Virus record (IMG/VR): IMGVR_UViG_3300044641_009805 | Coordinates: 124,001 to 188,000 of that record | DNA: 64,000 nucleotides | Direction: 5' to 3' (one strand) | Shown here: positions 1 to 64,000 of the stretch, one piece after another | How the letters are laid out: each line of letters starts with the position of its first letter | Numbering within the stretch: position 1 is the stretch's first letter | Translations under genes and position numbers: made by a program | The notes under the pieces: model-generated | Database searches by the model: none | Told to the model about the DNA's origin: nothing | The model's input: only the letters and a program-made list of their open reading frames with translations

Positions 1-588
1 AAGATTCAATCTGGTTCTTTAAAACCTAAAGACGAACAAAAAGCAATAGAGAACATAAAAAAAATAAATGGAGCTTTTGCAGGATTTGCCGTGGCAATGA
101 AAAATATTCCAAAAGCAGGAATAGCAATAAAAGACTTCAAGAAAATATTAAAAAAAGAATTAGAAGACAGTAGAAATGATAATAGAACTTCTAAAAAAAT
201 GTCAGAGCTATTTCCAAATGATTATCAGAAATTTTCAGCAGCCTTAAGTTCTTCTTTTAAAACTAAGATTAGCGTTTATGATCCTGTAAAATTGGGAATT
301 CCTTGGGATACAAATGCTGTAGTTTCTGAATTCGTGAACATGCCTGTAAAAGCTTTAAATAGATTTACTGGTAAAGTTCAAGACAGCGAACCGCCTCCAA
401 CTCCTCCTGCACCGACACCACCAGGGTCTCCACCGACACCTGCCGCACCTGATGTGAAAATTAAAGATATTTTCAAAGGTGCAAATGAACAAGACATTAG
501 AAAGTTTAATGAAAAGTTTAAAGAAAAATTTGGATTTGAACTTTCTGATAAAGATGACCTAGCTGCAATACTTGCTAGTATGACATAA
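1..588 (+). CDS. Hypothetical protein, 5'-truncated, with a Pro/Thr-rich linker
   Basis: Frame 1 is open from base 1 (KIQSGSLKPK...) into the tracked ORF 91..588; contains PPPTPPAPTPPGSPPTP. Confidence 0.7.
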   Translation, partial: KIQSGSLKPKDEQKAIENIKKINGAFAGFAVAMKNIPKAGIAIKDFKKILKKELEDSRNDNRTSKKMSELFPNDYQKFSAALSSSFKTKISVYDPVKLGIPWDTNAVVSEFVNMPVKALNRFTGKVQDSEPPPTPPAPTPPGSPPTPAAPDVKIKDIFKGANEQDIRKFNEKFKEKFGFELSDKDDLAAILASMT

Positions 589-1768
589 TGACAGAGTTAT
601 GTATTACTGCACCTAATGAATTTAATTTTTCAAAAAACAATTTAGAATATAAGTTAGAAGAGACATAAGATCCGTAAAGCTTAGAATCATTTATCACTCC
701 AAATTCTATCATAGATTTTATTGATCTAAGACAATAATCAACAGATTGTCTTTTTACGACAAAATCGCTGGTATCTGGAAGTCTAATAATGACATTATTT
801 GCTGACAAAGATCTTATTCTATCTTCATAGATTTCTTCTACATTTTTTGATTCTTCTCTTTTAGATAATAGAAATTTAATATGAGAATTGACATCAGATT
901 TTGATGATTGATTTTTTATGCAAATTGAATTAACGTAAATAGAGATTTCATCTACTTTTCTTGCATCATCTATAGAAATATTAGAAATCAGTTGGCCTAA
1001 ATTGCTAGAAAACAAAGATGCAGAACAAGCTATTGAGATATCATTAAGTTTGTTTATTCCTTCCAGATTAAACTCAACTACAATAGGATAAACTTCAATA
1101 GCTCCTCTAATTCTATTGACTTTCAGTGTATTTAAAACTTCGTCATGAAGTCCTCTAGCTATTAGAATTACAGGGTGTTTTGTTGAACTTGCTCCTTCAA
1201 GCAATAAATTAATCTCAGAAACAGATTCAACAAATCCATCAATAACGATGACTCTAGGATTTACTATTTTTATTGGTTTTTCTTCAAAAGTTTTTACTTT
1301 AAAGGTAAAACCATCAATAGCTTCAATTGAAGTAAAGTTATTGCTAGACTTTTCTACAGATATTCTGCCACCAAACCCAGCTAAAAGCACAGCGTCAAAT
1401 AATAAGTTGCTTAACGTGTTATCGTCTTTTGTTTGAGAAAAAATGATTTTTTTTAGATCATTCAAAGTAGCCTTGTTTGAAGATCTGGTTTTATCATCAA
1501 GATTAGAGTTTAATATCCTGTGTAACGTAAAGTCAAACCCACCAGGAGATATTTTTTCTGATAAAATACAATGTTCTATAATCAACCTATGAATAGCTAA
1601 TTTCAGTTGATTAGAATATTTTAAATTAAAAATTCCTTGAAATGAAGTTTTTAACAAAACTTGATCTTTTTCAAGGAATAATACTTTTTCTGTATTTAAA
1701 AAATTTCTTAAATCATCGCATACTTCTTTAAATGATTCAAGTATTTCTTTTTTTAGAAAAATTGTCAC
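575..1768 (-). CDS. GroEL/Cpn60-like chaperonin, shortened and divergent
   Basis: Apical-domain-like segment PRVIVIDGFVESVSEINLLLE...HPVILIARGLHDEVLNTLKVNRIRG, plus LNDISIAC and YEDRIRSLS (cf. LQERLAKL). Only 397 aa, and no GDGTTT motif. Confidence 0.75.
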   Translation of the reverse strand: MTIFLKKEILESFKEVCDDLRNFLNTEKVLFLEKDQVLLKTSFQGIFNLKYSNQLKLAIHRLIIEHCILSEKISPGGFDFTLHRILNSNLDDKTRSSNKATLNDLKKIIFSQTKDDNTLSNLLFDAVLLAGFGGRISVEKSSNNFTSIEAIDGFTFKVKTFEEKPIKIVNPRVIVIDGFVESVSEINLLLEGASSTKHPVILIARGLHDEVLNTLKVNRIRGAIEVYPIVVEFNLEGINKLNDISIACSASLFSSNLGQLISNISIDDARKVDEISIYVNSICIKNQSSKSDVNSHIKFLLSKREESKNVEEIYEDRIRSLSANNVIIRLPDTSDFVVKRQSVDYCLRSIKSMIEFGVINDSKLYGSYVSSNLYSKLFFEKLNSLGAVIHNSVIMSY

Positions 1769-1774
1769 AAAATC

Positions 1775-1803
1775 ATTGTAGCTTATTTTTGGCTAATGTT
1801 CAA
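1775..1803 (-). promoter_or_regulatory. Sigma70-type promoter, probably leaderless, for the GroEL-like gene
   Basis: Minus strand reads TTGAAC-17nt-TACAAT-6nt-GTG start. Confidence 0.65.
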
Positions 1804-2402
1804 ATAATTTGAATATGCGAATTAATGTAAGCATGTATTATCTTACCAATAGCACCTAAAATTGCTGTACCTACTGCAATTGAAAGCCATCTAGTAAAAG
1901 CTGCTTGTTTTTGATACCAAGATTGTAATTCTTTAATTACTTCAGAATGTTGATTTATAATCTTTGCAAGATTTTCATCATTTAGTTCTTCTTTTTGAGC
2001 TAGTTTTTCTTCATGAATTTTCCAGCTTTGTATCGAATGCAACTGTTCTTCTAACTCTTCAACTCTTTCAATTTCAGCTGTACTATTTTCAACATTCTTT
2101 ATTCTTGCATATAATCCATTATCAGGATTATACAAAACTTCTCTTATTTCGTCAACTTTAAAAACTAATTGAGTCTGTGATTGTTCTATTTTTTCAATTT
2201 TGTACATTAGATTTGAGAATCCACCATTCATTGCGGGAGCTGATAGGATTCTTTTTTGCATCTCTAAAATTTGTTGTCGATTGCTTTCAATAGCATCCAA
2301 AGTTTTTTTTGTTTCAACGTTATCAAGAGGATCTTTTTTGTCAATTTTTGCATCCGAAAAGTTCGGAGAACTTACTTGCGTATTAGTTTTTTTTCTTGAC
2401 AT
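1800..2402 (-). CDS. Coiled-coil protein with one C-terminal transmembrane helix (XhlA/holin-like topology)
   Basis: AGGAGG lies 6 nt before the ATG at 2402; heptad-rich body; WLSIAVGTAILGAIGKIIHAYI at the C-terminus. Confidence 0.6.
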   Translation of the reverse strand: MSRKKTNTQVSSPNFSDAKIDKKDPLDNVETKKTLDAIESNRQQILEMQKRILSAPAMNGGFSNLMYKIEKIEQSQTQLVFKVDEIREVLYNPDNGLYARIKNVENSTAEIERVEELEEQLHSIQSWKIHEEKLAQKEELNDENLAKIINQHSEVIKELQSWYQKQAAFTRWLSIAVGTAILGAIGKIIHAYINSHIQII

Positions 2403-2541
2403 ATACATCCTCCTAGACAATGTTATTTTTTCTAAGATTAAGATTTATAATTTACTAAATCTTATTTCTAAATCTATAAATTTAGATCAATTTACTTATA
2501 GAATTAATTATAATTCTTCAGAGAATTTAAAGAGGTAAATC

Positions 2542-4470
2542 TTGCAAACATTCAATAAAAGCATATTCGAAAATAGTTCTAGACCTCTCATCATTCCTGA
2601 TGAAGTTAAGGTTATTTTTGTAGCTGATCTCTTTTCAGAGGATTATGTCGGTGGAGCAGAACTAACCACGCAGGCTTTGATTGATGAGTGCCCTTTGCCT
2701 TACATGAAAATTCGTTCAAAAGAGCTGACCATGCACTTATTAGCTCAAGGAACTAATAAGTTTTGGATCTTTGGCAATTTTGCTCAAATGAACATGGAAC
2801 TAGTTCCAAGCATAATTGGAAATTTGAACTATTCTATCCTAGAATATGATTACAAATATTGCAAGTACAGATCTCCTGAAAAACATTCTGAAAAAACCGG
2901 ATCTCCGTGCGATTGTCATAATCAATTCAACGGAAAATTAATCTCTGCTTTTTACTACGGAGCAAAAGTTTTGTGGTGGATGTCAGAGGCGCAGAAAGAT
3001 CGTTATCACAGAATGTTCCCATTTTTATCTGAAAAAGATAATGTTGTCTTATCAAGCGTATTTTCGAAAAAAACCCTAGGTACCATCAAGTGGCTTAGAG
3101 AAGTTGTTTCTTCATCAGGATCAGATCGAAAAGGATGGGTAGTCTTAGGTTCAGAATCTTGGGTAAAAGGAGCTCAAGCTGCAGAAAAATGGTGCCTGGA
3201 CAACAAAGTAGAATATGAAGTTGTCTGGAATGTAGCTTACGAAGTCATGTTGGAAAAGCTAGCTAATGCAGAAGGGTTTGTATACCTTCCAGCAGGTGCT
3301 GATACCTGCCCAAGAATGGTCATAGAAGCGAAGCTTTTGGGTTGCAAACTTCATTTGAACGAAAACGTACAACATAAAAATGAAGATTGGTTCTCTACAA
3401 ATAACATTGAAGAGATTGAAGAGTACTTGTTTGGAGCACCAACTCTATTTTGGAATTACATAAAAAAGATGATGGAATATCGTCCTAACATCAGCGGATA
3501 CATGACGGTTTATAACGCATTGTCTCAAGAATATCCATTTATACAGTGCGTTAAGTCTATGCTTCCTTTTTGCGAGGAGGTTTGTATTGTTGATGGAGGT
3601 TCTACAGACGGCACTTGGGAGAAGCTTCAAGAATTGTCATCTACGGAAACAAAGATCAAACTGAAGCAAGTGACAAGAGATTGGAGCCATCCTAGATTTG
3701 CTGTTTTTGACGGAATGCAAAAAGCAGAAGCCCGTTCCATGTGCACAGGAGATTTTTGTTGGCAAATGGATTCAGATGAAATAGTGCACGAAGACGATTA
3801 TGAAAAAATATTAAACTTATGTGCAAAATTTCCAGCTAACGTAGATCTTATATCATTACCAGTTGTTGAATATTGGGGAGGTCCTAAGAAAGTTAGAGCC
3901 GACGTTCTTCCTTGGAAGTGGAGATTAAGTAAAAATAAGAAAAATATCACTCACGGAATACCTTCAGATGCTCGTCGAACTGATGAAAATGGAAATCTTT
4001 ATGCGGCTTATGGAGATGGATGTGACATGATAGATTCATCATCTTACGAAAGAATACCTCACGTAACTTTTTACACTTCTGAAGTTGACAGTGCAAGAAA
4101 GCAAGCAGTTTCCGGTGACGCTGAAGCAATAAAGAATTATCAAGAATGGTTCAACAAAGTCGTCGATAATTTGCCTGGAGTATTTCATTATAGCTGGTTT
4201 GATCTGCCCAGAAAGATTAAACTGTATAAGAAATATTGGACCAAACACTGGGAATCGTTGTCTGGAAAATCTTATGAAGATACTTCAGAATCAAATATGA
4301 TGTTTGATGTTCCTTGGTCACAAGTGACAGATGAAATGATAGAAGCTAGAGCTTCTGAACTCTCGGAAAAATTAGGCGGGTGGATTTGGCATCAAAAATG
4401 GGATGGTAAGACGAAAACTCATCATATAACGATAAGCAAATCTCAACCTAAAATTATGTTAGATAAATGA
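2542..4470 (+). CDS. Two-domain glycosyltransferase (GT-B/GT4-like N-half fused to GT2 C-half)
   Basis: N-half VGGAELTT...DTCPRMVIEAKLLGC; C-half YMTVYNA...IVDGGSTDGT...MDSDE; AGAGGT SD before a TTG start. Confidence 0.85.
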   Translation: MQTFNKSIFENSSRPLIIPDEVKVIFVADLFSEDYVGGAELTTQALIDECPLPYMKIRSKELTMHLLAQGTNKFWIFGNFAQMNMELVPSIIGNLNYSILEYDYKYCKYRSPEKHSEKTGSPCDCHNQFNGKLISAFYYGAKVLWWMSEAQKDRYHRMFPFLSEKDNVVLSSVFSKKTLGTIKWLREVVSSSGSDRKGWVVLGSESWVKGAQAAEKWCLDNKVEYEVVWNVAYEVMLEKLANAEGFVYLPAGADTCPRMVIEAKLLGCKLHLNENVQHKNEDWFSTNNIEEIEEYLFGAPTLFWNYIKKMMEYRPNISGYMTVYNALSQEYPFIQCVKSMLPFCEEVCIVDGGSTDGTWEKLQELSSTETKIKLKQVTRDWSHPRFAVFDGMQKAEARSMCTGDFCWQMDSDEIVHEDDYEKILNLCAKFPANVDLISLPVVEYWGGPKKVRADVLPWKWRLSKNKKNITHGIPSDARRTDENGNLYAAYGDGCDMIDSSSYERIPHVTFYTSEVDSARKQAVSGDAEAIKNYQEWFNKVVDNLPGVFHYSWFDLPRKIKLYKKYWTKHWESLSGKSYEDTSESNMMFDVPWSQVTDEMIEARASELSEKLGGWIWHQKWDGKTKTHHITISKSQPKIMLDK

Positions 4471-5189
4471 AAGGCGTAATATTAGCAGGTGGTACTGGAA
4501 GTCGTTTATATCCTTTAACAAAATCGACCAACAAATGTTTGCTTCCAATTGCAACCAAGCCGATGGTTTATCATGTTTTAGAATTGATGACTTCTTCAGG
4601 AATTGATGACATCATGTTGATCACAGGTCCTGAAAATGCAGGACAAGTCATGAATTTGTTGGGGTCAGGACTTGATTATTCCTGCTCTTTGACTTATAGA
4701 ATTCAAGATAAAGCTAACGGCATAGCAGCAGCAGTAAATCTTTGCAAGAGTTTTGTTGGAAACTCTAAATTTACCGTGTTATTAGGAGACAATATTTTTA
4801 GCGATTTTTCTAAACTAGCATCGCAAATTCGTGAGTTTTATTCATCGAAGGATGAATTTAGACTTTTCTTAAAAGAAGTAATAGACCCTCAAAGGTTCGG
4901 AGTACCAGTTTATCTTAATGATGAAGTTGTAGATATAATCGAAAAACCAAAATCTCCTCCTAGCAATAAAGCAATAGTGGGATTATACTGTTATTCTTCA
5001 AACGTCTTTGATGTGATTGAAGGTTTAAAGCCTTCTTCTCGCGGAGAATATGAGATATCGGAGTTAAATTCTTATCTAGTGAAAAATTGTAGTGGTAGCT
5101 TTTTTGATGTTGAATGTGAATGGGTAGACGCAGGAACTCATGAATCTTACAAAAAAGCTAATGAAATGATTTGGGAAACTTTAAAATGA
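4467..5189 (+). CDS. rmlA: Glucose-1-phosphate thymidylyltransferase
   Basis: MKGVILAGGTGSRLYPLT, LGDNIF, IIEKP, SRGEYEI, WVDAGT. Confidence 0.92.
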   Translation: MKGVILAGGTGSRLYPLTKSTNKCLLPIATKPMVYHVLELMTSSGIDDIMLITGPENAGQVMNLLGSGLDYSCSLTYRIQDKANGIAAAVNLCKSFVGNSKFTVLLGDNIFSDFSKLASQIREFYSSKDEFRLFLKEVIDPQRFGVPVYLNDEVVDIIEKPKSPPSNKAIVGLYCYSSNVFDVIEGLKPSSRGEYEISELNSYLVKNCSGSFFDVECEWVDAGTHESYKKANEMIWETLK

Positions 5190-6007
5190 AAGTAATCATC
5201 GGATCAGGGAAAGTAGCTAACATTATAAAAGATAAAGAAGACATTGTCTTGTCTCATTCGCAAATAGAGATTAAAGATGAAATGTCGATTGACTCGATTC
5301 TTTCTACATTTCCTGAAAAAACAGTAGTTGTAAACACTGCCGCTAAGATTAATCTAGAATGGTGCGAAGAGAACAAAAAAGAATCTGAACTAGTCAACGT
5401 AGTTGGTGCAGTAAACGTTGCAAAAATTTGCAAAAAATATCATCATCATCTATTACACGTTAGCAGCGGTTGCATTTTTGATGGAATGGAAACAGAAAAA
5501 GAGTATACTGAATTAGATGATCCATCACCAGCTTCTTGGTACGCACAAACTAAAGCAAATGCTGATATTTCGATCTTATCTTTGGGATATCAAAATATTA
5601 CGATAGTTCGACCTAGGCAGTTAATATCAGCTGTTCCTAATCCCACAAATATGTTAACTAAGTTTATGAATTTGCAAAAAGGCAATTTTATTGATTCAAA
5701 AAATTCTATTACTTGTATAGAAGATATGAAACTAATGATTGATCACCTGATTAGTAACAAATGTTATGGAGTCTATAATCTTGCAAACGTTGGTTGGATG
5801 AGCCCGTACCAAATAGCCAACAAAATAAAAGCTAAAATTTTTAGTGATTTTATCATCGATAAGATAAGCTACGATGATTATATAAAGAGTATAAAAGTAA
5901 AAAGAGTTAACACTTTACTAAGCGTAGACAAATTAATATCTACGGGATTTGTTCCCAGAAGTGCAGAGGAAGCTTTAGAATGGTGTTTAGAAAATTACGG
6001 GAATTAA
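5186..6007 (+). CDS. NDP-4-keto-6-deoxyglucose reductase of the RmlD superfamily, most like bifunctional 3,5-epimerase/4-reductase NRS/ER
   Basis: NLEWCE, SSGCIF, YAQTK (YxxxK), NPTNMLTK, NSITCIED; ATG at 5186 overlaps the rmlA stop (ATGA). Confidence 0.8.
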   Translation: MKVIIGSGKVANIIKDKEDIVLSHSQIEIKDEMSIDSILSTFPEKTVVVNTAAKINLEWCEENKKESELVNVVGAVNVAKICKKYHHHLLHVSSGCIFDGMETEKEYTELDDPSPASWYAQTKANADISILSLGYQNITIVRPRQLISAVPNPTNMLTKFMNLQKGNFIDSKNSITCIEDMKLMIDHLISNKCYGVYNLANVGWMSPYQIANKIKAKIFSDFIIDKISYDDYIKSIKVKRVNTLLSVDKLISTGFVPRSAEEALEWCLENYGN

Positions 6008-6008
6008 A

Positions 6009-6947
6009 ATGAAGGTAATCATTACAGGAGGAGCAGGATTTATTGGAGGTCATGCTGTTAGACATTTCTTAAGCTTAGGAGATTCTGTTCTTAACATAGA
6101 TAAACTTACTTACGCAAGCAAAAAAACTAACTTTGAAAATTCAAATTTTCTTCAGTTGGATATTTGCGAAACAGAGATTTTGATAGAACAAATCAAAAAA
6201 TACAATCCTGACTTTTTAATTCATTTTGCAGCAGAAACCCATGTAGATAATTCCATATTAGATTGTAATGATTTTATTCACTCCAACGTTAAAGGTGTTG
6301 CCTCAGTCTTAAATGCATGTAAAGCAACCGGTACAAAATTGTGTCACATTTCCACTGACGAAGTATATGGTCCAGCATATGATAGATCTTTTGTAGAAAG
6401 TGATCCATTAAATCCTTTAAATCCTTATTCAGCTACAAAAGCTTCAGGAGATTTGTTGATAAAATCTTATAAAAATACTTACGGGTCAGATTACATCATT
6501 GTTAGACCTTCTAACAACTACGGTCCAAATCAACATTCTGAAAAATTTATACCAAAGTTGATTGATTGCTTGAAAAAAGGTATTCAATTCCCTCTTTATG
6601 GAGATGGACGACAAGAAAGAGAATGGACATACGTAGAAGACACGGTAAAGTTAATAAGGATTTTGTTAACTTCTGAATCTGCAGAATGGAATTCTTGTTA
6701 TAATTTAAGTTCTGGAATGACATTCACAAATATAGAGACAGCTTCTCATGTGATAAAGACCTACAATCTTATTACAAATAACAATTTTGATATTTTTGAT
6801 GTGTTAAAAACATCAAAAGATAGACCCGGACATGACAAAAAGTATTGGATTTCTACAAAAAAGCTAAATTCTGTTGTAGATTTCAAATATATTGGATTTC
6901 AATCTGGGATAGAAAAGACAGTTTCTTCTTATGTCCAAGAACAATAG
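6009..6947 (+). CDS. rmlB: dTDP-glucose 4,6-dehydratase
   Basis: GGAGFIG, DKLTYA, HFAAETHVDNSI, ISTDEVYG, PYSATKA, NNYGPNQHSEKFIP, DRPGHDKKY. Confidence 0.95.
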   Translation: MKVIITGGAGFIGGHAVRHFLSLGDSVLNIDKLTYASKKTNFENSNFLQLDICETEILIEQIKKYNPDFLIHFAAETHVDNSILDCNDFIHSNVKGVASVLNACKATGTKLCHISTDEVYGPAYDRSFVESDPLNPLNPYSATKASGDLLIKSYKNTYGSDYIIVRPSNNYGPNQHSEKFIPKLIDCLKKGIQFPLYGDGRQEREWTYVEDTVKLIRILLTSESAEWNSCYNLSSGMTFTNIETASHVIKTYNLITNNNFDIFDVLKTSKDRPGHDKKYWISTKKLNSVVDFKYIGFQSGIEKTVSSYVQEQ

Positions 6948-7671
6948 ATTCGTTTTTGTATCACCCATGTATAATGCATCCGAAACCTTGCCTCGGATGC
7001 TTCATTCTATTTGTGGTCAATCTTATGATAATTGGCGAGTTATTTTGATCGATGATCTTTCTTCTGAAGAGCACGTCAAGAACTGCAAAAAAATACAAGA
7101 TGACTTTTCTTCAATGTTGGATCAATCCTACAAAAATAAAATTGAAGTTATATGGAACGTTGAAAAAAAATGGGAAGTTGCAAATGTCTTAATGGGAATC
7201 TCTAAATGCAATGATGATGACATTGTTTGTCGGATAGATGCTGACGATTGGTTAACAGATCTTGATGCATTAACGATTATCAATCATGCATATACTGAGA
7301 CAAATTGCGATGCATTGTGGACAGCGCATAGATGGAGTTTTTCTGATAAAAATATCAGCAGACCAATGCCAGATGATGCTGATGTATACGCTTATCCTTG
7401 GGTTTCAAGTCATTTAAAAACCTTTAGAAAAACTTTGATAAATGAAGTTAAAGATGAAAACTTTAGAGGTGAAGATGGAAACTATATTAGAAGAGCAGGT
7501 GATCAAGCGATATATCTACCAGTTCTTCACAAGTCTAAAAAGAGATTGTTTTTACCAAGAGTAATGTATCATTATACCATCAAAGATGTCCCTGAAACGT
7601 ATCAAACTGATGATGCTAGATTTCAAAAAGACGAAGCTATCTTTTTAAGAAAACGTGGGTTTGTAAAATGA
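6931..7671 (+). CDS. Glycosyltransferase family 2
   Basis: SPMYNA, ILIDDLS, RIDADDW (DxD motif). Confidence 0.88.
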   Translation: MSKNNRFVFVSPMYNASETLPRMLHSICGQSYDNWRVILIDDLSSEEHVKNCKKIQDDFSSMLDQSYKNKIEVIWNVEKKWEVANVLMGISKCNDDDIVCRIDADDWLTDLDALTIINHAYTETNCDALWTAHRWSFSDKNISRPMPDDADVYAYPWVSSHLKTFRKTLINEVKDENFRGEDGNYIRRAGDQAIYLPVLHKSKKRLFLPRVMYHYTIKDVPETYQTDDARFQKDEAIFLRKRGFVK

Positions 7672-8030
7672 AACAGCAAAATTTTCATGATTCTATCTCT
7701 AAACTATTGGTCGAAAGACTTTCAAAAAGAAAAAATCAAATTTTGAATAAAGCAACTTGCGTTGAGATTTATAATGATATATTTTTCACATTGTCTGAAG
7801 TGATAAAAACAGCTTCGACGCCTTTGTCAAATGAATCCGTGAATTTTTTAGCTCAAATGTACTATGACTCTATAAACATAAACGAGACTCAAGAATTAGA
7901 TCCTAACATCTTTACTCAAAGAGCTAGTTTAAAAAATATTGAAACTAAAGAAATCGCTTTAATGGCTGTCATGCTAAATGGCACTGAATTCGCTACGCCT
8001 TTCATTTCAGAGGTAAAACGAAGATCGTGA
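7668..8030 (+). CDS. Hypothetical protein
   Basis: 120-aa ORF translationally coupled to both neighbours; no recognised motif. Confidence 0.65.
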   Translation: MKQQNFHDSISKLLVERLSKRKNQILNKATCVEIYNDIFFTLSEVIKTASTPLSNESVNFLAQMYYDSININETQELDPNIFTQRASLKNIETKEIALMAVMLNGTEFATPFISEVKRRS

Positions 8031-8956
8031 AAATACATTTAGACAACGTGAATATGGGATCTAATTCAGGTCCAAATTCTTTTGCAAAGAGACTTGCAAA
8101 AGGCCTTATAGAATCCGGGCATGAGGTAGAAATTTATGATGGAAGAAATTCAGATGTTTCTTTGGTTTTTATTGAACCTAGTGGTAGACCCTTGGCAAAG
8201 AAAGTCATTCAAAGACTTGATGGAATTTGGTTTTCTCCATCTGAATTTCATGTAAAAAATGTTAACATAAAATCATTGTATCAAAAAGCCGATGGTGTGA
8301 TCTGGCAATCAGAATTTGATAAGAATATGGCATCAAAATGGTGGGGAATTCCAAAAAATGGAAAAATCATATTGAATGGCATAAATGCTGAACCCGTTAA
8401 ACAGTTTAAAATTTCTTCATTAGAACAAATTAGACAAAAGTATGAAATGCTTTTTGTCTGTTCAGCAAATTGGCACTCACAAAAAAGACTTGAATCTAAC
8501 GTTGAGTTATTCAAGCATTTACAAAGTTTTTATGGTTCAGCCGCGCTCATAGTGATGGGTTCAAATCCAAAAATGATTCCTGACGTAGACATATTCTACA
8601 CAGGACCTCAACCTCATGAAGTTTGTCTAGAAGTATTCTCTGCTTCAAATTGGATGATTCACCTTGCTTGGTTAGATCATTGTCCTAATACGGTGGTAGA
8701 ATCTTTATCTCAATTTACTCCTGTTATTTGTTCGGAGCAAGGAGGCACAAAAGAACTAGTTAAGAATTTTGGAGTGATTTTAAAAGAGAATCAACCATAT
8801 GATTACGAACTAGTCAACTATGATAATCCTCCAAAAATAGACGTGAGCCAAATAAAAGAAAAACTTCCAGACCTAAAAGACAAAAAGCCTGACACAGACG
8901 TCTCAATGAATAGAGTCATAAATGATTATCTAACATTTTTTAAAGAACTATTATGA
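8027..8956 (+). CDS. Glycosyltransferase, GT4-like
   Basis: SGPNSF, IILNGI, QKRLE, DHCPNTVVESLS...GGTKELV. Confidence 0.85.
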   Translation: MKIHLDNVNMGSNSGPNSFAKRLAKGLIESGHEVEIYDGRNSDVSLVFIEPSGRPLAKKVIQRLDGIWFSPSEFHVKNVNIKSLYQKADGVIWQSEFDKNMASKWWGIPKNGKIILNGINAEPVKQFKISSLEQIRQKYEMLFVCSANWHSQKRLESNVELFKHLQSFYGSAALIVMGSNPKMIPDVDIFYTGPQPHEVCLEVFSASNWMIHLAWLDHCPNTVVESLSQFTPVICSEQGGTKELVKNFGVILKENQPYDYELVNYDNPPKIDVSQIKEKLPDLKDKKPDTDVSMNRVINDYLTFFKELL

Positions 8957-9852
8957 AAATAGCCATAAATAGAAAGCCGATAGACGGACCTTGGGGCGGC
9001 GGAAACAATTTTGTTAGAGCAGTATATGCAACTGTTCCTTCTGGCATAACCATTACTAATAATCTGTCAGAAGATGTTGATTCCATATTTCTAATGGATC
9101 CTAGAAAAGAAAATGGAATGTTTGACGCAAATGACGTCTACAAATTTGTATCTTCTGTTAAAAAAATTCCAGTTGTTCAAAGAATCAATGAATGTGATGC
9201 TAGAAAAGGTACTGAACACATGGATAGTTTGCTCTTACAATGTAGCATCTTAAATACAAAAACAATTTTTGTTAGTAACTGGATGAAAGATTACTTCAAT
9301 AAAAAAGGGTGGAATTGTAAGAAACAATACGTTATGCACAACGGAGTAGATGACACTTTCATTGAAAATAGAAAGAACAACTCATATACTCGTTCAGATA
9401 ATAAACTCAAAGTAGTAACTCATCATTGGTCTAACAATTCTTTAAAGGGATTTGACGTATACGAGTTTATTGATTATTTGACCACGAAAGAAAGAAATAT
9501 TGAATTTACTTACATCGGAAGAGAAAGAGGTACCTTTAACAATACAAAAATAATTCCTCCAATTCACGGAGAAGAGTTAGCAAAAGAGTTAGCAAAACAT
9601 GATGTTTATATAAGTGGATCAAGACATGACCCAGGACCTAATCATGTTTTAGAATCTATTGCTGTAGGTTTGCCAACATACGTTCATGTTGAAGGTGGCG
9701 GATCTGTAGAATTCGCAGGCATAGATCATGTCTATAAGAATTTTTTTGAAATTGAAAAGTTGTTGCTTAGCAGAGATTTGAAGAATAATTCTTATGATAT
9801 TTTAAGATGGTCTGATTCAATGAAACATTTTTGGAATATAATTTTTCAATGA
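8953..9852 (+). CDS. Glycosyltransferase, GT4-like
   Basis: GPWGGGNNF, HNGVD, KGFD, DPGPNHVLESIAVGLP. Confidence 0.85.
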   Translation: MKIAINRKPIDGPWGGGNNFVRAVYATVPSGITITNNLSEDVDSIFLMDPRKENGMFDANDVYKFVSSVKKIPVVQRINECDARKGTEHMDSLLLQCSILNTKTIFVSNWMKDYFNKKGWNCKKQYVMHNGVDDTFIENRKNNSYTRSDNKLKVVTHHWSNNSLKGFDVYEFIDYLTTKERNIEFTYIGRERGTFNNTKIIPPIHGEELAKELAKHDVYISGSRHDPGPNHVLESIAVGLPTYVHVEGGGSVEFAGIDHVYKNFFEIEKLLLSRDLKNNSYDILRWSDSMKHFWNIIFQ

Positions 9853-10751
9853 ATAAGGTGTTTGTCTTACCTCCATCTGAGGATTGGATAGTCGATAGAT
9901 TTGTCAAAGAATGGAATGAAGATAATTCAGACATAAGTGTTAACCACCCAAAAGACGCAAATGTAGTTTGGTTATTAGCTGATTGGGCTTGGCAAAATCT
10001 GTATCAATCAGGTTGGTTAAACGGGAAAAAAGTTTTGACCACCGTTCACCACATTGTTCCTGAAAAATTTAATTCTTTAGCTTATCAAGAATTTATGTTT
10101 AGAGATAAGTTAACGACAGCATATCACGTTTACAACGAACAGACTAAAGACTTTATAAGTAGATTAACAAAAAAAGAAGTATTCGTGGTACCATATTGGG
10201 CAAATCAAAAGATATGGAAAGCAACTGGAAGTAAAAACGATTTAAGAAAAAAATATAATTTGCCGTTGAATTCATACTTGGTAGGATCTTTTCAAAGAGA
10301 CACGGAAGGATCTGATTTGATAAGTCCTAAATTAGAAAAAGGTCCAGATTTGCTGGCCGATTATCTAGAAAAAGTTGTTAAAAAGAATCCTGACTTGCAT
10401 GTTGTTTTGGCTGGATGGAGAAGACAGTATATAATCTCTAGACTAAAAAAATCTGGAATACCATTCACATACGTCGAGAGACCTCCTCATGATGTAATAA
10501 ACGAGTTGTATCAAACTCTTGATTTATATCCTGTGACAGCAAGATGTGAAGGAGGCCCTCAATCTTTGATAGAATGTGGACTATTAAATGTTCCAGTAAT
10601 TTCAAGAAACATAGGAATAGCTACGCAGGTTCTTCCTCTTCATTCTATTCATGACGATGTTAGTTTAGCTATTCCTTCAATTCCTGATGTTGAATCTTGG
10701 AAATTGCCACAAGGATATCAAGGATATCGAAATCTAATATCTGCCATGTAG
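9849..10751 (+). CDS. Glycosyltransferase, GT4-like
   Basis: EKGPD, EGGPQSLIECGLLNVPVIS (Ex7E); ATG at 9849 overlaps the previous stop. Confidence 0.85.
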   Translation: MNKVFVLPPSEDWIVDRFVKEWNEDNSDISVNHPKDANVVWLLADWAWQNLYQSGWLNGKKVLTTVHHIVPEKFNSLAYQEFMFRDKLTTAYHVYNEQTKDFISRLTKKEVFVVPYWANQKIWKATGSKNDLRKKYNLPLNSYLVGSFQRDTEGSDLISPKLEKGPDLLADYLEKVVKKNPDLHVVLAGWRRQYIISRLKKSGIPFTYVERPPHDVINELYQTLDLYPVTARCEGGPQSLIECGLLNVPVISRNIGIATQVLPLHSIHDDVSLAIPSIPDVESWKLPQGYQGYRNLISAM

Positions 10752-10765
10752 ATAAGGAGACAAAT

Positions 10766-11680
10766 ATGTCGATTACAATTGCAGTTACAACTTTTAATAG
10801 ACTAAAGTACGCTAAGTCTCTTTTTAAATCTTTAGAAAATGTAAAAAGCAATAATCAACTTATTGTTGTTGATAATTGTAGCACTGAAAAAGGTTTGCAA
10901 GATTATCTCTTTGATCTCAAGAAATCTAACTTGATAGACGATCTATTTTTGAGAGATCCTAAAGAAAGAAATTGGGTAAATGATGAATATGTTGCTAAGA
11001 ACATGATCATCGAGACTGCAAAAAATGACGTGATTTTATTTTTGCAAGATGATTTGCAGCTGATTGTTAATAATGAAGTTTTTGAAAAAACAGTTCAAGA
11101 TTTTATTAGCTTTGATGAGGCGAAAGCATTAGAAGTAAATGCTGTTAGAAACTCGACCGTATCTAACAGGTATGATGCCGATAACTGCGAAGTTTTTAAG
11201 CTCGAAAATTACAAATATTACAAACCGATAGACAATCATTTTCCCACAATGGGATTCTTCAAAAAAGAAGTTTTTGACTTAATTGGGAAATACCCAGTAG
11301 ATTGGCCTCAGACTCAAGATTATTGGGGAAGATCAGAAGACTGGTACGATAACGAAGTAAAATTAAAATTAAAAGATCAGATGAACTATTCTAGTTGGGT
11401 CCCTCTATTTGCTCCTGTGTGGAATGACCCTAGAGGAGGATATGCTTTCATTAGAGGTAATAAGAGGTATGGTTATTATTTAGACGCTCCATCTACTTCT
11501 GGTATGTACTATGAAAAATTGTCTGATGAACAGTATCAACAAAAACAAAATTCTAGGATTCCATTGGGGTTTACTGACGTTTGTAAATCAGATGGTTGGG
11601 AATACAAGGTGGTTAATAAAGACCAGGTAAAATATCCACAAAACAAAATTCTTTTAGAAGGACCTGAAGAGGAATTTTGA
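10766..11680 (+). CDS. Glycosyltransferase family 2
   Basis: AAGGAG SD; IAVTTFNR, IVVDNCS, FLQDD. Confidence 0.82.
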   Translation: MSITIAVTTFNRLKYAKSLFKSLENVKSNNQLIVVDNCSTEKGLQDYLFDLKKSNLIDDLFLRDPKERNWVNDEYVAKNMIIETAKNDVILFLQDDLQLIVNNEVFEKTVQDFISFDEAKALEVNAVRNSTVSNRYDADNCEVFKLENYKYYKPIDNHFPTMGFFKKEVFDLIGKYPVDWPQTQDYWGRSEDWYDNEVKLKLKDQMNYSSWVPLFAPVWNDPRGGYAFIRGNKRYGYYLDAPSTSGMYYEKLSDEQYQQKQNSRIPLGFTDVCKSDGWEYKVVNKDQVKYPQNKILLEGPEEEF

Positions 11681-12813
11681 TGAACGTTTTAATATTTCCT
11701 ACAGATGATAGAAGTGGACTAGCTTCTATGATCTACCACTATTCAAAATTGGGACATAAAGTTTTTGTTCCTAAAAAAGGAACGCTTGGTCTAAACTGGC
11801 AAAGAATAGCAACTTGGCCTGCTATGCTTTGTAAATCTTTTGAAGACAAAACAAAAAGAAATTTAGAAATTTATCCATTTGAAGAAAATCTTTCTTTTTT
11901 TGGAGAAGATTACTTTTTGAAAGATTTTAAATCTCATAATCTTTATGAAGAAGACATCTATTGTCAAATCATAGATTTGACAAAACAAAAATGTTCAATT
12001 GATGTATTCCACACCTTGCGAGGCGGCGAAAGTTCTTTACGCCAATATTTCAAAATAGCTTCAGAATATTTCCCAAATGCAAAATGGGTATCTTCAACAA
12101 TGAATGCTTGGGATAGTTCACCTGAAAATTACAAAACAAGAAACGCCGCTAAATTTATTCCTGCAAACTATGAAAATAAAAATACAGACGTAAACAATGT
12201 TAATGTCTTTTGTCTGCCATTCGAAAAGTCATTACTTGACATCACGAATGTCTCTATTTCAGGTTACGAAGATGTTTCTTTTGCTTCGTTTAACCACAAC
12301 TTTGAAGTAAGACAACCAGAAGACTATAAGATATTCAAGAAAATGAATTCCTTGCTTAGAGAAATCAATCTACCAGAAGTAATAAACTTCGGTGGAAACA
12401 TCCGTAGCGCAGGAGCTGACATTAGATATTCAAAAGAAAATGGCGTGACTGGTAAATTTCCTACAATCACGCCCAGACAATCTTACAAAATTACGTCTAG
12501 ATTAAAGGCAGCCGTTCATTTCAAGCAGACCGATTGGGGAGGTGGCGTTTTTTATTATTGCTTAAATTCTGGAACTCCCATCATTACGACCAATAGGTAC
12601 GTTAATTCTTCAAACGCTTCAAAGTATCTTATAGATAACATTAATTGTATTCTTGTCGATGATGCTTTAAAAGCATCAAATTCAATTGAAAAATTGTTAT
12701 TTGATGATTCTTACGTTAATAAATTAAGAAATGGAATGTTAGAACTTCAAAAAGAGATTCTTAATAATTCTTATTGGAAAAAGTGGGAAAATTTTATTGG
12801 AGAACTAACATGA
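11680..12813 (+). CDS. Putative GT-B glycosyltransferase
   Basis: C-terminal DWGGGVFYYCLNSGTPIIT...LIDNINCILVDD resembles the GT4 nucleotide-binding region; operon context. Confidence 0.55.
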   Translation: MNVLIFPTDDRSGLASMIYHYSKLGHKVFVPKKGTLGLNWQRIATWPAMLCKSFEDKTKRNLEIYPFEENLSFFGEDYFLKDFKSHNLYEEDIYCQIIDLTKQKCSIDVFHTLRGGESSLRQYFKIASEYFPNAKWVSSTMNAWDSSPENYKTRNAAKFIPANYENKNTDVNNVNVFCLPFEKSLLDITNVSISGYEDVSFASFNHNFEVRQPEDYKIFKKMNSLLREINLPEVINFGGNIRSAGADIRYSKENGVTGKFPTITPRQSYKITSRLKAAVHFKQTDWGGGVFYYCLNSGTPIITTNRYVNSSNASKYLIDNINCILVDDALKASNSIEKLLFDDSYVNKLRNGMLELQKEILNNSYWKKWENFIGELT

Positions 12814-13637
12814 AAGATACTTTATTTCTTTTGGTCACTTGTACGAAAGATGTGACTAGATTTGAGATACTAAAACAAGTTGTTGATAATCTAGTTCATG
12901 TAATTGATAAAAAAACGTTAGATGATTTGTTGGTATTTGATAATGCTTCTTCTTACGAAGGCAGCGTAAAATTATTGACAGACAATTTTGTTAACGTTTA
13001 CCAATCAAAAACCAACATTGGACTTTGGAGCGCAATACATTGGTGCTTAAAAAATTACCAATCTTTGATGAAAAGAGACTACAAATATCTTTACATTATC
13101 GAGTCAGACTTAATTCATTCCAATGACACTCTAAAAAAATTAGAAACATGTGAATCATTTTTAGAATCTAACAGTGAAGTAGGATTTATAAGGACAGAAG
13201 AATTTTTAGTTTCACAAAGACATTTGTACGATAAAGGAAGCCCAAAAAAAGATTCAAGAAAATACGCCTGGGTAACTCAAAATAACTTTATCCAAAACAA
13301 AAGAGTAGAGTTTTTTCAGTCAGATTGTGACGGTATGTATAAATGCAATTTTTTGGCAAAACTACCAGCCCTCAGCAGAATTCAAACTATGAAAGAAGTT
13401 TTTTTAGATCTTTCTAACTTAAAAAAGTTCAATGAGACTGATTATCAAAAGTTGTACTATCAAAGATATAAAATTTCAGCTGTCTTAGACGGAGGCATAT
13501 TTCATTCTAAGTTAGGAAATGAAAATACGGATGTAGTCATCAACGGCAGCAGGAATTACAACCTTAGCATTGATTACAGACCGACTAGATCTGATTCAAT
13601 AACTGAAATTTCTTTAGACGATGTTGTTAAACTTTGA
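12810..13637 (+). CDS. Putative GT2-like glycosyltransferase
   Basis: LVFDNASS, NIGL, YIIESD. Confidence 0.65.
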   Translation: MKDTLFLLVTCTKDVTRFEILKQVVDNLVHVIDKKTLDDLLVFDNASSYEGSVKLLTDNFVNVYQSKTNIGLWSAIHWCLKNYQSLMKRDYKYLYIIESDLIHSNDTLKKLETCESFLESNSEVGFIRTEEFLVSQRHLYDKGSPKKDSRKYAWVTQNNFIQNKRVEFFQSDCDGMYKCNFLAKLPALSRIQTMKEVFLDLSNLKKFNETDYQKLYYQRYKISAVLDGGIFHSKLGNENTDVVINGSRNYNLSIDYRPTRSDSITEISLDDVVKL

Positions 13638-13662
13638 ACAGTTTTTTTCGTGAAAGTATAAT
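13634..13662 (+). promoter_or_regulatory. Sigma70-type promoter, probably leaderless
   Basis: TTGAAC-17nt-TATAAT-7nt-ATG(13670); no SD. Confidence 0.7.
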
Positions 13663-13669
13663 TTGAACG

Positions 13670-14695
13670 ATGAAGTATCTAATATTCGGTGGAACTGGTT
13701 CCTTAGGAAAAAAATTAATTTCTAGATTTTTAAAAAGTGGCGATAAAATCGCTGTTTATTCTAGAGATGAAGCTAAGCATTGGACTATAAAGAACGAACT
13801 CAATTCTTCATCAGAAGTAGAGTTTTTTGTTGGAGACATTAGAGATTATAACCGAGTAAAAGAAGTTATACTTCATTACAAACCTCAAGTCATAATTGTC
13901 GCTGCTGCTTTAAAACAAGTTGATACTTGTGAGCTCAGTCCTTTTGAAAGCGTAATGACCAATTTATTAGGAACTCAAAATGTCGTTAAGTCAGTAAAAG
14001 ACATATCACAGTCTTGGGGATCTGACTGGAGGATAGAAAAAGTTTTGTTTGTTAGCACGGACAAAGCTTGTTCTCCTGTCAACGTTTACGGAATGTGTAA
14101 AGGAATATCTGAACGTCTAGTAACAAGTCAATCTAAAAATGATTCAACTGGCGTTAAATTTTTGTGCACCAGGTATGGAAACGTCCTAGAGTCTAGAGGA
14201 AGCATTATTCCACTTTTCAAATATCAAGCAGAATATTCTGAGAATCTAACAGTGACAGATCCAGATATGACCAGATTTGTTATGACCTTAGATGACAGCG
14301 TAGATCTAATTTTAGAAGCTTTAAAAAGAGGAGAAAGCGGAGAAACCTGGATTCCTAAAATACCTGCAATGAGGATTGGAGATCTAGCTGAAATTTTCTC
14401 AAGTTTGTATAAAAAGCAGATTAAGATCATTGGTCTTAGACCAGGAGAAAAAAAGCATGAAGATCTTATTAATGAGTCAGAGTCTGTTAGAACTAAAGAC
14501 GTAGAAACCCATTACGTAATAGGACCAGCTTATCAAGCAGGTTCTAACGATAGATTCATGTATACAAGCGCTGATGATGTCATGACAAAAGATCAGCTTT
14601 TTGTTAGATTAAAAGAACTTGGAATTATTGATATGTCTTTAGATAATTTTCAAGGATTAAAGATAGAAGAGATTGCAACAAACAGGAAAAACTAA
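13670..14695 (+). CDS. UDP-GlcNAc 4,6-dehydratase (PseB/FlaA1/CapD family)
   Basis: GGTGSLG, YSRDEAK, GDIRD, AAALKQV, STDKAC.PVNVYGMCK, RYGNVLESRGS, MTRF, GLRPGEKKHE. Confidence 0.92.
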   Translation: MKYLIFGGTGSLGKKLISRFLKSGDKIAVYSRDEAKHWTIKNELNSSSEVEFFVGDIRDYNRVKEVILHYKPQVIIVAAALKQVDTCELSPFESVMTNLLGTQNVVKSVKDISQSWGSDWRIEKVLFVSTDKACSPVNVYGMCKGISERLVTSQSKNDSTGVKFLCTRYGNVLESRGSIIPLFKYQAEYSENLTVTDPDMTRFVMTLDDSVDLILEALKRGESGETWIPKIPAMRIGDLAEIFSSLYKKQIKIIGLRPGEKKHEDLINESESVRTKDVETHYVIGPAYQAGSNDRFMYTSADDVMTKDQLFVRLKELGIIDMSLDNFQGLKIEEIATNRKN

Positions 14696-14696
14696 T

Positions 14697-15839
14697 ATGA
14701 ATAAACAATATCATCTTTTCAAAGTTCATATACCTGTAGAAAAAGCATTGGATCAAATCAAAAAAGTTTTTGAATCAGGATTCATAAATGAAGGAATACA
14801 AGTAACTGAATTAACGGAAAAGTTAAAGTCATATCTAAAGACTGAAAACTTGATACTGGTTAACAGCTGTACTTCAGCTTTAACAATGGCTCTACGTCTT
14901 TGTAATGTCACAAAAGATGATGAAGTTATTTCAACTTCTATGACCTGTGTAGCTACCAATACGCCAATTGACAACTTAGGCGCAAAAATAGTTTGGGCTG
15001 ATGTAGATCCTGAAAATGGAATGTTAGACCCAAACGACGTTCTTAATAAAATTACTGCAAAAACTAAAGCTGTCATTGCAGTTGCTTGGGCAGGAACCCC
15101 ACCAAGACTTCAAGAATTAAGCAAGATTTGTAAAGAAAAAAACGTTAAATTAATCTTGGATGCAGCTCATGCTTTTGGCGCATCTTACGATAACCTTCCT
15201 TTACATCATTGGTGCGATTTTGTTTGTTATAGCTTTCAAGCTATTAAACATGTCACTACAGGGGATGGCGGCGCTTTAATCAGTAAGTCTGATGAAGATT
15301 ATAAACGATCAAAATCGATGAAATGGTTTGGCCTAGATAGGGATGTAGCAAAAGACGCCTCAGGAAATTGGAAAGGCCAGCAATGGGATGTTGATATAGT
15401 TGAAGCTGGGTATAAATTTAACATGAACAACGTATCAGCAGCAATTGGATTATCGCAGATTGAATATTTCGATGAGATAATAAATTCTCACGTAAAAAAC
15501 GCTAAGTTGTATAAACAACTTTTTGAAAATGAAAAGTTTGTTTGTTCTGCTTCTATTCCTGAAGGATCTAACTCTACATTTTGGGTTTATACCATGAAAT
15601 TAAAAAATCCAAAATTAACAAGGGATCAACTATTGAAATCTTTAAATGAATTAGGAATACATGCAGGAGTGGTTCATGTTCCTAACCACGAGTATACTGC
15701 ATTTGAAAGCTTTAACACTAATTTGCCTGGTGTCGAAGAATTTTCAAAGAATCAATTTTCTTTACCTTGTGGGTGGTGGTTGGAAGAAAATGACATAATT
15801 GAGATTGCAACAAAGGTGAAAGAAATTGTCAACTGTTGA
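14697..15839 (+). CDS. DegT/DnrJ/EryC1/StrS PLP-dependent sugar aminotransferase
   Basis: NSCTSAL, DAAHAFGA, SFQAIKHVTTGDGG, GYKFNM. Confidence 0.93.
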   Translation: MNKQYHLFKVHIPVEKALDQIKKVFESGFINEGIQVTELTEKLKSYLKTENLILVNSCTSALTMALRLCNVTKDDEVISTSMTCVATNTPIDNLGAKIVWADVDPENGMLDPNDVLNKITAKTKAVIAVAWAGTPPRLQELSKICKEKNVKLILDAAHAFGASYDNLPLHHWCDFVCYSFQAIKHVTTGDGGALISKSDEDYKRSKSMKWFGLDRDVAKDASGNWKGQQWDVDIVEAGYKFNMNNVSAAIGLSQIEYFDEIINSHVKNAKLYKQLFENEKFVCSASIPEGSNSTFWVYTMKLKNPKLTRDQLLKSLNELGIHAGVVHVPNHEYTAFESFNTNLPGVEEFSKNQFSLPCGWWLEENDIIEIATKVKEIVNC

Positions 15840-16362
15840 AGCTAAAGAATTAACACATCAAAAATTCTCATTAAGAGAAGTTTGCGATGATGATCATCTT
15901 TGGTTAGTAGAACTTCATAACGATCCTGAAGTTTTGAAAAACTTAACTAATCCTCAACCTATTACTTTAGAATCTCACTTAAATTGGTGGAATTCTTTGA
16001 ATAAAGAAAAAGAAAAAAGATACGTTTTTTGTGTTAATGAAGAAAAAGTAGGATTTTGCAAAATCTATTCAATAGATCGTAATAACAAAAATTGTTTATT
16101 AGGAGCAGATATACACAAAGACTATAGAGGAAAAGGGTTAGCAAAGCACATGTGGCAATTAATGCTTCATGTTTGTTTTAATGAGTTAAGTCTACACAGG
16201 GTTTCTTTAACCACAGCATCCTATAATTTGATAGGACAAAGAGTTTACAAAAATCTAGGATTCAAAGAAGAAGGTAGACAAATTGAATCGTTGTACAGAG
16301 AAGAAAAATATCATGATTCTATATGCATGTATTTGTTAAAACAAGACTGGAATAACAAATGA
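15826..16362 (+). CDS. GNAT N-acetyltransferase (PseH/RimL-like)
   Basis: ITLESHLNWW, YRGKGLA, VYKNLGFKEEG. Confidence 0.88.
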   Translation: MSTVEAKELTHQKFSLREVCDDDHLWLVELHNDPEVLKNLTNPQPITLESHLNWWNSLNKEKEKRYVFCVNEEKVGFCKIYSIDRNNKNCLLGADIHKDYRGKGLAKHMWQLMLHVCFNELSLHRVSLTTASYNLIGQRVYKNLGFKEEGRQIESLYREEKYHDSICMYLLKQDWNNK

Positions 16363-17063
16363 AAATTTTCGTTGGAACGATGGAACATGGAGAACTAGAT
16401 TTTCAAGCTTCTAAAGAATCAATTCAAAATCAAGTTGGTTTTGAAATAACTCATCACATAGTTTCAAATCATCCAGAAAAAGAAGCTCATGAAAAATTAT
16501 TTTCCGCGTGGAATGAAGCTAAAAAAGATCATCAACTTTTCTTGAAGGTTGATGCCGATACTGTCTTGTCTCATAATGAAGTTATAAAAAACTTTGTTGA
16601 AGTTTTTGAAAGTAACTCTAGAGTAACAGGTGCGCAAGCTTGGTTACACGATTATTTGACAGACAGCTTGATATATGGACTAACTTGCTTAAAAAACACT
16701 GTCAATGTTGCAACAAAAGTTGATAAGTTGTATCCTGATCGAGCAGACACGGGTCATGATATCGTTTTACGCGGAAATCAATTACCTGAAAAGTTAATAC
16801 CTGCCGGGAAGCATTGCTGGTACTCTTCAGAATCTCAAGCATTTCATTACGGCTTTCATAGAGGTAAAAAGAACCAATCAGACATTCTTAATAAGGTCTA
16901 TTCTGCTTGGGAAAAAAACGATTTTGACAGAATCAGAGGCATGTGTCTAATGGGATTTAAGTTGTCTTTATCGTACGAAAATGTTGATTATAGAGATGAA
17001 GATTTTCAAAATGCTTTTGAAATTGCTAAGAGAACTTACTCAAAAGAAAAAGTAAAAAGATGA
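16359..17063 (+). CDS. Putative GT-A glycosyltransferase
   Basis: FLKVDADTVL (DxD motif); operon context. Confidence 0.55.
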   Translation: MKIFVGTMEHGELDFQASKESIQNQVGFEITHHIVSNHPEKEAHEKLFSAWNEAKKDHQLFLKVDADTVLSHNEVIKNFVEVFESNSRVTGAQAWLHDYLTDSLIYGLTCLKNTVNVATKVDKLYPDRADTGHDIVLRGNQLPEKLIPAGKHCWYSSESQAFHYGFHRGKKNQSDILNKVYSAWEKNDFDRIRGMCLMGFKLSLSYENVDYRDEDFQNAFEIAKRTYSKEKVKR

Positions 17064-17965
17064 AATTGCATGTATTGATTGACAACTTGTCTTACATTCA
17101 GTCTAACTGTTATCAACATCAGTTATTCAAAACTTTAAGTCAAGAGTGTGAATTGACCTTTAGCACAATTGATGACATATTGAAGAATAAAAAAATATCT
17201 TCAAACCATGATAGGATATTGTCATGTTTAAAGCTTAGGACAATAAACAACAACGTTCATACAATTAAGAGGTTTTTAGATAATAGAGAAATTTATATCT
17301 ATGAACAGGATCCTTGGGAATCTTTCAAAGATGATTCGCAATATAAGGGTTCATATCATAAGATTTATAACGAGTTGAATGTTTTATCCTTCTTAAATAC
17401 GTCGAAGTGGTGGAGCGACTTTATCAACTCTCAAGGAATAAGGTCTAAATTTGTGAAGATGTGGATGTTGCCAGAATATTGTTCTGCTGTTCCTAATTTA
17501 TCTTCACGACAAATAGATTTAGGCTTTTGTGGCCAACTACATCCTTATAGGAAAAAATTCTTTGATTATCTTAAAAGTGAAGGAATTGTTGTCGAGGTGA
17601 TGAAACCTGCTCCTTACCAAGAATTTTTGCAAAATTTGTCAAATATAAAAATCTATGTGCATAATGAGCAAGTCAATTGGCAGGTGAATGGAAAAAACAT
17701 CTCAGCAAATGCGCTGTGGATTAAAGATGTTGAGGCCGCAGCTAGAGGTTGTATAAGCATCAGAGATTATGAAGAAGAATTAGAAAATTATGTTCCTAAA
17801 AATAATATCTCTACGATAATGACTTATGATTCATTTGAGAATGCAATTGAAGTGATAAGAAGAAACTTGAAAGAAGTGAATCAACTTCAAGACAAAATAA
17901 TTGAATCAGTGAACGCAATAAAGAATGATGTTGGATGGAAAACTGTTATTAAGGCGTTAGAATAA
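17060..17965 (+). CDS. Putative GT-B (CgeB/YkvP-like) glycosyltransferase
   Basis: RQIDLGFCGQLHPYRKK ... KDVEAAARGC. Confidence 0.55.
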   Translation: MKLHVLIDNLSYIQSNCYQHQLFKTLSQECELTFSTIDDILKNKKISSNHDRILSCLKLRTINNNVHTIKRFLDNREIYIYEQDPWESFKDDSQYKGSYHKIYNELNVLSFLNTSKWWSDFINSQGIRSKFVKMWMLPEYCSAVPNLSSRQIDLGFCGQLHPYRKKFFDYLKSEGIVVEVMKPAPYQEFLQNLSNIKIYVHNEQVNWQVNGKNISANALWIKDVEAAARGCISIRDYEEELENYVPKNNISTIMTYDSFENAIEVIRRNLKEVNQLQDKIIESVNAIKNDVGWKTVIKALE

Positions 17966-17967
17966 TC

Positions 17968-17996
17968 TTGATCATTTTTTTATTTTTTCTTATAAT
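17968..17996 (+). promoter_or_regulatory. Sigma70-type promoter, probably leaderless
   Basis: TTGATC-17nt-TATAAT-6nt-ATG(18003); no SD. Confidence 0.7.
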
Positions 17997-18002
17997 CTTT
18001 GT

Positions 18003-18935
18003 ATGAAGAAACAATCTATTGCTGTTGTAGGTCAAGGGTTTGTTGGCGGCTCTCTTACTACTGTCTTTGCTGAAAGAGGATTCGACGTCTTGGTGCATGA
18101 CAAGACAGGAAAAGTCTGTACTGGAGGAAAGCAACCAACAACAACAGAAGGATTACACCCGACTAATGTAAATGAGTTCGTAAAGTCATGTGAAGCATCT
18201 GAAAACTTCTCAAAAGTGTATTTTGTGTGTCTACCGACTCCGATGTATGATGACGGATCTGCGGATCTGTCTATCGTAGAAGGTGTTCTTTCGCAATTGG
18301 CAACTTTACCTGGCGAGAGAATTGCTGTAGTAAAATCCACGGTTCCTCCTGGCTCTACTGAGAGATGGAACAAGATGTTTTCAGAACAAGGCCTTCATGT
18401 AGTTTTTAATCCAGAATTTCTCACAGAGGCCAACGCTCTAGATGACATGAGAAATCAAAATCGTATTATTCTTGGTGGCCCTCGCCCATGGATTAATACC
18501 GTGAAACAAGTTTTTCAAACAGCATTTCCAAAAGTTCCACTCATTAAAACTTCGTCAACGACAGCTGAGATGGTGAAATATGTCACTAATAACTTCCTGA
18601 CAGTTAAGGTTTCGTTTGCAAACGAGATGTATCAGGTTTGTAATGCCCTAGATAAATCCGGATTAAATGTGGATTATGATAAGGTAATTGAATATGCAAA
18701 GTATGATTCTAGGTTAGGATCAAGCCACTGGAGTGTACCTGGACCTGATGGTGACTTTGGCAGCGGGGGTCACTGTTTCCCTAAGGACATCAATGCTATG
18801 ATCGACGTTGCAAAAAATCTTGAAGTTAAACCGACTGTTCTTAAAGCTGCGTGGGAAAAGAATCTTGAGGTTAGAAAAGACAGAGATTGGGAACGTATGT
18901 CTGGCCGCGCAGTTTCTAAAAAATCCAAAGATTGA
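18003..18935 (+). CDS. UDP-glucose/GDP-mannose dehydrogenase family, short form
   Basis: VGQGFVG, CLPTP, KSTVPPGST, NPEFL, KYVTNNFL, catalytic GGHCFPKD. Confidence 0.9.
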   Translation: MKKQSIAVVGQGFVGGSLTTVFAERGFDVLVHDKTGKVCTGGKQPTTTEGLHPTNVNEFVKSCEASENFSKVYFVCLPTPMYDDGSADLSIVEGVLSQLATLPGERIAVVKSTVPPGSTERWNKMFSEQGLHVVFNPEFLTEANALDDMRNQNRIILGGPRPWINTVKQVFQTAFPKVPLIKTSSTTAEMVKYVTNNFLTVKVSFANEMYQVCNALDKSGLNVDYDKVIEYAKYDSRLGSSHWSVPGPDGDFGSGGHCFPKDINAMIDVAKNLEVKPTVLKAAWEKNLEVRKDRDWERMSGRAVSKKSKD

Positions 18936-18939
18936 ACTA

Positions 18940-18963
18940 ATAAGGTAATGTAAATTACCTTAT
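18940..18963. promoter_or_regulatory. Perfect 10-bp inverted repeat overlapping the putative promoter of the nuclease gene
   Basis: ATAAGGTAAT-gtaa-ATTACCTTAT, lying within TTGAAC-18nt-TACCTT-6nt-ATG(18968). Confidence 0.5.
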
Positions 18964-18967
18964 AACA

Positions 18968-19786
18968 ATGCAAGAAAATAATAGTTCCTTCCAAACTTTG
19001 CCTACTGGAAAACCGCATGTTTCTTTTTCTGAGGTAAAGTTATGGAAGGAATGTTCTTTTAGACATCATCTAATTCATATTAAAAAGATTGATTTGTCTA
19101 AACCTTCTCCTGTTTTAGACTTTGGAACCGCTGTCCATGCATCTTGCGAAAAATATCTGTTGACTCGAGAGATGGATCAGCAGGTCGCGTTTAGTCATCT
19201 AGACAATGCTTGGAAGAAGCATGAAGACAATCCTGATTTTTCTAAATCTGCTTTAGAGAAAGCTAAAGTTGAAGTATCTCAAATTCTATCTGAGGTTCCT
19301 GCATTTTTAGATAAAGAGTTTCCTGAATGGCAAGTCGTTGATGCAGAGCATCAACTTTATGAAGCCGTTGAAGGTCATCCTCATGCATTCAAAGGTTTTA
19401 TTGATGGAGTCATTAAAGCCAAGGGTAAAAGAGGAGAAACAGTCTATTGGATTCTCGATTGGAAAACTACTATAAGAGGGTGGTTTCGAGAAAAAAGATC
19501 AGACGACATGGTAAAAGCCCAGCTGGCTCTTTACAAAAACTATTGGTGTCAAAAAAATCCTAATGTTCCATTCAAGGATGTTAGATGCGGTTTTGTGCTT
19601 TTGAAAAAGTCAGCAAAACCAGGAGAACATTGCGAGTTATTTTCTGTTTCTCTTGGTGAGGTCCCAATTAAGAAATCTCTTAAGGTTGTTGGAAACATGT
19701 TGACCTCTGTCAAACGAGGCATTGCCATCAAAAATAGAGATGCATGCACATACTGTGAGTATAAAGGCACTGAGCATTGCACATAA
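18968..19786 (+). CDS. PD-(D/E)XK RecB/Cas4-like exonuclease with probable Fe-S cluster
   Basis: SFSEVKLWKEC, FGTAVH, KGFIDG, ILDWKT, QLALY, C-terminal CTYCEYKGTEHC. Confidence 0.88.
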   Translation: MQENNSSFQTLPTGKPHVSFSEVKLWKECSFRHHLIHIKKIDLSKPSPVLDFGTAVHASCEKYLLTREMDQQVAFSHLDNAWKKHEDNPDFSKSALEKAKVEVSQILSEVPAFLDKEFPEWQVVDAEHQLYEAVEGHPHAFKGFIDGVIKAKGKRGETVYWILDWKTTIRGWFREKRSDDMVKAQLALYKNYWCQKNPNVPFKDVRCGFVLLKKSAKPGEHCELFSVSLGEVPIKKSLKVVGNMLTSVKRGIAIKNRDACTYCEYKGTEHCT

Positions 19787-19846
19787 TTTTTTGTTAGTTT
19801 GATGAATTTTTATTACAACTTTTGAAAAGTAGGTAATATATCGTTG

Positions 19847-21091
19847 ATGCAGAAAAAGACAATATTGTTACTTTCAGATCACCCACTTTCTACGAGCGGA
19901 GTAGGAACTCAAGCTAGATGGTTGATTAATGGATTGATTTCTACAGGAAAATATAAGTTTAAGTGCTTCGGCGGTGCAATGAAGCATGAAGACTATAGAA
20001 CGATTGTAGTAAATGAAGATTTCATTATCAAACCGACTAACGGATTTGGTGACAGAAATCTTTTGCGACAAGTCCTTGCGACTGAACGACCAGACGCTCT
20101 AATGCTATTTACCGATCCTAGATTTTTTATTTGGGTTTGGGAAATGGAGGATGAAATACATCAAATATGTCCAATCGCATACAATCATCTATGGGATAAC
20201 GGTCCTTGGCCAGAATTCAATAAAGTGCTATATGAATCTACTGATTTAGTCAATTGTATAAATTGGCCCACCTATCAAATGGTTAAGGAAAGATTTCCAG
20301 AAAAAACCAACTATATTCCTCATGGAGTTCCAAAAGAAATCTATTATCCTCTACCTGAAGATAATTCTAGAAAAAACAAAGTTAAGATCTTAGGTTCCGA
20401 TAGAGCAGATCACTTTGTGGCTCTATATGTCTCTAGAAATGCTAGAAGAAAAATGCCAAGCGATATTTTAGTGTCTTGGAAGCAATTTTTAGATGCTTTG
20501 CAAGAAAAGCATGGTCATAAAAAAGCTACACTTTTGATGCATACAGATCCTCTTGATCATGAAGGTCCTAATCTTTATCATGTTATTGAGATGCTTCAAA
20601 TAGAAAATCATGTGAAATTTTCTAAGAGTAGAGTTGATTTTAATGAAATGAGAGAAGTTTATTCGGCATGTGATACAATCGTTAATAGAAGCTCTAATGA
20701 AGGATTTGGTTTACCCACTTTAGAAGCTATGATGTGTGGAAAGCCCATTATTGCTATTAAAACCGGAGGGTTAACTAGACAAGTTGAAGATCTAGAGACT
20801 GGTGAACAATATGGGATTGCATTAGAACCTGACGTTAAATCTCTGGTTGGTAATCAAATGGTACCTTTCATTTACGAAGATTTAGTTACTCATGAAAAAT
20901 TAGCAAATGCATTTTTAGAAATGTATGAATGGGGTCCTGATAAGAGAAAGCAAGTCGGAATGAGAGCATTAGAACACGCTCACAAAGACTATGATCTAAA
21001 GAAGATTGTTTCTGATTGGGATGTTTCATTGACAAAACTGATTGAAACTTGGAAAGACCAAAGAAAAGCTTGGGAGGTAAATTCTCTATGA
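19847..21091 (+). CDS. Glycosyltransferase family 4
   Basis: SGVG, IPHGV, RNARRK, EGFGLPTLEAMMCGKP. Confidence 0.92.
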   Translation: MQKKTILLLSDHPLSTSGVGTQARWLINGLISTGKYKFKCFGGAMKHEDYRTIVVNEDFIIKPTNGFGDRNLLRQVLATERPDALMLFTDPRFFIWVWEMEDEIHQICPIAYNHLWDNGPWPEFNKVLYESTDLVNCINWPTYQMVKERFPEKTNYIPHGVPKEIYYPLPEDNSRKNKVKILGSDRADHFVALYVSRNARRKMPSDILVSWKQFLDALQEKHGHKKATLLMHTDPLDHEGPNLYHVIEMLQIENHVKFSKSRVDFNEMREVYSACDTIVNRSSNEGFGLPTLEAMMCGKPIIAIKTGGLTRQVEDLETGEQYGIALEPDVKSLVGNQMVPFIYEDLVTHEKLANAFLEMYEWGPDKRKQVGMRALEHAHKDYDLKKIVSDWDVSLTKLIETWKDQRKAWEVNSL

Positions 21092-22248
21092 AAACTGTAG
21101 TTCTCAGGGGTCCTGTGATGACGCAATCTGGATACGGAGTTCATAGTAGACAGGTAGCAAAGTGGTTAATTAATCAACCTGATATTTCCGTGAAATTTAT
21201 GGCAACTCCTTGGGGAGATACTCCATGGATTTTAGATAAAGATTTTGATGATGGATTGGTCGGAAAAATAATGGAAAGAACGGTTGGTCCTGATTACAAG
21301 GCAGACGTTTCTTTTCAACTTCAGCTTCCTAATGAATGGGATCCAAAATTATCTTTAAAAAATATAGGTTTGACAGCATCAGTAGAAACAGACAAGGCTC
21401 ATCCGTCTTGGGTGACTGCTTGCAACAGCATGGATGCAGTTGTTTTTCCTTCTAATCATGCAAAAGAAAGCATTACTTCAATAGGCGAAGTAACTAAACC
21501 AGTTCACGTAATACCAGAATCTTTTTGCGAAGAAATATTAGGTAATGATCACAACTTAGATTTGTCAAAAGTTGACACTGAATTTAATTTTTTAGTGTTC
21601 GGACAACTTACGGGAAATAATCCACACAATGATCGAAAGAATATTCTGTTTACCATCAAATGGTTGTGCGAAGTTTTTAAGGATGATCCTGATGTTGGAA
21701 TAGTTCTAAAGACTAATTCAGGAAGAAATACTAAAATTGATAGAAATCTTATCATTAAGATTCTAAAAAATGTTTTATCTGAAGTTAGAAAAGGTCCATA
21801 TCCTAAATTACATCTTTTGCATGGCGAACTAAGTAATAAAGATGTAGCTGGTCTTTACACGAATCCTAAAATTAAAGCTTTGGTAACTTTGACTAGGGGA
21901 GAAGGATATGGATTACCAATTTTAGAAGCCGCCGCTTCTGGATTACCAGTCATTGCTACAAATTGGTCAGGACACTTAGATTTTTTGAAGCACACCAAAT
22001 TTACTAAGATTGATAGTAAGATCGTCCCAGTCCATCCGTCGCGCATAGATGATAAGATCTTTGTAGCAGGAGCTAAATGGGCTGAACCCCTAGAGTCAGA
22101 TTTTAAGAAAAAAATTGCAAAGTTTAGATCATCTCCTACTTTGCCTAAAGAATGGGCGTTAGAAGGAGCTAATGTGATTAAAGAGAAATATAGGTTTTCA
22201 GAAGTTGCGAAAATTTATGATGATCAATTAGGACATTTCTTAAAATGA
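21088..22248 (+). CDS. Glycosyltransferase family 4
   Basis: SGYG, DRKN, GEGYGLPILEAAASGLPVIATNWSGHLDF; GGAGG SD. Confidence 0.92.
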   Translation: MKTVVLRGPVMTQSGYGVHSRQVAKWLINQPDISVKFMATPWGDTPWILDKDFDDGLVGKIMERTVGPDYKADVSFQLQLPNEWDPKLSLKNIGLTASVETDKAHPSWVTACNSMDAVVFPSNHAKESITSIGEVTKPVHVIPESFCEEILGNDHNLDLSKVDTEFNFLVFGQLTGNNPHNDRKNILFTIKWLCEVFKDDPDVGIVLKTNSGRNTKIDRNLIIKILKNVLSEVRKGPYPKLHLLHGELSNKDVAGLYTNPKIKALVTLTRGEGYGLPILEAAASGLPVIATNWSGHLDFLKHTKFTKIDSKIVPVHPSRIDDKIFVAGAKWAEPLESDFKKKIAKFRSSPTLPKEWALEGANVIKEKYRFSEVAKIYDDQLGHFLK

Positions 22249-22538
22249 TTTATTTTTTGATATTTTCTAATCTTTTAACATTTTCATGTTTGTTTCTCTT
22301 AGTAAAGAGGCACATGCAGACGTTAGAACAGTTTGAAGATTTGACTGAAAGAATTGAAGAATCTTTAGACGTGCTCGATTTTTCTTATGGAAGAATGACA
22401 AAGTTGTTAGAAACACCAGTTGCATTTGATGATCCAATTGCTGTCGAATTAGTACAAAGCGCAAAGAATGCCCGCGATGCCATGCTTTTAGTAGCTAACA
22501 ACATAGTAAACGAAAAATTACAACCGAACAATGAGTAA
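22245..22538 (+). CDS. Small membrane-anchored hypothetical protein
   Basis: N-terminal hydrophobic helix followed by a coiled coil. Confidence 0.6.
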   Translation: MIYFLIFSNLLTFSCLFLLVKRHMQTLEQFEDLTERIEESLDVLDFSYGRMTKLLETPVAFDDPIAVELVQSAKNARDAMLLVANNIVNEKLQPNNE

Positions 22539-23316
22539 AATTGTGGAAGAAACAAAAACAAAAAAAACTAGAAAAAAGAGAAAAAGTGCGCAAACTGATT
22601 CACCCAATGAAGAAGGAACGCAACAAAATCCTAAATTTTATTTCACTTCCAACACTCAAGAAGCTATTTGCAAGTTTCAAAGTTCGGTGGATAAGATTGA
22701 AAGAGAAAGATTGTATGTAGATGAAATAATGCCAGCTTTTGAAAAGCTGGTTGAAAACCTTATTAACATTCATAAGTTTAGCAGCATGTATGATTCTTAT
22801 GAGGACTTAAAGAGTGATTGCGTAAATTTTTTGTTTGAAACAATTCATAAGTTCAACCAATCAATGGGTACCAATGCATTTTCTTACTTTAACGTTGTAG
22901 CAAAGAACTGGTTGATCATAAAAACGAAACAAAAAGCTCAAAAAACAAAGAGAATGGTTAGTTTGAGCGATGTCGAGATGCTTTCAAACAGTGAAATACA
23001 AATAATAGAAGAGTACAACATGGTACCTTCTCAAGATCATGATCTGGATAAGGCCGCATATACCGCTAAGATACTTAAGATGTTGTATGATATCCGCGCC
23101 AAGGTAAAAGTTGAGAATGAACTAGCATGTATCAATTCGGTTATAACAATCTTTGAAAATATTGATGATATTGACATATTGAATAAAAGCGCAATTTTTA
23201 TTTACATGCGTGAGTTATCAGGTTTAAGCCCTAAACAACTGACGACATCAATACAATCGATAAAAAAGCATTATAACAAGCTAAAATTTAATTCCTTAAA
23301 CGATATCTTCGAATAA
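22531..23316 (+). CDS. Phage RNA polymerase sigma factor (T4 gp55-like, probably late)
   Basis: YFTSNTQEAI, EDLKSDCVNFLFETIHKFN, NAFSYFNVVAKNWLI (sigma region 2-like); lies directly before the structural module. Confidence 0.7.
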   Translation: MSKIVEETKTKKTRKKRKSAQTDSPNEEGTQQNPKFYFTSNTQEAICKFQSSVDKIERERLYVDEIMPAFEKLVENLINIHKFSSMYDSYEDLKSDCVNFLFETIHKFNQSMGTNAFSYFNVVAKNWLIIKTKQKAQKTKRMVSLSDVEMLSNSEIQIIEEYNMVPSQDHDLDKAAYTAKILKMLYDIRAKVKVENELACINSVITIFENIDDIDILNKSAIFIYMRELSGLSPKQLTTSIQSIKKHYNKLKFNSLNDIFE

Positions 23317-23324
23317 TTTCAATT

Positions 23325-23696
23325 ATGACTACAGATCTACATGATGCTTTGGAGTTGAGCGACAAGACCATACAGGAAAAAGTAAAAGATTTTAGCACGC
23401 TATTAAATCAAATAGAATCTTTGACTGATAAGAAAAAGCAACTATGGAAAGAGATATACGAAAACGCTATTTGTGATCGACAAAATGCGTACATAATGTT
23501 CACAAAATTGGTGATGATTGTGCATGATAAGAGCACAGAACATGCAGTGCATGGAAGAAACATTTCGTCATACATTGAAAGAATGAGTAAGGCGAACGAT
23601 CAGCTTATCAAGCTAGCTGAACTCGTAGCAAAGGCTGAGACAGCTTCTGAGACCATAGATCCTGATGAAGTGTTTAGTAAAATAAGGGACAACTGA
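23325..23696 (+). CDS. Hypothetical helical protein
   Basis: 123-aa ORF, no recognised motif. Confidence 0.6.
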   Translation: MTTDLHDALELSDKTIQEKVKDFSTLLNQIESLTDKKKQLWKEIYENAICDRQNAYIMFTKLVMIVHDKSTEHAVHGRNISSYIERMSKANDQLIKLAELVAKAETASETIDPDEVFSKIRDN

Positions 23697-23699
23697 AGA

Positions 23700-25265
23700 A
23701 TGGGTAATTCCAGATTACAATCTGAGATAGCTGAAGGTACCTTTAAGACTAACTCTGCAATTCGTGCTGCTTATAATGAGTTTTCCAACAGCGACATTAG
23801 CCTATTCCCTGTTTTCCAAAAGTTTGTAGTTCTTGAAGTTTTTAATTCTCCTTCTGAATTGACGACTGAATCATTAGATTCGATTCAAAGTGCCTACGGT
23901 GAGTTGACAAACTTTGAATTTTCTAGATCTATGCCTCGTAATTCGATTATTGCTAAGCCTGTTTTATCAGACGTTTTAGCAAATCGAGCTGATGCAGCTA
24001 CAACGATGATATTGTATCCTTTTTTCCCATCTCACTTAGCCATTCCATGTAAGGCAGGCGAGCATGTCTGGGTTGTTTTTGAATCTTTGACTGAAAAGAA
24101 AAGCATAGGCTATTGGATATGCCGAATCGTCGGTTCACAACACATAGATGATGTCAACCACAGTCATGCTCCTCGAGAGTACGATAACAGTTTTAATCCT
24201 ACGTTTTCTCCTGAAACAATTCAAGCGATAAATGAACTTCAGGAACCTACCAAACCTCGTTTTCATTTTAAGAACGGAATTTTTATCAACGTTTTAAACG
24301 AAAATGAAGAACCTGATCAAATCGTAAATGTGGACAGTCAATATATTTTGACAAAACAAGATTTCGTAAATGCTTACGAGAACATTATTTTAAATTCTAA
24401 TGCCGCGTCACTAGAGGTAAGAGAACCGATTCCTCGTTTCAAGAAGAGACCAGGAGATTTAGCCCTTGAAGGAAGTAATAATTCTCTGATTGTGTTGGGC
24501 AGAGATAGGTTCGAAAACTATGGACCCAACCCTTTATCTTCAGGAAATTTTTCTGCTGAAACTGCAGCGGGAGCAATAGACATAGTCGTCGGCCGAGGAT
24601 CAGGAAAAAAATCTGCTGATGAAGAAATCGTAAAGAATGAACAAGGGACATCAGGAAAAATCGTAAATAATGATTTAGGAGAACAAGAACTAGATAAATT
24701 TATAACAAATCTAGAACCTCTTGAAGGTGATCCTGACACGCGTAATGACCGCAGCCGCATCATGATTTCTCAAAGAACATCGCCCGATGCAGCTTTAGGG
24801 TTGAATTTGTATAACAAATCCAACTTTGGTCCTGCAACTGGAGATAACTCAGAAGGAGATGCTGCCATAGTTCTAAAAACAGACAAAGTTAGAATAGTGG
24901 CCAGATCTGACATTCAGTTGTTAGTGAAAGGATTTTCTAGTGATGAAGACGCTAACGGGAACCCGATAAAAGATGAGAGTGATGACTCTACGAAATATGC
25001 ATCTATCACTATAAAATCTAATGGTGACATAGTGTTTACTCCTTCCAAGCTAGGTTATATAAAGCTAGGAGGAGATGATGCAAATAGAGGAATAGTTTGT
25101 TCAGATTTTCCTGTGACACCTACAGGAGGTGGCATCGTGGGAGGACCGTTGCTGACGACCATGGGTGGTCAATTTGCAGGAGCAAAGAGTGCAAATTCAG
25201 CCGGTAACCTAGGGGCTATCGCACCTTCTTTAGGAACCTATGCAAACAAAGTACTAATTAAGTGA
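23700..25265 (+). CDS. Baseplate hub/central spike (gp5/VgrG-like)
   Basis: OB-fold-like PFFPSHLAIPCKAGEHVWV...YWI; PGDLALEGSNNSLIVLG; beta-helix-like IVLKTDKVRIVARSDI; upstream of gp25/gp6. Confidence 0.6.
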   Translation: MGNSRLQSEIAEGTFKTNSAIRAAYNEFSNSDISLFPVFQKFVVLEVFNSPSELTTESLDSIQSAYGELTNFEFSRSMPRNSIIAKPVLSDVLANRADAATTMILYPFFPSHLAIPCKAGEHVWVVFESLTEKKSIGYWICRIVGSQHIDDVNHSHAPREYDNSFNPTFSPETIQAINELQEPTKPRFHFKNGIFINVLNENEEPDQIVNVDSQYILTKQDFVNAYENIILNSNAASLEVREPIPRFKKRPGDLALEGSNNSLIVLGRDRFENYGPNPLSSGNFSAETAAGAIDIVVGRGSGKKSADEEIVKNEQGTSGKIVNNDLGEQELDKFITNLEPLEGDPDTRNDRSRIMISQRTSPDAALGLNLYNKSNFGPATGDNSEGDAAIVLKTDKVRIVARSDIQLLVKGFSSDEDANGNPIKDESDDSTKYASITIKSNGDIVFTPSKLGYIKLGGDDANRGIVCSDFPVTPTGGGIVGGPLLTTMGGQFAGAKSANSAGNLGAIAPSLGTYANKVLIK

Positions 25266-25274
25266 GGTCTTAAC

Positions 25275-27776
25275 ATGGGAATGGGTTGTCAAGTTGCTGC
25301 TGGCATCTTAAAAGAAGATGACTTGACTTTGACTGAAAAAGCAAAAAACAAATTCATAGAAGAGGTCAAGGACATTGTCATAAATGGATCAGAGAACCTC
25401 ACTATACCATCCCCTTTTCCCTGTGGCGATCCTATTCCACCGAATCCAAATATGGATCCGCAGGCATTTAATTTAGAAGTCGAGTCAATCTTTTCAGATT
25501 TTCACAAGAACACAGTAAAAGGCCAGTACGAAAAGATAGCTAAATCTCTCAATCTAGAGTCGACCTTCAGCTTATTGCCAGCTTTGGCGGACCCCATAGC
25601 ATTAGCTGGATCTTTTGGCATTGAAATGCCAGAATTATCATTTCCTAGCGGTTTTATACCGTATTTTACAGGATTGCTTGTTCCCAAGTTTGCCATAGAT
25701 TTGTTAGCAGCAGGAGTTCCAGATTTTTTCCCTCCAGTTTTATTGGTACCAAAGCTCCTTGAACTAGTCAAGGTCCCATCAATACCTTCATTACCCTTGC
25801 CGCCTGATGTACCTTTTCCGCCGCCAATTCCTGGAATACCTAGCCCTCCAATCCCGGAATTACCAGCTCTCCCTTCCATACCAGGCTTAGAGATTCCTCC
25901 AATTCCTGGAATTCCGAATCCTCTTGAGGCATTTTTAGACTTTGTGGATTTACAGGTTGCTTTAGTTACAGGCATTCCTAACTTGTTGGTTGAGATGATC
26001 GCGAAGATACCTGGTTTTTTGCCTAAATTAGGAGATATAAAAGCGATATTAGCAGAAATATGCGGCATGGTGAGAGACTCTGGTATTTTTGGTAACATCA
26101 AACCCACGTCTTCTGTTCAGGCTGCAGCAACAGTGGTGTTGGCAAGAAAAACAGCTGAATGTTTGTTGAATGCAGCCTTTGCCTCAACGATTGGTATGGC
26201 ACCAGGCAGCGCAGGTTGCGCTATCAACCAGCAAATTTCAGGATATGATGTGGTTAAAAAGAAACCTGCGACAAAGGGACCAGATACACCGTCAGAAAGG
26301 GTTCGTCGTTATGCTCGCAGCCTTGCCGGAGTCAGTGCGGGTCAAAATGACGGAGAACCTTACACATCTTCTTTATACTTTGCCGAAGCCGCGCTATCTC
26401 AAATGAATGATGGTTCTGTGAATTTGATAGGAGAACCAATAGATCCTCAAAATGAAATAACAAAAAATTTTAATATAAATAATATTGAATCATGGTCACC
26501 AGAATTTTCTAAATTAGCTCCTGTCGAGAAAGCTTATGGTCAGTATGAGTGGGCTCGCGCGGCTTCTTTAGCGCATTCTTCTTGTGCCTTATTCGCTAGA
26601 GCCTGTTATTACGCTGGCGGGTTTAACGCGGGATTTTTTACATCATTGTATCCTCCATCCACTGCGCAAGCAGGTTTAAGATTTTCTTTCGTATTGCGAA
26701 ATTATAAATGGTTAAAGGATGACGGGACATTTAACGTAGAACTTTACAACATCATGAACGAACTGTTCAGCGGCGTCAAATCTTCTACAGGAAAAGATTC
26801 TTTTGCTATAGCAAACAATGTGTTAGGTGGATTAGAAATAGACATAGGTCCCGATGGTAGAGCTACAACAGTAACGCCTTCATACAACGAACGTTTAAGT
26901 TCATATATAAAACCCTTTAATGAAAGACCGTACATAGGTACCTATGAATTAGCTAAAATAGCGCAAGGTAAACATCCTGATTGTCCAGATTTTCCAGCTT
27001 TATCACCAGGAGATCTTATATACGTCAAAGGAAAAGCGAACAATGATCACGTTTCGGTGCTGGAAGAACCTCGTCCTGCTGGATTTGAGGCAGATCCTGC
27101 CACTAAACTTCTCAAAGTTCCTTTCATCTCTATCGACGGAGGACAGGTCGATCCGGACAATTTAGGTTCAGTAGAAACTCCTGATGAGTATTACGAAGAT
27201 TTTCCTTATAATTTGAATTACATTGATCCTGATACACAAAAAAAATATCCTGATGGTGCTTATATAAAAGTAGGAGACAAAGTCAGGGTTCTGTTTTATA
27301 CAGAAATTAGAGTTATAACAGTCAAAAGAAATGGAATAGATGTTCCAGATATATCTAACTACTACACAGTAGACATTACGGAGGTTTTAAAGGTCGGTAA
27401 ACCCACAGCGATTTTAAGAGTAAACAGAGATTTAGGCGTCCGTAGCTCTGATGGGTTTTCAATAGGTTCTAGAAATATTACATTGACTAATGGTTCTACT
27501 CTTGCCTATAATGACACTAGAAAAATACAGTATATAGTCAGATCCAATATCATGTTGGATGAGAAAGAGAATAGTCAAGAAAAAAGCCCAGGTGCTGGAA
27601 TTGCGGCAGCTGCCCAAGACGACTTGACAGGTTTCCTCTGGAAACGACGCATTGAATTTAATGGCGGAGATGACCAACGTGTATATAATTGTTTCCCGAC
27701 TTTTGGCGCAAAGCAACTAAAAAAAGCTCAAGACAAAGCTTCCAAAAATAAATCTCCTACTACTGAGACCAAATGA
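25275..27776 (+). CDS. Virion protein with a Pro-rich linker and a putative NlpC/P60-CHAP peptidoglycan peptidase domain
   Basis: PPIPGIP repeats; SSCALFARAC (Cys), PGDLIYV...NDHVSV (His), ISIDGGQ. Confidence 0.55.
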   Translation: MGMGCQVAAGILKEDDLTLTEKAKNKFIEEVKDIVINGSENLTIPSPFPCGDPIPPNPNMDPQAFNLEVESIFSDFHKNTVKGQYEKIAKSLNLESTFSLLPALADPIALAGSFGIEMPELSFPSGFIPYFTGLLVPKFAIDLLAAGVPDFFPPVLLVPKLLELVKVPSIPSLPLPPDVPFPPPIPGIPSPPIPELPALPSIPGLEIPPIPGIPNPLEAFLDFVDLQVALVTGIPNLLVEMIAKIPGFLPKLGDIKAILAEICGMVRDSGIFGNIKPTSSVQAAATVVLARKTAECLLNAAFASTIGMAPGSAGCAINQQISGYDVVKKKPATKGPDTPSERVRRYARSLAGVSAGQNDGEPYTSSLYFAEAALSQMNDGSVNLIGEPIDPQNEITKNFNINNIESWSPEFSKLAPVEKAYGQYEWARAASLAHSSCALFARACYYAGGFNAGFFTSLYPPSTAQAGLRFSFVLRNYKWLKDDGTFNVELYNIMNELFSGVKSSTGKDSFAIANNVLGGLEIDIGPDGRATTVTPSYNERLSSYIKPFNERPYIGTYELAKIAQGKHPDCPDFPALSPGDLIYVKGKANNDHVSVLEEPRPAGFEADPATKLLKVPFISIDGGQVDPDNLGSVETPDEYYEDFPYNLNYIDPDTQKKYPDGAYIKVGDKVRVLFYTEIRVITVKRNGIDVPDISNYYTVDITEVLKVGKPTAILRVNRDLGVRSSDGFSIGSRNITLTNGSTLAYNDTRKIQYIVRSNIMLDEKENSQEKSPGAGIAAAAQDDLTGFLWKRRIEFNGGDDQRVYNCFPTFGAKQLKKAQDKASKNKSPTTETK

Positions 27777-27854
27777 AGTTGGTAAATTTACGAGCAAAAG
27801 ACAAGTGGTCTTATTTTTTTCTTTAGATATTTACTCTTGCAAAAGATATTTGGC

Positions 27855-28319
27855 ATGGGTAGCTTTAATTTCAAGAGTTCTGGAAAGCTTGCTTCACAAC
27901 CCACTACGGCTGTTGAGCAGACTTTTTTGCAACCTATTGGTATAAAGACCCCCTTGCAGGTTAGCGATAAGGACATATATGCTATGCATTATAGCTTAGC
28001 TGATCAGATACATGATAATTTGAAGAATTTGCTTTTGACTAACTGGGGTGAGCGTTTAGGTTCGTATTATTTTGGCGCAAATTTAAGAGAATTGACATCA
28101 GAGATATCAAATCTCGATGCATTCGATGAACTAGCTATCACAAGAATAAGAAGCGCTGTTGAAAAATGGATGCCTTTCGTTTCTTTGAAAGATTTTTCTT
28201 CTTCTGCCGATAATGTCAACAATTTTTCTACAGCTATTGTTAAGATTACGATAACTTATACTGTCCCTAAGATTAGCACTGAAATTAGATCATTGCAGAT
28301 AGTCTTGTATGCAATATAA
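27855..28319 (+). CDS. Baseplate wedge / sheath initiator (gp25-like)
   Basis: NLKNLLLTNWGER...FGANL...IRSAVEKWMPFV. Confidence 0.9.
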   Translation: MGSFNFKSSGKLASQPTTAVEQTFLQPIGIKTPLQVSDKDIYAMHYSLADQIHDNLKNLLLTNWGERLGSYYFGANLRELTSEISNLDAFDELAITRIRSAVEKWMPFVSLKDFSSSADNVNNFSTAIVKITITYTVPKISTEIRSLQIVLYAI

Positions 28320-28337
28320 TGTAATGGTGGAACTATT

Positions 28338-30173
28338 ATGGCAATAAATGATTTAAAGAACTATCGTATTAGGACTTATCTAGCAAAAGATTTTGATTCT
28401 CTTCGAGCTCAGCTTGTTCAATACGCAAGGACTTATTACCCTGATAAGATACAAGATTTTTCTGAATCTTCTATGGGAGGAATGTTATTAGACTTAGCCG
28501 CCTATACAGGCGATGTGATGTCTTTCTACTTAGATCATCAATACAACGAATTAGATTACAACGCTGCGATTGAACCGCAAAACATAGAACGAGCTATCAG
28601 ATCTTCAGGGGTTAAAATAACGGGAGCTTCTCCTTCAATAGTTGATTTAACTTTTGTTATCGAAGTTCCATCATCGATAGTTTCTAACGCCATAGTTCCT
28701 TCTGCTGAAGCTCTACCGATCGTAAGGGCAAATTCTATCTTTACTTCTAACTCAGGAATAGACTTTACGTTGCTTTCAGACGTAGATTTTTCCAGAAAAA
28801 GATCAGATGGTACTTTTTTAGCTGATGTTCAAGTTGGAAAGATATCTGGGGATGGTACTCCTCTTAGCTTTGTCATGGTTTTAGATGGACAATGCATTTC
28901 TGGTAAACAAGAAAAAGAATCTTTTTCGTTAAGCGGAGAATTACCATTTAGGACGATTGAATTATCAAGAAGCAATGTCACGGAAATATTATCGGTGTTT
29001 GATAGCAAAGGTAACGTTTATTACGAAGTTAGTTCGTTGACAGATGATGTTGTCTATCGTAACGTATTGAATTTAGCTAGAGATTCTCAAGAAATATCTG
29101 AAGCTATAAAAGTAATACCAGCTCCGTATCGGTACATCACCAATGTTGATCTAAGCACCAGAAAAACCTATATGATCATGGGTGGAGGTTCAGACACCAG
29201 TCTTGAAGACGATGCGGTTCCTGATCCATCTGAGTTTGCAATTAGCTTTCCTTATTCGAAAACGTTCTCTAGAACAACAGTTAACCCTCTTCAAATGTTG
29301 AAGACGAGGACTTTGGGAGTGTATGCGCCAGAGTCTCAATTAACAGTGGTTTATAGATATGGCGGTGGACTATCTCACAACGTTCCTGCAAAGACTATCA
29401 ACACTATCACTAGTATGACAGTGGATTTTCCGCTAAATCCAAAGCTTTCAGTTATAAACGCAGTTAGAAATGGCATGGTCGTCACGAACAAGAAGGTGGC
29501 TTCAGGAGGAGAAGAAGCACCAGGCGTCGACGAGTTGAAATCCTTAATTCCTTCAGCAAGAAATGCTCAAGAAAGAATTGTGACAAGAGAAGATTTGCTT
29601 GCTAGGATCTATTCTATACCTTCTAACTTTGGTCGAGTATTTAGAGCTGCAGTTCGTTCAAATCCCAACAACCCTCTAGCGACTCAACTTTACGTTGTTT
29701 CAAGATCTGCAAATTCCACTTTAATAAATAGTCCTGATACGTTGAAAGAAAATCTTCGAAAATATATTGCCCCTTATCGTCTGGTGAATGATGCAATCGA
29801 TATATTAGACGCTTACATAGTCAATCTATCGATGATTTTCGAGGTCGTTGCCGATCCTTCCTTGAATAAACAAATTTTACTGCAAGAAATCTTGGTAAAG
29901 TTGATCGATCGTCTCAATATTAAGAATTTTTCTATAGATCAACCAATTGTCATCAACGATTTGCAGAATTTGATATATAACACCCCTGGTGTTATCGCTG
30001 TTACTAATATAGAATTCTTTAATTTAAACGGAAAGATAAACAATCTTCAATACAGCGAAAATTCTTTTGACGTAAAAATGCATCTTAGAAAAGGTATGTT
30101 ATATCCACCAGAAGGTGGAATATTCGAATTCAAATTTCCCAACGTAGACATAATTGGAAGGACTAGCATATAA
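28338..30173 (+). CDS. Baseplate wedge subunit (gp6/GpJ-like)
   Basis: KDFDSLRAQL, DFSESSMGGMLLDLAAYTGDVMSFYLD, YRYGGG, ASGGEE, AQERIVTREDL. Confidence 0.9.
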   Translation: MAINDLKNYRIRTYLAKDFDSLRAQLVQYARTYYPDKIQDFSESSMGGMLLDLAAYTGDVMSFYLDHQYNELDYNAAIEPQNIERAIRSSGVKITGASPSIVDLTFVIEVPSSIVSNAIVPSAEALPIVRANSIFTSNSGIDFTLLSDVDFSRKRSDGTFLADVQVGKISGDGTPLSFVMVLDGQCISGKQEKESFSLSGELPFRTIELSRSNVTEILSVFDSKGNVYYEVSSLTDDVVYRNVLNLARDSQEISEAIKVIPAPYRYITNVDLSTRKTYMIMGGGSDTSLEDDAVPDPSEFAISFPYSKTFSRTTVNPLQMLKTRTLGVYAPESQLTVVYRYGGGLSHNVPAKTINTITSMTVDFPLNPKLSVINAVRNGMVVTNKKVASGGEEAPGVDELKSLIPSARNAQERIVTREDLLARIYSIPSNFGRVFRAAVRSNPNNPLATQLYVVSRSANSTLINSPDTLKENLRKYIAPYRLVNDAIDILDAYIVNLSMIFEVVADPSLNKQILLQEILVKLIDRLNIKNFSIDQPIVINDLQNLIYNTPGVIAVTNIEFFNLNGKINNLQYSENSFDVKMHLRKGMLYPPEGGIFEFKFPNVDIIGRTSI

Positions 30174-31717
30174 TGTATAAAGTATTGTTAGCGGATAAAG
30201 ACGCTTATATTACTAACAGATTTGTTAGAAACGCAAGTACTTCGTCCATAAAAACTAGTTCAAATGTTGGCGCGGCTTCTACTTTAGATCTTTTTAAATT
30301 GTACGGATCTAATCTTGATGAGAATGGCAATCCAAGAAAAGAACTCTCAAGAATTCTCATTCATTTTGATCTGCAACCCTTAAAAGACCTAATATCGCAA
30401 AATAAGATAAACATTAATCATTCGTCTTTCAATTGCAAATTGCAACTATTTGATGTGTACGGAGGGCAAACAACTCCAAATAATTTCGACATCTCAGCTT
30501 ATCCTTTGTCCAGATCTTTTGATGAAGGAGAAGGAAGAGATGTAGTTTATTACTCTGATATTGATTACTGCAATTTCTTATCTTCATCTTTCTCTGAAGG
30601 ATCATGGTTTGTTACAGGATGTTCGTTGGCGGGTTATGCTGAATCAAGCTGCGATTATATAACATCATCAAATTTGTTGTCTATTTCTAGCTTTGAGTCT
30701 AAACAACATTTTGCTTCTGGAGAAGAAAATCTAGATTTAGATGTTACAACCATCGTGTCAGCTACTCTTTCAGGTGATTTGCCTGATAACGGATTTAGAA
30801 TTTCTTTCTCTAACGTTGAAGAAAACAACGCTTATTCTTACTTTGTTAAAAGGTTCGCTGCTAGAACGGCTTACAATTCTTCAAAACACCCACGAATGGT
30901 TATAAGATATAACGACTCGATTATTGATGATTCAAGGATATTAAGATTCGACACGACATCAACGATGTTTTTAAGAAATTATCGAGATGATCAACTTTCT
31001 AACATCTTGAGTGGATCTTCTTTATCGCATGTGACTGGTAGCAATTGTTTGTTGTTAAAGCTAAAGACAATGAGGTCTGATGGGAGTGGATCTTACTCAA
31101 TATATGCGACAGGATCTCAACATTTCGACGGCTTGAATTATTTTGCAGGATTATATTCTGCATCATTTGTGCTTCCACAATCGGACTCAATTTTATACGC
31201 TGAACTAGCTAAATCAGGTTCTGTTCTTTTCACTCCTATCTGGAGTTCATTAGATGAATCTGTAGTTTATTACACTGGATCTGACTTGTACGCTTATCCA
31301 CCCAACAGAAGTTCTGCTATACTTGATGGAAAAGAATATGTGATCACGACGACAGGATTACAAAACTTGCATAGGTCGAATGAAGACGTGATAGTTCGTC
31401 TTAACATATTCGATTATACTGCACCTTTTATAAAGTTAGTTAAAAAACCAATTAACTTGCCTGGGATAGTGTTAAAAAGAACTTATTATCAAGTAAGAGA
31501 TTTTTCGACAAACGAAGTAATAATTCCATTTGATGAAGTTTATAACTCAACAAGAGTGTCTAGTGACACCGACGGCATGTACTTTAACTTGGATATGTCT
31601 AGTTTACCGCTAGATAGAAGTTATGTAGTTGATATAATGGTTAACGTGATAGGGTACAAAAAAATCTATAAGGCTGTCTCAAATGTATTTAACGTTAGCA
31701 ACTCTCAAGTTTCGTGA
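30173..31717 (+). CDS. Baseplate-associated virion protein
   Basis: ADKDAYI, SRILIHFDL, HPRMVIRYND; position in the baseplate module. Confidence 0.6.
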   Translation: MYKVLLADKDAYITNRFVRNASTSSIKTSSNVGAASTLDLFKLYGSNLDENGNPRKELSRILIHFDLQPLKDLISQNKININHSSFNCKLQLFDVYGGQTTPNNFDISAYPLSRSFDEGEGRDVVYYSDIDYCNFLSSSFSEGSWFVTGCSLAGYAESSCDYITSSNLLSISSFESKQHFASGEENLDLDVTTIVSATLSGDLPDNGFRISFSNVEENNAYSYFVKRFAARTAYNSSKHPRMVIRYNDSIIDDSRILRFDTTSTMFLRNYRDDQLSNILSGSSLSHVTGSNCLLLKLKTMRSDGSGSYSIYATGSQHFDGLNYFAGLYSASFVLPQSDSILYAELAKSGSVLFTPIWSSLDESVVYYTGSDLYAYPPNRSSAILDGKEYVITTTGLQNLHRSNEDVIVRLNIFDYTAPFIKLVKKPINLPGIVLKRTYYQVRDFSTNEVIIPFDEVYNSTRVSSDTDGMYFNLDMSSLPLDRSYVVDIMVNVIGYKKIYKAVSNVFNVSNSQVS

Positions 31718-31731
31718 TGTAAGGCAAACAA

Positions 31732-34700
31732 ATGGCTAATTACAGTTTCACTCAGTACGTACCTTCTTTTATAAAGGCAGTTGGAGATAACAACAGATCT
31801 TACGTATTGAAGTTTGCAGATTTACCTGAATCTGACTCCAGCAACGAAAACTCATTTGCAAACGACATTCAGGGAACAGGATTAAAATCTACTCAGCAGC
31901 TCGACATAGACTGGTCAAAATTTGAAAATCATACTTTCTTTATGTCAGCGGAAGCTAAAGTTAACTTAGCTTTTGAGTTGATAATTAACTCTTATCCTTT
32001 CGACGGTAGTAAAGAAGAAATAGATTCATTTTTTTCGAACTTGACTGGATTTGAAAAATGGGTTTTTGATCAAATTCCGAAGTACAAAGGAGAGTTGCTT
32101 TTTTCAGGAACCCAGCTATCCGAAACGACTCCTGACAAAGGAACTTATATAGTCGTAAAAGACATCCCGGGATCGATGTTTCCATCACTTAACCCTGATG
32201 CGTTAGTAAAGTCTTCAGTTCTTAATCCAAAGAATGATAAGTCACTAAGCGTAGAAATGCAGCTTTTCATTCCAAGCATACAAACTGCAGGAACGCAAAT
32301 AGTCTTTCAAAAAATAAATGCCAGCAACAACCACGGAATATCTTTGCGATTGAATCCTACAACTTCGACAGATGAAGTTGAGGCACAGTTTGACGTGTTT
32401 TCAGGATCAGCTGCAATGACGGTTTCATCGCAAATTAAAAAAGGCGAATTTAATCATTTATGCGTGGTGTTGGATAAAGAATCTAACAACAATGTTTTAA
32501 GATTTTATAATAATGAAATTTTAAAAGCTACTTCTGATAGCATGTATTTAACCAATCTTGATATCGACTATAATGATTTTGTCATAGGTAGCGGAACGTC
32601 TTACAAGGTAGCTTCTACTATAGTCACCCCGCAACAGACGTTATCAGGGGTTCTTGATGAGTTAAGAGTTTTTCATAGCGTTAGAAGCGTGCTCCAACAA
32701 ACTTCTTACGCAAAAAAATCAATTTTTTCTACTCCTGATTTAAAGTTATATTATCGATTCAATGAACCAGCCCCTCCGCTGTCACCAATCAACAATGACG
32801 TAACGAACACGATCGTTCTTGATAGCTCAGGAAACTCTTTACATTCCTACGTTAGAAATTTCGAAGATTCTTTAAGGATTGACGCTGCTGCTGATACAAC
32901 AAGCAACATGACATATGAAAAGCTGTCGACTTGTCCGGTTCTATTCCCAGCCTATGCAGGAGTCGTTGCTTTAAATAATGATCTTTTAAACGAAGCTGCT
33001 GATTTTGATGCAGAAAATCCCAATTTGATAACGAAGTTAATTCCCAGACACTATCTTTTAGAAGGTGCTGCGTTAGAAGGGTTCAATACTGCGTTACAAA
33101 ATAACGGTTCTCAGTATTCAGGTACAGGAATTCCTGGACAAGGTAAGTTAAATAACGTTCAATTGTTGCTGTCTTTGCTTTATATTTGGGCAAAGTTTTT
33201 TGATGAAATTAAGTTGTTTCTTGACACGTTTAGCACAATCAAGTACGTCTCTTATGATACTAGAGAAAGTGCTCCTGATAATTTTCTTTTTGACATAGCG
33301 AAAAGCTATGGATTCTATATTCCTCCGCTGTTTGCCAATTCTACAGTCGAACAATACTTGCAGGGAGAAAATATCGATCCTCTATTTAAGAGCAATGAAT
33401 CTCTGTCTTTACAGCAAGTTCAAAATTCAATACTACGTAGAGTTCTAGTCAATTTACCGTCGGTCATACGTTCAAAAGGGACTCAACATAGCATAAAATC
33501 ATTTCTCAGAGCAGTAGGAATAGATCCAGACAGCAGCATGAGATTTAGAGAGTACGGTGGACCTACTTACAAAGTTCTATCAAAATCTAGAGAGCTGAAG
33601 TCTGACGTAACTACGATGATTAACTTTACCTCTTCTTCGTTAGTAACGTCTCAATACCTTTCAGGTTCTAGAATAGAGGTAGGAAAACCAAAAATCGCAG
33701 GAAATTATGTTCAAGATCCTTCATATGGATTTCACGGAATTTCTGATGACCCGAATGATGGGCTCTTTACTTCAGGTTCTTGGACTTTTGAGACCGCTGT
33801 CAAATACGGATCAATCAATTCTGGTGTTATATTATCAACGACACAATCTTTAGCTAGATTGTGCGTGACTGGTTCTGGCATACAAAATCCTGGATTGGTT
33901 GCAAATTTGGTTACTTACAACGATGACAATGATCCAAGAATTGATTTGTTTTTGCGGCCTGGCAATTCGACTTCTGCGCCTCTTTTCAAACTACGTTTGA
34001 ATTTAGATAAGTCTTCTATTTTCAATGGAGACGTGTGGAACGTTTCGTTCGGATGTATAAGGAATGATGAGATAGAATCTTTAGCTTCATCTTCTTATTA
34101 CATTCGAGCAGGATTTCAGAACGAAGGAGAAATTCAAGCATATTACACGACTTCATCTTACTTTTTTGAACTAGCTGGGATGGGATCTCCTGATGAAAAT
34201 GCTTTCAGAAGCCTTAATTCAACATTAAATGCTTCTGGAACTTTTTTGAGCGTAGGTTCCAATCAAGTAATTCCAGATGGAACTACTTCGACTTATCTTT
34301 ACCTTAACAACTCTTCAGTTGTTGCCGACGAAGCAGCTAGAAGCGTTGTCTTTGAAGGAAGGTTAGCTAAGACAAGATTTTGGTCAAAGTCATTTACCAC
34401 CAAAGAATGGTCGGAACACATACGAAACTATCAGTCTTTGGGTGTGTCTGATCCATCCAAAAACTACAATTACGTGTACACGGTATCAGGTTCTTTCGAA
34501 AAGCTAAGACTAGATTCTTTATCTAAACAATCGAATAGAACGGCTTCTGCTCCTGACGGAAGCATCACGTTCTTGGATTTCAGTGAAAATAACATGCACA
34601 TGTTGGGAACGGGATTTCCAACGGCCACTGACTTTTTCTTACCTGAAATTATTAGGTATTCACACTTGTCTTCGTACTATGATGAAGCGCTGTCTAACGA

Positions 34701-35232
34701 TAAGATAAGAGTTCGTGGATATCTAGAAGATTCTTTGATTGATGCAAACCCTTGGGCTTCGAGAGCGCCCGTTCATCAGATATCTAGATCGGAAAGCCCA
34801 ACAGATGATACTAGATTTTCAATCGATTTTTCTTTGGTTGATTCTTTAAACAATGACATAGTGAACATGTTCTCAACGTTTGAAGCGCTAGAGAATGCGA
34901 TAGGAAATCCTGATTTAGTCTATTCCCCTGATTATCCAGATCTAGAAACTTTGAGAAACGTGTACTTTAATCGTTTGAAAGAAAAACTAAATTTCAAGGC
35001 TTTTTTTGAGTTCTATAGTTGGTTTGATAATTCGATAAGCAATTTTATAGAACAGTTGATACCTAGAAAGACAGTGTATAAAGGTACTAACTTTATCGTA
35101 GAGTCTCACATGCTTGAAAGGCATAAGCAAGAGTATTATTCTAGCGAGATATATCTAGGCGAAAATGATCGCAATAGAATTAGAGACAATTTGTTGCTTC
35201 AACAAATAGCTGGAACGATAAGGAGATTCTAA
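31732..35232 (+). CDS. Large baseplate protein with LamG/concanavalin-like domains and a gp7/GpI-like segment
   Basis: FNHLCVV, SGVLDELRVF, LKLYYRFNE, VLDSSGN; NLPSVIRSKGTQHSIKSFLRAVGI. Confidence 0.75.
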   Translation: MANYSFTQYVPSFIKAVGDNNRSYVLKFADLPESDSSNENSFANDIQGTGLKSTQQLDIDWSKFENHTFFMSAEAKVNLAFELIINSYPFDGSKEEIDSFFSNLTGFEKWVFDQIPKYKGELLFSGTQLSETTPDKGTYIVVKDIPGSMFPSLNPDALVKSSVLNPKNDKSLSVEMQLFIPSIQTAGTQIVFQKINASNNHGISLRLNPTTSTDEVEAQFDVFSGSAAMTVSSQIKKGEFNHLCVVLDKESNNNVLRFYNNEILKATSDSMYLTNLDIDYNDFVIGSGTSYKVASTIVTPQQTLSGVLDELRVFHSVRSVLQQTSYAKKSIFSTPDLKLYYRFNEPAPPLSPINNDVTNTIVLDSSGNSLHSYVRNFEDSLRIDAAADTTSNMTYEKLSTCPVLFPAYAGVVALNNDLLNEAADFDAENPNLITKLIPRHYLLEGAALEGFNTALQNNGSQYSGTGIPGQGKLNNVQLLLSLLYIWAKFFDEIKLFLDTFSTIKYVSYDTRESAPDNFLFDIAKSYGFYIPPLFANSTVEQYLQGENIDPLFKSNESLSLQQVQNSILRRVLVNLPSVIRSKGTQHSIKSFLRAVGIDPDSSMRFREYGGPTYKVLSKSRELKSDVTTMINFTSSSLVTSQYLSGSRIEVGKPKIAGNYVQDPSYGFHGISDDPNDGLFTSGSWTFETAVKYGSINSGVILSTTQSLARLCVTGSGIQNPGLVANLVTYNDDNDPRIDLFLRPGNSTSAPLFKLRLNLDKSSIFNGDVWNVSFGCIRNDEIESLASSSYYIRAGFQNEGEIQAYYTTSSYFFELAGMGSPDENAFRSLNSTLNASGTFLSVGSNQVIPDGTTSTYLYLNNSSVVADEAARSVVFEGRLAKTRFWSKSFTTKEWSEHIRNYQSLGVSDPSKNYNYVYTVSGSFEKLRLDSLSKQSNRTASAPDGSITFLDFSENNMHMLGTGFPTATDFFLPEIIRYSHLSSYYDEALSNDKIRVRGYLEDSLIDANPWASRAPVHQISRSESPTDDTRFSIDFSLVDSLNNDIVNMFSTFEALENAIGNPDLVYSPDYPDLETLRNVYFNRLKEKLNFKAFFEFYSWFDNSISNFIEQLIPRKTVYKGTNFIVESHMLERHKQEYYSSEIYLGENDRNRIRDNLLLQQIAGTIRRF

Positions 35233-36128
35233 TGGGAAATGAAGTTAGCAAAGCTTTACAGCTATTGACACCCAAAAAAAATACTAATTTTTTCTATGGT
35301 TTCTTACCTAGAATTAATAAAGAATATTTTGATGATGGTCAGGGTGAAAGCAACGATCTAAAACTCAAGCCTTCGTCAACTGAATTCGTTTTAACTGGTT
35401 CGATGGATACATCTGCCATCGACGCTTTTAGACAAGGCGTAGAGATCACAAGGTCTCAACATTTTGACGCGGGAACTTCTTTAAAAATTCACGCAGGTGA
35501 ACCCGGAGGGGTCGTCAGAAAAAATTCTTATGGATATGATCGTAATTTTAGAAAAGATAATTTTTATAGCGATATTGATTATTTTGATCCTGTCGACTAC
35601 CTGACGTCAACTCGAGTTTTTTCATATCCTATTATTACTGGTGATAATGATGAAACTGAAAATTATAACTTCAACGGCGTAATTGAGCCTTTAACCATAA
35701 GAGCTCTAGTTTCGTTTTTTAGCATTGACGTTCCCTTCGAAGCTCACGACGTGAAAGCCAACCTAGAGGACGGCAACAGCACCATAATTCGATCTAATGA
35801 TAGAATTAAGACGGTTCGAGAAAGAAATGAGAACAGGATTGTTCCTTGGTTGGACATGATAGACATGGTGGGAGAAGTCAAGAAAATCCCAACGATGGGA
35901 TATTTTAACGACGATCGTACTTTTATTGCTCCGTTTAACGATCAAAAGTATAAGTTAGAATTATCATCAAACTTAGAAGGTACAATGCTTTTAGCCGCAA
36001 GACTGTTGAATGGGTCAACCGATAACTACGTTGCTGACGGGTACATATCTGCAACGGCAGGGTGGACGTACGATGACGTGACGGTTCATGGAACTGATTC
36101 GATTGCATTTGGAGGGTTTGGATACTAA
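35232..36128 (+). CDS. Virion structural protein, unknown function
   Basis: Coupled ORF within the baseplate module. Confidence 0.6.
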   Translation: MGNEVSKALQLLTPKKNTNFFYGFLPRINKEYFDDGQGESNDLKLKPSSTEFVLTGSMDTSAIDAFRQGVEITRSQHFDAGTSLKIHAGEPGGVVRKNSYGYDRNFRKDNFYSDIDYFDPVDYLTSTRVFSYPIITGDNDETENYNFNGVIEPLTIRALVSFFSIDVPFEAHDVKANLEDGNSTIIRSNDRIKTVRERNENRIVPWLDMIDMVGEVKKIPTMGYFNDDRTFIAPFNDQKYKLELSSNLEGTMLLAARLLNGSTDNYVADGYISATAGWTYDDVTVHGTDSIAFGGFGY

Positions 36129-38986
36129 TGCCTTCCGCAAGATCTTCTAGAACGCCTCCGCAGAGGTTATTCAAAGATTATATTTTAACCAAAGAAATAG
36201 GTAGAGGTCTTTCTGGGGTCGATGCATCGTTATTCGTACCAATCCCAGGTTCAGTTGGACAACCAAGCGCTGATGATGCAGTTTCTTCTGAGCTGGACAT
36301 CGGATTTGGATTTCAGATCAACGGCATCACATACAATAAGTTCGTCGTTTCGACAAACGGATGGATGCTTCTTGTCGATCCTTCGTTCGCATTTTCTTTG
36401 GGTGATATTTTATCTTCAACTTCTGGAGAAAATTGGTCTATAAATTCAAGCTTTGGAGGTAAGCAACATCTCTTGCTTGCCCCATGGTTTGATGATTTAA
36501 AAAACAAATACGATCTAGCTTCTCTCTTCACGACAGTCCAACAAGACTCCGTGAACAAAGGGCTTTTCCCCCTCACTGATGCCTACCATCCTACAGCAAA
36601 TGGAGTGATGTATTGCATCGACAAAAATTCTCCTTTAGGAAAAAGGCTTATCATTAGATGGCATTCAATTTCCTTAGCCGAAGACAACGTTTTGATTTTT
36701 GAATGTATAGTTTATGAGAACGGCCGCGTTGAGTTTAGATACTCACCTCGTTCTGGTTGGAGATTATACACTGGCGGATCGAACGATAATGCGACCGTAG
36801 GAGTCTTTCTTGACGGCTATTATCAAATGCGTGATTTTGCTACTGAACTAGATTATTCTAAGTCTGCAAGAAAATTATCTACTTATGGCGGAGCAGAATA
36901 CGATTCATCCTACTCTGACACCGACACGGCTTTAAATGTAGCTAGTTATTCTATAGGTCTACGTCCTTTGCTTAATTGGCCAGGTCAAAAAAACTTTGGA
37001 TCAACTTTGGTATTCCAACCTCCGTTGAACAAGCGAAGAATATTGCCTAGACAAAGTTTACGAAACCTAGATTGTAAGAGTTCTCTACCCACTACTGCTC
37101 GTACAGGGGATAATAGGCTAGGGAACAAGAATATCATTTTCAATGATAATAATTCTATTTTGTATGGAAAAAGAAAGAACGCAAAATCTGGAATTGTTAT
37201 AGATGGTCAACAGCCCGTTAATTACCCGACAACTTTACCTAGGTTTTACGGAAATTCCACTTCAGATTCAACTCATCGTCAGGATTTGTTTTCAGGAGAT
37301 TTTTTAGTAACAGGAAGTGTCGTGAAATCTTTGGTTCAAGATTTCTTGGTTTTGAAAGATGATTCTAAAGTTCCTGCTTTTGAAGATCACAAAAGGTATG
37401 AGATTGAATCTAGAGAAGACAGCTTTTTTTCTGTTGGAACATCTCCAGTAGACGTAGGGTTTGGTTTCTCTCACCCACTACAGTCGAAAACTCAAATAAG
37501 AATGTCGTTCCGCGTGGATCATAAAACCACCATGTTCGGCGCTTCTTCAAGCATTTATTACTATAACTCCACCACAAAACGATGGCAATATCCGACTTCT
37601 TCTTTTGCAGAGGGATTCGATATAGCTAATCACTATGAAGACACTTATTACAATCGTCTGACTGAGGTAGATAGAGGATTTAACGCATTCGGTTTTAATA
37701 TTTCTTCAGGATCTAATAGTGACGATTTTCGCATCAATTTCAGTTATCCGACTGACGATGTTTTTAATAAAGGTTGGACTAGAGACAATGAAACCTTAGC
37801 TTTAAATAAATACTACAGTAAAAGCATACAAAACGATCCAAGATATGCAGCAATTAAAGATGAAACTATCGTGGTTCCAATTTCTCAACCTTTCTTGTTA
37901 GAAAAAGCAGTTATAGAAATTCCTTTTGAAATGGGTCCAGGATGGTTTAACGATAAAACGCAGTGTTTCTTGCCGATAGGAAATCTTATCGATTCTTCAT
38001 ATAGCCCGTCAGCGTTAAGTACACCTTTTGACATAGGAGGTCCTGGAATAACTTTCGCATTGTTCAACCAAATAAACATAGGAGGAAGAACTCGTAGAGA
38101 TTTAATCATGTCTGGCACAATCACACATTCGTTAGACAATGAAACGAAAATAGTGTATTCTAGATCACCAGACTTAGTTTCTTTAGGTGGTGATGTTTGG
38201 CAAATTATCCCTCAAGGATTTAATGCCTATGGTACACCATCAGCCGTGGTGACAGGAAACTCTGGATCTGTAGGATATTATTTCACCGGTAGTGTTCGTT
38301 TAAAATGCGAATCAGCCATATCTAACGGAGTCCTGGTCAGAGATACAATCTACATGAATCAAACTTTGGGGTATTTGACTGCTTCATTAAAGACAGTTTT
38401 CAACAGTCCAGAATGGAGTTTAATAGGCAGAGGATCAATAGAAAATTTTAATCAAGATCTTGGTGGAAATGGATTTAGAGCAAGAACGATTGTTGCAGCT
38501 AATAACTTAGGTAGAGGTGGCACAGGATTCGAACCATCAGGCAGATCGACGTTTGGTAAAGAGTATGTTACTTCTCAAGGACTTTCTCAAGGAAACTATT
38601 CAAATGTTTTCTACAAGTACAAAGACGGAAATATATTATCTGAGCTAATCGATCTAGCGACAGCAGCCTCTCCAACACCGGAATTTTATGCAACTTCCGC
38701 AATTAACCAACAGAAAACTTTAACTTCTCCTTATTTGTTATTCCCAAACGATAGACTAGTTTTTTCTATCTCCAAATCAAGACCTCATTTCTTTTCCACT
38801 GAAGTCGCTAGGCCATACACCTCTGGGTCAATACAACATGACGTTAAGTTATCAACTGGAAGCATCAACATTACGTTATATGGAAGCTTGATTTCTAATG
38901 GTAGAGAATTTCACGATCCGCTGAACCAAGAACTGTCTTCAGACGCAATTCATGAAGTAGTTATAGGAGAGACAAAAACATGGTAG
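36128..38986 (+). CDS. Large virion protein with an N-terminal nidogen/NIDO-like beta domain
   Basis: DIGFGFQINGITYNKFVVSTNG, LAPWFDDL, FECIVYENGRVEFRY, ATVG. Confidence 0.6.
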   Translation: MPSARSSRTPPQRLFKDYILTKEIGRGLSGVDASLFVPIPGSVGQPSADDAVSSELDIGFGFQINGITYNKFVVSTNGWMLLVDPSFAFSLGDILSSTSGENWSINSSFGGKQHLLLAPWFDDLKNKYDLASLFTTVQQDSVNKGLFPLTDAYHPTANGVMYCIDKNSPLGKRLIIRWHSISLAEDNVLIFECIVYENGRVEFRYSPRSGWRLYTGGSNDNATVGVFLDGYYQMRDFATELDYSKSARKLSTYGGAEYDSSYSDTDTALNVASYSIGLRPLLNWPGQKNFGSTLVFQPPLNKRRILPRQSLRNLDCKSSLPTTARTGDNRLGNKNIIFNDNNSILYGKRKNAKSGIVIDGQQPVNYPTTLPRFYGNSTSDSTHRQDLFSGDFLVTGSVVKSLVQDFLVLKDDSKVPAFEDHKRYEIESREDSFFSVGTSPVDVGFGFSHPLQSKTQIRMSFRVDHKTTMFGASSSIYYYNSTTKRWQYPTSSFAEGFDIANHYEDTYYNRLTEVDRGFNAFGFNISSGSNSDDFRINFSYPTDDVFNKGWTRDNETLALNKYYSKSIQNDPRYAAIKDETIVVPISQPFLLEKAVIEIPFEMGPGWFNDKTQCFLPIGNLIDSSYSPSALSTPFDIGGPGITFALFNQINIGGRTRRDLIMSGTITHSLDNETKIVYSRSPDLVSLGGDVWQIIPQGFNAYGTPSAVVTGNSGSVGYYFTGSVRLKCESAISNGVLVRDTIYMNQTLGYLTASLKTVFNSPEWSLIGRGSIENFNQDLGGNGFRARTIVAANNLGRGGTGFEPSGRSTFGKEYVTSQGLSQGNYSNVFYKYKDGNILSELIDLATAASPTPEFYATSAINQQKTLTSPYLLFPNDRLVFSISKSRPHFFSTEVARPYTSGSIQHDVKLSTGSINITLYGSLISNGREFHDPLNQELSSDAIHEVVIGETKTW

Positions 38987-40419
38987 CCGTCTTAGATCAA
39001 TTTGAAGTAGAGTACAAAGAATCTTATATCTCAGGAACTTATGATCAAGTGGTCATGGGTAATATGATTTTTCTAACGACGGCGGGCGGAAAAAGAAATT
39101 ATGTTTACGGTAACAGGGGAGTAGTCTACGGTTCGATCAATAGCAATCAACCTCAGCAACCTGGGACTAGCATTTTTGACTTTTCTACTTCTGTCTCTTA
39201 TCGGTCTCAACCTTACAAAGAGAAAGCTGGAAATTGCAGAGCGGCTAAGCACACCTGCTACAATGAAAGAATTTATGATACGTTGGCTCCTGATGCTCTT
39301 TCATGTTTTAAGAGAAATGGAGCAGAACCTTTCTTTTTCACAGGGTCTGCAAATGAAATACCAGGAGTCGGTGTATTTTCAGGACTCGATAGTAACAACG
39401 CTGGATTTATCATGTTTGATAATTTTATTCCAACGTCGAATGGTAGCAGAAGCAATTTCAATAAAGGCGTAGACAGAAACTGGACGCGTTCTTTTCCTTT
39501 TGAACCCAGATACTCGGATGTTTCTAGAAAATCTCAACAAAAATTTTTTAATGGTAACGTTGAAGCTGCTTATCATGCTAACTTTTTAGACAACACTGGT
39601 AACAACTTCACAAAAGTAACGAAACGAAGAAAAGTTAAGTCTCTTATAGTAGGCACGGTCGGTCCAAACGCTGTCTACAGTAACAGACATAATACTTTAA
39701 CTTTAAATACAATATTTTTACCCCCTGGTCAAAATTGGTATCATCATTGGGTTGTTGACAGAGATGCTAACAAAAAATACACTTTTTCTGGTAGGTTTTT
39801 GACAGGATCTTGTTCCGACAGTGACACGATGAAAGTGTTATTCGGGTATGGAGACGTCAATACTATAGTTTATTCATCTTCTTACGTAAATTCAAATAAC
39901 ACTTTTGGATATGCGATGAGAGGTTCTAACAACTGGCCTGATTTTAGGTTAAAAGACAGTACGAATGTAGGAGGTGCGCCACTCGGGGGTACATACGAAG
40001 GAGTGACAGGTAGTATTTGGAATATCTCTCCAGTCATACGAGGATGGAAATACGGATTACACAGCGCGTTGGAGGATTATACGTCTGCATATTATCGTCA
40101 AGGTAGATACGGACAATTCAGAGACATGTTGGAGCAAAGAAAATTTACAAAGATCTTTACTCCAAATTCTCAAGATAGACTGCAGACCATTCAACAAACG
40201 GTCTCAAATTCACCAGTTACAGTAAAGTTTGTCGATTCAGAAGGCAAATTAACAACGCCAGAAAATACTCAATCTCAAAATTTAAGCGTGGAAGCTACTT
40301 CTTCTTTACCATATTTTGATTTGATTTCTCGTAATAGACCTGTACAATCGACGATAAAAGCAACGAATCTAAAGCTTATCAATTTTTCAGTAGATGGATT
40401 TGGAAATACGCGGGTGTGA
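38980..40419 (+). CDS. Virion structural protein, unknown function
   Basis: AGGAG SD; module context; YGQFRDMLEQR. Confidence 0.6.
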   Translation: MVAVLDQFEVEYKESYISGTYDQVVMGNMIFLTTAGGKRNYVYGNRGVVYGSINSNQPQQPGTSIFDFSTSVSYRSQPYKEKAGNCRAAKHTCYNERIYDTLAPDALSCFKRNGAEPFFFTGSANEIPGVGVFSGLDSNNAGFIMFDNFIPTSNGSRSNFNKGVDRNWTRSFPFEPRYSDVSRKSQQKFFNGNVEAAYHANFLDNTGNNFTKVTKRRKVKSLIVGTVGPNAVYSNRHNTLTLNTIFLPPGQNWYHHWVVDRDANKKYTFSGRFLTGSCSDSDTMKVLFGYGDVNTIVYSSSYVNSNNTFGYAMRGSNNWPDFRLKDSTNVGGAPLGGTYEGVTGSIWNISPVIRGWKYGLHSALEDYTSAYYRQGRYGQFRDMLEQRKFTKIFTPNSQDRLQTIQQTVSNSPVTVKFVDSEGKLTTPENTQSQNLSVEATSSLPYFDLISRNRPVQSTIKATNLKLINFSVDGFGNTRV

Positions 40420-40422
40420 TAT

Positions 40423-40881
40423 ATGGCTGATGTAAAATCAGATGTAGATAAAAATCTTTTCTTGATTATAAGAAATTCGTTGAACGATGCAGTTAATTTA
40501 GTTGCAAGCCCAGCTAGCTTTCAAGTCGGGTTGAGTGATTCTCCTTCTGATTTAACTTTGATGGGCAGATTTTCGTTATCATCTAAAGTCTATTATGCGA
40601 CAAGCGAGAATGGATATACCGTCAATTTAAGCAATGATGCAAGCATTGCTCTTATATCTATACCCATAAGAAACTCTGCTAAGGTGCTTTTGCCTTCTGG
40701 CCCTCGTGAAGGTCAAATAATCTTTATTAAGGATAGAGAAGGAATATGCTCTTCGGCACCAATGGTTATATCTGCATCTGAAAGTTTAATTGATGGAGCT
40801 TCTTCGATTGCTATAACTTCAGACTATGGTAAGAAGTGTCTGTGCTGGAATACTGACAGGTGGTCTGTCATCTCTGATTGA
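40423..40881 (+). CDS. Small virion protein with a gp9/gp10-like fibre-connector domain
   Basis: LLPSGPREGQIIFIKD...IDG...Y...W pattern. Confidence 0.55.
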   Translation: MADVKSDVDKNLFLIIRNSLNDAVNLVASPASFQVGLSDSPSDLTLMGRFSLSSKVYYATSENGYTVNLSNDASIALISIPIRNSAKVLLPSGPREGQIIFIKDREGICSSAPMVISASESLIDGASSIAITSDYGKKCLCWNTDRWSVISD

Positions 40882-41019
40882 TTCTATTGTTATCAGCTGC
40901 AACTGAAGTTCATCAATCGTAGTTAAATTTTCTGCTTCTTTATGTTCTTTTTTTGTTGGGGTGATTGTTTCCTCTACGAACAAACCGTCTGATGATTCAT
41001 ATAAGTTTATTGAGATCAT
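40819..41019 (-). CDS. Small acidic hypothetical protein
   Basis: Preceded on the minus strand by ATACTTAT (late-promoter-like) and AAGGGGA SD; convergent overlap with 40423..40881. Confidence 0.5.
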   Translation of the reverse strand: MISINLYESSDGLFVEETITPTKKEHKEAENLTTIDELQLQLITIESIRDDRPPVSIPAQTLLTIV

Positions 41020-41043
41020 AAAGTTCCCCTTTTTATATAAGTA

Positions 41044-41553
41044 TCAATTTAATTCACACTGCAAGTTTTTCTTTACGATATCTTCGATAGTTTCATTATC
41101 TTGGAATAAATCAGCAAATTCAAACTGTTCATCTTCTTCAGATAAAGTTTGTATTTTTATTCCTTCTCTAACACCATCGATTAGTCTCAAATGATCGCTC
41201 AATATCCACCCAAAGTGAATCGAGATCAGTGATCCATCATTGGTTTTTTTTGCAGCAGATGCAGCTTTTATTAATCTTAAGAATGTAGTAGAAACGTGCT
41301 TGTTGTCAATGTAATCGATGTGGCACCCGTTCCATTCGACTTCTAACCATTGTCCTCTTTTCAAGGTGATGACTTCAACCTCTGGATGGGTTTTCAATAA
41401 GTTGTTTAAATTTTTCTTTGAAGATTTTTTGACTAAATTGTGAAGGACTGTCGATTCTGGAAACAAATAGAAATATTTTGTCTTTGTTTCGTTATCAGGT
41501 AACGTAATTTTGTGCTTTTTCATTTCATTCTTTGAAATTCTAACACAAATCAA
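41044..41553 (-). CDS. Hypothetical protein
   Basis: 169-aa ORF; TAAACT 6 nt before the TTG start. Confidence 0.6.
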   Translation of the reverse strand: MICVRISKNEMKKHKITLPDNETKTKYFYLFPESTVLHNLVKKSSKKNLNNLLKTHPEVEVITLKRGQWLEVEWNGCHIDYIDNKHVSTTFLRLIKAASAAKKTNDGSLISIHFGWILSDHLRLIDGVREGIKIQTLSEEDEQFEFADLFQDNETIEDIVKKNLQCELN

Positions 41554-41572
41554 TGCAATAGTTTATTCTAAT

Positions 41573-41935
41573 TTAAATGGGTTTTAACTTACTAACAATC
41601 TTTTCAATTAATTTTGTATTGTCAGGTCCTAATGCTACACACACTAATTCGTTACCCTTTGTATTAGAGTGAGCCTCTATTCCCATGAACTCCGCTCGAT
41701 TTAAAATATCATGTAGTTGTTCTTCGGAATCTACCCCTAAGATAATTTGCGAAAAAGACCCAGTTAGCCATGAAACTTCGTCATTCGAGAGATTGACAAA
41801 AACCTGATCTGGTCTGGCGGCTTCATTATTTTCTATTAAAAACTTTACGGAAGCTGCGGCAACTTGTGAAGCGATTTCTCCTCTTCTCATGTTTAGATCG
41901 TTGCGTACCACTATGAATTGTTTTACATCTTCCAT
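41573..41935 (-). CDS. Peptidyl-tRNA hydrolase type 2 (Pth2)-like protein, degenerate active site
   Basis: KQFIVVRNDLNMRRGEIASQVAAA, IILGVDSEEQL, CVALGP; GAGGTG SD before the ATG at 41935. Confidence 0.8.
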   Translation of the reverse strand: MEDVKQFIVVRNDLNMRRGEIASQVAAASVKFLIENNEAARPDQVFVNLSNDEVSWLTGSFSQIILGVDSEEQLHDILNRAEFMGIEAHSNTKGNELVCVALGPDNTKLIEKIVSKLKPI

Positions 41936-41960
41936 TGTAACACCTCGTAAACAAGCCACG

Positions 41961-42464
41961 TCATTCTTCTTGATCATCTTGAAGAATTTCTTTTCTTACT
42001 TCCTCCAATATTTTACCAAGCCAGTTTTCTCCTACACCTCCTACTGTTCCCCAAAATCTATCGTTCCACCGATTTTCATTAATCAGTGGTCTGTTATCTG
42101 TTCCTTTTAATCTACAACGAATAAAAGGATTTTCAAACTTTTTTCTTATCAAATCCTTCATGATAGAGATTTTTTCTTCTTTCCAATCTTCTCTAACAAT
42201 GACAGATTGTCCCAATCTTTTAGCAAGATTGGGATTTTCAGCTTTTCTTATTAGTTCCCTCGTTTCTTGATTCAAGCTTTTTGCAGCTTGATATGCATGC
42301 TCAACAGAGGGATATAACTTTCCTTCAAAAGTTATCGACGAATTATAAAAATTAGAAAGGAACTCAAATCCATTTTTTTTAGAAAATCCTACAATCGGAT
42401 TACTCTCTTCTCTTAAATTCTTTGGATTTTCTAAGTCCTTTTGCATATAAATTTGATAATGCAA
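41961..42464 (-). CDS. NADAR (YbiA/DUF1768) family protein; start codon uncertain
   Basis: FLSNFY, YPSVEHAYQAAK, AKRLG, REDW, KKF, NDRFWG, GENWLGKILEEVR. Confidence 0.9.
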   Translation of the reverse strand: MHYQIYMQKDLENPKNLREESNPIVGFSKKNGFEFLSNFYNSSITFEGKLYPSVEHAYQAAKSLNQETRELIRKAENPNLAKRLGQSVIVREDWKEEKISIMKDLIRKKFENPFIRCRLKGTDNRPLINENRWNDRFWGTVGGVGENWLGKILEEVRKEILQDDQEE

Positions 42465-42936
42465 TTGAGTAATCTTCTTGATTCGATCTATAATAATTAC
42501 ATCTTTTCAACGAAAGAGACGCCTCTTTAGGATTGCCTGATCTAAAATTTTTCAAAGCGATTGAACATCTTGACATGAATCTCCAATACTCTTCTCCGCC
42601 CGTTACGAAGTTTTTATGAGATCTATATTTCGCTTTCCCAAAATGACTATAATACGGACCGGGAGTACCAGCAGGTAAATTTCCTATATTACCTAAATTA
42701 TGATTCCAGATTTTACGACCATGTTGGTTTTCCAACGCAATATGTGACCATGCACCTGCTAGCAAATTTTCATGCGGCAAGTTTCCGTAGACATTTACAT
42801 AAGATTCATTTAAAATTTTTACAAGATCATCGCTATCGATCGGCGTAAGTTTTCTCTCTACTTTACATTCTTTTGCTGGAAAAGCTAGAATGGAAAAAGA
42901 GATTATCAAATTCATAAAAATCGTCGCGTTAATCAT
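42400..42936 (-). CDS. Secreted glucosaminidase-like peptidoglycan hydrolase (GH73/FlgJ-like)
   Basis: N-terminal signal-like segment; SHIALENQHG, NHNLGNI, KYRSH, LKRCNYY..NQEDY. Confidence 0.65.
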   Translation of the reverse strand: MINATIFMNLIISFSILAFPAKECKVERKLTPIDSDDLVKILNESYVNVYGNLPHENLLAGAWSHIALENQHGRKIWNHNLGNIGNLPAGTPGPYYSHFGKAKYRSHKNFVTGGEEYWRFMSRCSIALKNFRSGNPKEASLSLKRCNYYRSNQEDYSIALSNLYAKGLRKSKEFKRRE

Positions 42937-43108
42937 AGATTGTAATTATACAATGTAATACAAAAGTATACATAAATGGAATTTCATTAATTTGTGTGGT
43001 CGTGTATTTGTGCGGGTAGATAAATACTGAAAGTATGGTTTTGTGTATTTAACGTTTTCCGGAATGTCATACATTTGATGATACGTGCCTGGAGCATTAA
43101 GAATTTAA

Positions 43109-44866
43109 ATGTCAACAAACGACAAGAATAGATTTAGAAAAACTTATTCTTTTTTTAGACAGCAACCCATCTTTGCTTCAGGCGGTGGGGGCGGCGGCGG
43201 TGGTGGGGGTAATGGAGATCAATTTTGGTATTCTACCACCAATGATTCGATCTATACTACTGGGTCAGTTATAATTCGAGGAGATGAAACGGGGTTAGAC
43301 TCTCCTTTTGATGTTGGATCTGACGTATTTTTCTATGTCAGCGGTTCTATAGACGCCATTAATCCTAATGACAGCAAAGTGGCAGTTTTTGGTGGAGATC
43401 TTGTTGTCAGTGGTGCCTTTTTACTAGAAAGCGATTATCTTGAAATAACTGGCACGTTGGTCGTTACAGAAGGTGTCAGCGGATCCATTACAAAACTTGC
43501 TGATGGCACTTCTTATCTTGTAGCAGGTAGTAACATTACGATAACTTCTCAATCTAATGGATCTATTGTAATCTCTTCAACTGGTGGTGGTGGATCTTCA
43601 ATTAACTTTTTTGATTCTACGACTGCCGGATCAGTTTACACGACGGGATCATTTGCCTTTAGAGGTCAAGAGCTAATAGATTCTCCTTCTGACGTTGGAA
43701 CTGACGTCTTCTTTTTTGTCAGCGGTTCTACGGGCGCGGTCAGCAATCAAAAATCTCTTTTTGGAGGTGACGTAGTCGTAAGCGGTTCTTTCTTTGCGGA
43801 AGGCGACCGCCTAGAGATGACAGGAACTATCCTGGCGACTTCAGGGTTTAGCGGTTCGTTAACAAAACTCACTGATGGTACGTCTTATTTAGTCGCAGGA
43901 AACAATGTTAACATCGTTTCACAGTCCAATGGATCGATAGTAATATCTTCAACAGGTGGCGGAGGAGATAGCTTCTTTTCCTCAACGACGGCTGGTTCAA
44001 TTTATACAACGGGGTCAGCTGCATTCAGGGGTCAAGAATCTATAGATTCTCCAATAGACAAAGGTACGGACGTATTCTTTTATGTCAGCGGTTCCAAAGG
44101 TTCTCGAGACACGTCCGTAGCAGGCTCTTCGCTATTTGGAGGAGATGTAATAGTCAGCGGATCGACTTACATGTTGTCGGGTGCCATTGTACAAAATGGT
44201 CTCAGGGTCACAGGATCGTTAGATGTCGAAGGAGACATCGTCGACATATCTGGCTCTCTCATCGTCACGGGTTCCACTTACCTATCTGGTACTTTATTCC
44301 TTACGGGATCTATGTTTTCTGAAATGGGCAGCATTACAGCTGTTCAAGGATTCAGCGGATCATTAACAAAGTTGGCAGATGGAACTTCATACCTGGTGGC
44401 AGGAAACAATGTTAACATTGTTTCGCAGTCCAATGGTTCTATTGTGATCTCTTCTACGGGAGGAGGATCAAGCACAGTAAATCTCCAGTTCCTTGCTGGC
44501 ACGGTTTCTTCAGCAGCGCCGTCAGGGTCTATGGAATCGATCGGGATGGATTATCTGAATCTTTCAGCATTACCACCGGTTCCAACAAACTACACATTCT
44601 CAGCAATTTTAGCTACAACAGTTGGCACGACTGCATACATGGATCTTTACGATTACAATGGAATATTCAGCGGCGGTTCTCCTGGGCCCATATCCGGATC
44701 GGTGTTGACAGGATCGAGTCAGTCTTATACTTACCTAACAGCAAACTTGACGACTGCGATGTCTTCTCCTTCTGGCAACGGAATAATAGAAGCGAGGATA
44801 TGGTGCGATCCGACTGGATCAAATTTGAACGCAATATGTAAGTCAGCTAAACTGACGATAAGTTAA
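43109..44866 (+). CDS. Tail/head fibre-like protein with three internal repeats
   Basis: Three copies of STTxGSxYTTGS...DVFFxVSGS...FGGDxxVSG...SGSxTKLxDGTSYLVAG...SQSNGSIVISSTGGG; poly-Gly linker. Confidence 0.75.
   Translation: MSTNDKNRFRKTYSFFRQQPIFASGGGGGGGGGGNGDQFWYSTTNDSIYTTGSVIIRGDETGLDSPFDVGSDVFFYVSGSIDAINPNDSKVAVFGGDLVVSGAFLLESDYLEITGTLVVTEGVSGSITKLADGTSYLVAGSNITITSQSNGSIVISSTGGGGSSINFFDSTTAGSVYTTGSFAFRGQELIDSPSDVGTDVFFFVSGSTGAVSNQKSLFGGDVVVSGSFFAEGDRLEMTGTILATSGFSGSLTKLTDGTSYLVAGNNVNIVSQSNGSIVISSTGGGGDSFFSSTTAGSIYTTGSAAFRGQESIDSPIDKGTDVFFYVSGSKGSRDTSVAGSSLFGGDVIVSGSTYMLSGAIVQNGLRVTGSLDVEGDIVDISGSLIVTGSTYLSGTLFLTGSMFSEMGSITAVQGFSGSLTKLADGTSYLVAGNNVNIVSQSNGSIVISSTGGGSSTVNLQFLAGTVSSAAPSGSMESIGMDYLNLSALPPVPTNYTFSAILATTVGTTAYMDLYDYNGIFSGGSPGPISGSVLTGSSQSYTYLTANLTTAMSSPSGNGIIEARIWCDPTGSNLNAICKSAKLTIS
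43220..44470 (+). repeat. Three imperfect intragenic repeats of about 125-165 codons
   Basis: Protein-level repeats above; DNA shares e.g. gcaggaaacaatgttaacat. Confidence 0.8.
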
Positions 44867-44883
44867 TGAAAGAATGAAATAAC

Positions 44884-46080
44884 ATGGCAAAGTATAGAGC
44901 AAGAGTAGATTGTTACTTAGAACCTACGTTGGCAGATAGCGTCGGTGTTAACTCTAGAGCTAATGGCGAGTTCTTCGTGAATCTGGTACAACATATTTCA
45001 TCCAGTATGAATGACCTTGGGATCGAGATGCTTGCCTGGAACTATGGTCAAGGAGGTTCAGATTGGTCTTTTTGGAATGAACCTGGGTCGACAGGTCGAT
45101 ATGCTTTTGCTTGTTTTAGATTTCATTCGGCGTCTTTCGGCAAGTTTGATTGTTTGATCTACGAAAACACGGGTTCTTTCAACGGTCATACAGGCTCTAT
45201 TTATGTAAACAATCAAAACAGTAATTATTTTCAAGAAACATGTTTTTTTCAGGTTGGTATAGCGTTTGCATGTCATCCGAGTGGATCAGTACCTGACGTT
45301 TATCCATATACAGGAGGTCCTTGGGATGGCAGCTATGGACCTGGTGCGGATATTCAGACAGTAACAGAACTTTGGAAAACCACACCAGAAAGCAAAGGTG
45401 CTTTCTTCCCACGCCCAAATGGAATTTCAGGAGAAAGCTCTGGTTCAAGGGCCACCCTACAAGGTCTCGGCGGATATGACATGAATGGATCTAGAAATCA
45501 CTTCATCGTGTCCGAAGACAGTTTGACGATTCTCACGGATTCAGCAATGGATGGCCGTCATAGAATCATGCATTTCGGCCCATACACACCTCGTTCAGGT
45601 ACGACACCTACTCCTGAAAGCCCATACGTCATGTGGTCAAGTAACAATCCAGACAGCTTCTCACCATGGGTTCACTTCTATGGTGGTCAAATAGGCACAA
45701 CCTCTAGAAACGATGACAACATATACCAAGGAGCTCTTGCGCATCCTGATCTGTTGTCGGGATCAAGACGTTTCAGTTGGAATACTGTCGTAACAAGTGA
45801 CATGTTTTTAGGGTTGAATAAGTTTGTAGAGAATGGATCGTACGAAAAATTCCCTGTATGGGTCACTCTCAATGAAGGAACCGACTGCGGGACTTTAGGG
45901 ATCTTAAATCATCTCTGGTATGGAATAGGAATGCCAAATCTAAGCGTCTCTGTAGTCTCTTCATCAGCTGCATTCGGTAGAATGACGATGAATGAAAACA
46001 AGGTCATTGTTCCTTGGAGCGGAGATCCTCCAACCACCACGCCGTGGACGAGAAAAGGTAGAAACTTTAGCATAGGATGA
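44884..46080 (+). CDS. Virion protein, paralogue A
   Basis: Collinear with 46096..47286; near-identical N-terminal ~95 aa and C-terminal GRNFSIG. Confidence 0.7.
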   Translation: MAKYRARVDCYLEPTLADSVGVNSRANGEFFVNLVQHISSSMNDLGIEMLAWNYGQGGSDWSFWNEPGSTGRYAFACFRFHSASFGKFDCLIYENTGSFNGHTGSIYVNNQNSNYFQETCFFQVGIAFACHPSGSVPDVYPYTGGPWDGSYGPGADIQTVTELWKTTPESKGAFFPRPNGISGESSGSRATLQGLGGYDMNGSRNHFIVSEDSLTILTDSAMDGRHRIMHFGPYTPRSGTTPTPESPYVMWSSNNPDSFSPWVHFYGGQIGTTSRNDDNIYQGALAHPDLLSGSRRFSWNTVVTSDMFLGLNKFVENGSYEKFPVWVTLNEGTDCGTLGILNHLWYGIGMPNLSVSVVSSSAAFGRMTMNENKVIVPWSGDPPTTTPWTRKGRNFSIG

Positions 46081-46095
46081 CAAGAGGAATCTAAC

Positions 46096-47286
46096 ATGAC
46101 AAAGTATAGAGCAAGAGTAGATTGTTATTTACAACCCGCAGTGGGAGATTCAGCTGGTGTCAATTCCAGAGCAAACGGTGAATTCTTTGTTAATTTGATT
46201 CAACACATGTCTTCTAGCATGAACGACCTTGGAATCGAGATGCTAGCCTGGAATTACGGCGATGGCGGATCAGATTGGTCTTTTTGGGATGAACCTGGAG
46301 CGACAGGCAGAAATGCTTTTGCATGTTTTAGATTTCATTCTGCGTCTTTTGGAAAATTCGATTGCTTGATCTATGAGAACACTGGGTCCAATACTTCCGT
46401 ACGTACGCACACAGGATCTATCTTCATAGACAATCAAGACAGGCAATTCTTCGAGCAAGAAGGTTACTATCAAGTAGGTATTGCCTTTGCATGTCATCCA
46501 AGCGGATCTGTTCCTAACACATATCCTTATGTCGATGGCCCATGGAATGGTGGTTACGGAATGAGCGCTTCTATAGAGACCGTAGGTCCTGTTTGGAAAA
46601 CAACTCCAGCCGGCAAAGGAGCATTCTTCCCGAGACCGAACGGTGTACTAGGTCAGCTGTCTAGCTCAAGATCTTCTCTATCTGGAATTGCGGGTAGCAG
46701 TATGGATCAAAGCAAAAATCACTTCATTTTGTCTGAGGACAGCGTCACGATTCTTGTTGATGATGCTTCTGACGGTTATTCTAGAGTGATGCACTTTGGT
46801 CCTTACATTCCGAGGTCTGGATCTAACCCTGAAAGTCCGTATGTCATGTGGAACACGGGAGATGATAATGTTGCTCCTTGGATTCACGGATACGCCAACA
46901 CAATTGGAAGCTTCACCCTCGTTAGCAATGCACCACAAGGAGCCATTGCACACCCAGACTTGTCCAAAGGAGCTTTAAAGTTAAGCTGGGGGTTTTTAGC
47001 TCATGATTCTTCTAACGGATATAACAATTTCATCAACAGCGGATCATTTGAAAAATTCCCTGTGTGGGCTATTGTTAACGAAGGTACAGAAAGAGGAATC
47101 CTTGGTACTCTTAAACATCTAACACTTGGCGTTGGGATGAATAGTCTCACTGTCTCTACACTTTCTTCTTCAGCCGCGTTTGGACGTCCGACCACAGCAG
47201 AATCAAAAGTGCTGGTTCCGTGGGATGGAGTTCCTCCTCAATCATCTTCGCCTAATAGAACTGGTAGAAACTTTAGCATAGGTTGA
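46096..47286 (+). CDS. Virion protein, paralogue B
   Basis: GAGGA SD; tandem duplicate of 44884..46080. Confidence 0.7.
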   Translation: MTKYRARVDCYLQPAVGDSAGVNSRANGEFFVNLIQHMSSSMNDLGIEMLAWNYGDGGSDWSFWDEPGATGRNAFACFRFHSASFGKFDCLIYENTGSNTSVRTHTGSIFIDNQDRQFFEQEGYYQVGIAFACHPSGSVPNTYPYVDGPWNGGYGMSASIETVGPVWKTTPAGKGAFFPRPNGVLGQLSSSRSSLSGIAGSSMDQSKNHFILSEDSVTILVDDASDGYSRVMHFGPYIPRSGSNPESPYVMWNTGDDNVAPWIHGYANTIGSFTLVSNAPQGAIAHPDLSKGALKLSWGFLAHDSSNGYNNFINSGSFEKFPVWAIVNEGTERGILGTLKHLTLGVGMNSLTVSTLSSSAAFGRPTTAESKVLVPWDGVPPQSSSPNRTGRNFSIG

Positions 47287-47288
47287 TC

Positions 47289-47651
47289 ATGTCAGGAAAC
47301 GACTTTGCAGATTTCTTTCCGCCTGAAGTACAAAATCAGGTCTTTCCAGAAGTGTTCCAATCTAATGGTCAACACTCTTCTGCTGCTGAATTTACAAACT
47401 TAATTCCTGAGATTTTTCAAGATGCTGGTGCTTTAAAGACCGCAACTGAATTTGACCACACGACTCCTGAGGTATTCAAATATCAAATAATCACCACGAC
47501 GGGAGGAGCTCCTGCAATCAAGTATCGAATGAGAGGATACTATGTTGGAGGTTCAACGTACGAATTTTGGATTACAACGAATCCTGATTCAGCCAATCCC
47601 AGCGGGAATCCTCTTATCAACAAAGTTATCGACTCGATCATTGCATCATAA
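47289..47651 (+). CDS. Hypothetical virion protein with short PE(V/I)F repeats
   Basis: PEVQNQ / PEVFQ / PEIFQ / PEVFK. Confidence 0.55.
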   Translation: MSGNDFADFFPPEVQNQVFPEVFQSNGQHSSAAEFTNLIPEIFQDAGALKTATEFDHTTPEVFKYQIITTTGGAPAIKYRMRGYYVGGSTYEFWITTNPDSANPSGNPLINKVIDSIIAS

Positions 47652-47686
47652 AAGTATTATAATGAGACAATAAAAGACAAATTTAT

Positions 47687-48664
47687 ATGCCTGTCAAATT
47701 TAGAAGAATTGGAATAACCAACAACATTTATAATTCTGGATTCCCAGTTGGAAGACCAGTTCTCGGTCCTACTGGGCCGCAAGGGGAAACAGGGCCAGCT
47801 GGTCCGACAGGCCCCACCGGTCCGACAGGTCCTACCGGACCAACTGGTTCCGCCGGTTCAATAGGTCCTGTTGGTTCTACTGGGCCAACAGGACCGACTG
47901 GTCCATCAGGATCAACTGGCCCACAGGGAGATAAAGGTGAAACAGGCGCTACGGGTGATCGAGGCGAAACAGGCCCAGCAGGACCTACTGGTTCGACCGG
48001 CCCGCAAGGCGACCGAGCAGACAATGGCGCAACTGGTGCCACAGGTGATCAAGGTCCCACAGGCGCAACTGGCCCCACCGGTCCGACGGGACCTCAAGGT
48101 GACAGAGGAGATAATGGTGCGACCGGTGCCACAGGAGACAGAGGCGAAACAGGAGCAACTGGGCCCACGGGTCCGACGGGACCTCAAGGTGACAGAGGAG
48201 ATAATGGCGCAACTGGCGCAACTGGTGCAGCGGGCGATCGTGGTGCGACAGGAGCCACAGGTGCTACAGGCCCGACAGGAACAGCGGGTGGTAGTTTCTT
48301 GTTTTACTTCGGTGCCACAAGCATAAGCGTTGATGCGACGAGATATTTGTATCCTGGAAGTTCTACTTCAGCAGCATCATCTACTATCATTGAAATTCCG
48401 ATGCCGATAAGAGGTAATGTCACTAAGATGTATCTTGCTCAATTGGCTGGTTCAGGAACTAGATCCATCGACTATAAACTATTCGTAAATGGATCTGCAT
48501 CAGGCATGGGTGTGTCAACAACCACAAGCGGCACTGGCGCAAATACGACGGACTCAATAGCGATATCATTTGGTGATAAAATTTCCGTGGCGTCAGTACC
48601 AGCTTCAGGAACAGGCACAACCCCATCTAATATAATGATAGTCATAGTTCTTGAGCCGACATGA
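47687..48664 (+). CDS. Collagen-like fibre protein (Gly-X-Thr rich) with a C-terminal beta domain
   Basis: Continuous Gly-X-Y from about 47765 to 48290, dominated by GPT/GAT/GET/GST; ~120-aa beta-rich C-terminus. Confidence 0.9.
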
Positions 48665-48708
48665 TTCAATTAATTTACTTTAACAAAAACAGAAATAACA
48701 TATAAGTC

Positions 48709-48888
48709 ATGCCAGCAACAACAGACGTATTATTGATGAAGATAAAGCAATTAGAGCTTCAAATTCAAGAAACCATCAAGCAAGGTCAAGATGCTTCTGC
48801 TTTGCAAGAACAATTGAACGAAATGAAAAGTTCTTTTATGTTAAAGAATGAAGCTTTGAGCAACAAATCTAACATTCTAAAAGGGTAA
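48709..48888 (+). CDS. Small coiled-coil protein, 59 aa (below the ORF-track cut-off)
   Basis: MPATTDVLLMKIKQLELQIQETIKQGQDASALQEQLNEMK...ILKG*; fills the gap between two genes. Confidence 0.6.
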   Translation: MPATTDVLLMKIKQLELQIQETIKQGQDASALQEQLNEMKSSFMLKNEALSNKSNILKG

Positions 48889-48902
48889 TAGAAATAAATA
48901 AT

Positions 48903-49121
48903 ATGCAAAAGGTAGACTTATATCAACCAATGATCAGCAATCGAGTCGGAGCACCTCCGCTAGTTCTCAACGTGGGTGTACAAAGAAGTTCTGCTGAAGT
49001 TATGGGAGGCCCAGTGGAGAATGCTCTGCGTGCAGAACACTATGTGTTGTTGTCAGCTCTTCCTGATGAACTTAGAGAAAGAGTGAAGACTGCGGTTCAA
49101 GCTTTGTTGTCTTCCATTTGA
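48903..49121 (+). CDS. Hypothetical protein
   Basis: 72-aa ORF immediately before the endolysin. Confidence 0.55.
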   Translation: MQKVDLYQPMISNRVGAPPLVLNVGVQRSSAEVMGGPVENALRAEHYVLLSALPDELRERVKTAVQALLSSI

Positions 49122-49125
49122 TATT

Positions 49126-49914
49126 ATGAAAACGTTATATCCAGGAATGAAAGGTGCCGATGTAAAACGTTGGCAAATTTTTCTTAGAGGGTTATCCAAC
49201 GACTCTAATGTAATCGTCAATGGCGATTATGATTTGATTACGCTTGATGCGACAAAAGCATTCCAAACTTCTAAGGATCTCGACGCGGATGGCATAGTAG
49301 GTCCTAAAACCATATCTGCAGCTTTGTTAGATGGATTTGACGTAGTAAAAGATAATTCAGATGGTGATCTCGGACCTAATTGGCCCCCACGGCCTGATAA
49401 TAATCCGCTGACTATTCTTGAAAGAATGAAATTATTTGGAAAGTTCTCTTTTGTTTCTTCCCCGACGCAGACAAATCCAGAGGCAATAAAGATCACTGAC
49501 GATTGGTCAAAAGATAATATAGTCGTGGTGCAAGTCCCTCAACTAATTGGAGTACCAGGGTCTTTACAAAATGGTGCCGCCCATGTTCACAGGAAGATAT
49601 CAAAACAATTCTTAAAATTGTTTGATGATTGGCAATCAGCGAATTTAAATGAAAAAATTCTAACCTGGGGTGGATCATGGGTGCCTCGGTTTGTGAGAGG
49701 ATCAAGAACTTCTCTATCAAACCATGCTTGGGGCACAGCATTCGACATAAACCACCAGTGGAATGGGTTGGGCATACGTCCTGCTCTTCGGGACGAAAAG
49801 GGATCAGTCAGAGATCTGGTTGACATCGCATACCAAAACGGGTTTTATTGGGGCGGATGGTTTAAGTCCAGACCTGATGGAATGCACTTTGAGGCTTATA
49901 AAATAATCGAGTGA
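49126..49914 (+). CDS. Endolysin: PG-binding domain plus M15 Zn peptidase
   Basis: GMKGADVKRWQ...FQ...LDADGIVGPKT; SNHAWGTAFD; WGG...DGMHFE. Confidence 0.9.
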   Translation: MKTLYPGMKGADVKRWQIFLRGLSNDSNVIVNGDYDLITLDATKAFQTSKDLDADGIVGPKTISAALLDGFDVVKDNSDGDLGPNWPPRPDNNPLTILERMKLFGKFSFVSSPTQTNPEAIKITDDWSKDNIVVVQVPQLIGVPGSLQNGAAHVHRKISKQFLKLFDDWQSANLNEKILTWGGSWVPRFVRGSRTSLSNHAWGTAFDINHQWNGLGIRPALRDEKGSVRDLVDIAYQNGFYWGGWFKSRPDGMHFEAYKIIE

Positions 49915-49932
49915 TTATTTAATCAACATCAT

Positions 49933-50316
49933 ATGGCATTTAGAGACGCCTCACGAACTAGAAAAGCATATTCGTATTACAGGCCACGTCCGCGTTTGCA
50001 ATACGTATCAACTCCTGAAGAGACGCAACAATTATTACAGACAATCAATAATTTAGCGTCATTGACAACGGTGACCATGATATGGAATGAGACTTTAACT
50101 GGTGTGACCGATGATTTGAACACCATTTTTGAACTGTCTTATACTCCCGTCGCTGACACTGAAGTAATGTTATTCGTGAACGGAGTTCTTCAACACAGAA
50201 ATAATGGAGAAGCTAAAGATTTTAGCATATCAGGCAAAGTAATCACCATGAATTTTCCTCCGCACACGGGAGATGAAGTCACCGCGACGTACGCATACGA
50301 TCCTAACGATCCTTAG
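49933..50316 (+). CDS. Small virion decoration/fibre-type protein
   Basis: ETLTG...FVNGVLQ...DFSISGKVITM..PP..GD..TATY beta module; N-terminal motif shared with 43109. Confidence 0.6.
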   Translation: MAFRDASRTRKAYSYYRPRPRLQYVSTPEETQQLLQTINNLASLTTVTMIWNETLTGVTDDLNTIFELSYTPVADTEVMLFVNGVLQHRNNGEAKDFSISGKVITMNFPPHTGDEVTATYAYDPNDP

Positions 50317-50379
50317 ACAATAATTCAGTTATTGGTTCTCAGCAAACGAAAATTATTGTGTTCGAAGATACGTAGTATT

Positions 50380-51555
50380 ATGTCTACGTTTTCAACGACG
50401 ATTGGTCCTACGCCGTTCGGATTTTTTGATTCGGACGCAACTTTTCAATCAGAAGCCGACGCAATGGTCTTGTTCGTCAAGCGCAAACTCGGTGATGATG
50501 TGTTGTCTGTAGAATTGACCAAAAAAGAGATATGGGCATGTTTTGAAGAAGCTTGTTGTGAATATAGTCGTTTAATACATGAGACAAAAATAACGTCCGA
50601 ATTGACAAACTTGTTGGGCTTGCCTACAGGAAGTGCAGATCTGACGAACAAATATGCCAGACAAACGCTGGAACACTTGTTACGTATGGCAGAACCATAC
50701 GCTTCCCAAGCTTTCGTAGGAGGATCTTACGATGCGACGTTAGGGTATCTTGACCTCGCCACTGGTCGACAAGATTATGACATTTATTCTGAAGTAAAAG
50801 ACAACGAAACAGGAATTGGAATCTATGATTCCATGGTATCAGGATCAAAAGGCAAGTTGAAGATTGCTGAAGTTTTTCATTTTGAGCCCCTTGCCGCTCA
50901 ACACTTTTTATTAAATGCATCTAATATTACTAACTTTTTGGCAACCAATTTTAATTACGAATCTTATGTTAACTCTACAGTTTTTTATGTGTTGCCTGTT
51001 TTTGAAGACGTGTTAAGAAGAGGGATGCTAGAGACAGCTTTTAGGGTTAGAAGGTCAAATTATAGCTACGAAATTATGGGCAGAAAGTTGAGAATTTATC
51101 CCATACCCACCACAGATTTGCAGACAGGAAGGCTGTACATCAAAGTCGTAAAACCGCAGAATCCTCTTATGCCAGCTTACCATGATGATTCAATTTATGG
51201 TATATCTGGTCCCAGTAACGTTCCTTTAGGTAATATTCCATTCGCGTCGATAAATCAACCTGGGAGACAATGGATTAGACAGTTTACTTTAGCCTTATGT
51301 AAAGAGTTGTTAGGATTGATTCGATCAAAATTTCAAACAGTTCCCATACCTAATGCCGATCTTCAGCTTAATGGCGAGGCTTTAATTACTCAAGCTCGCG
51401 AAGATAAAGAGAGATTAAACACTCAGATGAAAGAATTTTTGGCAAATTTGACATATGCAAAATTGCTTGAGACAGACGCCCTCGCCGCTGAAAACTTGAA
51501 CAAGCAGCTTAGATTTATCCCTATGCCGTTAGGCAAGGCTATTTCGATAGGATAG
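50380..51555 (+). CDS. Neck / head-tail adaptor (gp13-like)
   Basis: KRKLGDDVLSVEL, KLRIYPIP, WIRQFTLALCKELLGLIRSKF..VP.P...QLNG. Confidence 0.85.
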   Translation: MSTFSTTIGPTPFGFFDSDATFQSEADAMVLFVKRKLGDDVLSVELTKKEIWACFEEACCEYSRLIHETKITSELTNLLGLPTGSADLTNKYARQTLEHLLRMAEPYASQAFVGGSYDATLGYLDLATGRQDYDIYSEVKDNETGIGIYDSMVSGSKGKLKIAEVFHFEPLAAQHFLLNASNITNFLATNFNYESYVNSTVFYVLPVFEDVLRRGMLETAFRVRRSNYSYEIMGRKLRIYPIPTTDLQTGRLYIKVVKPQNPLMPAYHDDSIYGISGPSNVPLGNIPFASINQPGRQWIRQFTLALCKELLGLIRSKFQTVPIPNADLQLNGEALITQAREDKERLNTQMKEFLANLTYAKLLETDALAAENLNKQLRFIPMPLGKAISIG

Positions 51556-51570
51556 ACTGGAGAATAATTT

Positions 51571-52236
51571 ATGGCTCGTCTTTTTATCACACAAAGAGAA
51601 ATTAATTTCATTTCTGACATCACAAAAGAAGTGATAAAAGATGTGATCGGCCAAAAGATCTATTACTATCCTATCTCAGAAACTAAGACCAAGACTCATG
51701 AAGTTTATGCTGAAGCTATGCAAAAAATATTCGATAATCCAATCGTTATTGATGTTTTAGTAAGCAATGAATTTCAGATCGATACAAAGATAGATAAGTT
51801 TGGAGTAGACACTAATTTTAAATCAGAGGTTTACATCCAACATAGAGACATGATAGAAAAAGGTATTAATCCTGCAATCGGCGATTATTATTCTTTTAGC
51901 GATGTTTTTTATGAAATAACTGAATACAGATTCATGAGAAACATTTACGGACAGGCTGAAAACATTGACGGAGTCGCGTTGGTGGGACTCAGGGTACGTG
52001 ATAGTCAATTCAAGGCTCTTGTTAAAGGCCCGACTGGCATTGAGTACACCGATAAAGATGCTACGCAAACCACATTCGTACAGCAAAGAGGTGTTGAAGA
52101 AAATGCCGAAGGTCCGACAGCCGACGTTAGAGATTTGGTGAAGCAAGGGGTTCTTGACCCACCAATCTCAGGTCCCAGAGAAGTTTCCAGCAAAGGAGAT
52201 TCTACTGGTGCTGGTAATTCTTTTTATGATGAATGA
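51571..52236 (+). CDS. Neck / head-closure protein (gp14-like)
   Basis: GQKIYYY, EVYAEA, KFG, PAIGDY...FYEI; follows gp13. Confidence 0.7.
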   Translation: MARLFITQREINFISDITKEVIKDVIGQKIYYYPISETKTKTHEVYAEAMQKIFDNPIVIDVLVSNEFQIDTKIDKFGVDTNFKSEVYIQHRDMIEKGINPAIGDYYSFSDVFYEITEYRFMRNIYGQAENIDGVALVGLRVRDSQFKALVKGPTGIEYTDKDATQTTFVQQRGVEENAEGPTADVRDLVKQGVLDPPISGPREVSSKGDSTGAGNSFYDE

Positions 52237-53573
52237 GCAGAACTATGCCTACCAGATTTAATTCTAACAGCAATCCTCAGTTTGGCGTGCCAGGGTTAAT
52301 TGATAAAACGCACCAAGGAACGGCTGAATTTACAATCCCTCCCGTCGGATTGGAAGACGTTGATGTTTCGATTTTTAATTTGTTTGATAAAGAGTTAACC
52401 TTGCAAGTCAATGGTGATAATTCAGTACCAAAAAATGTTCCTGTTATCTTTGCGTCGGGAGAAAAATGGGCAATCTTGAAGAAGAGAAAAGCCTTAAGAG
52501 ATAGAAATAATTCTTTGATACTTCCTTTGATCACTATCGTAAGGACGGGAATTTCCCAAAATTCAGACGAAGACATCGCCGGTAGAGGTATAAATCAACA
52601 AACCGGTGAAATCATCATAAAAAGACGCCTTGATAAATCCGATAGAAAATATCAAAATCTTATTAATCGATTTTTATTAAAAAACCAACTGAATGTAGCG
52701 ACTAATCCCAACAAAGAATACGTCGATGGTCAGATCTTGACTGACAGAACTGTCGGAGAAGATGAAGAATCATCAGCCATAATAGATGGAGCTTGGCTTG
52801 CAGATATCAAGAAAAAAAATATCTATGAGACCATAGTCATTCCTGCTCCTCAATTTTATAACATTCGTTATGAGATTACTCTGTGGACTCAATACACGCA
52901 ACATATGAATCAGATTTTAGAAAATATTGTTGCTTCTTTTTTACCGCAAGGTAATTCTTGGAAGCTTAACACGACCAAAGGATACTGGTTCATCGCTAAA
53001 GTTGAGGATAATTCATACGAACCCGAAAATAACGTCGATGACATGTCACAAGAGGAGAGAATCATCAAATATAAATTTAATGTAAAAGTTCTCGCTTACT
53101 TGTTTGCCACGCAGTCTCCTGGAACTGGGGTTCCAATAAAACGTTATGTTTCATCTCCGATTATAAAATTTGAAACCGTTGCGCCAAAAGACGATGATCC
53201 CGCGTCGCCTATCAATTTAGTTGAAGATCCTTTCCTCGGATCCGATGATCCGACTCTTCCGTTGTCTGACACCAAAAATAATAGAGAAGATCAACGCAGA
53301 AGCGGTACTAAACTATATTCTCCAACGGACTCTGCTGTCTCAAATGATCCTGCACTACAAACCAGGTCATCCAAACAAAATAGACCAGTGTACCAAAAAA
53401 TAATTACTCAAAACTCTTCAGGTAAAAATGTTGCGACTTACGCTAGGGTTTTTAGAACATCCAATGCGTCAGGAGAAACTGTCATAAAACCGTCAAATGA
53501 TTTTTCTTCAAAATCTAATCCTGCGGCTGCTGACACGCTACTAGGTGATCTAACATACGAAACTACTAAGTGA
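52233..53573 (+). CDS. Tail terminator / sheath stabiliser (gp15-like)
   Basis: VPVIFASGEKW, LPLITIVRTGI, P.FYNIRYEITLWT...MNQILE. Confidence 0.75.
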   Translation: MSRTMPTRFNSNSNPQFGVPGLIDKTHQGTAEFTIPPVGLEDVDVSIFNLFDKELTLQVNGDNSVPKNVPVIFASGEKWAILKKRKALRDRNNSLILPLITIVRTGISQNSDEDIAGRGINQQTGEIIIKRRLDKSDRKYQNLINRFLLKNQLNVATNPNKEYVDGQILTDRTVGEDEESSAIIDGAWLADIKKKNIYETIVIPAPQFYNIRYEITLWTQYTQHMNQILENIVASFLPQGNSWKLNTTKGYWFIAKVEDNSYEPENNVDDMSQEERIIKYKFNVKVLAYLFATQSPGTGVPIKRYVSSPIIKFETVAPKDDDPASPINLVEDPFLGSDDPTLPLSDTKNNREDQRRSGTKLYSPTDSAVSNDPALQTRSSKQNRPVYQKIITQNSSGKNVATYARVFRTSNASGETVIKPSNDFSSKSNPAAADTLLGDLTYETTK

Positions 53574-53601
53574 CCACTCCAGTTTTTTAGAATTCTCTTG
53601 A

Positions 53602-53609
53602 ATACTTAT
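53602..53609 (+). promoter_or_regulatory. Putative late promoter ATACTTAT
   Basis: ATANTTA motif recurring upstream of sheath 1, 2, 3, the tube, gp25 and the 41019 ORF. Confidence 0.55.
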
Positions 53610-53648
53610 ACGAAGAAATTCCCAGTGTATTCATGAAGGAGCAGGAGA

Positions 53649-56600
53649 ATGGCTGAACAAGTTTTTAGATCACCTAATTTTTTTGAAAGAGAAATTGAGC
53701 TTAAGGCACCGCCTCCGTCAGGACCCGTCGGAGTTCCTGCAGGCGTGATTGGTACTTCTAAAAAAGGACCGGCTTTCGTACCAGTTGCTGTTTCTAACTT
53801 TAACGAATTCGTAAGCATTTTTGGCGATCTAGATCCAAAAAAGTTTGGTCCCTATGCCGTCAATGAGTTTTTGAAAAATAGAACAGCGTTAACGTATATG
53901 CGCGTCCTAGGCGGAGGCTCTAATCGTTCTTTAAGCGACGTGCAAACGACGCTTATAACTGGTAAGGTAAAGAATGCCGGATTTAAGACGATCGGGACTA
54001 AAACTGATTTAACCGAGGATCAATACAAACGACATGTCGGGGGTGTGCAGTTCATCGTAGCTGATCACACGATCGATACGGCGGATGAACCAGCAGGAAT
54101 GCCTATGTTCACTGACAATGATTCTAGGACTCAAACCAGCAACGTTTCGCTTGTTAGAGGCGTCGTTCTTATGGCATCTGGCGCTAGAATGCTTGTTTTA
54201 GACGGAGATCAAAGCATAGGAACCAGCTTCGATGGTGTGGTTTCTGTTGATGATGAAGGAGCTGTAAAGAGCGGAAAAGTCAAGTTAGTCATTTCATCCA
54301 CTTTAGGATCAGCTTTCTCTTATGATGATGGGAAAGCAGGATTGAAGGTTTATACAGCATCTCTTAACCCTACTAGCGCAGATTACTTTGGTAAAGTGTT
54401 AAATAAGGATCCTGAAAAATTTGCGCAGTATCAGCACTTGCTATACACGGACTTTGCTGTAGATGATGAAGTTGCCTCGGTTCTTGATAATGATAAGGTA
54501 GCAATATTATCAGGATCAAGCTTTAATAGTCCAGCATCTGGAGATCCATCACTTCATTTCAGCGGAGCATTTGGTTCATTCGATACTAGATTCACGGCAC
54601 CCAAAACTCCGTACTTTATTTCTCAGCCTTTCGGAACGTCAGAATATGATTTGTTTGCCGTTGAATCTATCGACGATGGAGAATACGCAAACAGTCTTTA
54701 CAAGGTGTCGATCAGCAATCTTAAGGTTTCTGAGAATGACGCATATGATTATGGAACATTCAATCTACAAATTCGCGATTTTAATGATACGGACGTAAAT
54801 CCAGTTATCATAGAAGAGTTTGTAAATTGTTCACTCGATCCCGACGCCGACAACTATGTGGCAAAGTTAGTAGGAGATCGCAAAGTGACTTATGACTTTG
54901 ATCAAGACATATTGGTAGAAAGACGCATCGTTACGACAGGAAAGTACCAAAATATTTCAAAGTTTGTCAGAGTAGTCATGTCTCCCGCTGTGGAAGAGAA
55001 AAAAATCCCTGCAAAATCTTTGCCTTTCGGTTTCAGAGGGTTTGAGCTTCTGAAGACAAACGATAATTTGAAAGATTCTGTTCCAACAAGAAATAGACTA
55101 TGGGGATCAGTAGGTACCGGAGGCTCAAGTTTAGCAAGTTCTATTCTTCCTCCTGTACCTTACAGATATAAGGTAACCCGCGGCGCAGTTTCATCCGCTG
55201 CAAACTGGAGTGGCGAACCTGGACCTCTTGAGTCTACAAATCCAGCTTATTACTGGGGCGTGAAGTTTGAAAGGAATACAGAACCCTTAAACAACAACCT
55301 GAGTGAAGAAAAGAACGTTCTCATTGAAAGCTTCACAAAGTTCATGGGAATCAAAAAGCTAGATGTTCTAGTCACGGGTTCTGGTGCTGACACTTTCAAT
55401 AACAACAAATTCAGCCTTTCCAAGGTCGCTTTTGCAAATGGATCTATAGCTGAGTTAACTGGCACAGTTAGAACTCACATGAGAGAAGCAGCATATATCA
55501 GAAATGCCAAGGTTGATCCATCAACTTACACGATCTACGATTCAGGATTCGGAGATAGAATCACTTTAGCGAGCTTACTATCAAATGGAGAATCCTATCA
55601 GTTCAACAGATTCTCAACGTTTGCAAAGTTCTCAACATTCATGTGCGGAGGATTCGACGGATTGAATATCCTAGACCCAGCTGCCCGTCGAATGAATGAT
55701 AAAGCAACTTCATTTGAAACTCCTAAGGGAGCAGCCTCAACCACATATACATCACCAGGTCTTGCTTCTAACGTGGCTGGAACTGGAGTTGACAATAACT
55801 CAGTTAGTTCTTATGTCACAGCAATTGACGTAATGACTGATCCTCTGCAGGTCAATGTGAATCTGCTTGCCCTCCCAGGTATTCGTGAGGATTATCTCAC
55901 GAATTACACATCAAAGAAAGTAAGAGATTATGGATTGGCCATGTACATCATGGACATACCAAATTATGACGACAACAGTGATAGAATCTATGATGATTCT
56001 ACGAACAGAATCAACATCGAAAATACAGCAGCTATCTTCGAAGAAAGAACGTTCGATAACAACTACGTCGCGACCTACTTCCCCAACGTCTATGTCAATG
56101 ATACGACGAACAGCAGATACGTGAAAGTTCCTGCGTCTGTTGCAGCTCTCGGTGCATTAGGGTTCAACGACTTTATTGCATATCCTTGGTTTGCACCTGC
56201 AGGATTCAACCGCGCCGCGCTTGACTTCGTTAACAACGTAGAGGTCAGATTGAACGTCTCGGATAGAGATCGTCTATACGACGCTAGAATCAATCCTATA
56301 GCGACATTCCCAAGATTGGGATTCGTTATCTACGGACAGAAGACGTTACAAATAAGAAAGTCTGCTCTTGATAGAGTTAATGTGAGACGTTTGCTCTTAG
56401 AGGTTAAGAGATTAATCATCAACATAGCTAACAGGATCATATTTGAACAGAACACACCAGCCGTCAGAAACAAGTTTGTGGCGGATGCAATTCTTCAACT
56501 CAGCCTTATTCAGACCCAGGCAGGCATTGAGGCCTACCAGGTCATCATGAATGAGACGAACAACACACAAGAGGACATCGATCTCAATCGTTTGAATGGT

Positions 56601-56684
56601 CGAATCGTCGTCGTCCCAACGAGAGCAATTGAATTTATTGCGATCGATTTCATCGTAACAAACGCCGGCGTCGAATTTGTCTGA
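53649..56684 (+). CDS. Tail sheath protein 1 (gp18-like)
   Basis: SPNFFEREI, GTSKKGPAFVP, GGFDG, PWFAPAGFNR, INPIATF, YGQKTLQ, LDRVNVRRLL, IEFIAIDF. Confidence 0.95.
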   Translation: MAEQVFRSPNFFEREIELKAPPPSGPVGVPAGVIGTSKKGPAFVPVAVSNFNEFVSIFGDLDPKKFGPYAVNEFLKNRTALTYMRVLGGGSNRSLSDVQTTLITGKVKNAGFKTIGTKTDLTEDQYKRHVGGVQFIVADHTIDTADEPAGMPMFTDNDSRTQTSNVSLVRGVVLMASGARMLVLDGDQSIGTSFDGVVSVDDEGAVKSGKVKLVISSTLGSAFSYDDGKAGLKVYTASLNPTSADYFGKVLNKDPEKFAQYQHLLYTDFAVDDEVASVLDNDKVAILSGSSFNSPASGDPSLHFSGAFGSFDTRFTAPKTPYFISQPFGTSEYDLFAVESIDDGEYANSLYKVSISNLKVSENDAYDYGTFNLQIRDFNDTDVNPVIIEEFVNCSLDPDADNYVAKLVGDRKVTYDFDQDILVERRIVTTGKYQNISKFVRVVMSPAVEEKKIPAKSLPFGFRGFELLKTNDNLKDSVPTRNRLWGSVGTGGSSLASSILPPVPYRYKVTRGAVSSAANWSGEPGPLESTNPAYYWGVKFERNTEPLNNNLSEEKNVLIESFTKFMGIKKLDVLVTGSGADTFNNNKFSLSKVAFANGSIAELTGTVRTHMREAAYIRNAKVDPSTYTIYDSGFGDRITLASLLSNGESYQFNRFSTFAKFSTFMCGGFDGLNILDPAARRMNDKATSFETPKGAASTTYTSPGLASNVAGTGVDNNSVSSYVTAIDVMTDPLQVNVNLLALPGIREDYLTNYTSKKVRDYGLAMYIMDIPNYDDNSDRIYDDSTNRINIENTAAIFEERTFDNNYVATYFPNVYVNDTTNSRYVKVPASVAALGALGFNDFIAYPWFAPAGFNRAALDFVNNVEVRLNVSDRDRLYDARINPIATFPRLGFVIYGQKTLQIRKSALDRVNVRRLLLEVKRLIINIANRIIFEQNTPAVRNKFVADAILQLSLIQTQAGIEAYQVIMNETNNTQEDIDLNRLNGRIVVVPTRAIEFIAIDFIVTNAGVEFV

Positions 56685-56703
56685 TGCAAACGTCGGGAAT
56701 CTT

Positions 56704-56711
56704 ATACTTAT
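56704..56711 (+). promoter_or_regulatory. Putative late promoter ATACTTAT
   Basis: Same motif; AGGAG SD follows. Confidence 0.55.
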
Positions 56712-56736
56712 CATGCAAAGCGTAGGAGCGATATAA

Positions 56737-59700
56737 ATGGCACAGCTCAAATTTGGAAGCGCAGGAGTAACAACAAGAGAAATAGACTTAACGGGCCCCG
56801 TCGAAACAGGACCGACGGGGGTCCCCGCGGGGGTCATCGGCACGTCATTAAAGGGACCAGCATTCGTACCACTAACTTATGGAACGCTCAAGGACTTCTT
56901 CGCGAAGTTCGGTGAGAGCGATTCTAAGAAGTTTGGACCGATAGCTGTCTCTGAATGGCTGAGCCGTTCAACCGCAGTGACTTACCTTAGAGTCTTAGGC
57001 GTTGGTGATGGAAAGCAACGTCTTAAAACTGGAACAACCGCTGGTGAAGTTAACAATGCAGGATTCGTCGTAGGCGAAGAACAACCTGCAGAAGACGGAA
57101 CTTTATCACCGAATCCATATGCTGTTTCAGGAGGACCACTGGGTAGAACATACTTCTTAGGATGTTTTATGTCAGAGTCCGTAGGGTCAACTTTCTTAAG
57201 TGACGCTGGTCTTCAAGGAACAAGAAGGGTTAACTCTCCTTCTGTCTTATCAGCTTCAGTTCCAATCGTCAGAGGCGTGTTGATGGCTCCTTCAGGAGTC
57301 GTCTTGCGCTTGTCGGCAAGCTATGCTACGTCCGCCGTTCCTGGTTCTGCAACACCTGCAACACCCGCAAACCTGTTTGGAGCTTCGGTGGGAACGATCG
57401 TTCTTTCTGCTTCCAACGCACCTTCCAAACAAGAGTTCACGATGTTGCTTTACGGGCACAAAGGAACAGACGTTGCGTATCCAAACGTTCTAACTGCATC
57501 TTTTGACGTTAACTCAGCGAACCACATATCCAAGGTTCTTAACACAGATCCTTATAAGATGCAGCAAGCAGGTCACTATCTTGCAGCAAGCTGGGATATA
57601 CATCCTTCGTTGGCAGTCATTACTGGAACAGGATTCTTACCAGTAGACGCAGGATATAACTGTGTATCTAGCTTAACACACTCACTTGGATCAGAGAATT
57701 CGGTCTTCTTGTTAACTTCGTCTTTGGCAAGAAACTCAGGATCACAGACTGTACCCAATTACGAGTCCTTCCGCGATAGATTCTCCAATGCCAAGACCCC
57801 TTGGGTTATCTCTCAAAAGTTCGGCGGAAAACCAGTTAACTTGTTCAGATTCCACGCTCTAGACTCTGGAGCCAACATCTCTAACAAGGTCAAGATTGGA
57901 ATCGCCAACATCACTCCTTCAAATGCGGCTAATTACAAATACGGTTCATTCAACGTCGTTCTTCGTCGCATGGATGATACGGATATCGAACCTAAGGTTT
58001 TGGAGAGCTTTAATGGAGTCAACCTCGATCCATCTTCTGATCGTTACATCGGAAAAGTAATGGGCGACATAAATGCCTACTACGATTTTGATCGTGATGA
58101 CTCAAGCCAAAAATTGGTCATTGAAGGAAATTACACATTAAGATCCAGACACGTTAGAGTTGAGGTTTCTGATGAAGTGATAGATCTATCAGTCGATCCA
58201 ACTGCATTGCCAATGGGTTTCAGAGGTATTGCTCACCTCATGACATCAGGATCAGCTATCTTTAATGTGGATAATGCGGCATTAATAGACGGCGGATTGA
58301 TCCATAACGTGGTTGAACCACCTCTTCCATTCAGAAAGAACATTTTTGATGGCGTCGGTGCTCAAGCTCAAGAAAATTCTAGGTACTACTGGGGTGCAAA
58401 GTTCGAACACGTCGTAGATGTGAACGACCAAAACAGCAACGTAACACCAGACAAATCATTCAACAGCTTCACAAGCTACTTCCCGAATTTCTCGACTGCA
58501 TTCATGAACTTCGTGGTGGGTGACAACGCTGGTGCTGCGACGACTGACGAAAATGGAATCGTAGATTCTGACAAATTCTGTAACAACTTGTTCTCTCTAG
58601 AGCATGTTCAGATCAGAACAGGTTCTAACGGTACCGTTGAGCAAGCTGACGATTGGAAACATGCGACATACGTCAGAAATGGTGATATACAACCAGACGA
58701 TGGTGCCAAGACAAGAGCAGTGAAGGTCGACGATCTATCATTCTCGCTGAACAGAAGATTCCTTAAGTTCTCTTTGATCATGCAGGGTGGATTTGATGGC
58801 GTCAATATCTTTGATGAGGATGAACATCAGATCAATAATGCTGCTGTCACAGCAGACATGAACGACGCTGATAGAGGTCGCGAAAAGGGTCCCAACGTAT
58901 CCGCTTATCTCAAGGCCCTCGAGGTCATGAAGAACACGACCAATGTTGATATTCAGCTTCTCGCGATACCCGGCATCAGAACGCCTGTCGTTACAGATGC
59001 TGCAATCACGGCGACTGAAGAGCGTTTCGATGCTCTGTACATTATGGACATGGAACAGGTAGACAAGGACGGAAACCTGATCGATATCACGGGAGTCGTC
59101 AAACCTTCAGTCACGGAAACAATCCTGCAGCATAAGGCACGTAACCTCAACACGTCCTTCGCGGCAGCTTACTTCCCAGACGTTCTAATGAGAGATCCTT
59201 CAAAGCAATCGAACACAGTGGTCGTTCCACCTTCGGTCGTGGTCCTCGGAGCTCTAGCCTTGAATGACTCACTAGGATATCCTTGGTTTGCTCCAGCAGG
59301 TCAAACCCGCGGCGCTCTCCCCACGACTCTTGAGACAAGCATACAGCTCAAGGATCAGGACCTAGATTCGCTTTACGATGAGGACATCAACCCCTTGTAC
59401 GCTCAAATTATAAACGCACAAGGCGGATTGAACCCACGCGGCGGAGTGGTTGTTTGGGGTCAAAAGACGATGCTACAAGCTGCTTCTGCTCTTGATAGAA
59501 TCAACGTCCGCCGTCTCCTCATCGACGTTCGTCGTCAGGTTCGCGAGATTGCTCAAACGATCATCTTCGAGCCCAACCGCGAAGCAACCCTCGCAAGGTT
59601 CTCTGCAGCTGTCACACCACGTCTCCAGAGAATCCAAGCCCTCGCCGGTCTCGATCGTTTCAGAGTCATCATCGATTCTTCTACGACCACACAGGCCGAC

Positions 59701-59808
59701 GTCGAGAACAACACGGTCAGAGGTAAGATATTCCTGCAGCCAACAAAGACAATCGAGTTCGTCTCACTCGACTTCGTCGTTGCAAATAACCTGCAGTCAG
59801 TGACCTGA
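56737..59808 (+). CDS. Tail sheath protein 2 (gp18-like)
   Basis: SAGVTTREID, KGPAFVP, PWFAPAGQTRG, WGQKT, LDRINVRRLL, IEFVSLDF. Confidence 0.95.
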   Translation: MAQLKFGSAGVTTREIDLTGPVETGPTGVPAGVIGTSLKGPAFVPLTYGTLKDFFAKFGESDSKKFGPIAVSEWLSRSTAVTYLRVLGVGDGKQRLKTGTTAGEVNNAGFVVGEEQPAEDGTLSPNPYAVSGGPLGRTYFLGCFMSESVGSTFLSDAGLQGTRRVNSPSVLSASVPIVRGVLMAPSGVVLRLSASYATSAVPGSATPATPANLFGASVGTIVLSASNAPSKQEFTMLLYGHKGTDVAYPNVLTASFDVNSANHISKVLNTDPYKMQQAGHYLAASWDIHPSLAVITGTGFLPVDAGYNCVSSLTHSLGSENSVFLLTSSLARNSGSQTVPNYESFRDRFSNAKTPWVISQKFGGKPVNLFRFHALDSGANISNKVKIGIANITPSNAANYKYGSFNVVLRRMDDTDIEPKVLESFNGVNLDPSSDRYIGKVMGDINAYYDFDRDDSSQKLVIEGNYTLRSRHVRVEVSDEVIDLSVDPTALPMGFRGIAHLMTSGSAIFNVDNAALIDGGLIHNVVEPPLPFRKNIFDGVGAQAQENSRYYWGAKFEHVVDVNDQNSNVTPDKSFNSFTSYFPNFSTAFMNFVVGDNAGAATTDENGIVDSDKFCNNLFSLEHVQIRTGSNGTVEQADDWKHATYVRNGDIQPDDGAKTRAVKVDDLSFSLNRRFLKFSLIMQGGFDGVNIFDEDEHQINNAAVTADMNDADRGREKGPNVSAYLKALEVMKNTTNVDIQLLAIPGIRTPVVTDAAITATEERFDALYIMDMEQVDKDGNLIDITGVVKPSVTETILQHKARNLNTSFAAAYFPDVLMRDPSKQSNTVVVPPSVVVLGALALNDSLGYPWFAPAGQTRGALPTTLETSIQLKDQDLDSLYDEDINPLYAQIINAQGGLNPRGGVVVWGQKTMLQAASALDRINVRRLLIDVRRQVREIAQTIIFEPNREATLARFSAAVTPRLQRIQALAGLDRFRVIIDSSTTTQADVENNTVRGKIFLQPTKTIEFVSLDFVVANNLQSVT

Positions 59809-59828
59809 TAACCTCTGTCAAAACAGAC

Positions 59829-59864
59829 AGGAACCGCCTCTTTTAACGGGGCGGTTTCTTTTTT
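59829..59864 (+). terminator. Intrinsic terminator after sheath 2
   Basis: AGGAACCGCCTC-ttttaac-GGGGCGGTTTCT followed by a T run. Confidence 0.85.
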
Positions 59865-59983
59865 GTCGAGGGCATTAATTAATGTCAACAATTGCACGTG
59901 GTAAAACAATCAAGGACATATTGCAAAATATTCCCATGACATCTGATGATGATTCTTACATGTCAGATGTCTGAAGCAGGATT

Positions 59984-59991
59984 ATAGTTAT
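59984..59991 (+). promoter_or_regulatory. Putative late promoter ATAGTTAT
   Basis: Motif variant; the leader resembles that of sheath 2. Confidence 0.5.
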
Positions 59992-60010
59992 GGAACGTAG
60001 AGCGATATAG

Positions 60011-63000
60011 ATGGCTAAATTCGAATTTTCAAGCGCAGGAATATCAGCACAAGAGATCGGGACGATTGGTCCTGTCAAGACCCAACCGAGTGGTCTTTCG
60101 GCTGGCGTCATTGGAACTTCAAATAACGGTCCCGCTTTCGTTCCCTTTACGTTAGGATCTCTCACTGATTTTATCGACAAGTTTGGGACCATCGACGGCA
60201 AAAAGTTTGGTCCCCTTGCGGTCGCAGAGTGGATGAGAAATGCAAACTCTATCACCTACATTCGCATCCTCGGAGCAGGCGACGGAAATAAACGCCTGAC
60301 GTCTGGCGAGGTCACCAACGCAGGTTTCACTGTCGGAGAAGAACAACCTATCAACTCTAGTTCCTTAGGGTCCAATCCATATGCAAATCTCAATGGTCCT
60401 CTAGGCAGGACTTACTTTTTGGGATGCTTCATGTCAGAATCTGCAGGATCAGTCGTGTTCAGTTCGGCTGGGCTGCAAGGAACAGGCAGCATCAATGGGA
60501 TAACGGCAGGAGCCGTTCCCATCATCAGAGGAGTTCTGATGGCACCTTCGGGGGTGATCTTACGTTTATCTTCATCAGGAGGAGGATACGATTCATCGGC
60601 TCCCTTATCAAACTTTGTAGCCGATGAATCAACGGCTCACGGTACGACTTTAGGCTCCATCTCGCTTAGAAAAGATCAAACGCCATCACAGGAATTCGTT
60701 CTGCTGATGAATGGTCACAAAGGCACGACCTCAGCTCCTAATTTCATCACGGCTTCCTTCGATATGTTCTCCACCAACTACATATCGAACGTATTCAATC
60801 TCACGGCTTCATTGATACAAGAAAAAGGTCACTACCTTGCAGCTCATTGGGACATCTACCCCTCTCACGCTGTCGTGACTGGTACGGGAGTCGTATCTGC
60901 TGGCGCCGACGTGGCTTCAGATTCAAATAGAATACTAGACACTGAGAGATCAGTCTTTTTGATCACGTCTTCGTTGTCTAGAAACGTTGGATCGACGACG
61001 GTCCCAAATTATGAATCTTTCAGAGATCGATTCACTCACGCATCCACGCCTTGGATAATTTCTCAAAAACTTTTAGGAAAGCACGAAAATCTTTTCAAGC
61101 TCCATGCCCTTGACGCGGGGGCGAACGTATCCAACAGCTACAAGGTGACAATTCATGACGTACGTCCTAAGTCAGAAGGAAGTCCATACAAGTACGGTTC
61201 GTTCAGCCTGTCTGTGAGGTTGATAGATGATCCAGATAACGAAGACTCTAAACCGCTTGAAACCTTCAACGACCTGACGCTGGATCCATCTTCTGCCACT
61301 TACATCTGTAAAGTGATAGGAGACGTAAACGTCTACTACGATTTTGACAGACCTCCTGACGACCAAAGGATGGTGATCGAAGGCAATTATCCCTTAAAGT
61401 CTAGATACGTTAGAGTTGAAGTATCTGAAGAGGTTCATAACGCTACTCTGAATCCTGCGGCCATCCCGATGGGGTCCCGAGGAATTTCACACATAGTTAC
61501 TTCCGGCTCGGCTCCGCTAGCTCCATTGGGCGGCTCGGATATTCTACCTCTGGTCGATCAATACTACCTGCGAAATTCCGTGGTTCCTCCTCTACCAATG
61601 AGGCTAAACAACAAGGCAGCAGGTAACAACACGGACCCCCCGACGAAGAAGCCTTGGGGACCTATATTCGTTCACTCAAGTCCATTCGACTCGAACGATT
61701 TGCCAAACTCAAATCTCAATAAATCTTTCAACGCTTTTGCGCTTCACTATCCTGACCACTCGACGACAACTCTAAACTTTTCCGTGAGAGACAACGAGGG
61801 AACGCCCGACTCTACCACGAATGGGATATTGGACGCCGATAGGTTCTGTAACAACCTATTCACTTTAGAAAATGTCAAGGTGTTGACCGGTAGCAGCGGA
61901 ATCATCGAGTGGGGCTCTGCCGAGTATGTTCGTCACGGCTTCGTCGCGGTCGATGATGATGCAAAGACACGAGGGATCAACGTCTCTGATCTTCTATTGA
62001 AGAAAAACAGAGACTATCTAAGCTTTAATGTGATGTTCCAAGGAGGATTCGACGGGATCAACATCTTCGACTCTGATGAAGCTGCCATCAATGACGTCGC
62101 CGTCAGAGGAGACATGGAGGACATTGCACGAGGCGGATTGAACGGTTCAGCCGTGGTCTCTCACAGAAAAGCGATAGACATCATCAAGAACACAGTCAAT
62201 GCGGACATCGGCGTCATGGCCATCCCTGGAATAAGAGAACGCGTGATCACTGACGTCGCCGTGCAGGCGGCGGAAGAAAGAATGGACACTCTCTATATCA
62301 TGGACATAGAACAGTACGATTCAGGCTCAAATCCCATGTCCATGTCGGCTCTAGGCAAGTCCAACGCACCCTCAACGTCATTGACCATTGCGGCTCTTAA
62401 AGAACGCGGCGTGAACTCATCCTATGCAGCCGCATACTACCCCGACGTGATAATAACCCCTGATCAATTGCCTGATCAGGAGATAATCGTCCCACCCTCC
62501 GTGGCCGTCCTCGGCGCCATCTCACTCAATGACTCTGTCGGAGCTCCATGGTTCGCTCCCGCCGGCATGACCCGAGGCCGTCTCACAACGGCCCTACAAC
62601 CCGTGATCAACTTCGACGAACCCACGATCGATAACCTGTACATCAACAACATAAATCCACTCTACGCGACGACAAACATAAAACAACTATCCCCAGCCCA
62701 AACGTCAGGCGTCGTCATCTGGGGTCAAAAGACGCTGCTGCTATCGACAGAATCTTCTCTAGGCAGAATAGCCGTCCGCAGGCTTCTCATCGACGTACGC
62801 AAGGCCGTCAGACAAATCGCGCTACAATTCCTCTTTGAACCAAACGTAGAGAGAGTGTCAACCGTCTTCGCCTCACAGATCACAGAATACCTGTCGTCCG
62901 TCCGCGCCCGCAACGGCCTCCAATCCTTCAAGGTGAACATAGAATCACCCCTAAAATCTAGACAAAACGTCGAAAACAACTTGCTCAAGGGCAAAATCTA

Positions 63001-63076
63001 CCTCCAACCCCCAAAGACCCTTGAATTCGTCTCACTGGATTTCATCATCTCGAACGGTCTACAGTCCGAGATTTGA
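60011..63076 (+). CDS. Tail sheath protein 3 (gp18-like, closest to sheath 2)
   Basis: SAGISAQEI, NGPAFVP, PWFAPAGMTRG, WGQKTL, IAVRRLL, LEFVSLDF. Confidence 0.93.
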   Translation: MAKFEFSSAGISAQEIGTIGPVKTQPSGLSAGVIGTSNNGPAFVPFTLGSLTDFIDKFGTIDGKKFGPLAVAEWMRNANSITYIRILGAGDGNKRLTSGEVTNAGFTVGEEQPINSSSLGSNPYANLNGPLGRTYFLGCFMSESAGSVVFSSAGLQGTGSINGITAGAVPIIRGVLMAPSGVILRLSSSGGGYDSSAPLSNFVADESTAHGTTLGSISLRKDQTPSQEFVLLMNGHKGTTSAPNFITASFDMFSTNYISNVFNLTASLIQEKGHYLAAHWDIYPSHAVVTGTGVVSAGADVASDSNRILDTERSVFLITSSLSRNVGSTTVPNYESFRDRFTHASTPWIISQKLLGKHENLFKLHALDAGANVSNSYKVTIHDVRPKSEGSPYKYGSFSLSVRLIDDPDNEDSKPLETFNDLTLDPSSATYICKVIGDVNVYYDFDRPPDDQRMVIEGNYPLKSRYVRVEVSEEVHNATLNPAAIPMGSRGISHIVTSGSAPLAPLGGSDILPLVDQYYLRNSVVPPLPMRLNNKAAGNNTDPPTKKPWGPIFVHSSPFDSNDLPNSNLNKSFNAFALHYPDHSTTTLNFSVRDNEGTPDSTTNGILDADRFCNNLFTLENVKVLTGSSGIIEWGSAEYVRHGFVAVDDDAKTRGINVSDLLLKKNRDYLSFNVMFQGGFDGINIFDSDEAAINDVAVRGDMEDIARGGLNGSAVVSHRKAIDIIKNTVNADIGVMAIPGIRERVITDVAVQAAEERMDTLYIMDIEQYDSGSNPMSMSALGKSNAPSTSLTIAALKERGVNSSYAAAYYPDVIITPDQLPDQEIIVPPSVAVLGAISLNDSVGAPWFAPAGMTRGRLTTALQPVINFDEPTIDNLYINNINPLYATTNIKQLSPAQTSGVVIWGQKTLLLSTESSLGRIAVRRLLIDVRKAVRQIALQFLFEPNVERVSTVFASQITEYLSSVRARNGLQSFKVNIESPLKSRQNVENNLLKGKIYLQPPKTLEFVSLDFIISNGLQSEI

Positions 63077-63105
63077 AATATTTTTTGTTATATCATCTTT
63101 TGTGA

Positions 63106-63113
63106 ATAATTAT
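63106..63113 (+). promoter_or_regulatory. Putative late promoter ATAATTAT
   Basis: Motif variant 30 nt before the tube ATG; AGGAG SD. Confidence 0.5.
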
Positions 63114-63142
63114 GTTAGTTCCAATAGCAGGAGAATTCTACA

Positions 63143-63631
63143 ATGGCCGAAACTCTTGACGTCACGTCAATGATTCCAAACAAGTTTGAACCAAAGCGTA
63201 AGAACCGCTGGGTCCTCATGATTGAAGGCATCGACGCCTACATCATCAAGACAGCGGCTCGTCCACAAATCACGACAGAAGAAGTCCCAGTCCCGTTCAT
63301 CAACTCAACCCGCTACCTCGCAGGCAAAACGACGTTCAGCACCATGGGCGTCACCCTCCACGACCCAATCGCTCCATCAGGCGCGCAACAGGTCATGGAA
63401 TGGATCCGCCTCCACTTCGAATCGGTCAGCGGCCGCGCGGGCTACGCCGACTTCTACAAGCGTGACATCCAACTCAAGATGCTCGACCCCGTCGGCACCG
63501 TCATCGAACTCTGGGACATCAAAGGCGCATTCATCACGGATGCTAACTTCAACGAGGTCACCTACGAGGACGGAAACCCAACGGAAATATCACTAACTCT
63601 CCGTTTCGACAATTGCGTGCTGCAGTTCTAG
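63143..63631 (+). CDS. Tail tube protein (gp19-like)
   Basis: FEPKRKNRW, YLAGKT, LHDPIAPSGAQQVMEW, YKRDI...DPVG...W.IKGAF, ISLTLRFD. Confidence 0.92.
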   Translation: MAETLDVTSMIPNKFEPKRKNRWVLMIEGIDAYIIKTAARPQITTEEVPVPFINSTRYLAGKTTFSTMGVTLHDPIAPSGAQQVMEWIRLHFESVSGRAGYADFYKRDIQLKMLDPVGTVIELWDIKGAFITDANFNEVTYEDGNPTEISLTLRFDNCVLQF

Positions 63632-63639
63632 AAAAAGTC

Positions 63640-63696
63640 TTATACCAAATCATAAAGTGATGTATAATTACCTCTGTGGCGTCAAGCTGCAGAGGT
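63640..63696 (+). promoter_or_regulatory. Sigma70-type promoter plus an SD-sequestering hairpin (possibly also a terminator)
   Basis: TTATAC-17nt-TATAAT (63640-63668); hairpin ACCTCTGTGGC-gtcaa-GCTGCAGAGGT (63670-63696) contains AGAGGT just before the ATG at 63700. Confidence 0.6.
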
Positions 63697-63699
63697 TTT

Positions 63700-64000
63700 A
63701 TGCTTAAATGTCCCCAATGCGACTTTCAAATTGAAAGCATCAATTCCCTTAGAATTCATGCTTCAAAAAAACATGATATTTCAAGCGAAGATTTATACAT
63801 TCAAGTTGTGCTAAAAGGAATTAAACCAACGTGCGAATGTGGGTGTGGTTCCGATACAAAATTTAACGGATTGGTGAATGGATACTCTAAGTTTGTATGG
63901 GGTCATGCTTCGAAAGTGAACAATAATTGGGGTCACAACAAAGAAGCCTTCAAGAAAAGTCTCACAACCAGAAGAAAAATGTGGGAAAATGGTGAAATTC
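63700..64000 (+). CDS. Zinc-finger protein, probable free-standing homing endonuclease, 3'-truncated
   Basis: Own translation: MLKCPQCDFQIESINSLRIHASKKH (C2H2) ...PTCECGCG...FVWGH; open to the end of the window; nuclease domain not visible. Confidence 0.6.
   Translation, partial: MLKCPQCDFQIESINSLRIHASKKHDISSEDLYIQVVLKGIKPTCECGCGSDTKFNGLVNGYSKFVWGHASKVNNNWGHNKEAFKKSLTTRRKMWENGEI

What the first reader, a model, noticed from the sequence alone, without database searches (positions are those of the whole stretch)
575..1768. GroEL-like protein lacking the ATPase signature
Seen: 397 aa against roughly 545 for GroEL. The apical and intermediate regions are recognisable, but GDGTTT is replaced by SPGGFDFT, and the N-terminal TLGPKG and most of the C-terminal equatorial part are missing. 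The frame is intact and has a good promoter. Known: characterised phage chaperonins (EL gp146, OBP gp246, AR9 gp228) are ATPases. Inference: an ATP-independent holdase, a non-catalytic subunit of a hetero-ring, or a modulator of host GroEL.
Basis: partly seen in the sequence, partly recalled or inferred. Interest (0 to 1): 0.65.

Follow-up and report, generated by a model that had tools for sequence, protein, structure and literature searches.

The report
ATPase-less short GroEL paralogue, jumbo phage
A jumbo phage known only from metagenomes carries, besides a normal GroEL chaperonin, a conserved 397-residue GroEL copy that keeps the client-binding apical domain but has lost the whole ATP pocket, so it cannot work as any characterised chaperonin does.

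Summary
Window 575-1768 (minus strand) is an intact 397-aa ORF that is truly GroEL-related: PHROG groEL E 1e-21, hhalign probability 99.5%. An AlphaFold model (pLDDT 89.7) superposes end to end on GroEL (Z 24.5).

It is a GroEL with a minimised equatorial domain. The TLGP loop, about 30 residues around helices D/E, about 80 residues matching E. coli 413-492, and the C-terminal tail are missing. Every nucleotide-site residue is replaced across the family (D87 to Pro, D52 to Leu/Phe/Ile, D398 to Tyr or variable).

It is not decaying:
- 74 protein clusters of 370-464 aa, down to 27% identity
- fixed gene order in 38 viral contigs
- dN/dS 0.13
- strongest conservation in the apical domain

All four related genome records that are at least 74% complete also carry a full-length, motif-intact GroEL. 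No Cpn10 was found in this genome.

I read it as a selected, ATP-independent, apical-domain-centred binding protein (holdase or adaptor) in the phage's chaperone set. Whether it forms its own ring, joins the phage GroEL or acts on host GroEL/GroES is open. I found no cultured-phage member and no description in the literature.

The parts
575..1768 (-). Short GroEL paralogue ('sGroEL') CDS, 397 aa plus stop (stop codon 575-577); GTG start at 1766-1768
   Evidence: ORF list and translation. The same 397-aa gene was called independently on 7 contigs from at least 4 samples. GroEL homology. Fold.
1484..1768 (-). Residues 1-95: remnant of the N-terminal equatorial half. In the model it holds a strand, helix A, a stem-loop hairpin, helices B and C, and a shortened helix D. 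It lacks the TLGP loop and about 30 residues around helices D/E.
   Evidence: Secondary structure of the model. Model 1-395 superposes on GroEL 4-529. Collinear global hhalign. This is the least conserved part of the family: 3 of 95 columns at 80% or more.
1532..1549 (-). S74-P75-G76-G77-F78-D79, in the place of GroEL G86-D87-G88-T89-T90-T91 (phosphate/Mg loop). Family consensus AEKxSPGGF, with E71 invariant.
   Evidence: Sequence read directly. Alignment and column counts: position 75 is P in 48, A in 10 and never D in 63 sequences.
1313..1483 (-). Residues 96-152: first intermediate-domain segment (GroEL about 134-190)
   Evidence: hhalign and HMM alignments.
800..1312 (-). Residues 153-323: apical domain (GroEL 191-374) and the most conserved part. 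Family motifs are DG[FY][IV]ESVSE and RG..D[DE]VLNTLKVN..RG.
   Evidence: Apical-domain crystal structures match at Z 22-24, rmsd 1.8-2.3 A over 171-179 residues. 33 of 171 columns are at least 80% conserved. Site-by-site table.
701..799 (-). Residues 324-356: second intermediate segment with helix M. D344 (61 of 63) aligns with E397, variable Y345 aligns with catalytic D398, and R348 is invariant at the H401 position.
578..700 (-). Residues 357-397: remnant of the C-terminal equatorial half. It starts at invariant G357 (hinge G410), followed by one helix and one strand that align with GroEL's last helix and C-terminal strand. About 80 residues (E. coli about 413-492) and the Gly-Met tail are absent.
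   Evidence: Model secondary structure, structural range, weak but collinear hhalign of the C-terminal piece (E 0.02).
1800..2420 (-). Upstream co-oriented gene (206 aa). By my reading of the sequence it is a coiled coil with a C-terminal hydrophobic anchor. It lies 31 nt from the sGroEL start and probably shares its transcript.
   Evidence: ORF and translation. It is the neighbour in 29 of 38 related loci. No family hit.
1..588 (+). 3' part of a convergent 274-aa gene that overlaps the sGroEL stop by 14 nt. It sits in a variable slot of an otherwise fixed gene array.
   Evidence: Present only in the two closest loci, L004 and L005. Other loci carry unrelated genes or none here.
2542..4470 (+). 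Divergently transcribed 642-aa family-2 glycosyltransferase that bounds the conserved array on this side
   Evidence: PF00535 E 4.6e-10. Neighbour in 31 of 38 loci.

Best explanation
The gene encodes a functional, ancient GroEL (group I Cpn60) paralogue, which I call sGroEL. It belongs to a lineage of roughly 270-310 kb tailed phages known only from metagenomes.

It keeps the apical and intermediate domains and a minimal equatorial stub: the N- and C-terminal strands, the stem-loop hairpin, helices A-C, a shortened helix D and the last helix.

It has lost the nucleotide pocket, the helices that make GroEL's ring-to-ring contacts, both partners of the R197-E386 allosteric salt bridge, and the Gly-Met tail. 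It therefore cannot run an ATP-driven folding cycle or form a GroEL-type double ring.

Selection acts mainly on the apical domain, whose helix H/I groove is kept but remodelled in a conserved way:
- N265, T261 and R268 are invariant or nearly so.
- L237, L259 and V264 stay hydrophobic.
- L234 becomes His/Asn, V263 becomes Lys/Arg, E252 becomes Arg.

Most likely it works as an ATP-independent binding module, a holdase or adaptor for particular clients rather than a promiscuous foldase. It would act beside the phage's own full-length, motif-intact GroEL, which is present in every near-complete genome of the lineage.

Shown: homology, fold, deletions, loss of ATP-site residues, conservation, purifying selection, synteny, co-occurrence.
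Inferred: ATP independence, apical-domain binding as the function, and cooperation with the phage GroEL.
For: Homology and fold:
- PHROG, NCBIfam, PDB and hhalign matches.
- AlphaFold2 model at pLDDT 89.7.
- Foldseek E 1e-26 to GroEL, and VIA-align Z 24.5, rmsd 3.7 A over 394 residues spanning GroEL 4-529.

Loss of the ATP site family-wide:
- T30-P33 deleted.
- D52 to L/F/I.
- D87 to P (48 of 63) or A (10).
- T89-T91 to G/F/D.
- D398 to Y or variable.
- G414-416 not kept.

Real and selected:
- 74 clusters of 370-464 aa down to 27% identity.
- 38 viral contigs with the fixed order cc206 > sGroEL > p80 > p171 > p82 > ClpP > helicase > Hc1-like > p139 > PhoH.
- dN/dS 0.13 against an 88%-identical relative.
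- Monophyletic with SH-aLRT 100.
- The identical protein occurs on 7 contigs from several samples.

Function centred on the apical domain: 33 of 171 apical columns are at least 80% conserved, against 3 of 95 and 2 of 41 in the equatorial remnants.

Partner GroEL: a full-length GroEL with TLGP and GDGTTT intact occurs in G000 (84% complete), G004 (100%), G011 (91%), G012 (74%) and G003 (60%).
Against: - No biochemical or expression data exist.
- The oligomeric state is unknown.
- Four of the nine classic polypeptide-binding positions are deleted or polar (Y199 and S201 deleted, L234 to H/N, V263 to K/R). General holdase activity may therefore be weak, and the ligand could be a specific peptide or even something other than a protein.
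- Co-occurrence with the full-length GroEL rests on five genomes. The two genes lie 87-145 kb apart, so there is no operon link.
- The N- and C-terminal equivalences rest on a predicted structure, not on significant sequence similarity.
Confidence: 0.5

Rival explanations
1. Non-catalytic subunit or fixed partner of a hetero-oligomeric chaperonin built with the phage's own full-length GroEL. It would either insert into the ring through the retained N- and C-terminal strands and stem loop, or dock onto the ring. Chloroplast Cpn60 alpha/beta and CCT also mix subunit types.
For: - Both genes are present in every genome record that is at least 74% complete, plus one at 60%.
- The elements that form GroEL's intra-ring beta-sheet are the equatorial parts that survive in the model. 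That these elements make the ring contacts is established GroEL knowledge.
- No Cpn10 was found in the genome. The conserved gene in the groES position is not a Cpn10 fold. The phage GroEL may therefore need a different helper.
Against: - The genes are 87-145 kb apart.
- sGroEL diverges about twice as fast as the full-length GroEL between the same genomes (43% against 70% identity, and 32% against 57%).
- The equatorial remnants, which would carry the interface, are the least conserved parts.
- There is no direct test.
Confidence: 0.2
2. Modulator or decoy of the host chaperonin system. The conserved helix H/I groove would capture the host GroES mobile loop, or host GroEL clients, and redirect host folding capacity towards phage proteins.
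For: - Helix-I residues equivalent to T261, N265 and R268 are invariant or nearly so, more strictly than in the phage's own GroEL, which has G and K at two of them. I recall these residues lying at the GroES-loop site, but did not check that here.
- The model adopts the GroES-bound, raised-apical conformation: rmsd 3.7-4.3 A to cis-ring subunits against 11-12 A to apo GroEL.
Against: - The host is unknown. The closest bacterial GroELs to the phage's full-length copy are scattered over phyla at 41-49% identity.
- L234 and V263, which are needed for GroES binding in E. coli (prior knowledge), are polar here.
- The conformation of a predicted model is weak evidence.
Confidence: 0.12
3. Stand-alone homo-oligomeric single ring: a passive cage or platform locked in an open, ATP-state-like conformation by conserved polar residues in the vestigial pocket (E71, Q44, D344, R348).
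For: - Ring-forming elements are retained while the inter-ring contact helices are lost.
- The conserved polar residues all lie at or near positions that align with GroEL nucleotide-site residues.
- The model is in the raised-apical state.
Against: - There is no evidence on oligomerisation.
- The equatorial remnants are poorly conserved.
- The proposed salt-bridge network was not measured, because no coordinates were available to me.
Confidence: 0.13
4. Decaying or non-functional GroEL remnant, or an assembly or annotation artefact.
For: - It is shorter than GroEL.
- Pfam Cpn60_TCP1 does not detect it.
- Its G+C is low, 27.8% against 42.6% for the genome.
Against: - Length, deletions and motifs are conserved across 74 clusters.
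- dN/dS is 0.13.
- The gene order is fixed in 38 contigs.
- The identical gene appears in independent assemblies.
- The fold prediction is confident.
- The low G+C is shared by the surrounding 40 kb.
Confidence: 0.02

Closest known systems
GroEL / Hsp60 (group I chaperonin, Pfam PF00118 Cpn60_TCP1)
   Same: Same three-domain fold from N- to C-terminus (Z 24.5). There is clear sequence homology over the intermediate and apical domains. Hinge glycines G192 and G410 are conserved, as is the helix-I motif with N265, T261 and R268.
   Different: - About 150 residues shorter.
- No TLGP loop, no GDGTTT, no catalytic Asp, no GGG 414-416.
- The stretch matching E. coli 413-492 and the Gly-Met tail are absent.
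- It scores below the Pfam and NCBIfam thresholds.
- The conservation pattern is inverted: the apical domain is more conserved than the equatorial remnants.
- R197 is hydrophobic, E386 is deleted and hinge G375 is Asn.
Characterised phage chaperonins (phiEL gp146, OBP gp246, AR9 gp228)
   Same: These are phage-encoded GroEL homologues of jumbo phages that work without a Cpn10 (PMC7185714, PMC9598537). Structurally, EL gp146 matches the model at Z 21.
   Different: Those proteins are full length (about 550 aa) and are ATPases with an ATP-driven conformational cycle (PMC7185714). The counterpart of those proteins in this phage is its separate 540-aa GroEL at G000:C1:37428-38942, not the short protein.
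Engineered GroEL 'minichaperones' (apical-domain fragments, about 191-345/376)
   Same: They are ATP-independent and rely on the apical domain alone. Their crystal structures (1kid, 1fy9, 1la1, 3vz6) superpose on residues about 126-323 at Z 22, rmsd 1.9-2.4 A. They are the nearest functional analogy for an ATP-free GroEL derivative. Their chaperone activity is prior knowledge and was not tested here.
   Different: They are laboratory constructs, monomeric, and keep the wild-type hydrophobic groove. sGroEL is a natural protein that also keeps the intermediate domain and an equatorial stub, and its groove is partly polar.
Divergent bacterial GroEL paralogues (chlamydial GroEL2/GroEL3, NCBIfam NF038370/NF038369)
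   Same: They are extra GroEL copies that exist beside a canonical one. There are weak HMM matches, E 1e-8 to 1e-10.
   Different: They are full-length proteins (profiles of 506-533 positions). sGroEL scores 33-40 bits against cut-offs of 600, so it is not a member.

Membership tests
Group I chaperonin (GroEL/Cpn60) | Cpn60 three-domain fold (equatorial, intermediate, apical; chain runs out and back) | tested here: met
   AlphaFold2 model at pLDDT 89.7. Foldseek E 2.8e-26. VIA-align Z 24.5, rmsd 3.7 A, 394 residues, model 1-395 on GroEL 4-529.
Group I chaperonin (GroEL/Cpn60) | Sequence scores above the curated family thresholds (Pfam PF00118; NCBIfam GroEL equivalog TIGR02348) | tested here: not met
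   No Pfam hit even at E up to 1. A six-frame PF00118 search of related genomes does not pick it up. TIGR02348 scores 60.8 bits against a cut-off of 582.
Group I chaperonin (GroEL/Cpn60) | Nucleotide-binding and hydrolysis residues: TLGP 30-33, D52, GDGTTT 86-91, D398, GGG 414-416 | tested here: not met
   All are deleted or replaced in the 63-sequence family, and none has Asp at the D87 position. Alignments.
Group I chaperonin (GroEL/Cpn60) | Complete equatorial domain with the inter-ring contact helices (helix D end with K105/A109; helices bearing E434, R452, E461-V464) | tested here: not met
   Helix D is cut to 11 residues. About 30 residues are missing after it, and about 80 residues (E. 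coli about 413-492) are missing from the C-terminal half. Which residues make the contacts comes from established GroEL structures.
Group I chaperonin (GroEL/Cpn60) | Hydrophobic polypeptide- and GroES-binding groove of apical helices H/I (Y199, S201, Y203, F204, L234, L237, L259, V263, V264) | tested here: inconclusive
   L237, L259 and V264 are kept hydrophobic. Y203 and F204 are partly hydrophobic. Y199 and S201 are deleted. L234 is H/N and V263 is K/R, each conserved as such.
Group I chaperonin (GroEL/Cpn60) | Heptameric ring assembly | not testable with these tools
   This needs SEC-MALS, native MS or cryo-EM. The strands and stem loop that form the intra-ring sheet in GroEL are present in the model, but that is not a test.
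Group I chaperonin (GroEL/Cpn60) | Cpn10 (GroES) co-chaperonin partner | tested here: not met
   No PF00166 match at E up to 1 in the 278-kb record, which is 84% complete. The control search hit 12 of 14 reference genomes. The host's GroES cannot be examined.
Group I chaperonin (GroEL/Cpn60) | ATPase activity and ATP-dependent folding | not testable with these tools
   This is a biochemical assay. The sequence predicts no ATPase.
Phage full-length chaperonins (EL gp146 type) | Full-length (about 550 aa) subunit with an intact ATP site, working without a co-chaperonin | tested here: not met
   sGroEL has 397 aa and no ATP site. The phage's other GroEL, 540 aa with TLGPNG and AGDGTTT, is the copy with the full length and intact ATP-site motifs.

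The most novel reading that the evidence does not exclude
sGroEL is the ATP-free half of a two-component phage chaperonin. In this reading it is a ring or cap frozen in the raised-apical, 'GroES-bound-like' state by a conserved polar network in the dead nucleotide pocket. It would work with the phage's full-length GroEL, which has no Cpn10, and take over the role of lid or client-delivery adaptor. That would be a third way, besides GroES and built-in lids, of closing or feeding a chaperonin cage.
Probability: 0.12. Interest if true: 0.85.

Novelty: new variant of a known kind. Interest (0 to 1): 0.6.

Why it matters
As far as I know, and in the papers these searches returned, every characterised Cpn60, cellular or viral, is an ATP-driven machine, and its equatorial ATPase domain is its most conserved part.

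Here a natural, widely conserved lineage has done the opposite. It discarded the ATP pocket and the ring-to-ring contacts and kept the apical domain under selection, always beside a canonical GroEL.

If it is active, it shows what a GroEL scaffold can do without nucleotide. It is a natural counterpart of the engineered minichaperones. It also gives a handle on how very large phages organise their own proteostasis: this genome also carries GroEL, ClpP and IF-1.

In addition, it is a small, well-predicted target for structural work and for designing ATP-independent chaperone modules.

Tried and rejected
1. Complex prediction of two copies of the protein: no verdict. It is not evidence either way on oligomerisation.
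3. Promoter scan: hits equal the shuffled expectation, so the 'good promoter' is rejected as evidence.
4. Hidden co-chaperonin next to either GroEL gene:
- PF00166 is absent.
- The conserved ~100-aa gene in the groES position upstream of the full-length GroEL folds as two helices plus a hairpin, not a Cpn10 barrel.
- p80, p82 and p171 next to sGroEL have no family hits. By my reading of the sequences, p80 and p82 look helical and p171 has paired-Cys motifs like a zinc ribbon. The Atlas look-up of p171 gave nothing usable.
5. Origin by recent duplication of the phage GroEL: the tree shows sGroEL as one clade on a branch of about 4 substitutions per site, joined to an unresolved polytomy of phage and bacterial GroELs. 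The tool flags long-branch attraction. The donor is undetermined.
6. Host clue from the full-length GroEL: the nearest bacterial GroELs are 41-49% identical and spread over many phyla. The 56% hit, a 'Bdellovibrionota MAG' contig, nests inside the phage clade and is probably a mis-binned phage contig.
7. Functional link to ClpP: ClpP lies three genes downstream in most loci but is missing from the array in the distant loci L037-L039 and L041, which still have sGroEL. The link is not obligatory.
8. Cultured relatives: tblastn of two family members against 50,697 GenBank phage records found only full-length GroELs or nothing.
9. Literature: five full-text searches and two papers searched for key terms mention no short or ATPase-less phage GroEL.
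10. The large representative-protein search was not run. The operators flagged it as costly, and no claim here rests on the absence of relatives.
Full report
**What is there**

Window 575-1768 holds a 397-codon ORF on the minus strand. It starts with GTG. An in-frame TGA two codons upstream excludes a longer form, and 60 or so relatives start at the same position with 'MSVFL...'.

The window is bases 124001-188000 of a 278,435-bp IMG/VR virus record estimated to be 84% complete. The window encodes tail-sheath-like and baseplate-like proteins. This is therefore a very large tailed phage with contractile-tail genes, with no cultured relative in the collections searched.

**It is GroEL-related, but below family thresholds**

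- Pfam's Cpn60_TCP1 model does not see it.
- PHROG 5725 'chaperonin groEL' matches at E 1.3e-21.
- NCBIfam GroEL models match at E 1e-17 to 1e-18, far below their cut-offs.
- PDB GroEL/Hsp60 chains match at E 1e-14, over residues about 95-361 against GroEL about 134-413.
- A profile of the family aligns to the phage's own full-length GroEL with 99.5% probability over residues 101-366.

**Fold**

An AlphaFold2 model built from a 63-sequence alignment has mean pLDDT 89.7.

- Foldseek finds GroEL at E 1e-26.
- VIA-align superposes model residues 1-395 on GroEL residues 4-529 at Z 24.5, rmsd 3.7 A, 394 residues.

The protein therefore spans GroEL from its first strand to its last, with internal deletions.

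The best superpositions are on GroES-bound cis-ring subunits (4v4o, 5opx, 1aon chain A, Hsp60 'football' complexes; rmsd 3.7-4.3 A). Apo GroEL gives 11-12 A. So the model has its apical domain raised. That is a property of a prediction and is only suggestive.

**What has been lost**

I combined the model's secondary structure, the collinear global profile alignment, the alignment of the C-terminal piece and the site table.

Equatorial elements that survive:
- the N-terminal strand
- helix A
- the stem-loop hairpin
- helices B and C
- an 11-residue stump of helix D
- the last helix
- the C-terminal strand

Elements that are missing:
- the T30-L31-G32-P33 loop
- about 30 residues around helices D/E
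- about 80 residues equivalent to E. coli 413-492
- the Gly-Met tail

By established GroEL structure, the two large deletions remove half of the nucleotide pocket and both sets of ring-to-ring contacts.

Across the 63 sequences:

| GroEL site | In the sGroEL family |
|---|---|
| D87 | Pro in 48, Ala in 10, never Asp |
| D52 | Leu, Phe or Ile |
| D398 (catalytic) | Tyr or variable; the neighbouring D344 (aligned to E397) is kept in 61 of 63 |
| G414-G416 | not kept |
| R197 | hydrophobic |
| E386 | deleted |

R197 and E386 are the two partners of the allosteric salt bridge.

One caveat applies. The N- and C-terminal pieces have no significant sequence similarity on their own (E 0.16 and 0.02). 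Their assignment rests on collinearity and on the predicted structure.

**It is a selected gene, not a remnant**

- A word-indexed search of 5.8 billion proteins returned 74 clusters, nearly all of 370-464 aa, down to 27% identity. None has a Pfam domain, apart from one 540-aa true GroEL at the bottom of the list.
- 38 IMG/VR viral contigs carry a relative.
- In these contigs the gene sits in a fixed, co-oriented array: 206-aa coiled-coil protein > sGroEL > (variable slot) > p80 > p171 > p82 > ClpP (PF00574, E 4.5e-38) > helicase > Hc1-like protein > p139 > PhoH. A divergent family-2 glycosyltransferase lies on the other side.
- Against the 88%-identical relative, dN/dS is 0.13. That is within the range of its neighbours, 0.00 to 0.23.
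- The identical protein is found on seven contigs from several independent assemblies.
- In a maximum-likelihood tree the short proteins form one clade (SH-aLRT 100). A branch of about 4 substitutions per site separates them from all full-length GroELs. Where that branch attaches is unresolved. The short form arose once and long ago, and its donor is unknown.

**Where selection acts**

Conservation is inverted relative to what I know of canonical GroEL:

| Region | Columns at least 80% conserved |
|---|---|
| Apical domain | 33 of 171 |
| N-terminal equatorial remnant | 3 of 95 |
| C-terminal equatorial remnant | 2 of 41 |

The apical helix-I motif is nearly fixed as VLNTLKVN..RG. N265 is invariant, and T261 and R268 are conserved in 62 of 63. 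L237, L259 and V264 stay hydrophobic.

Other classic binding positions are changed in a conserved way:
- L234 is His or Asn.
- V263 is Lys or Arg.
- E252-D253 is Arg-Gly.
- Y199 and S201 are deleted.

This looks like a groove retuned for a particular ligand rather than a general sticky patch.

The few conserved residues in the stub (Q44, invariant E71, G76), together with D344 and invariant R348 on helix M, all lie at or near positions that align with GroEL nucleotide-site residues. I suspect they tie the intermediate domain down in place of Mg-ATP, but I could not measure this.

**A full-length GroEL in the same genomes**

The same phage record encodes a 540-aa GroEL with TLGPNG and AGDGTTT intact, at G000:C1:37428-38942. 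That is 87 kb from the short gene.

Records that hold both genes:

| Record | Completeness |
|---|---|
| G000 | 84% |
| G004 | 100%, terminal repeats |
| G011 | 91% |
| G012 | 74% |
| G003 | 60% |

Records with only one of the two genes are 29-65% complete, so they say nothing.

No Cpn10 is detectable in the window's genome. The conserved ~100-aa gene sitting where groES would be, immediately upstream of the full-length GroEL, is predicted as two helices and a hairpin, not a Cpn10 barrel.

**Interpretation**

The protein cannot bind or hydrolyse ATP the way GroEL does, and it cannot make GroEL's back-to-back double ring. What is preserved and selected is the apical domain on its intermediate-domain stalk.

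The most economical reading is an ATP-independent binding protein, a holdase or adaptor, that belongs to the phage's own proteostasis set. That set includes a full-length GroEL, ClpP and an IF-1 homologue.

Three questions remain open:
- Does it assemble by itself through the retained strands and stem loop?
- Does it enter or dock on the phage GroEL?
- Does it engage host GroES or GroEL?

The one complex prediction I ran gave no verdict. I do not count it for or against binding.

**Comparison with what is known**

It is a homologue of group I chaperonins by fold and sequence. It fails the defining tests of the family as a machine: ATP site, complete equatorial domain, curated HMM thresholds.

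The characterised phage chaperonins (EL gp146, AR9 gp228) are full-length ATPases (PMC7185714, PMC9598537). Their equivalent in this phage is the other gene.

The nearest functional analogy is the engineered apical-domain minichaperone.

I found no member in 50,697 GenBank phage records. Five full-text searches and two papers searched for key terms turned up no description. The ESM Atlas holds an all-viral cluster of 388-aa 'hypothetical proteins' with the same shape. Some IMG entries label members simply 'chaperonin GroEL'.

**Verdict**

ATP independence is well founded on sequence and predicted structure, but the specific role is undetermined.

This is a new variant of a known kind. It should interest chaperonin and jumbo-phage researchers, and it is readily testable in vitro.

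Noticed in passing
G000:C1:37428-38942 (= L001:1408-3030), outside the window: This is a full-length 540-aa phage GroEL with intact TLGP and GDGTTT. In about 20 related contigs it is flanked by the same small genes: a ~100-aa gene directly upstream, where groES would sit, and a 65-85-aa gene directly downstream that looks beta-rich to me. The upstream protein is predicted as two helices plus a hairpin (pLDDT 73), not Cpn10. The function of both is unknown.
   Followed up: partly
L001:3790-4041 (G000:C1 about 39717-39968): The phage encodes a translation initiation factor IF-1 homologue (PF01176, E 9.6e-20), conserved a few genes downstream of the full-length GroEL in related contigs (cluster c2).
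   Followed up: partly
window 53649-56684, 56737-59808, 60011-63076 (+): Three tandem genes encode proteins of about 1,010-1,020 aa. Two of them have weak tail-sheath domain matches at their C-terminal ends (PF04984, PF17482). They may be triplicated, enlarged sheath-like proteins, but I did not compare the three with each other.
   Followed up: no
G000 whole record; window region about 1-24000: G+C content is strongly uneven along the 278-kb record: 32-34% over about 108-148 kb, which includes the sGroEL gene at 27.8%, against 52-61% over about 48-80 kb. This could reflect mosaic origin or a chimeric assembly. Co-occurrence of the two GroEL genes does not depend on this record alone.
   Followed up: partly
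L044:12161-12397 (-) (G000:C1:120158-120397): A 79-aa protein matches the chlamydial histone H1-like protein Hc1 (PF07432, E 1.6e-10). It is conserved in the array downstream of the helicase in at least 17 loci.
   Followed up: no
L044:14142-14789 (-) (G000:C1:122139-122789): The phage encodes a ClpP protease (PF00574, E 4.5e-38) three genes downstream of sGroEL in 31 of 38 loci. PHROGs labels it a head maturation protease. I did not look for a partner unfoldase.
   Followed up: partly
L039:5121-9588, L041:5365-9771, L032:5525-9938: In the most distant sGroEL-bearing contigs, a conserved trio of genes (about 390, 440 and 645 aa) precedes sGroEL on the same strand. They match phrog_19072/phrog_10856 'sporulation protein', phrog_35217 and phrog_22605. 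This resembles the bacterial SpoVR, DUF444 and PrkA set, but that resemblance is from memory and was not tested.
   Followed up: no
ESM Atlas cluster, row 3: A 232-aa bacterial 'hypothetical protein' cluster (54 members, Actinomycetota) matches only the apical domain of the model, residues 127-345, with TM 0.84 by the row. It may be a natural stand-alone GroEL apical-domain protein.
   Followed up: no
L084 (JBBAUR010000009.1, 'Bdellovibrionota MAG', 89-kb contig): Its GroEL nests inside the phage full-length GroEL clade, at 56% identity to the window genome's copy. The contig is probably a phage contig binned into a bacterial MAG.
   Followed up: no
window 2542-22248 (+): This is a long run of co-oriented genes. 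It starts with a family-2 glycosyltransferase, an NTP-transferase (nucleotidyl-transferase) gene and what looks to me like an epimerase/reductase. It suggests a large sugar-modification cluster next to the sGroEL array and is partly conserved in related contigs.
   Followed up: no

What the first reader, a model, noticed from the sequence alone, without database searches (positions are those of the whole stretch)
1766..19849. Recurrent leaderless-mRNA promoter architecture with a TTGA(A/T)C -35 box
Seen: the -10 box ends 6-8 nt before the start codon, so any transcript from it leaves no room for an SD. Clear cases: 1768(-) TTGAAC-17-TACAAT-6-GTG; 13670 TTGAAC-17-TATAAT-7-ATG; 18003 TTGATC-17-TATAAT-6-ATG; 18968 TTGAAC-18-TACCTT-6-ATG. 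Weaker cases: 19847 (TAATAT-7-ATG), 41553(-) (TAAACT-6-TTG) and 42936(-) (TATAAT-8-ATG). In contrast, sheath and tube genes have AGGAG leaders. Inference: early/middle transcripts start at the start codon, giving a two-tier translation strategy and a clue to the host.
Basis: partly seen in the sequence, partly recalled or inferred. Interest (0 to 1): 0.65.

Follow-up and report, generated by a model that had tools for sequence, protein, structure and literature searches.

The report
Leaderless promoters in lake jumbo phage
A 278-kb T4-like phage from lake water places sigma-70-type promoters so close to many start codons that the mRNAs should begin at the ATG itself. This is a known way of expressing genes, used here on an unusually large and stereotyped scale.

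Summary
All claimed sites are present at the stated coordinates. The pattern is not chance. Genome-wide, TAnnnT ends 6-7 nt before 45 called starts against about 17 expected (P~1e-8). The closest cultured relative, which is AT-rich, shows no such peak.

The four clear cases sit in 31-37-nt gaps that a promoter fills exactly. In three of them the TGA inside TTGAAC is the stop codon of the upstream gene.

In 30-40 related lake phages the boxes and their distance to the ATG are conserved for the genes at 18968 and 19847, while the spacers vary.

Outside the window the same phage has about 46 copies of a second cassette, GTGCAAAGT-N15-TAnnnT-N6-ATG. Copies of that cassette not fused to an ATG still have A at +1. 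They run into leaders with a proper Shine-Dalgarno sequence, or into a tRNA. This supports a promoter whose start site is the A of the ATG.

No transcript 5' ends could be obtained, so "leaderless" remains a strong inference. The early/middle timing and the host clue are unproven. The phage encodes its own RpoD-like sigma factor, and the host is unknown.

This is a new member of a known kind.

The parts
1766..1803 (-). Promoter fused to the start codon: TTGAAC (1803-1798, containing the TGA stop 1802-1800 of the upstream ORF 1800..2420), 17 nt, TACAAT (1780-1775), 6 nt, GTG (1768-1766). The ORF 575..1768 is 397 aa and matches a PHROG annotated as chaperonin GroEL.
   Evidence: GTG is the first possible start (in-frame TAG 27 nt upstream; next candidate at +111). 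In the relative with 82% N-terminal identity, the boxes, the 6-nt stretch and the GTG are kept while the spacer changes from 17 to 18 nt. Only 2 relatives were found.
13634..13672 (+). Promoter fused to the start codon: TTGAAC (containing the TGA stop 13635-13637 of ORF 12774..13637), 17 nt, TATAAT 13657-13662, 7 nt, ATG 13670 of a PseB-like dehydratase (Polysacc_synt_2).
   Evidence: Pfam aligns residue 4 to profile position 2. An in-frame TGA lies two codons upstream, and this ATG is the only start candidate. Relatives at 77-94% N-terminal identity keep TTGAAC or TTAAAC and TAnnnT at d=6-7 with altered spacers. About 18 GC-richer relatives have TAnnnT 5-8 nt before the ATG, directly after the upstream stop.
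17968..18005 (+). Promoter fused to the start codon: TTGATC, 17 nt, TATAAT 17991-17996, 6 nt, ATG 18003 of a UDP-glucose/GDP-mannose dehydrogenase-family protein.
   Evidence: Pfam aligns residue 5 to profile position 2. In relatives the gene often carries xTGAAC or TTGAAA, 17 nt, then (T/G)ATAAT. In close relatives this abuts the ATG. A more distant clade has the same kind of promoter followed by a short leader with AAGGAG.
18932..18970 (+). Promoter fused to the start codon: TTGAAC (containing the TGA stop 18933-18935 of the dehydrogenase gene), 18 nt, TACCTT 18956-18961, 6 nt, ATG 18968 of a PD-(D/E)XK nuclease.
   Evidence: More than 30 distinct relatives (60-100% protein identity) keep (T/A)TGAACtaa, a 17-18-nt spacer of variable sequence, TAnnnT (mostly TACTAT), mostly 6 nt, then ATGCAAGAA.
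19812..19849 (+). Promoter with a 0-1-nt leader: ATTACA 19812-19817, 16 nt, TAATAT 19834-19839, 7 nt, ATG 19847 of a GT4 glycosyltransferase. This is a different -35 type from TTGAAC.
   Evidence: About 40 relatives keep (A/G)TTACAA, N15-16, TAATAT or TACGAT, then 7-9 nt to the ATG or GTG. A distant clade has an SD-led TTG start instead.
42934..42950 (-). Candidate only: TATAAT 42950-42945, 8 nt, ATG 42936, at the head of a minus-strand block facing a 172-nt divergent intergenic region. No good -35 box.
   Evidence: Only near-identical relatives were found, so conservation could not be tested.
41551..41565 (-). Weak candidate: TAAACT 41565-41560, 6 nt, TTG 41553. No -35 box, and a TTG start.
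   Evidence: Only near-identical relatives were found. The promoter classes were screened only for ATG/GTG starts, so TTG use was never measured. Among unconstrained GTG[ACT]AA-N18-TAnnnT hits, 46 have ATG or GTG at this position and one weak site has TTG. I regard this site as probably chance.
53636..53651 (+). Contrast: SD-led start of sheath paralog 1 (AAGGAG, 7 nt, ATG 53649).
56724..56739 (+). Contrast: SD-led start of sheath paralog 2 (AGGAG, 8 nt, ATG 56737).
63129..63145 (+). Contrast: SD-led start of the tail tube gene (AGGAG, 9 nt, ATG 63143).

Best explanation
The flagged sites are genuine sigma-70-family promoters (a -35-like box, a 16-18-bp spacer, a TAnnnT -10 box). They are placed so that the usual start site, 7 nt after the -10 box, is the A (or G) of the start codon, or the base just before it. 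RNA polymerase should therefore make mRNAs with a 0-2-nt leader and no Shine-Dalgarno sequence, and ribosomes must start on the 5'-terminal AUG/GUG (leaderless initiation).

In the window this applies to the genes at 1768(-), 13670, 18003, 18968 and 19847. These are internal promoters of a sugar-nucleotide/glycosyltransferase block. Each fills a 31-57-nt gap and often uses the upstream gene's TGA stop as part of TTGAAC.

The same phage uses this layout genome-wide:
- 14 sites of the TTGAAC type.
- About 46 sites of a stereotyped GTGCAAAGT-N15-TAnnnT-N6-ATG cassette at genome 51-76 kb and 253-276 kb, outside the window.

Structural genes and some others use ordinary SD-led starts.

Shown: the sequence layout, its positional enrichment, its conservation in relatives, and the correctness of the start codons.
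Inferred: the start site, leaderless translation, the temporal class, and which sigma factor reads each class.
For: 1. Positional peak of TAnnnT at d=6-7 before starts: 45 observed, 16.8 expected. It survives removal of in-frame stop-type hexamers.
2. Sharp dependence on d for both classes: TTGAAC type 7 and 5 sites at d=6 and 7, at most 2 at any other d; GTG[CT]AA type 35 and 2.
3. Start codons are fixed by Pfam N-terminal alignments and in-frame stops. The Mre11/Rad50-like protein at a TTGAAC-type site aligns from residue 2.
4. Footprints: boxes and spacing are conserved and spacers vary in more than 30 lineages for 18968 and about 40 for 19847, with smaller sets for 13670, 18003 and 1768.
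5. Logo of 46 GTGCAAAGT-cassette sites: G at -14 in 44/46, T-12 A-11 T-7, pyrimidine at -1 in 45/46, A at +1 in 44/46. These are the known extended -10 and Y-1/R+1 start-site features.
6. Copies of that cassette not fused to an ATG keep A at +1. They run into 27-41-nt leaders with AAGGAG or GAAAGGA 6-9 nt before the ATG, or into tRNA-Leu after 13 nt.
7. In relatives, 117 independent variant cassette sites: 87 have ATG at d=6 and 104 have A at +1.
8. ORFs behind the cassette tile the region: 89% open 50 or more codons, against 37% for control ATGs.
9. Controls: Microcystis phage Mel-JY01 (GC 0.34) and an AT-rich marine-like clade show no d=6/7 peak, while freshwater relatives do.
10. Published work treats TANNNT about 12 nt upstream of the start codon as the signature of leaderless genes (PMC3160421). 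It was shown experimentally to act as a -10 box in Deinococcus (PMC12340547).
Against: No 5' ends were mapped. The two runs labelled RNA-Seq are probably DNA, and their contig pieces run across the 13670, 18003 and 18968 junctions.

The window sites lie inside a co-directional gene block, so read-through transcripts must also exist. Other genes of that block are translated with neither an SD nor a promoter, so lack of an SD does not by itself force leaderless initiation.

One clear case starts with GTG, which works poorly on leaderless mRNAs in E. coli (from my own knowledge), although it works in mycobacteria (PMC4633059, title and abstract only).

Generic promoter-like matches are as frequent as in shuffled sequence, so a single site without conservation data (41553, 42936) proves little.
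Confidence: 0.8

Rival explanations
1. The boxes are real promoters, but they add little. The genes would be expressed mainly from long read-through transcripts and translated by coupling or SD-independent internal initiation. The closeness of the promoter to the ATG would then only reflect genome compaction.
For: The window sites are inside a co-directional block, with stops overlapping the -35 box. Many neighbouring genes have neither an SD nor a promoter. No terminators separate the cassettes.
Against: Compaction alone does not explain a fixed 6-7-nt distance kept over dozens of lineages. It also does not explain why the same promoters, when followed by a leader, always bring an SD.
Confidence: 0.1
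2. TAnnnT at -12..-7 acts in the RNA as a non-SD ribosome-binding or enhancer element, not as a -10 box.
For: It lies where a ribosome-binding site would lie. The sites are A/U-rich in the window.
Against: Partner boxes sit at a fixed 16-18 bp upstream. G at -14 and Y-1/R+1 are present. The GC-rich -10 variants (TAGGAT, TAAGGT) are not A/U-rich. The cassette also precedes a tRNA and leadered genes with their own SD. In Deinococcus the motif could not be replaced by an RBS (PMC12340547).
Confidence: 0.04
3. Chance matches in AT-rich intergenic DNA, or wrongly chosen start codons.
For: Promoter-like matches are not enriched overall. My gene calls are home-made.
Against: The positional statistics use the first possible start, not a chosen one. 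An AT-rich control phage shows no peak. Starts are verified by Pfam alignments. Footprints are conserved.
Confidence: 0.03
4. On who reads the promoters: some or all classes are read by the phage's own RpoD-like sigma factor rather than the host's. The architecture would then say little about the host's promoters, though still something about its ribosomes.
For: A 277-aa sigma factor has region 2.3/2.4 almost identical to RpoD, but the recognition helix of region 4.2 is replaced by a short acidic tail. That tail is conserved in homologues at 52-62% identity over the C-terminal part. Its gene sits next to GTGCAAAGT arrays in at least three related contigs. The GTGCAAAGT box is a poor match to TTGACA.
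Against: Strong phage early promoters can differ from the host consensus and still use the host sigma factor, as in T4 (PMC2988021). The GTGCAAAGT class drives small ORFs and tRNAs, which look like early genes. The truncated sigma factor could equally be a late factor comparable to T4 gp55.
Confidence: 0.3

Closest known systems
Leaderless genes with a -10 box next to the ORF in Actinobacteria and Deinococcus-Thermus (PMC3160421, PMC12340547)
   Same: TAnnnT with its first T about 12 nt before the start codon, no SD, and a mixture with SD-led genes in the same genome. Orthologues switch between the two modes, as seen here between phage clades.
   Different: Here it is in a phage. The -35 boxes are strong and conserved, and one class is a near-invariant 36-bp cassette present about 46 times. 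The host is unknown.
Lambda PRM-cI leaderless mRNA (10.1101/2023.09.02.556006) and, from my own memory, the leaderless middle/late mRNAs of Thermus phage phiYS40
   Same: Phage genes whose transcripts start at the AUG.
   Different: Lambda has a single such gene. The phiYS40 comparison is from memory and was not checked in a paper. The jumbo phages with mapped start sites that I could read have none (phiKZ, PMC8244752) or long leaders (AR9, PMC5312081).
T4 early and middle promoters (PMC2988021)
   Same: A T4-like phage with dozens of stereotyped promoters. It combines a -10 TAnnnT with an extended -10 G and a phage-specific upstream box centred near -31, as the MotA box is near -30.
   Different: The box sequence and spacing differ (GTGCAAAGT, 14-15 bp from the -10 box; MotA box TGCTTtA, 12+/-1 bp). 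No MotA or AsiA hit was found. As far as I know, T4 promoters are not fused to start codons.
PeSL promoter-terminator cassettes of T4-like phages (PMC2839356, PMC4122927)
   Same: A conserved early-type promoter repeated between small ORFs of unknown function in a variable region of a T4-like genome. Such repeats could serve as points of exchange.
   Different: There is no room for a stem-loop: the stop codon abuts the next promoter. The promoter is also fused to the ATG.

Membership tests
Leaderless genes (-10 box adjacent to the start codon) | TAnnnT with a positional peak about 12 nt (first T) upstream of start codons | tested here: met
   Peak at d=6-7, 45 observed against 16.8 expected; per-d counts.
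Leaderless genes (-10 box adjacent to the start codon) | No SD between the promoter and the start codon | tested here: met
   Only 6-7 nt separate the -10 box from the start codon. No SD match at usable spacing at the four clear sites; 19847 has only AGGT at 12 nt.
Leaderless genes (-10 box adjacent to the start codon) | Transcription start mapped at, or within a few nt of, the start codon | tested here: inconclusive
   Only contigs of runs that are probably DNA were available. Indirect support comes from A at +1 and from the leadered copies.
Leaderless genes (-10 box adjacent to the start codon) | Translation from a 5'-terminal AUG/GUG | not testable with these tools
   Among sites screened for ATG or GTG only, 57 are ATG and 3 GTG. 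TTG was excluded by the screens, so its use was not measured.
Sigma-70-type -35/-10 promoter | -10 TAnnnT plus a -35 TTGnnn box at 16-18 bp | tested here: met
   TTGAAC/TTGATC at 17-18 bp at four window sites and 14 sites genome-wide. 19847 has ATTACA at 16 bp. The GTGCAAAGT class matches TTGACA in only 3 of 6 positions.
Sigma-70-type -35/-10 promoter | Boxes and spacing conserved while spacer sequence drifts in relatives | tested here: met
Sigma-70-type -35/-10 promoter | RNA polymerase binding and initiation | not testable with these tools
   Needs in vitro transcription or in vivo mapping.
T4 middle promoter (sigma appropriation) | MotA box (a/t)(a/t)(a/t)TGCTTtA 12+/-1 bp upstream of the -10 box (PMC2988021) | tested here: not met
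   The box is GTGCAAAGT at -36..-28, 14-15 bp from the -10 box.
T4 middle promoter (sigma appropriation) | MotA and AsiA genes present | tested here: inconclusive
   No Pfam hit in the genome, but the control genomes were silent too and the record is about 84% complete.
T4 late promoter | TATAAATA upstream of late genes | tested here: not met
   7 copies in the genome, only 1 within 80 nt upstream of a called start.
PeSL cassette | Composite of a stem-loop terminator and an early promoter between small variable ORFs | tested here: not met
   The repeated promoter between small ORFs is present. However, ORF stops abut the next promoter (for example 60603/60604, 72397/72398, 73949/73950), leaving no stem-loop.

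The most novel reading that the evidence does not exclude
A widespread family of lake jumbo phages runs a large part of its programme through a portable 36-bp promoter-plus-ATG cassette. In this reading the cassette is recognised not by the host sigma factor but by a phage 'split' sigma: an RpoD-like protein that keeps -10 recognition but has lost its -35-reading helix, working with a separate 104-aa protein that carries a region-4.2-like helix-turn-helix. The phage would then control both promoter choice and the (SD-free) mode of translation of its own genes.
Probability: 0.15. Interest if true: 0.75.

Novelty: new member of a known kind. Interest (0 to 1): 0.55.

Why it matters
Annotation. 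Gene callers that reward an SD will mis-start or miss such genes. About 27 of the small ORFs behind the GTGCAAAGT cassette were missed by my own coding-score caller. In this phage family the promoter itself marks the start codon to the base.

Biology. About 60 promoter-ATG fusions in one phage, shared by many lake phages, imply a host whose ribosomes handle leaderless mRNAs well, or a phage that tilts translation that way. This narrows the host search. It also gives a testable system for leaderless expression in a virus. The conserved boxes are ready-made probes for finding further members in metagenomes.

Tried and rejected
- RNA evidence. I take these for mis-binned phage fragments.\n - The tRNA set decodes A/U-ending codons, which only hints at a GC-richer host.\n - Actinobacteria remain a guess based on habitat and leaderless use, not a result.\n- DNA similarity to known phages for 13000-20000: none.\n- MotA/AsiA and the T4 late motif: not found.\n- An anti-SD-like CACCTCCT at the 5' end of one leadered transcript (genome 56732, minus strand) looked intriguing. 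The 7-mer CACCTCC occurs about 40 times in the genome, and the transcript simply leads into an ORF with its own SD, so I dropped it.\n- Start-codon bias (57 ATG and 3 GTG, against 66 ATG, 15 GTG and 15 TTG for SD-led starts) is only suggestive.

Full report
WHAT THE WINDOW IS

The window is bases 124001-188000 of a single 278,435-bp contig. It is an IMG/VR virus record, linear, with CheckV completeness of about 84%. GC is 0.43 overall but ranges from 0.32 to 0.57 along the contig.

It is a distant T4-like myovirus. It encodes a gp15-like protein, a baseplate wedge protein, three tandem sheath paralogs of about 1,020 aa, a tube protein and collagen-like fibres. The best cultured match for the sheath is Microcystis phage Mel-JY01, at 31% identity.

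Window 2.5-23 kb is a block of glycosyltransferases and sugar-nucleotide enzymes:
- PseB-like dehydratase at 13670
- DegT aminotransferase at 14673
- UDP-glucose dehydrogenase family at 18003
- PD-(D/E)XK nuclease at 18968
- GT4 glycosyltransferase at 19847

Near-identical DNA occurs in lake and freshwater metagenomes of 19 studies.

THE OBSERVATION

Two details can be added.

- In three of the four clear cases (1768-, 13670, 18968), the TGA inside TTGAAC is the stop codon of the upstream gene.
- These are the only co-directional gaps longer than 25 nt in the first 20 kb, and they measure 31-57 nt. A promoter plus 6-7 nt fills them exactly.

The contrast with SD-led sheath and tube genes also holds.

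IS IT MORE THAN CHANCE?

The raw number of promoter-like matches is not informative: 71 were found in 1-20000 and 78.9 are expected from shuffles. Their position is informative.

I called 311 genes with a simple coding-score method. I always used the first possible start of each ORF, so that no promoter or SD information entered the choice.

- TAnnnT ends 6 nt before the start in 30 genes and 7 nt before it in 15. The mean at other distances is 8.4 (P 9e-9).
- A -10 box at d=6 puts TAn in frame, so TAA/TAG stops could inflate the count. I repeated the test with TA[TC]nnT only: 26 observed, 7.4 expected (P 8e-8).
- ATG follows at d=6/7 after 4.2% of all TAnnnT in the genome, but after 8 of 25 TTGAAC-16..18-TAnnnT sites.
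- Sites of the form [TA]TGAA[CA]-16..18-TAnnnT-d-[AG]TG that open at least 50 codons number 7 at d=6, 5 at d=7, and at most 2 at any other d from 0 to 19.
- The same pipeline on Mel-JY01 (GC 0.34) gives no peak: 8 and 6, against a background of about 8. AT-richness alone therefore does not create the signal.

ARE THE START CODONS RIGHT?

- 13670: Pfam aligns residue 4 to profile position 2. An in-frame TGA lies two codons upstream, and there is no other start candidate.
- 18003: residue 5 aligns to profile position 2. The next candidate start would remove the Rossmann glycine motif.
- 18968: the N-terminus (ATGCAAGAA) is conserved in more than 30 relatives.
- 1768(-): GTG is the first possible start after an in-frame TAG, and the next candidate is 111 nt downstream.

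These points rest. A further TTGAAC-type site outside the window precedes an Mre11/Rad50-like protein whose Metallophos domain aligns from residue 2.

CONSERVATION IN RELATIVES

I fetched relatives of four of the genes from IMG/VR and lined up the DNA before the inferred starts.

- PD-(D/E)XK gene (18968). More than 30 distinct lineages at 60-100% protein identity keep (T/A)TGAACtaa, a 17-18-nt spacer of unrelated sequence, TAnnnT (mostly TACTAT), usually 6 nt, then ATG.
About 40 lineages keep (A/G)TTACAA, N15-16, TAATAT or TACGAT, then 7-9 nt to the start. This is a real promoter with a different -35 box.
- PseB-like gene (13670). Close relatives keep TTGAAC or TTAAAC and TAnnnT at d=6-7, with changed spacers. 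About 18 GC-richer relatives have TAnnnT (TAGGAT, TACGAT, TACAGT and others) 5-8 nt before the ATG, directly after the stop of the upstream gene.
- Dehydrogenase gene (18003). Relatives often carry xTGAAC or TTGAAA, 17 nt, then (T/G)ATAAT.

A more distant clade has the dehydrogenase and GT4 genes with a promoter-like box followed by a short leader carrying AAGGAG. Orthologues therefore switch between leaderless-type and SD-led starts, as described for bacteria (PMC3160421).

Pooled flanking genes of the freshwater relatives show the d=6 peak (44 against about 10; 13 against about 3). An AT-rich marine-like clade does not.

A SECOND, MUCH LARGER CLASS OUTSIDE THE WINDOW

While listing all TAnnnT-near-start cases I found a second class. 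At genome 51-76 kb, and again at 253-276 kb, almost every small ORF is preceded by GTGCAAAGT, 15 nt, TAnnnT, 6 nt, ATG.

- The loose pattern GTG[ACT]AA-N18-TAnnnT has 62 hits. Of these, 46 are followed by exactly 6 nt and then ATG or GTG.
- Of 34 GTG[CT]AAAG-N16-TAnnnT sites, 32 have ATG at d=6/7.
- The logo of the 46 sites shows G at -14 in 44, invariant T-12, A-11 and T-7, a pyrimidine at -1 in 45, and A at +1 in 44. G at -14 belongs to the extended -10 element. A pyrimidine at -1 followed by a purine at +1 is the usual start-site preference of bacterial RNA polymerase (established knowledge).
- The ORFs tile the region. The stop codon of one, often TGA, abuts the next cassette. 89% open at least 50 codons, against 37% for control ATGs in the same region.
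- The exact 39-nt pattern occurs in 88 stretches of IMG/VR contigs, many of them multi-copy.
- In those contigs, 117 independent variant sites (not of the form used for retrieval) have ATG at d=6 in 87 cases and A at +1 in 104.

THE MOST TELLING INTERNAL CONTROL

A few copies of this cassette are not fused to an ATG. They still have A at the same position.

- Three run into leaders of 27-41 nt that carry AAGGAAAC, GAAAGGA or AAGGAG 6-9 nt before the ATG of a long ORF.
- One runs into tRNA-Leu after 13 nt.

So the element precedes non-coding genes too, which argues that it is a promoter and not a translation signal. The phage supplies an SD whenever there is a leader, and none when the ATG sits at +1. 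That is what a deliberate leaderless design predicts.

WHAT IS NOT SHOWN

No transcript 5' ends were obtained. The only runs labelled RNA-Seq are rated as probably DNA. They gave low-depth contig pieces that cross the junctions at 13670, 18003 and 18968.

The temporal class is inferred from gene content:
- The cassette class drives small ORFs of unknown function and tRNAs.
- The TTGAAC class drives Mre11/Rad50-like, PolA-fragment, pterin-dehydratase-like, GapR-like, PseB-like, dehydrogenase and nuclease genes.

Translation in the window is not simply two-tier. Many genes of the sugar block overlap their neighbours and have neither an SD nor a promoter, and SD-led starts occur in the same block (2402-, 2542, 10766, 21088).

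WHO READS THE PROMOTERS, AND THE HOST

The phage encodes a 277-aa RpoD/RpoS-like sigma factor at genome 78902-79735, with its own strong SD.

- Its region 2.3/2.4 is almost identical to RpoD, so a TAnnnT -10 box is expected.
- Pfam finds no region 4.
- The alignment to E. coli sigma-70 shows the 4.2 recognition helix replaced by a short acidic tail. This tail is conserved in homologues at 52-62% identity over the C-terminal part.
- A separate 104-aa ORF at genome 119383-119697 carries a region-4.2-like helix-turn-helix.

Which class, if any, these proteins serve is open. The sigma factor could read the cassette class, or it could be a late factor comparable to T4 gp55.

What remains is that the host's ribosomes must translate 5'-terminal AUGs efficiently. 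Published surveys find that mainly in Actinobacteria and Deinococcus-Thermus (PMC3160421).

I could not assign a host:
- No WhiB, psbA, S21 or IF3 was found.
- The cassette occurs only on short, discordantly labelled MAG contigs.
- The 14 phage tRNAs read A/U-ending codons, a weak hint of a GC-richer host.

COMPARISON WITH WHAT IS KNOWN

In function, this matches the '-10 box adjacent to the ORF' mode of Deinococcus-Thermus and Actinobacteria (PMC3160421, PMC12340547) and the lambda PRM-cI transcript (10.1101/2023.09.02.556006). From memory, Thermus phage phiYS40 uses leaderless middle and late mRNAs; I did not find the paper.

Jumbo phages with mapped starts that I could read differ. phiKZ has no leaderless transcript (PMC8244752), and AR9 has leaders of 26-491 nt (PMC5312081).

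The cassette class resembles T4 middle promoters in layout: a phage-specific box near -30 plus a host-type -10 box, often extended. It fails the MotA-box test in sequence and spacing, and no MotA or AsiA was found (PMC2988021).

It resembles PeSL cassettes in being a repeated promoter between small variable ORFs, but it has no stem-loop (PMC4122927).

VERDICT

The main interpretation, promoters that yield leaderless mRNAs, is well supported by sequence and comparative evidence. Two weak sites remain untested, and one of them is probably chance. Timing and host remain inferences.

The mechanism is of a known kind. What is new is its scale and regularity in a T4-like jumbo phage family of lakes, and the co-occurrence with a sigma factor that lacks its -35-reading helix.

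Confidence in the main explanation is 0.8. Interest is 0.55.

Noticed in passing
Outside the window: genome 51000-76000 and 253000-276000 (G000:C1): About 46 copies of a near-invariant cassette, GTGCAAAGT-N15-TAnnnT-N6-ATG. Each is fused to a small ORF, and the ORFs tile the region with stops abutting the next cassette. This region has GC 0.55-0.57, against 0.32-0.35 in the sugar block. The same pattern is multi-copy in many IMG/VR lake contigs.
   Followed up: yes
Outside the window: genome 78902-79735 (L089:1315-2148) and genome 119383-119697 (L288:1333-1647): An RpoD-like sigma factor whose region 4.2 recognition helix is replaced by a short acidic tail (conserved in homologues), plus a separate 104-aa ORF with a region-4.2-like helix-turn-helix. 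This may be a two-part sigma factor.
   Followed up: partly
window 18942-18961: An 8-bp hairpin (AAGGTAAT gtaa ATTACCTT) covers the spacer and the -10 box of the 18968 promoter. Two related lineages (L253, L217) have different sequences there that also form a hairpin over the -10 box. Most other relatives do not.
   Followed up: partly
window 17040-17061 and 17967-17991: In two lake metagenomes a separate contig of about 1.6 kb shares only short stretches (18-25 nt) around gene 17060-17965. In one of them (X1) the second stretch, 17967-17991, is the -35 box and spacer of the 18003 promoter. Loose ends occur at 17061 and 17967. This may indicate cassette exchange at promoter sequences, as proposed for PeSLs.
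   Followed up: no
window 53649-63076: Three tandem tail-sheath paralogs of 1,011, 1,023 and 1,021 aa, about twice the usual sheath length.
   Followed up: no
window 41573-42464 (-): A PTH2-type peptidyl-tRNA hydrolase and a NADAR-domain protein sit side by side in a short minus-strand block between tail genes.
   Followed up: no
Outside the window: genome 52059-53806 (-), 62143-62217, 82717-82789: 14 tRNA genes, 12 of them in one array, all reading A/U-ending codons. One cassette promoter lies 13 nt upstream of tRNA-Leu.
   Followed up: partly
window 2542-23316: A block of roughly 20 kb of glycosyltransferases and sugar-nucleotide enzymes (PseB-like, DegT, UDP-glucose dehydrogenase family, GT2, GT4) in a phage. 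It is shared in variable form by many lake phage contigs.
   Followed up: partly
whole genome: No enrichment of the T4 late promoter TATAAATA, and no MotA or AsiA hit, although the virion genes are T4-like. The late promoters of this phage are unidentified.
   Followed up: partly

What the first reader, a model, noticed from the sequence alone, without database searches (positions are those of the whole stretch)
2542..22248. Self-contained ~20 kb phage glycosylation island next to the virion genes: candidate virion glycan-coat system
Seen: about 12 glycosyltransferase(-like) genes (13 domains), plus RmlA/RmlB/epimerase-reductase, a PseB/DegT/GNAT trio and a UDP-sugar dehydrogenase. Most are translationally coupled, and they directly precede the late sigma factor and baseplate genes. 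No Wzx/Wzy/Wzm, initiating phosphoglycosyltransferase or multi-pass membrane protein is present, so this is not a lipid-carrier O-antigen or capsule locus. Known: soluble stepwise glycosylation of virion proteins occurs in Mimivirus and chloroviruses and in some actinobacteriophages. Inference: this phage builds a complex glycan with rare sugars on its own particle. DNA hypermodification or host-surface remodelling are the alternatives.
Basis: partly seen in the sequence, partly recalled or inferred. Interest (0 to 1): 0.9.

Follow-up and report, generated by a model that had tools for sequence, protein, structure and literature searches.

The report
Jumbo-phage glycan locus with swappable cassettes
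A widespread freshwater jumbo phage carries a real, phage-owned 20-kb set of soluble sugar-building enzymes that most likely decorates a phage-made target such as virion proteins, but the target is unproven. A separate small gene cluster elsewhere in the genome is the better candidate for sugar-coating its DNA.

Summary
Window 2542-22248 encodes 11 glycosyltransferase-like proteins with 12 GT domains, plus one further candidate. It also encodes RmlA/RmlB/RmlD-like, PseB/PseC/PseH-like and NDP-sugar-dehydrogenase-like enzymes. None has a membrane span, and most genes overlap by 4 nt. A gp55-like sigma factor and baseplate genes follow directly.

It is not a misassembly. Nine large related phage contigs and independent lake metagenomes show the same flanks.

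New findings:
1. The locus is universal in a large freshwater jumbo-phage clade. It has a conserved backbone and swappable cassettes. The rml cassette is absent from a 94-100 % identical phage.
2. Its last genes (PD-(D/E)XK exonuclease, GT4, GT4) form an old module also found in Flavobacterium phage immuto. That phage's published nucleoside analysis lists no glycosylated nucleoside.
3. About 92 kb away the genome encodes a dCMP hydroxymethylase (N177D, D169 kept). It is coupled to a GalE-like epimerase and, in this subclade, a GT whose top structural match is T4 beta-glucosyltransferase. This cluster is the better candidate for DNA glycosylation.

Best reading (about 0.45): a complex glycan is built stepwise in the cytoplasm on a phage-encoded, non-DNA acceptor, probably virion proteins. 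Host-surface remodelling and DNA glycans remain live rivals. It is a new variant of a known kind.

The parts
2421..2541 (.). Left boundary: divergent intergenic region between the minus-strand block (w1800, GroEL-like w575) and the plus-strand block that starts with the island
   Evidence: ORF map. TATAAT lies 33 nt upstream of the w2542 start, and TATAATTA lies on the minus strand at 2512. The same flank genes occur in 9 relatives.
2542..4470 (+). Two-domain glycosyltransferase, 642 aa: N-terminal GT-B (residues 21-314) plus C-terminal GT-A/GT2 (residues 311-626). Conserved left anchor gene of the locus.
   Evidence: Pfam GT2, E 4.6e-10. AF2 model pLDDT 89.9. VIA-align: HepE Z 19.6 for the N-terminal half; SunS/ThuS peptide S-glycosyltransferases Z 15-16 for the C-terminal half. 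2503 homologs, the top 120 at 62 % identity or more. 55-94 % identity in all 9 relatives.
4467..5189 (+). RmlA-like glucose-1-phosphate nucleotidylyltransferase (variable cassette)
   Evidence: Pfam NTP_transferase E 1.6e-48. Best NCBIfam hit rmlA_long, 210 bits, below cut-off. Present in G001, G008 and G009; absent in near-identical G002.
5171..6007 (+). RmlD-like SDR reductase that matches only positions 23-252 of the RmlD model; the start is probably the ATG at 5186 (variable cassette)
   Evidence: Pfam RmlD_sub_bind E 1.4e-26. NCBIfam rmlD 95 bits against a cut-off of 224. Candidate starts. Found only in G008 among relatives.
6009..6947 (+). RmlB-like dTDP-glucose 4,6-dehydratase (variable cassette)
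   Evidence: NCBIfam dTDP_gluc_dehyt 290 bits, cut-off 365. The nearest relatives are unnamed metagenomic proteins, many on contigs of tens to hundreds of kb, with no named cellular source near the top. Both cassette junctions are bridged by contigs of independent lake metagenomes.
6931..7671 (+). GT2 glycosyltransferase (backbone)
   Evidence: Pfam E 1.4e-17. 64-88 % identity in 8 of 9 relatives.
7668..8030 (+). Conserved 120-aa protein of unknown function (backbone)
   Evidence: No Pfam, NCBIfam or PHROG hit. 47-96 % identity in all 9 relatives.
8027..8956 (+). GT4/GT1 glycosyltransferase (backbone)
   Evidence: Pfam Glycos_transf_1 E 1.5e-6. 48-98 % identity in 8 relatives.
8953..9852 (+). 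GT1-like protein, weak family match (backbone)
   Evidence: Pfam E 0.004, below cut-off. 38-100 % identity in 8 relatives.
9831..10751 (+). GT1 glycosyltransferase (backbone); the start is probably the ATG at 9849
   Evidence: Pfam E 2.4e-8..
10697..11680 (+). GT2 glycosyltransferase (variable: close homologs only in G001 and G002)
   Evidence: Pfam E 1.3e-7..
11677..12813 (+). GT-B (GT4-like) protein (variable: G001 and G002 only)
   Evidence: No Pfam hit. Atlas feature score 0.97 to viral and bacterial GT1/GT4 clusters..
12774..13637 (+). GT2-like protein (backbone); the start is probably the ATG at 12810
   Evidence: Atlas score 0.97-0.98 to GT2 clusters, and the Atlas record starts at residue 13. 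36-82 % identity in 6 relatives.
13670..14695 (+). PseB-like UDP-GlcNAc 4,6-dehydratase
   Evidence: Pfam Polysacc_synt_2 E 2.9e-82. Best NCBIfam hit PseB, 277 bits, cut-off 408. 63-94 % identity in 6 relatives; replaced in G007, G008 and G009.
14673..15839 (+). PseC-like DegT aminotransferase
   Evidence: Pfam E 5.2e-81. Best NCBIfam hit PseC, 233 bits, cut-off 423.
15826..16362 (+). PseH-like GNAT N-acetyltransferase
   Evidence: Pfam Acetyltransf_3 E 3.2e-19. Best NCBIfam hit PseH, 65 bits, cut-off 93.
16359..17063 (+). Conserved 234-aa protein that travels with the PseBCH module; possible GT-A by a DxD-like motif only
   Evidence: No family or PDB match. Invariant D65-A66-D67 in a 7-sequence alignment.
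17060..17965 (+). CgeB/YkvP-like (Glyco_trans_1_2) GT-B glycosyltransferase
   Evidence: Atlas structure TM 0.80 to Glyco_trans_1_2 and spore-maturation clusters.
18003..18935 (+). NDP-sugar (UDP-glucose-type) dehydrogenase, 310 aa, without the usual C-terminal domain
   Evidence: Pfam N-terminal and central domains only. NCBIfam TIGR03026 206 bits, cut-off 190, matching positions 2-295 of 413. 60-99 % identity in 8 relatives.
18968..19786 (+). PD-(D/E)XK (RecB/Cas4-like) exonuclease; first gene of the anciently conserved module
   Evidence: Pfam PDDEXK_1 E 2.5e-17. PHROG 'exonuclease' families. 48-100 % identity in relatives. A gene annotated PD-(D/E)XK nuclease lies just upstream of the GT4 pair in phages immuto and Mel-JY01.
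19844..21091 (+). Core GT4 glycosyltransferase A
   Evidence: Pfam E 5e-16. 58-98 % identity in 46 of 50 related loci. 32 % identity to immuto gp181, 30 % to Mel-JY01, 25 % to Rhodothermus phage RM378.
21049..22248 (+). Core GT4 glycosyltransferase B (also passes the Pfam GT4-conflict cut-off); the start is probably the ATG at 21088
   Evidence: Pfam Glycos_transf_1 E 1.3e-8; GT4-conflict 28.4 bits, cut-off 26. phrog_2170. 43-98 % identity in relatives. Adjacent orthologous pair in immuto and Mel-JY01.
22245..22538 (+). Conserved 97-aa protein with one N-terminal hydrophobic segment, between the core GT4 pair and the sigma gene
   Evidence: Hydropathy scan. 23-100 % identity in most relatives.
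22531..23316 (+). Right flank: gp55-like late sigma factor
   Evidence: phrog_234 E 1.3e-5. 50 related loci at 28-100 % identity, 49 of them at 55 % or more.
27837..30173 (+). Right flank: gp25-like and gp6-like baseplate wedge genes
   Evidence: Pfam GPW_gp25 27.0 bits, cut-off 27.2; phrog_261/43. phrog_219.
47687..48664 (+). Collagen-like fibre protein rich in G-X-T triplets; a candidate glycan acceptor by inference only
   Evidence: Translation. PHROG tail-fibre and collagen-like families, E 1e-46.

Best explanation
The island is the phage's own cytoplasmic glycan assembly line. I take its acceptor to be phage-encoded and not DNA, most probably one or more virion proteins.

**Proposed mechanism**
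1. Phage enzymes supply activated sugars.
   - A dTDP-6-deoxyhexose comes from the RmlA, RmlB and RmlD-like enzymes. No RmlC was found, so L-rhamnose is not assured.
   - A UDP-2,4-diacetamido-2,4,6-trideoxyhexose comes from the PseB, PseC and PseH-like enzymes.
   - Possibly a UDP-uronic acid comes from the dehydrogenase-like protein.
2. Eleven or twelve soluble glycosyltransferases add sugars one by one.
3. The clade-wide backbone builds a conserved inner glycan. The backbone comprises the two-domain GT w2542, w6931, w8027, w8953, w9831, w12774, w17060 and the GT4 pair w19844/w21049.
4. Swappable cassettes change the outer sugars, giving 'glycotypes' among related phages. The cassettes include the rml genes, w10697/w11677 and the PseBCH module or its replacements.

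**Shown:** gene content, solubility, phage ownership, clade-wide conservation with cassette variation, and a separate hydroxymethylase-linked cluster.

**Inferred:** the sugars made, the order of action and the acceptor.
For: - All island proteins lack hydrophobic spans. The 278-kb contig has no initiating phosphoglycosyltransferase and no multi-pass membrane protein apart from a 1722-aa ORF that I take to be the tape measure.
- The locus lies between the same flanks in nine large relatives. GT hits cluster in a 17-34 kb stretch next to the sigma gene in all ten large contigs searched.
- Backbone proteins are about as conserved as the sigma and baseplate proteins, and w19844 is more so. Examples: w19844 66-75 % and w2542 55-72 %, against gp6-like 49-66 %. 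This points to a core function rather than an optional one.
- The exonuclease-GT4-GT4 module recurs at about 30 % identity in phages of Flavobacterium and Microcystis, whose cell surfaces differ. That fits a phage-borne acceptor better than a host glycolipid.
- Immuto virion DNA showed dA, dC, dT and fdPreQ1 only.
- DNA glycosylation has a better candidate cluster elsewhere in this genome:
  - a dCMP hydroxymethylase with C146, D143, D169 and N177D;
  - a GalE-like gene directly upstream of it in all subclades;
  - in this subclade, a GT-B whose top VIA-align match is T4 beta-glucosyltransferase, Z 22.0.
- The island cassette type and the hydroxymethylase/GT type vary independently. G009 shares the hydroxymethylase type with G001 but not the PseBCH module. 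G003 and G004 share the PseBCH module but have another hydroxymethylase type.
- The GT-A domain of w2542 is nearest to the peptide glycosyltransferases SunS and ThuS. w17060 resembles the spore-coat GT CgeB.
- A G-X-T collagen-like fibre protein is encoded nearby.
- Eleven or twelve GTs exceed the mono- to trisaccharides known on phage DNA.
Against: - No result identifies the acceptor. GT folds do not reveal it.
- The structural matches to SunS/ThuS and CgeB are fold-level only.
- Adjacency to virion genes is not conserved outside this clade.
- The island starts a long co-directional block and lies upstream of the sigma gene. Its timing could be middle rather than late, and promoter analysis did not separate classes.
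- The phage is predicted to contain 5hmC, so a DNA acceptor exists in the cell.
- In G003 and G004 no recognised GT lies beside the hydroxymethylase.
- The immuto homologs are only about 32 % identical, so their function may differ.
- The published opinion on comparable clusters favours host-surface modification.
Confidence: 0.45

Rival explanations
1. Host-surface remodelling. The soluble or peripheral GTs act at the inner face of the host membrane on host lipid-linked intermediates (Und-PP-sugars or lipid A-core). The host's own flippases and ligases export the altered glycan. The result blocks superinfection or stops progeny from sticking to debris.
For: - Gene content looks like an O-antigen, capsule or LPS-core locus: Rml, PseBCH, a dehydrogenase, and GT2/GT4 enzymes.
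- Cassette polymorphism between close relatives resembles serotype loci.
- Iyer et al. 2021 interpret the 15-gene clusters of jumbo cyanophages this way (PMC7824862).
- GT-B matches include WaaG and PimA, which act on lipid-linked acceptors.
- Core-type assembly needs no PGT, Wzx or Wzy (my own knowledge).
Against: - The backbone is universal and highly conserved across the clade rather than sporadic.
- The core GT4 pair is shared by phages of hosts with unrelated envelopes.
- No initiating transferase, flippase, polymerase or ligase occurs anywhere on the contig.
- Eleven or twelve GTs is a heavy investment for an accessory trait in a lytic phage.
Confidence: 0.2
2. DNA hypermodification by the island. 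The GTs, or a subset such as the conserved GT4 pair beside the exonuclease, glycosylate 5-hydroxymethylcytosine in phage DNA and may extend a first sugar into a longer chain. The cassette variation would be driven by host nucleases that recognise modified DNA.
For: - The genome and all sufficiently complete relatives encode a dCMP-hydroxymethylase-type thymidylate synthase homolog: N177D, D169 kept, L143D, as in T4 gp42. The diagnostic residues come from PMC13326640.
- There is a weak dCTPase-like protein of the dUTPase_2 family.
- Known DNA GTs are GT4-like GT-B enzymes.
- w21049 passes the Pfam GT4-conflict cut-off.
- The exonuclease-GT4-GT4 linkage is conserved.
- G003 and G004 have no recognised GT next to their hydroxymethylase.
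Against: - The island is about 92 kb from the hydroxymethylase. That gene has its own GalE-like neighbour in every relative checked and, in this subclade, a second SDR sugar enzyme and a T4-BGT-like GT.
- Immuto has the homologous module but no glycosylated nucleoside.
- Mel-JY01 has the module and no thymidylate synthase homolog.
- Known DNA glycans have one to three sugars, against 11-12 GTs here.
- Island cassettes and hydroxymethylase type vary independently.
Confidence: 0.12
3. Another soluble acceptor. The island makes a free or protein-primed cytoplasmic polysaccharide or a glycosylated small molecule. Examples would be a storage or protective glycan or a secondary metabolite. Alternatively it serves two targets at once.
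For: - Structural neighbours include small-molecule GTs: BshA, MshA, SenB and tetrahydrobiopterin GT.
- Aravind and colleagues propose metabolite-making sugar clusters in cyanophages.
- Nothing in the island fixes the acceptor.
Against: - There are no tailoring enzymes typical of metabolite clusters, and no exporter.
- Clade-wide conservation beside core phage genes suggests a role in making particles.
Confidence: 0.1
4. Artefact: host glycan genes joined to a phage contig by misassembly.
For: - GC content is low in the island (32-35 %) and rises to 48 % in the structural genes of the window. The contig as a whole ranges from 32 to 58 %.
Against: - The same flanks and order occur in nine large relatives and in a near-identical 213-kb contig.
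- An independent 21-kb contig from a different study spans window 2000-7900 with 12 differences. Other runs bridge both rml junctions.
- 17 freshwater DNA runs hold 74-100 % of the sampled words of window 18968-23316.
- The upstream flank has the same low GC.
Confidence: 0.01

Closest known systems
Sugar-synthesis/GT clusters of jumbo T4-like cyanophages (P-SSM2 type), described by Iyer et al. 2021 as capsular polysaccharide modification systems (PMC7824862)
   Same: Large phage-borne clusters with several SDR epimerase/dehydratases, a sugar-1-phosphate nucleotidyltransferase and many GTs of several families. They are polymorphic between related phages, and the target is not shown experimentally.
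   Different: Here a backbone of eight or more GT-like genes is universal in the clade and sits between fixed flank genes. There are 11-12 GTs. The locus coexists with a separate hydroxymethylase-linked cluster. No sequence relationship to the cyanophage clusters was tested.
Virus-encoded soluble virion glycosylation (chlorovirus PBCV-1 capsid glycans, Mimivirus fibril glycans, mycobacteriophage capsid/tail glycans)
   Same: Cytoplasmic, virus-encoded GTs and nucleotide-sugar pathways that include 6-deoxy and di-N-acetylated trideoxy sugars, with multi-domain GTs (my own knowledge; Freeman et al. 2023 as cited in PMC12619734).
   Different: No glycoprotein has been shown here. No homology to those viral GTs was tested. 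The host is bacterial, and the locus has a cassette structure.
Phage DNA glycosylation clusters (T4 alpha/beta-GT; RB69/DLP3 arabinosyl-5hoC; RL38J1; TET-linked GT clusters)
   Same: A thymidylate synthase homolog with an altered active site, a dCTPase-like protein, GT-B transferases and sugar-nucleotide genes. These features are met by the second cluster at G000:233939-240688.
   Different: The 20-kb island is about 92 kb from the hydroxymethylase and has four times more GTs than any described DNA system. Its homologous module occurs in phages without glycosylated DNA.
[quoted passage not shown]
   Same: The same gene order: PD-(D/E)XK nuclease, then two adjacent GT4 genes at 30-32 % identity over 91-97 % of their length, followed by further GT2, aminotransferase, epimerase and methyltransferase genes.
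   Different: In those phages the variable glyco genes lie downstream of the GT4 pair, and the module sits beside replication or lysis genes rather than the sigma and baseplate genes. The function is unknown there too.
Bacterial O-antigen/capsule loci
   Same: Rml and Pse-type sugar genes, GT2/GT4 sets, and conserved flanks with variable middles.
   Different: No initiating transferase, flippase, polymerase, ABC transporter or ligase.
'Moraphages', freshwater jumbo phages with four core GT orthogroups (PMC12619734)
   Same: Freshwater jumbo phages with a sigma factor, gp25/gp6 baseplate genes, several core GTs and a link to Rhodothermus phage. The GT target is left open.
   Different: Whether this contig belongs to that lineage was not tested. 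The paper does not describe the locus architecture or the hydroxymethylase cluster.

Membership tests
Lipid-carrier (Wzx/Wzy or ABC-transporter) O-antigen/capsule locus | Initiating phosphoglycosyltransferase (Bac_transf or WecA type) | tested here: not met
   PF02397 is absent from the 278-kb contig while the control genomes ring. No multi-span protein in the island or contig. PF00953 was not searched as a family.
Lipid-carrier (Wzx/Wzy or ABC-transporter) O-antigen/capsule locus | Flippase/polymerase or ABC exporter (multi-pass membrane proteins) | tested here: not met
   The hydropathy scan finds no protein with many spans except a 1722-aa ORF that I take to be the tape measure. This is a crude method, and the contig is 84 % complete.
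Lipid-carrier (Wzx/Wzy or ABC-transporter) O-antigen/capsule locus | Nucleotide-sugar synthesis genes plus several GTs in one operon-like block | tested here: met
T4-type hydroxymethylpyrimidine DNA glycosylation system | Thymidylate synthase homolog with a hydroxymethylase and cytosine signature (C146, L143 changed, N177D, D169 kept) | tested here: met
   Met for the genome, not for the island. The gene is G000:238678-239676. Alignment with E. coli ThyA, T4 gp42 and SPO1 gp29. Best PDB hit MilA, E 3e-41. Rules from PMC13326640.
T4-type hydroxymethylpyrimidine DNA glycosylation system | DNA glycosyltransferase(s) encoded with or near the base-modifying enzyme | tested here: not met
   Not met for the island, which is about 92 kb away. 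Met by the other cluster: a GT-B at 233939-234967, top VIA-align hit T4 BGT at Z 22.0 (generic GT4s reach about 21), and a GalE-like gene coupled to the hydroxymethylase.
T4-type hydroxymethylpyrimidine DNA glycosylation system | Glycosylated nucleosides in virion DNA | not testable with these tools
   Only indirect evidence: phage immuto, which has the homologous GT4 pair, shows none.
Virus-encoded soluble virion-protein glycosylation machinery | Soluble cytoplasmic GTs and virus-encoded nucleotide-sugar enzymes | tested here: met
Virus-encoded soluble virion-protein glycosylation machinery | Glycan covalently attached to virion proteins | not testable with these tools
   Needs glycoproteomics. 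Candidate acceptors only.
Virus-encoded soluble virion-protein glycosylation machinery | Genetic linkage of GT genes to structural genes | tested here: inconclusive
   Linked to the sigma and baseplate genes throughout this clade, but not in immuto or Mel-JY01.
Pseudaminic acid pathway | All six enzymes PseB, C, H, G, I and F | tested here: not met
   Only PseB-, PseC- and PseH-like genes are present, all below equivalog cut-offs. Pfam and NCBIfam scans of the island ORFs gave no PseI/NeuB or CMP-sugar synthetase match; PseG was not specifically excluded. The likely product is the UDP-diacetamido-trideoxyhexose intermediate, which is an inference.
dTDP-L-rhamnose pathway | RmlA, RmlB, RmlC and RmlD | tested here: not met
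   RmlA-, RmlB- and partial RmlD-like genes only, with no RmlC-like cupin detected. The final 6-deoxyhexose is undetermined.

The most novel reading that the evidence does not exclude
The two systems cooperate. The hydroxymethylase-linked GT puts a first sugar on 5hmC, and the island's GTs extend it into a long, cassette-variable oligosaccharide. The phage would then package DNA carrying glycans far larger than any known. The conserved exonuclease would remove unmodified DNA.
Probability: 0.07. Interest if true: 0.95.

Novelty: new variant of a known kind. Interest (0 to 1): 0.6.

Why it matters
Large glycosylation gene clusters in big phages are known, but no one has shown what they glycosylate. 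This locus offers a clean test case.

- It belongs to a very abundant freshwater phage clade. Its anchor protein has more than 2500 homologs in metagenomes, and the phage is present in at least 17 lake or river sequencing runs.
- It has fixed flanks, a conserved backbone of eight or more transferases, and cassettes that differ even between near-identical phages.
- The same genomes carry a separate cluster for DNA modification, so the DNA and non-DNA roles can be separated genetically.

If the target is the virion, this would be a phage counterpart of bacterial serotype loci and of the giant-virus glycan coats. That would bear on phage stability, adsorption and recognition in nature.

A cultured phage with the core module, Flavobacterium phage immuto, makes the question testable now.

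Tried and rejected
- **Promoter timing.** TATAAT is 4.5-fold enriched upstream of genes and peaks 12-14 nt before start codons. It occurs before island, structural and nucleotide-metabolism genes alike, so it does not date the island's expression. The T4 late motif TATAAATA is not enriched.
- **Cultured relatives.** There is no nucleotide match and no match to the fibre protein or to w2542 among 50,697 phage records. Only the core GT4 pair finds cultured phages.
- **Small unknown proteins.** w16359 and w7668 gave nothing in Pfam, NCBIfam or PHROGs. A profile of w16359 also found nothing in the PDB.
- **Direct sequence comparison with T4 BGT.** BLASTP of the hydroxymethylase-linked GT against T4 beta-GT (E 0.11) and against w17060 (E 1.1) was not significant. 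Only the fold comparison placed T4 BGT first, and by a small margin.
- **TET/JBP route to 5hmC.** No match was found, but the control genomes were silent too, so this is uninformative.
- **Cassette-less variant in reads.** No joint skipping the rml cassette appeared in the four runs laid. The listed joints are short cross-matches to a conserved RmlB motif.
- **Host inference.** The nearest RmlB relatives are unnamed metagenomic proteins, so they give no host clue.
- **GT next to the hydroxymethylase in G003/G004.** The 445-477-aa neighbours are 53 % identical to each other but match no family or solved structure. A GT-B-like motif seen by eye is not evidence.
- **Misassembly.** Rejected.

Full report
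**Setting.** The window is bases 124001-188000 of a 278,435-bp IMG/VR virus record that is linear and estimated 84 % complete. It has no nucleotide match among 50,697 deposited phage genomes. It is common in nature. Seventeen freshwater, lake or river DNA runs from many studies hold 74-100 % of the sampled words of window 18968-23316.

**The observation.**
- ORFs from 2542 to 22248 all lie on the plus strand.
- Pfam finds GT2 domains in w2542 (C-terminal half), w6931 and w10697. It finds GT1/GT4 domains in w8027, w9831, w19844, w21049 and weakly in w8953.
- Pfam also finds an RmlA-type nucleotidyltransferase, an RmlD-like and an RmlB-like SDR, a PseB-type dehydratase, a DegT aminotransferase, a GNAT, a UDP-glucose-dehydrogenase-type protein and a PD-(D/E)XK nuclease.
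- The best NCBIfam hits are RmlA, RmlD (partial), RmlB, PseB, PseC and PseH. All are below the equivalog cut-offs. The dehydrogenase passes its subfamily cut-off but lacks the C-terminal domain.
- ORFs without a Pfam hit were taken further:
  - w11677 looks GT4-like;
  - w17060 looks like a CgeB/Glyco_trans_1_2 GT-B, TM 0.80;
  - w12774 looks GT2-like.
- The w2542 model (pLDDT 89.9) has an N-terminal GT-B domain (Z 19.6). It also has a C-terminal GT-A domain whose nearest solved structures are the peptide S-glycosyltransferases SunS and ThuS, Z 15-16.
- That gives 11 GT-like proteins and 12 GT domains. w16359 has only a conserved DxD-like motif.
- Twelve of 22 junctions have 4-nt start/stop overlaps.
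- No island protein has a hydrophobic span. The contig has no Bac_transf enzyme. It has no multi-pass membrane protein other than a 1722-aa ORF that I take to be the tape measure.
- The gp55-like sigma, gp25 and gp6-like genes follow.
It missed the nuclease gene and the truncated look of two sugar enzymes.

**Is it phage DNA?** Yes.
- Fifty IMG/VR loci encode a related sigma factor. Nearly all with enough upstream flank have the exonuclease, the two GT4 genes and the 97-aa gene directly upstream of it.
- I fetched the whole region from nine large relatives, two of them 99-100 % complete. All show the same left flank of a GroEL-like gene and w1800 on the minus strand, then a w2542 homolog, then a 17-34-kb glyco region, then the exonuclease-GT4-GT4-sigma block.
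- An independent 21-kb contig from another study spans window 2000-7900 with 12 differences. Pieces from a third study bridge both ends of the rml cassette.

**Architecture across the clade.**
- *Backbone.* The backbone genes are w2542, w6931, w7668, w8027, w8953, w9831, w12774, w18003, the exonuclease and both GT4 genes. They are present in most or all of the nine relatives at 36-100 % identity.
- *PseBCH module.* PseB/PseC/PseH with w16359 and w17060 is present in six relatives. In G008 and G009 a different set of about a dozen genes replaces it, and G007 has a very different middle.
- *rml cassette.* It is complete only in G008. It is reduced to rmlA in G001 and G009. It is absent from G002, which is otherwise 94-100 % identical to this phage.
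- *w10697 and w11677.* These occur only in the closest relatives.
- *Abundance.* w2542 has 2503 homologs in metagenomic protein sets, and the top 120 are at least 62 % identical over the full length.

The locus is therefore a core feature of a very abundant lineage, with cassette-type variation.

**The DNA alternative.**
- The genome has one thymidylate synthase homolog, at 238678-239676. It is far below the ThyA equivalog scores.
- Its best solved relative is the CMP hydroxymethylase MilA, E 3e-41.
- I aligned it with E. coli ThyA, T4 gp42 and SPO1 gp29. It keeps C146 and D169 and has L143D, H147T, Q165M and N177D, the pattern of T4 dCMP hydroxymethylase.
- By the residue rules in PMC13326640 it should make 5-hydroxymethyl-dCMP rather than dTMP or 5-hydroxy-dCMP.
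- All five relatives whose contigs reach this region have such an enzyme. G003 and G004 carry a T4-gp42-like version.
- A thymidine kinase, a dCMP deaminase and a weak dCTPase-like protein are present.
- Directly upstream and overlapping is a GalE/TviC-like epimerase. It keeps this position in G003 and G004 at 63 % and 55 % identity.
- In this phage, G001, G002 and G009 the cluster also holds a second SDR and a 342-aa GT-B.
- That GT-B has 258 metagenomic homologs and models at pLDDT 92.6.
- Its top VIA-align hit is T4 beta-glucosyltransferase: Z 22.0, 303 of 351 residues aligned. Generic GT4 enzymes reach Z about 21, so the margin is small.

This phage therefore probably has glycosylated 5hmC, but the genes best placed to make it are not in the island.

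**Evidence on the island's own target.**
- The core GT4 pair has adjacent orthologs at 30-32 % identity over more than 90 % of their length. They occur in Flavobacterium phage immuto and Microcystis phage Mel-JY01. Each pair is preceded by a PD-(D/E)XK nuclease gene and followed by more GT and sugar-modifying genes.
- Immuto has an ordinary ThyA, and Mel-JY01 has no thymidylate synthase homolog.
- Published LC-UV-MS of immuto virion DNA found dA, dC, dT and the 7-deazaguanine fdPreQ1, with no glycosylated nucleoside reported (bioRxiv 10.1101/2023.04.13.536721).
- A module shared by phages of hosts with unrelated envelopes argues for a phage-encoded acceptor.
- Cassette type and hydroxymethylase type vary independently among six genomes. 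This is a small sample.
- Known DNA glycans carry one to three sugars.

Together these points favour a non-DNA, phage-borne acceptor. Virion proteins are the obvious class. A collagen-like G-X-T fibre protein and several fibre-like proteins are encoded nearby. This last step is inference.

**Cautions.**
- In immuto and Mel-JY01 the module lies beside lysis or replication genes, not structural genes.
- Promoter analysis could not time the island's expression.
- Glycans assembled on lipid A-core need no initiating transferase or Wzx/Wzy (my own knowledge).
- Iyer et al. 2021 read similar cyanophage clusters as host capsule or O-antigen modification.
- A paper on freshwater 'moraphages' lists four core GT orthogroups and leaves the target open. 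Whether this phage belongs to that lineage was not tested.

**Verdict.** My probabilities are:

| Reading | Probability |
|---|---|
| Virion (phage-protein) glycan | 0.45 |
| Host-surface remodelling | 0.20 |
| DNA glycan made by the island | 0.12 |
| Other soluble acceptor | 0.10 |
| Artefact | 0.01 |

The remainder is unassigned. The locus is a new variant of a known kind. It has a conserved backbone plus cassettes, an unusually large GT set, and a separate hydroxymethylase-linked cluster in the same genome.

Noticed in passing
G000:C1:233939-240688 (outside the window; loci L006 and L101): A second, small glyco/nucleotide cluster. It holds a T4-BGT-like GT-B, an SDR epimerase/dehydratase, an unknown ORF, a GalE/TviC-like epimerase overlapping a dCMP-hydroxymethylase-type thymidylate synthase homolog (N177D), a thymidine kinase and a dCMP deaminase. 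It predicts glycosylated 5hmC DNA.
   Followed up: yes
window 53649-63076: Three tandem genes of 1011, 1023 and 1021 aa. The first and third were scanned, and their C-terminal parts match tail-sheath families (phrog_23, E 1e-39 to 1e-52). The three are 28-52 % identical to each other. A triplicated, enlarged sheath gene is unusual.
   Followed up: partly
window 44884-47286: Two adjacent paralogous 397-398-aa proteins, 63 % identical, with no family match, inside the structural block.
   Followed up: partly
window 43109-44866: A 585-aa protein with an 11-residue glycine run and several near-identical internal repeat units ending in glycine runs. It looks like a fibre protein and has no hit in cultured phages.
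   Followed up: no
window 1-64000 and the whole contig: Strong GC heterogeneity. GC is 30-35 % in the island and its upstream flank and rises to 48 % in the sheath region. Across the contig, 10-kb bins range from 32 % to 58 %, with the highest at 50-80 kb. The spacing between the sigma gene and the hydroxymethylase is the same (about 92-93 kb) in near-identical G002, which argues against chimerism for that stretch. The cause is unexplained.
   Followed up: partly
whole contig; for example window 13657, 17991 and 42950 (minus strand): TATAAT is 4.5-fold enriched upstream of genes. It most often begins 12-14 nt before the start codon, which would give leaderless or nearly leaderless mRNAs.
   Followed up: partly
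window 4467-6947 versus G002 (L083): The three-gene rml cassette is an insertion/deletion difference between two phages that are otherwise 94-100 % identical. In the same pair, w12774-w15826 drop to 82-94 % identity, and the GNAT ORF is 436 aa in G002 against 178 aa here. These are signs of recent recombination.
   Followed up: partly
window 575-1768 (minus strand): A 397-aa protein matching a phage GroEL-like chaperonin family (phrog_5725, E 1e-21) is the conserved left neighbour of the locus in all relatives.
   Followed up: no
window 25275-27776: An 833-aa protein between the sigma and baseplate genes is by far the most variable gene of the block. It is 71 % identical in the near-identical phage G002, and 26-50 % identical or absent in others. 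It may be a host-recognition protein.
   Followed up: no
window 49126-49914: A 262-aa protein in the structural block looks by eye like a peptidoglycan-binding domain followed by a cell-wall peptidase. It was not tested with any family search.
   Followed up: no
L102:10064-11494 (G003) and L103:9603-10937 (G004): In the two complete relatives with a T4-gp42-type hydroxymethylase, a 445-477-aa protein takes the place of the BGT-like GT next to the GalE-like gene. It matches no family or solved structure, and the two copies are 53 % identical. It may be a new DNA glycosyltransferase.
   Followed up: partly
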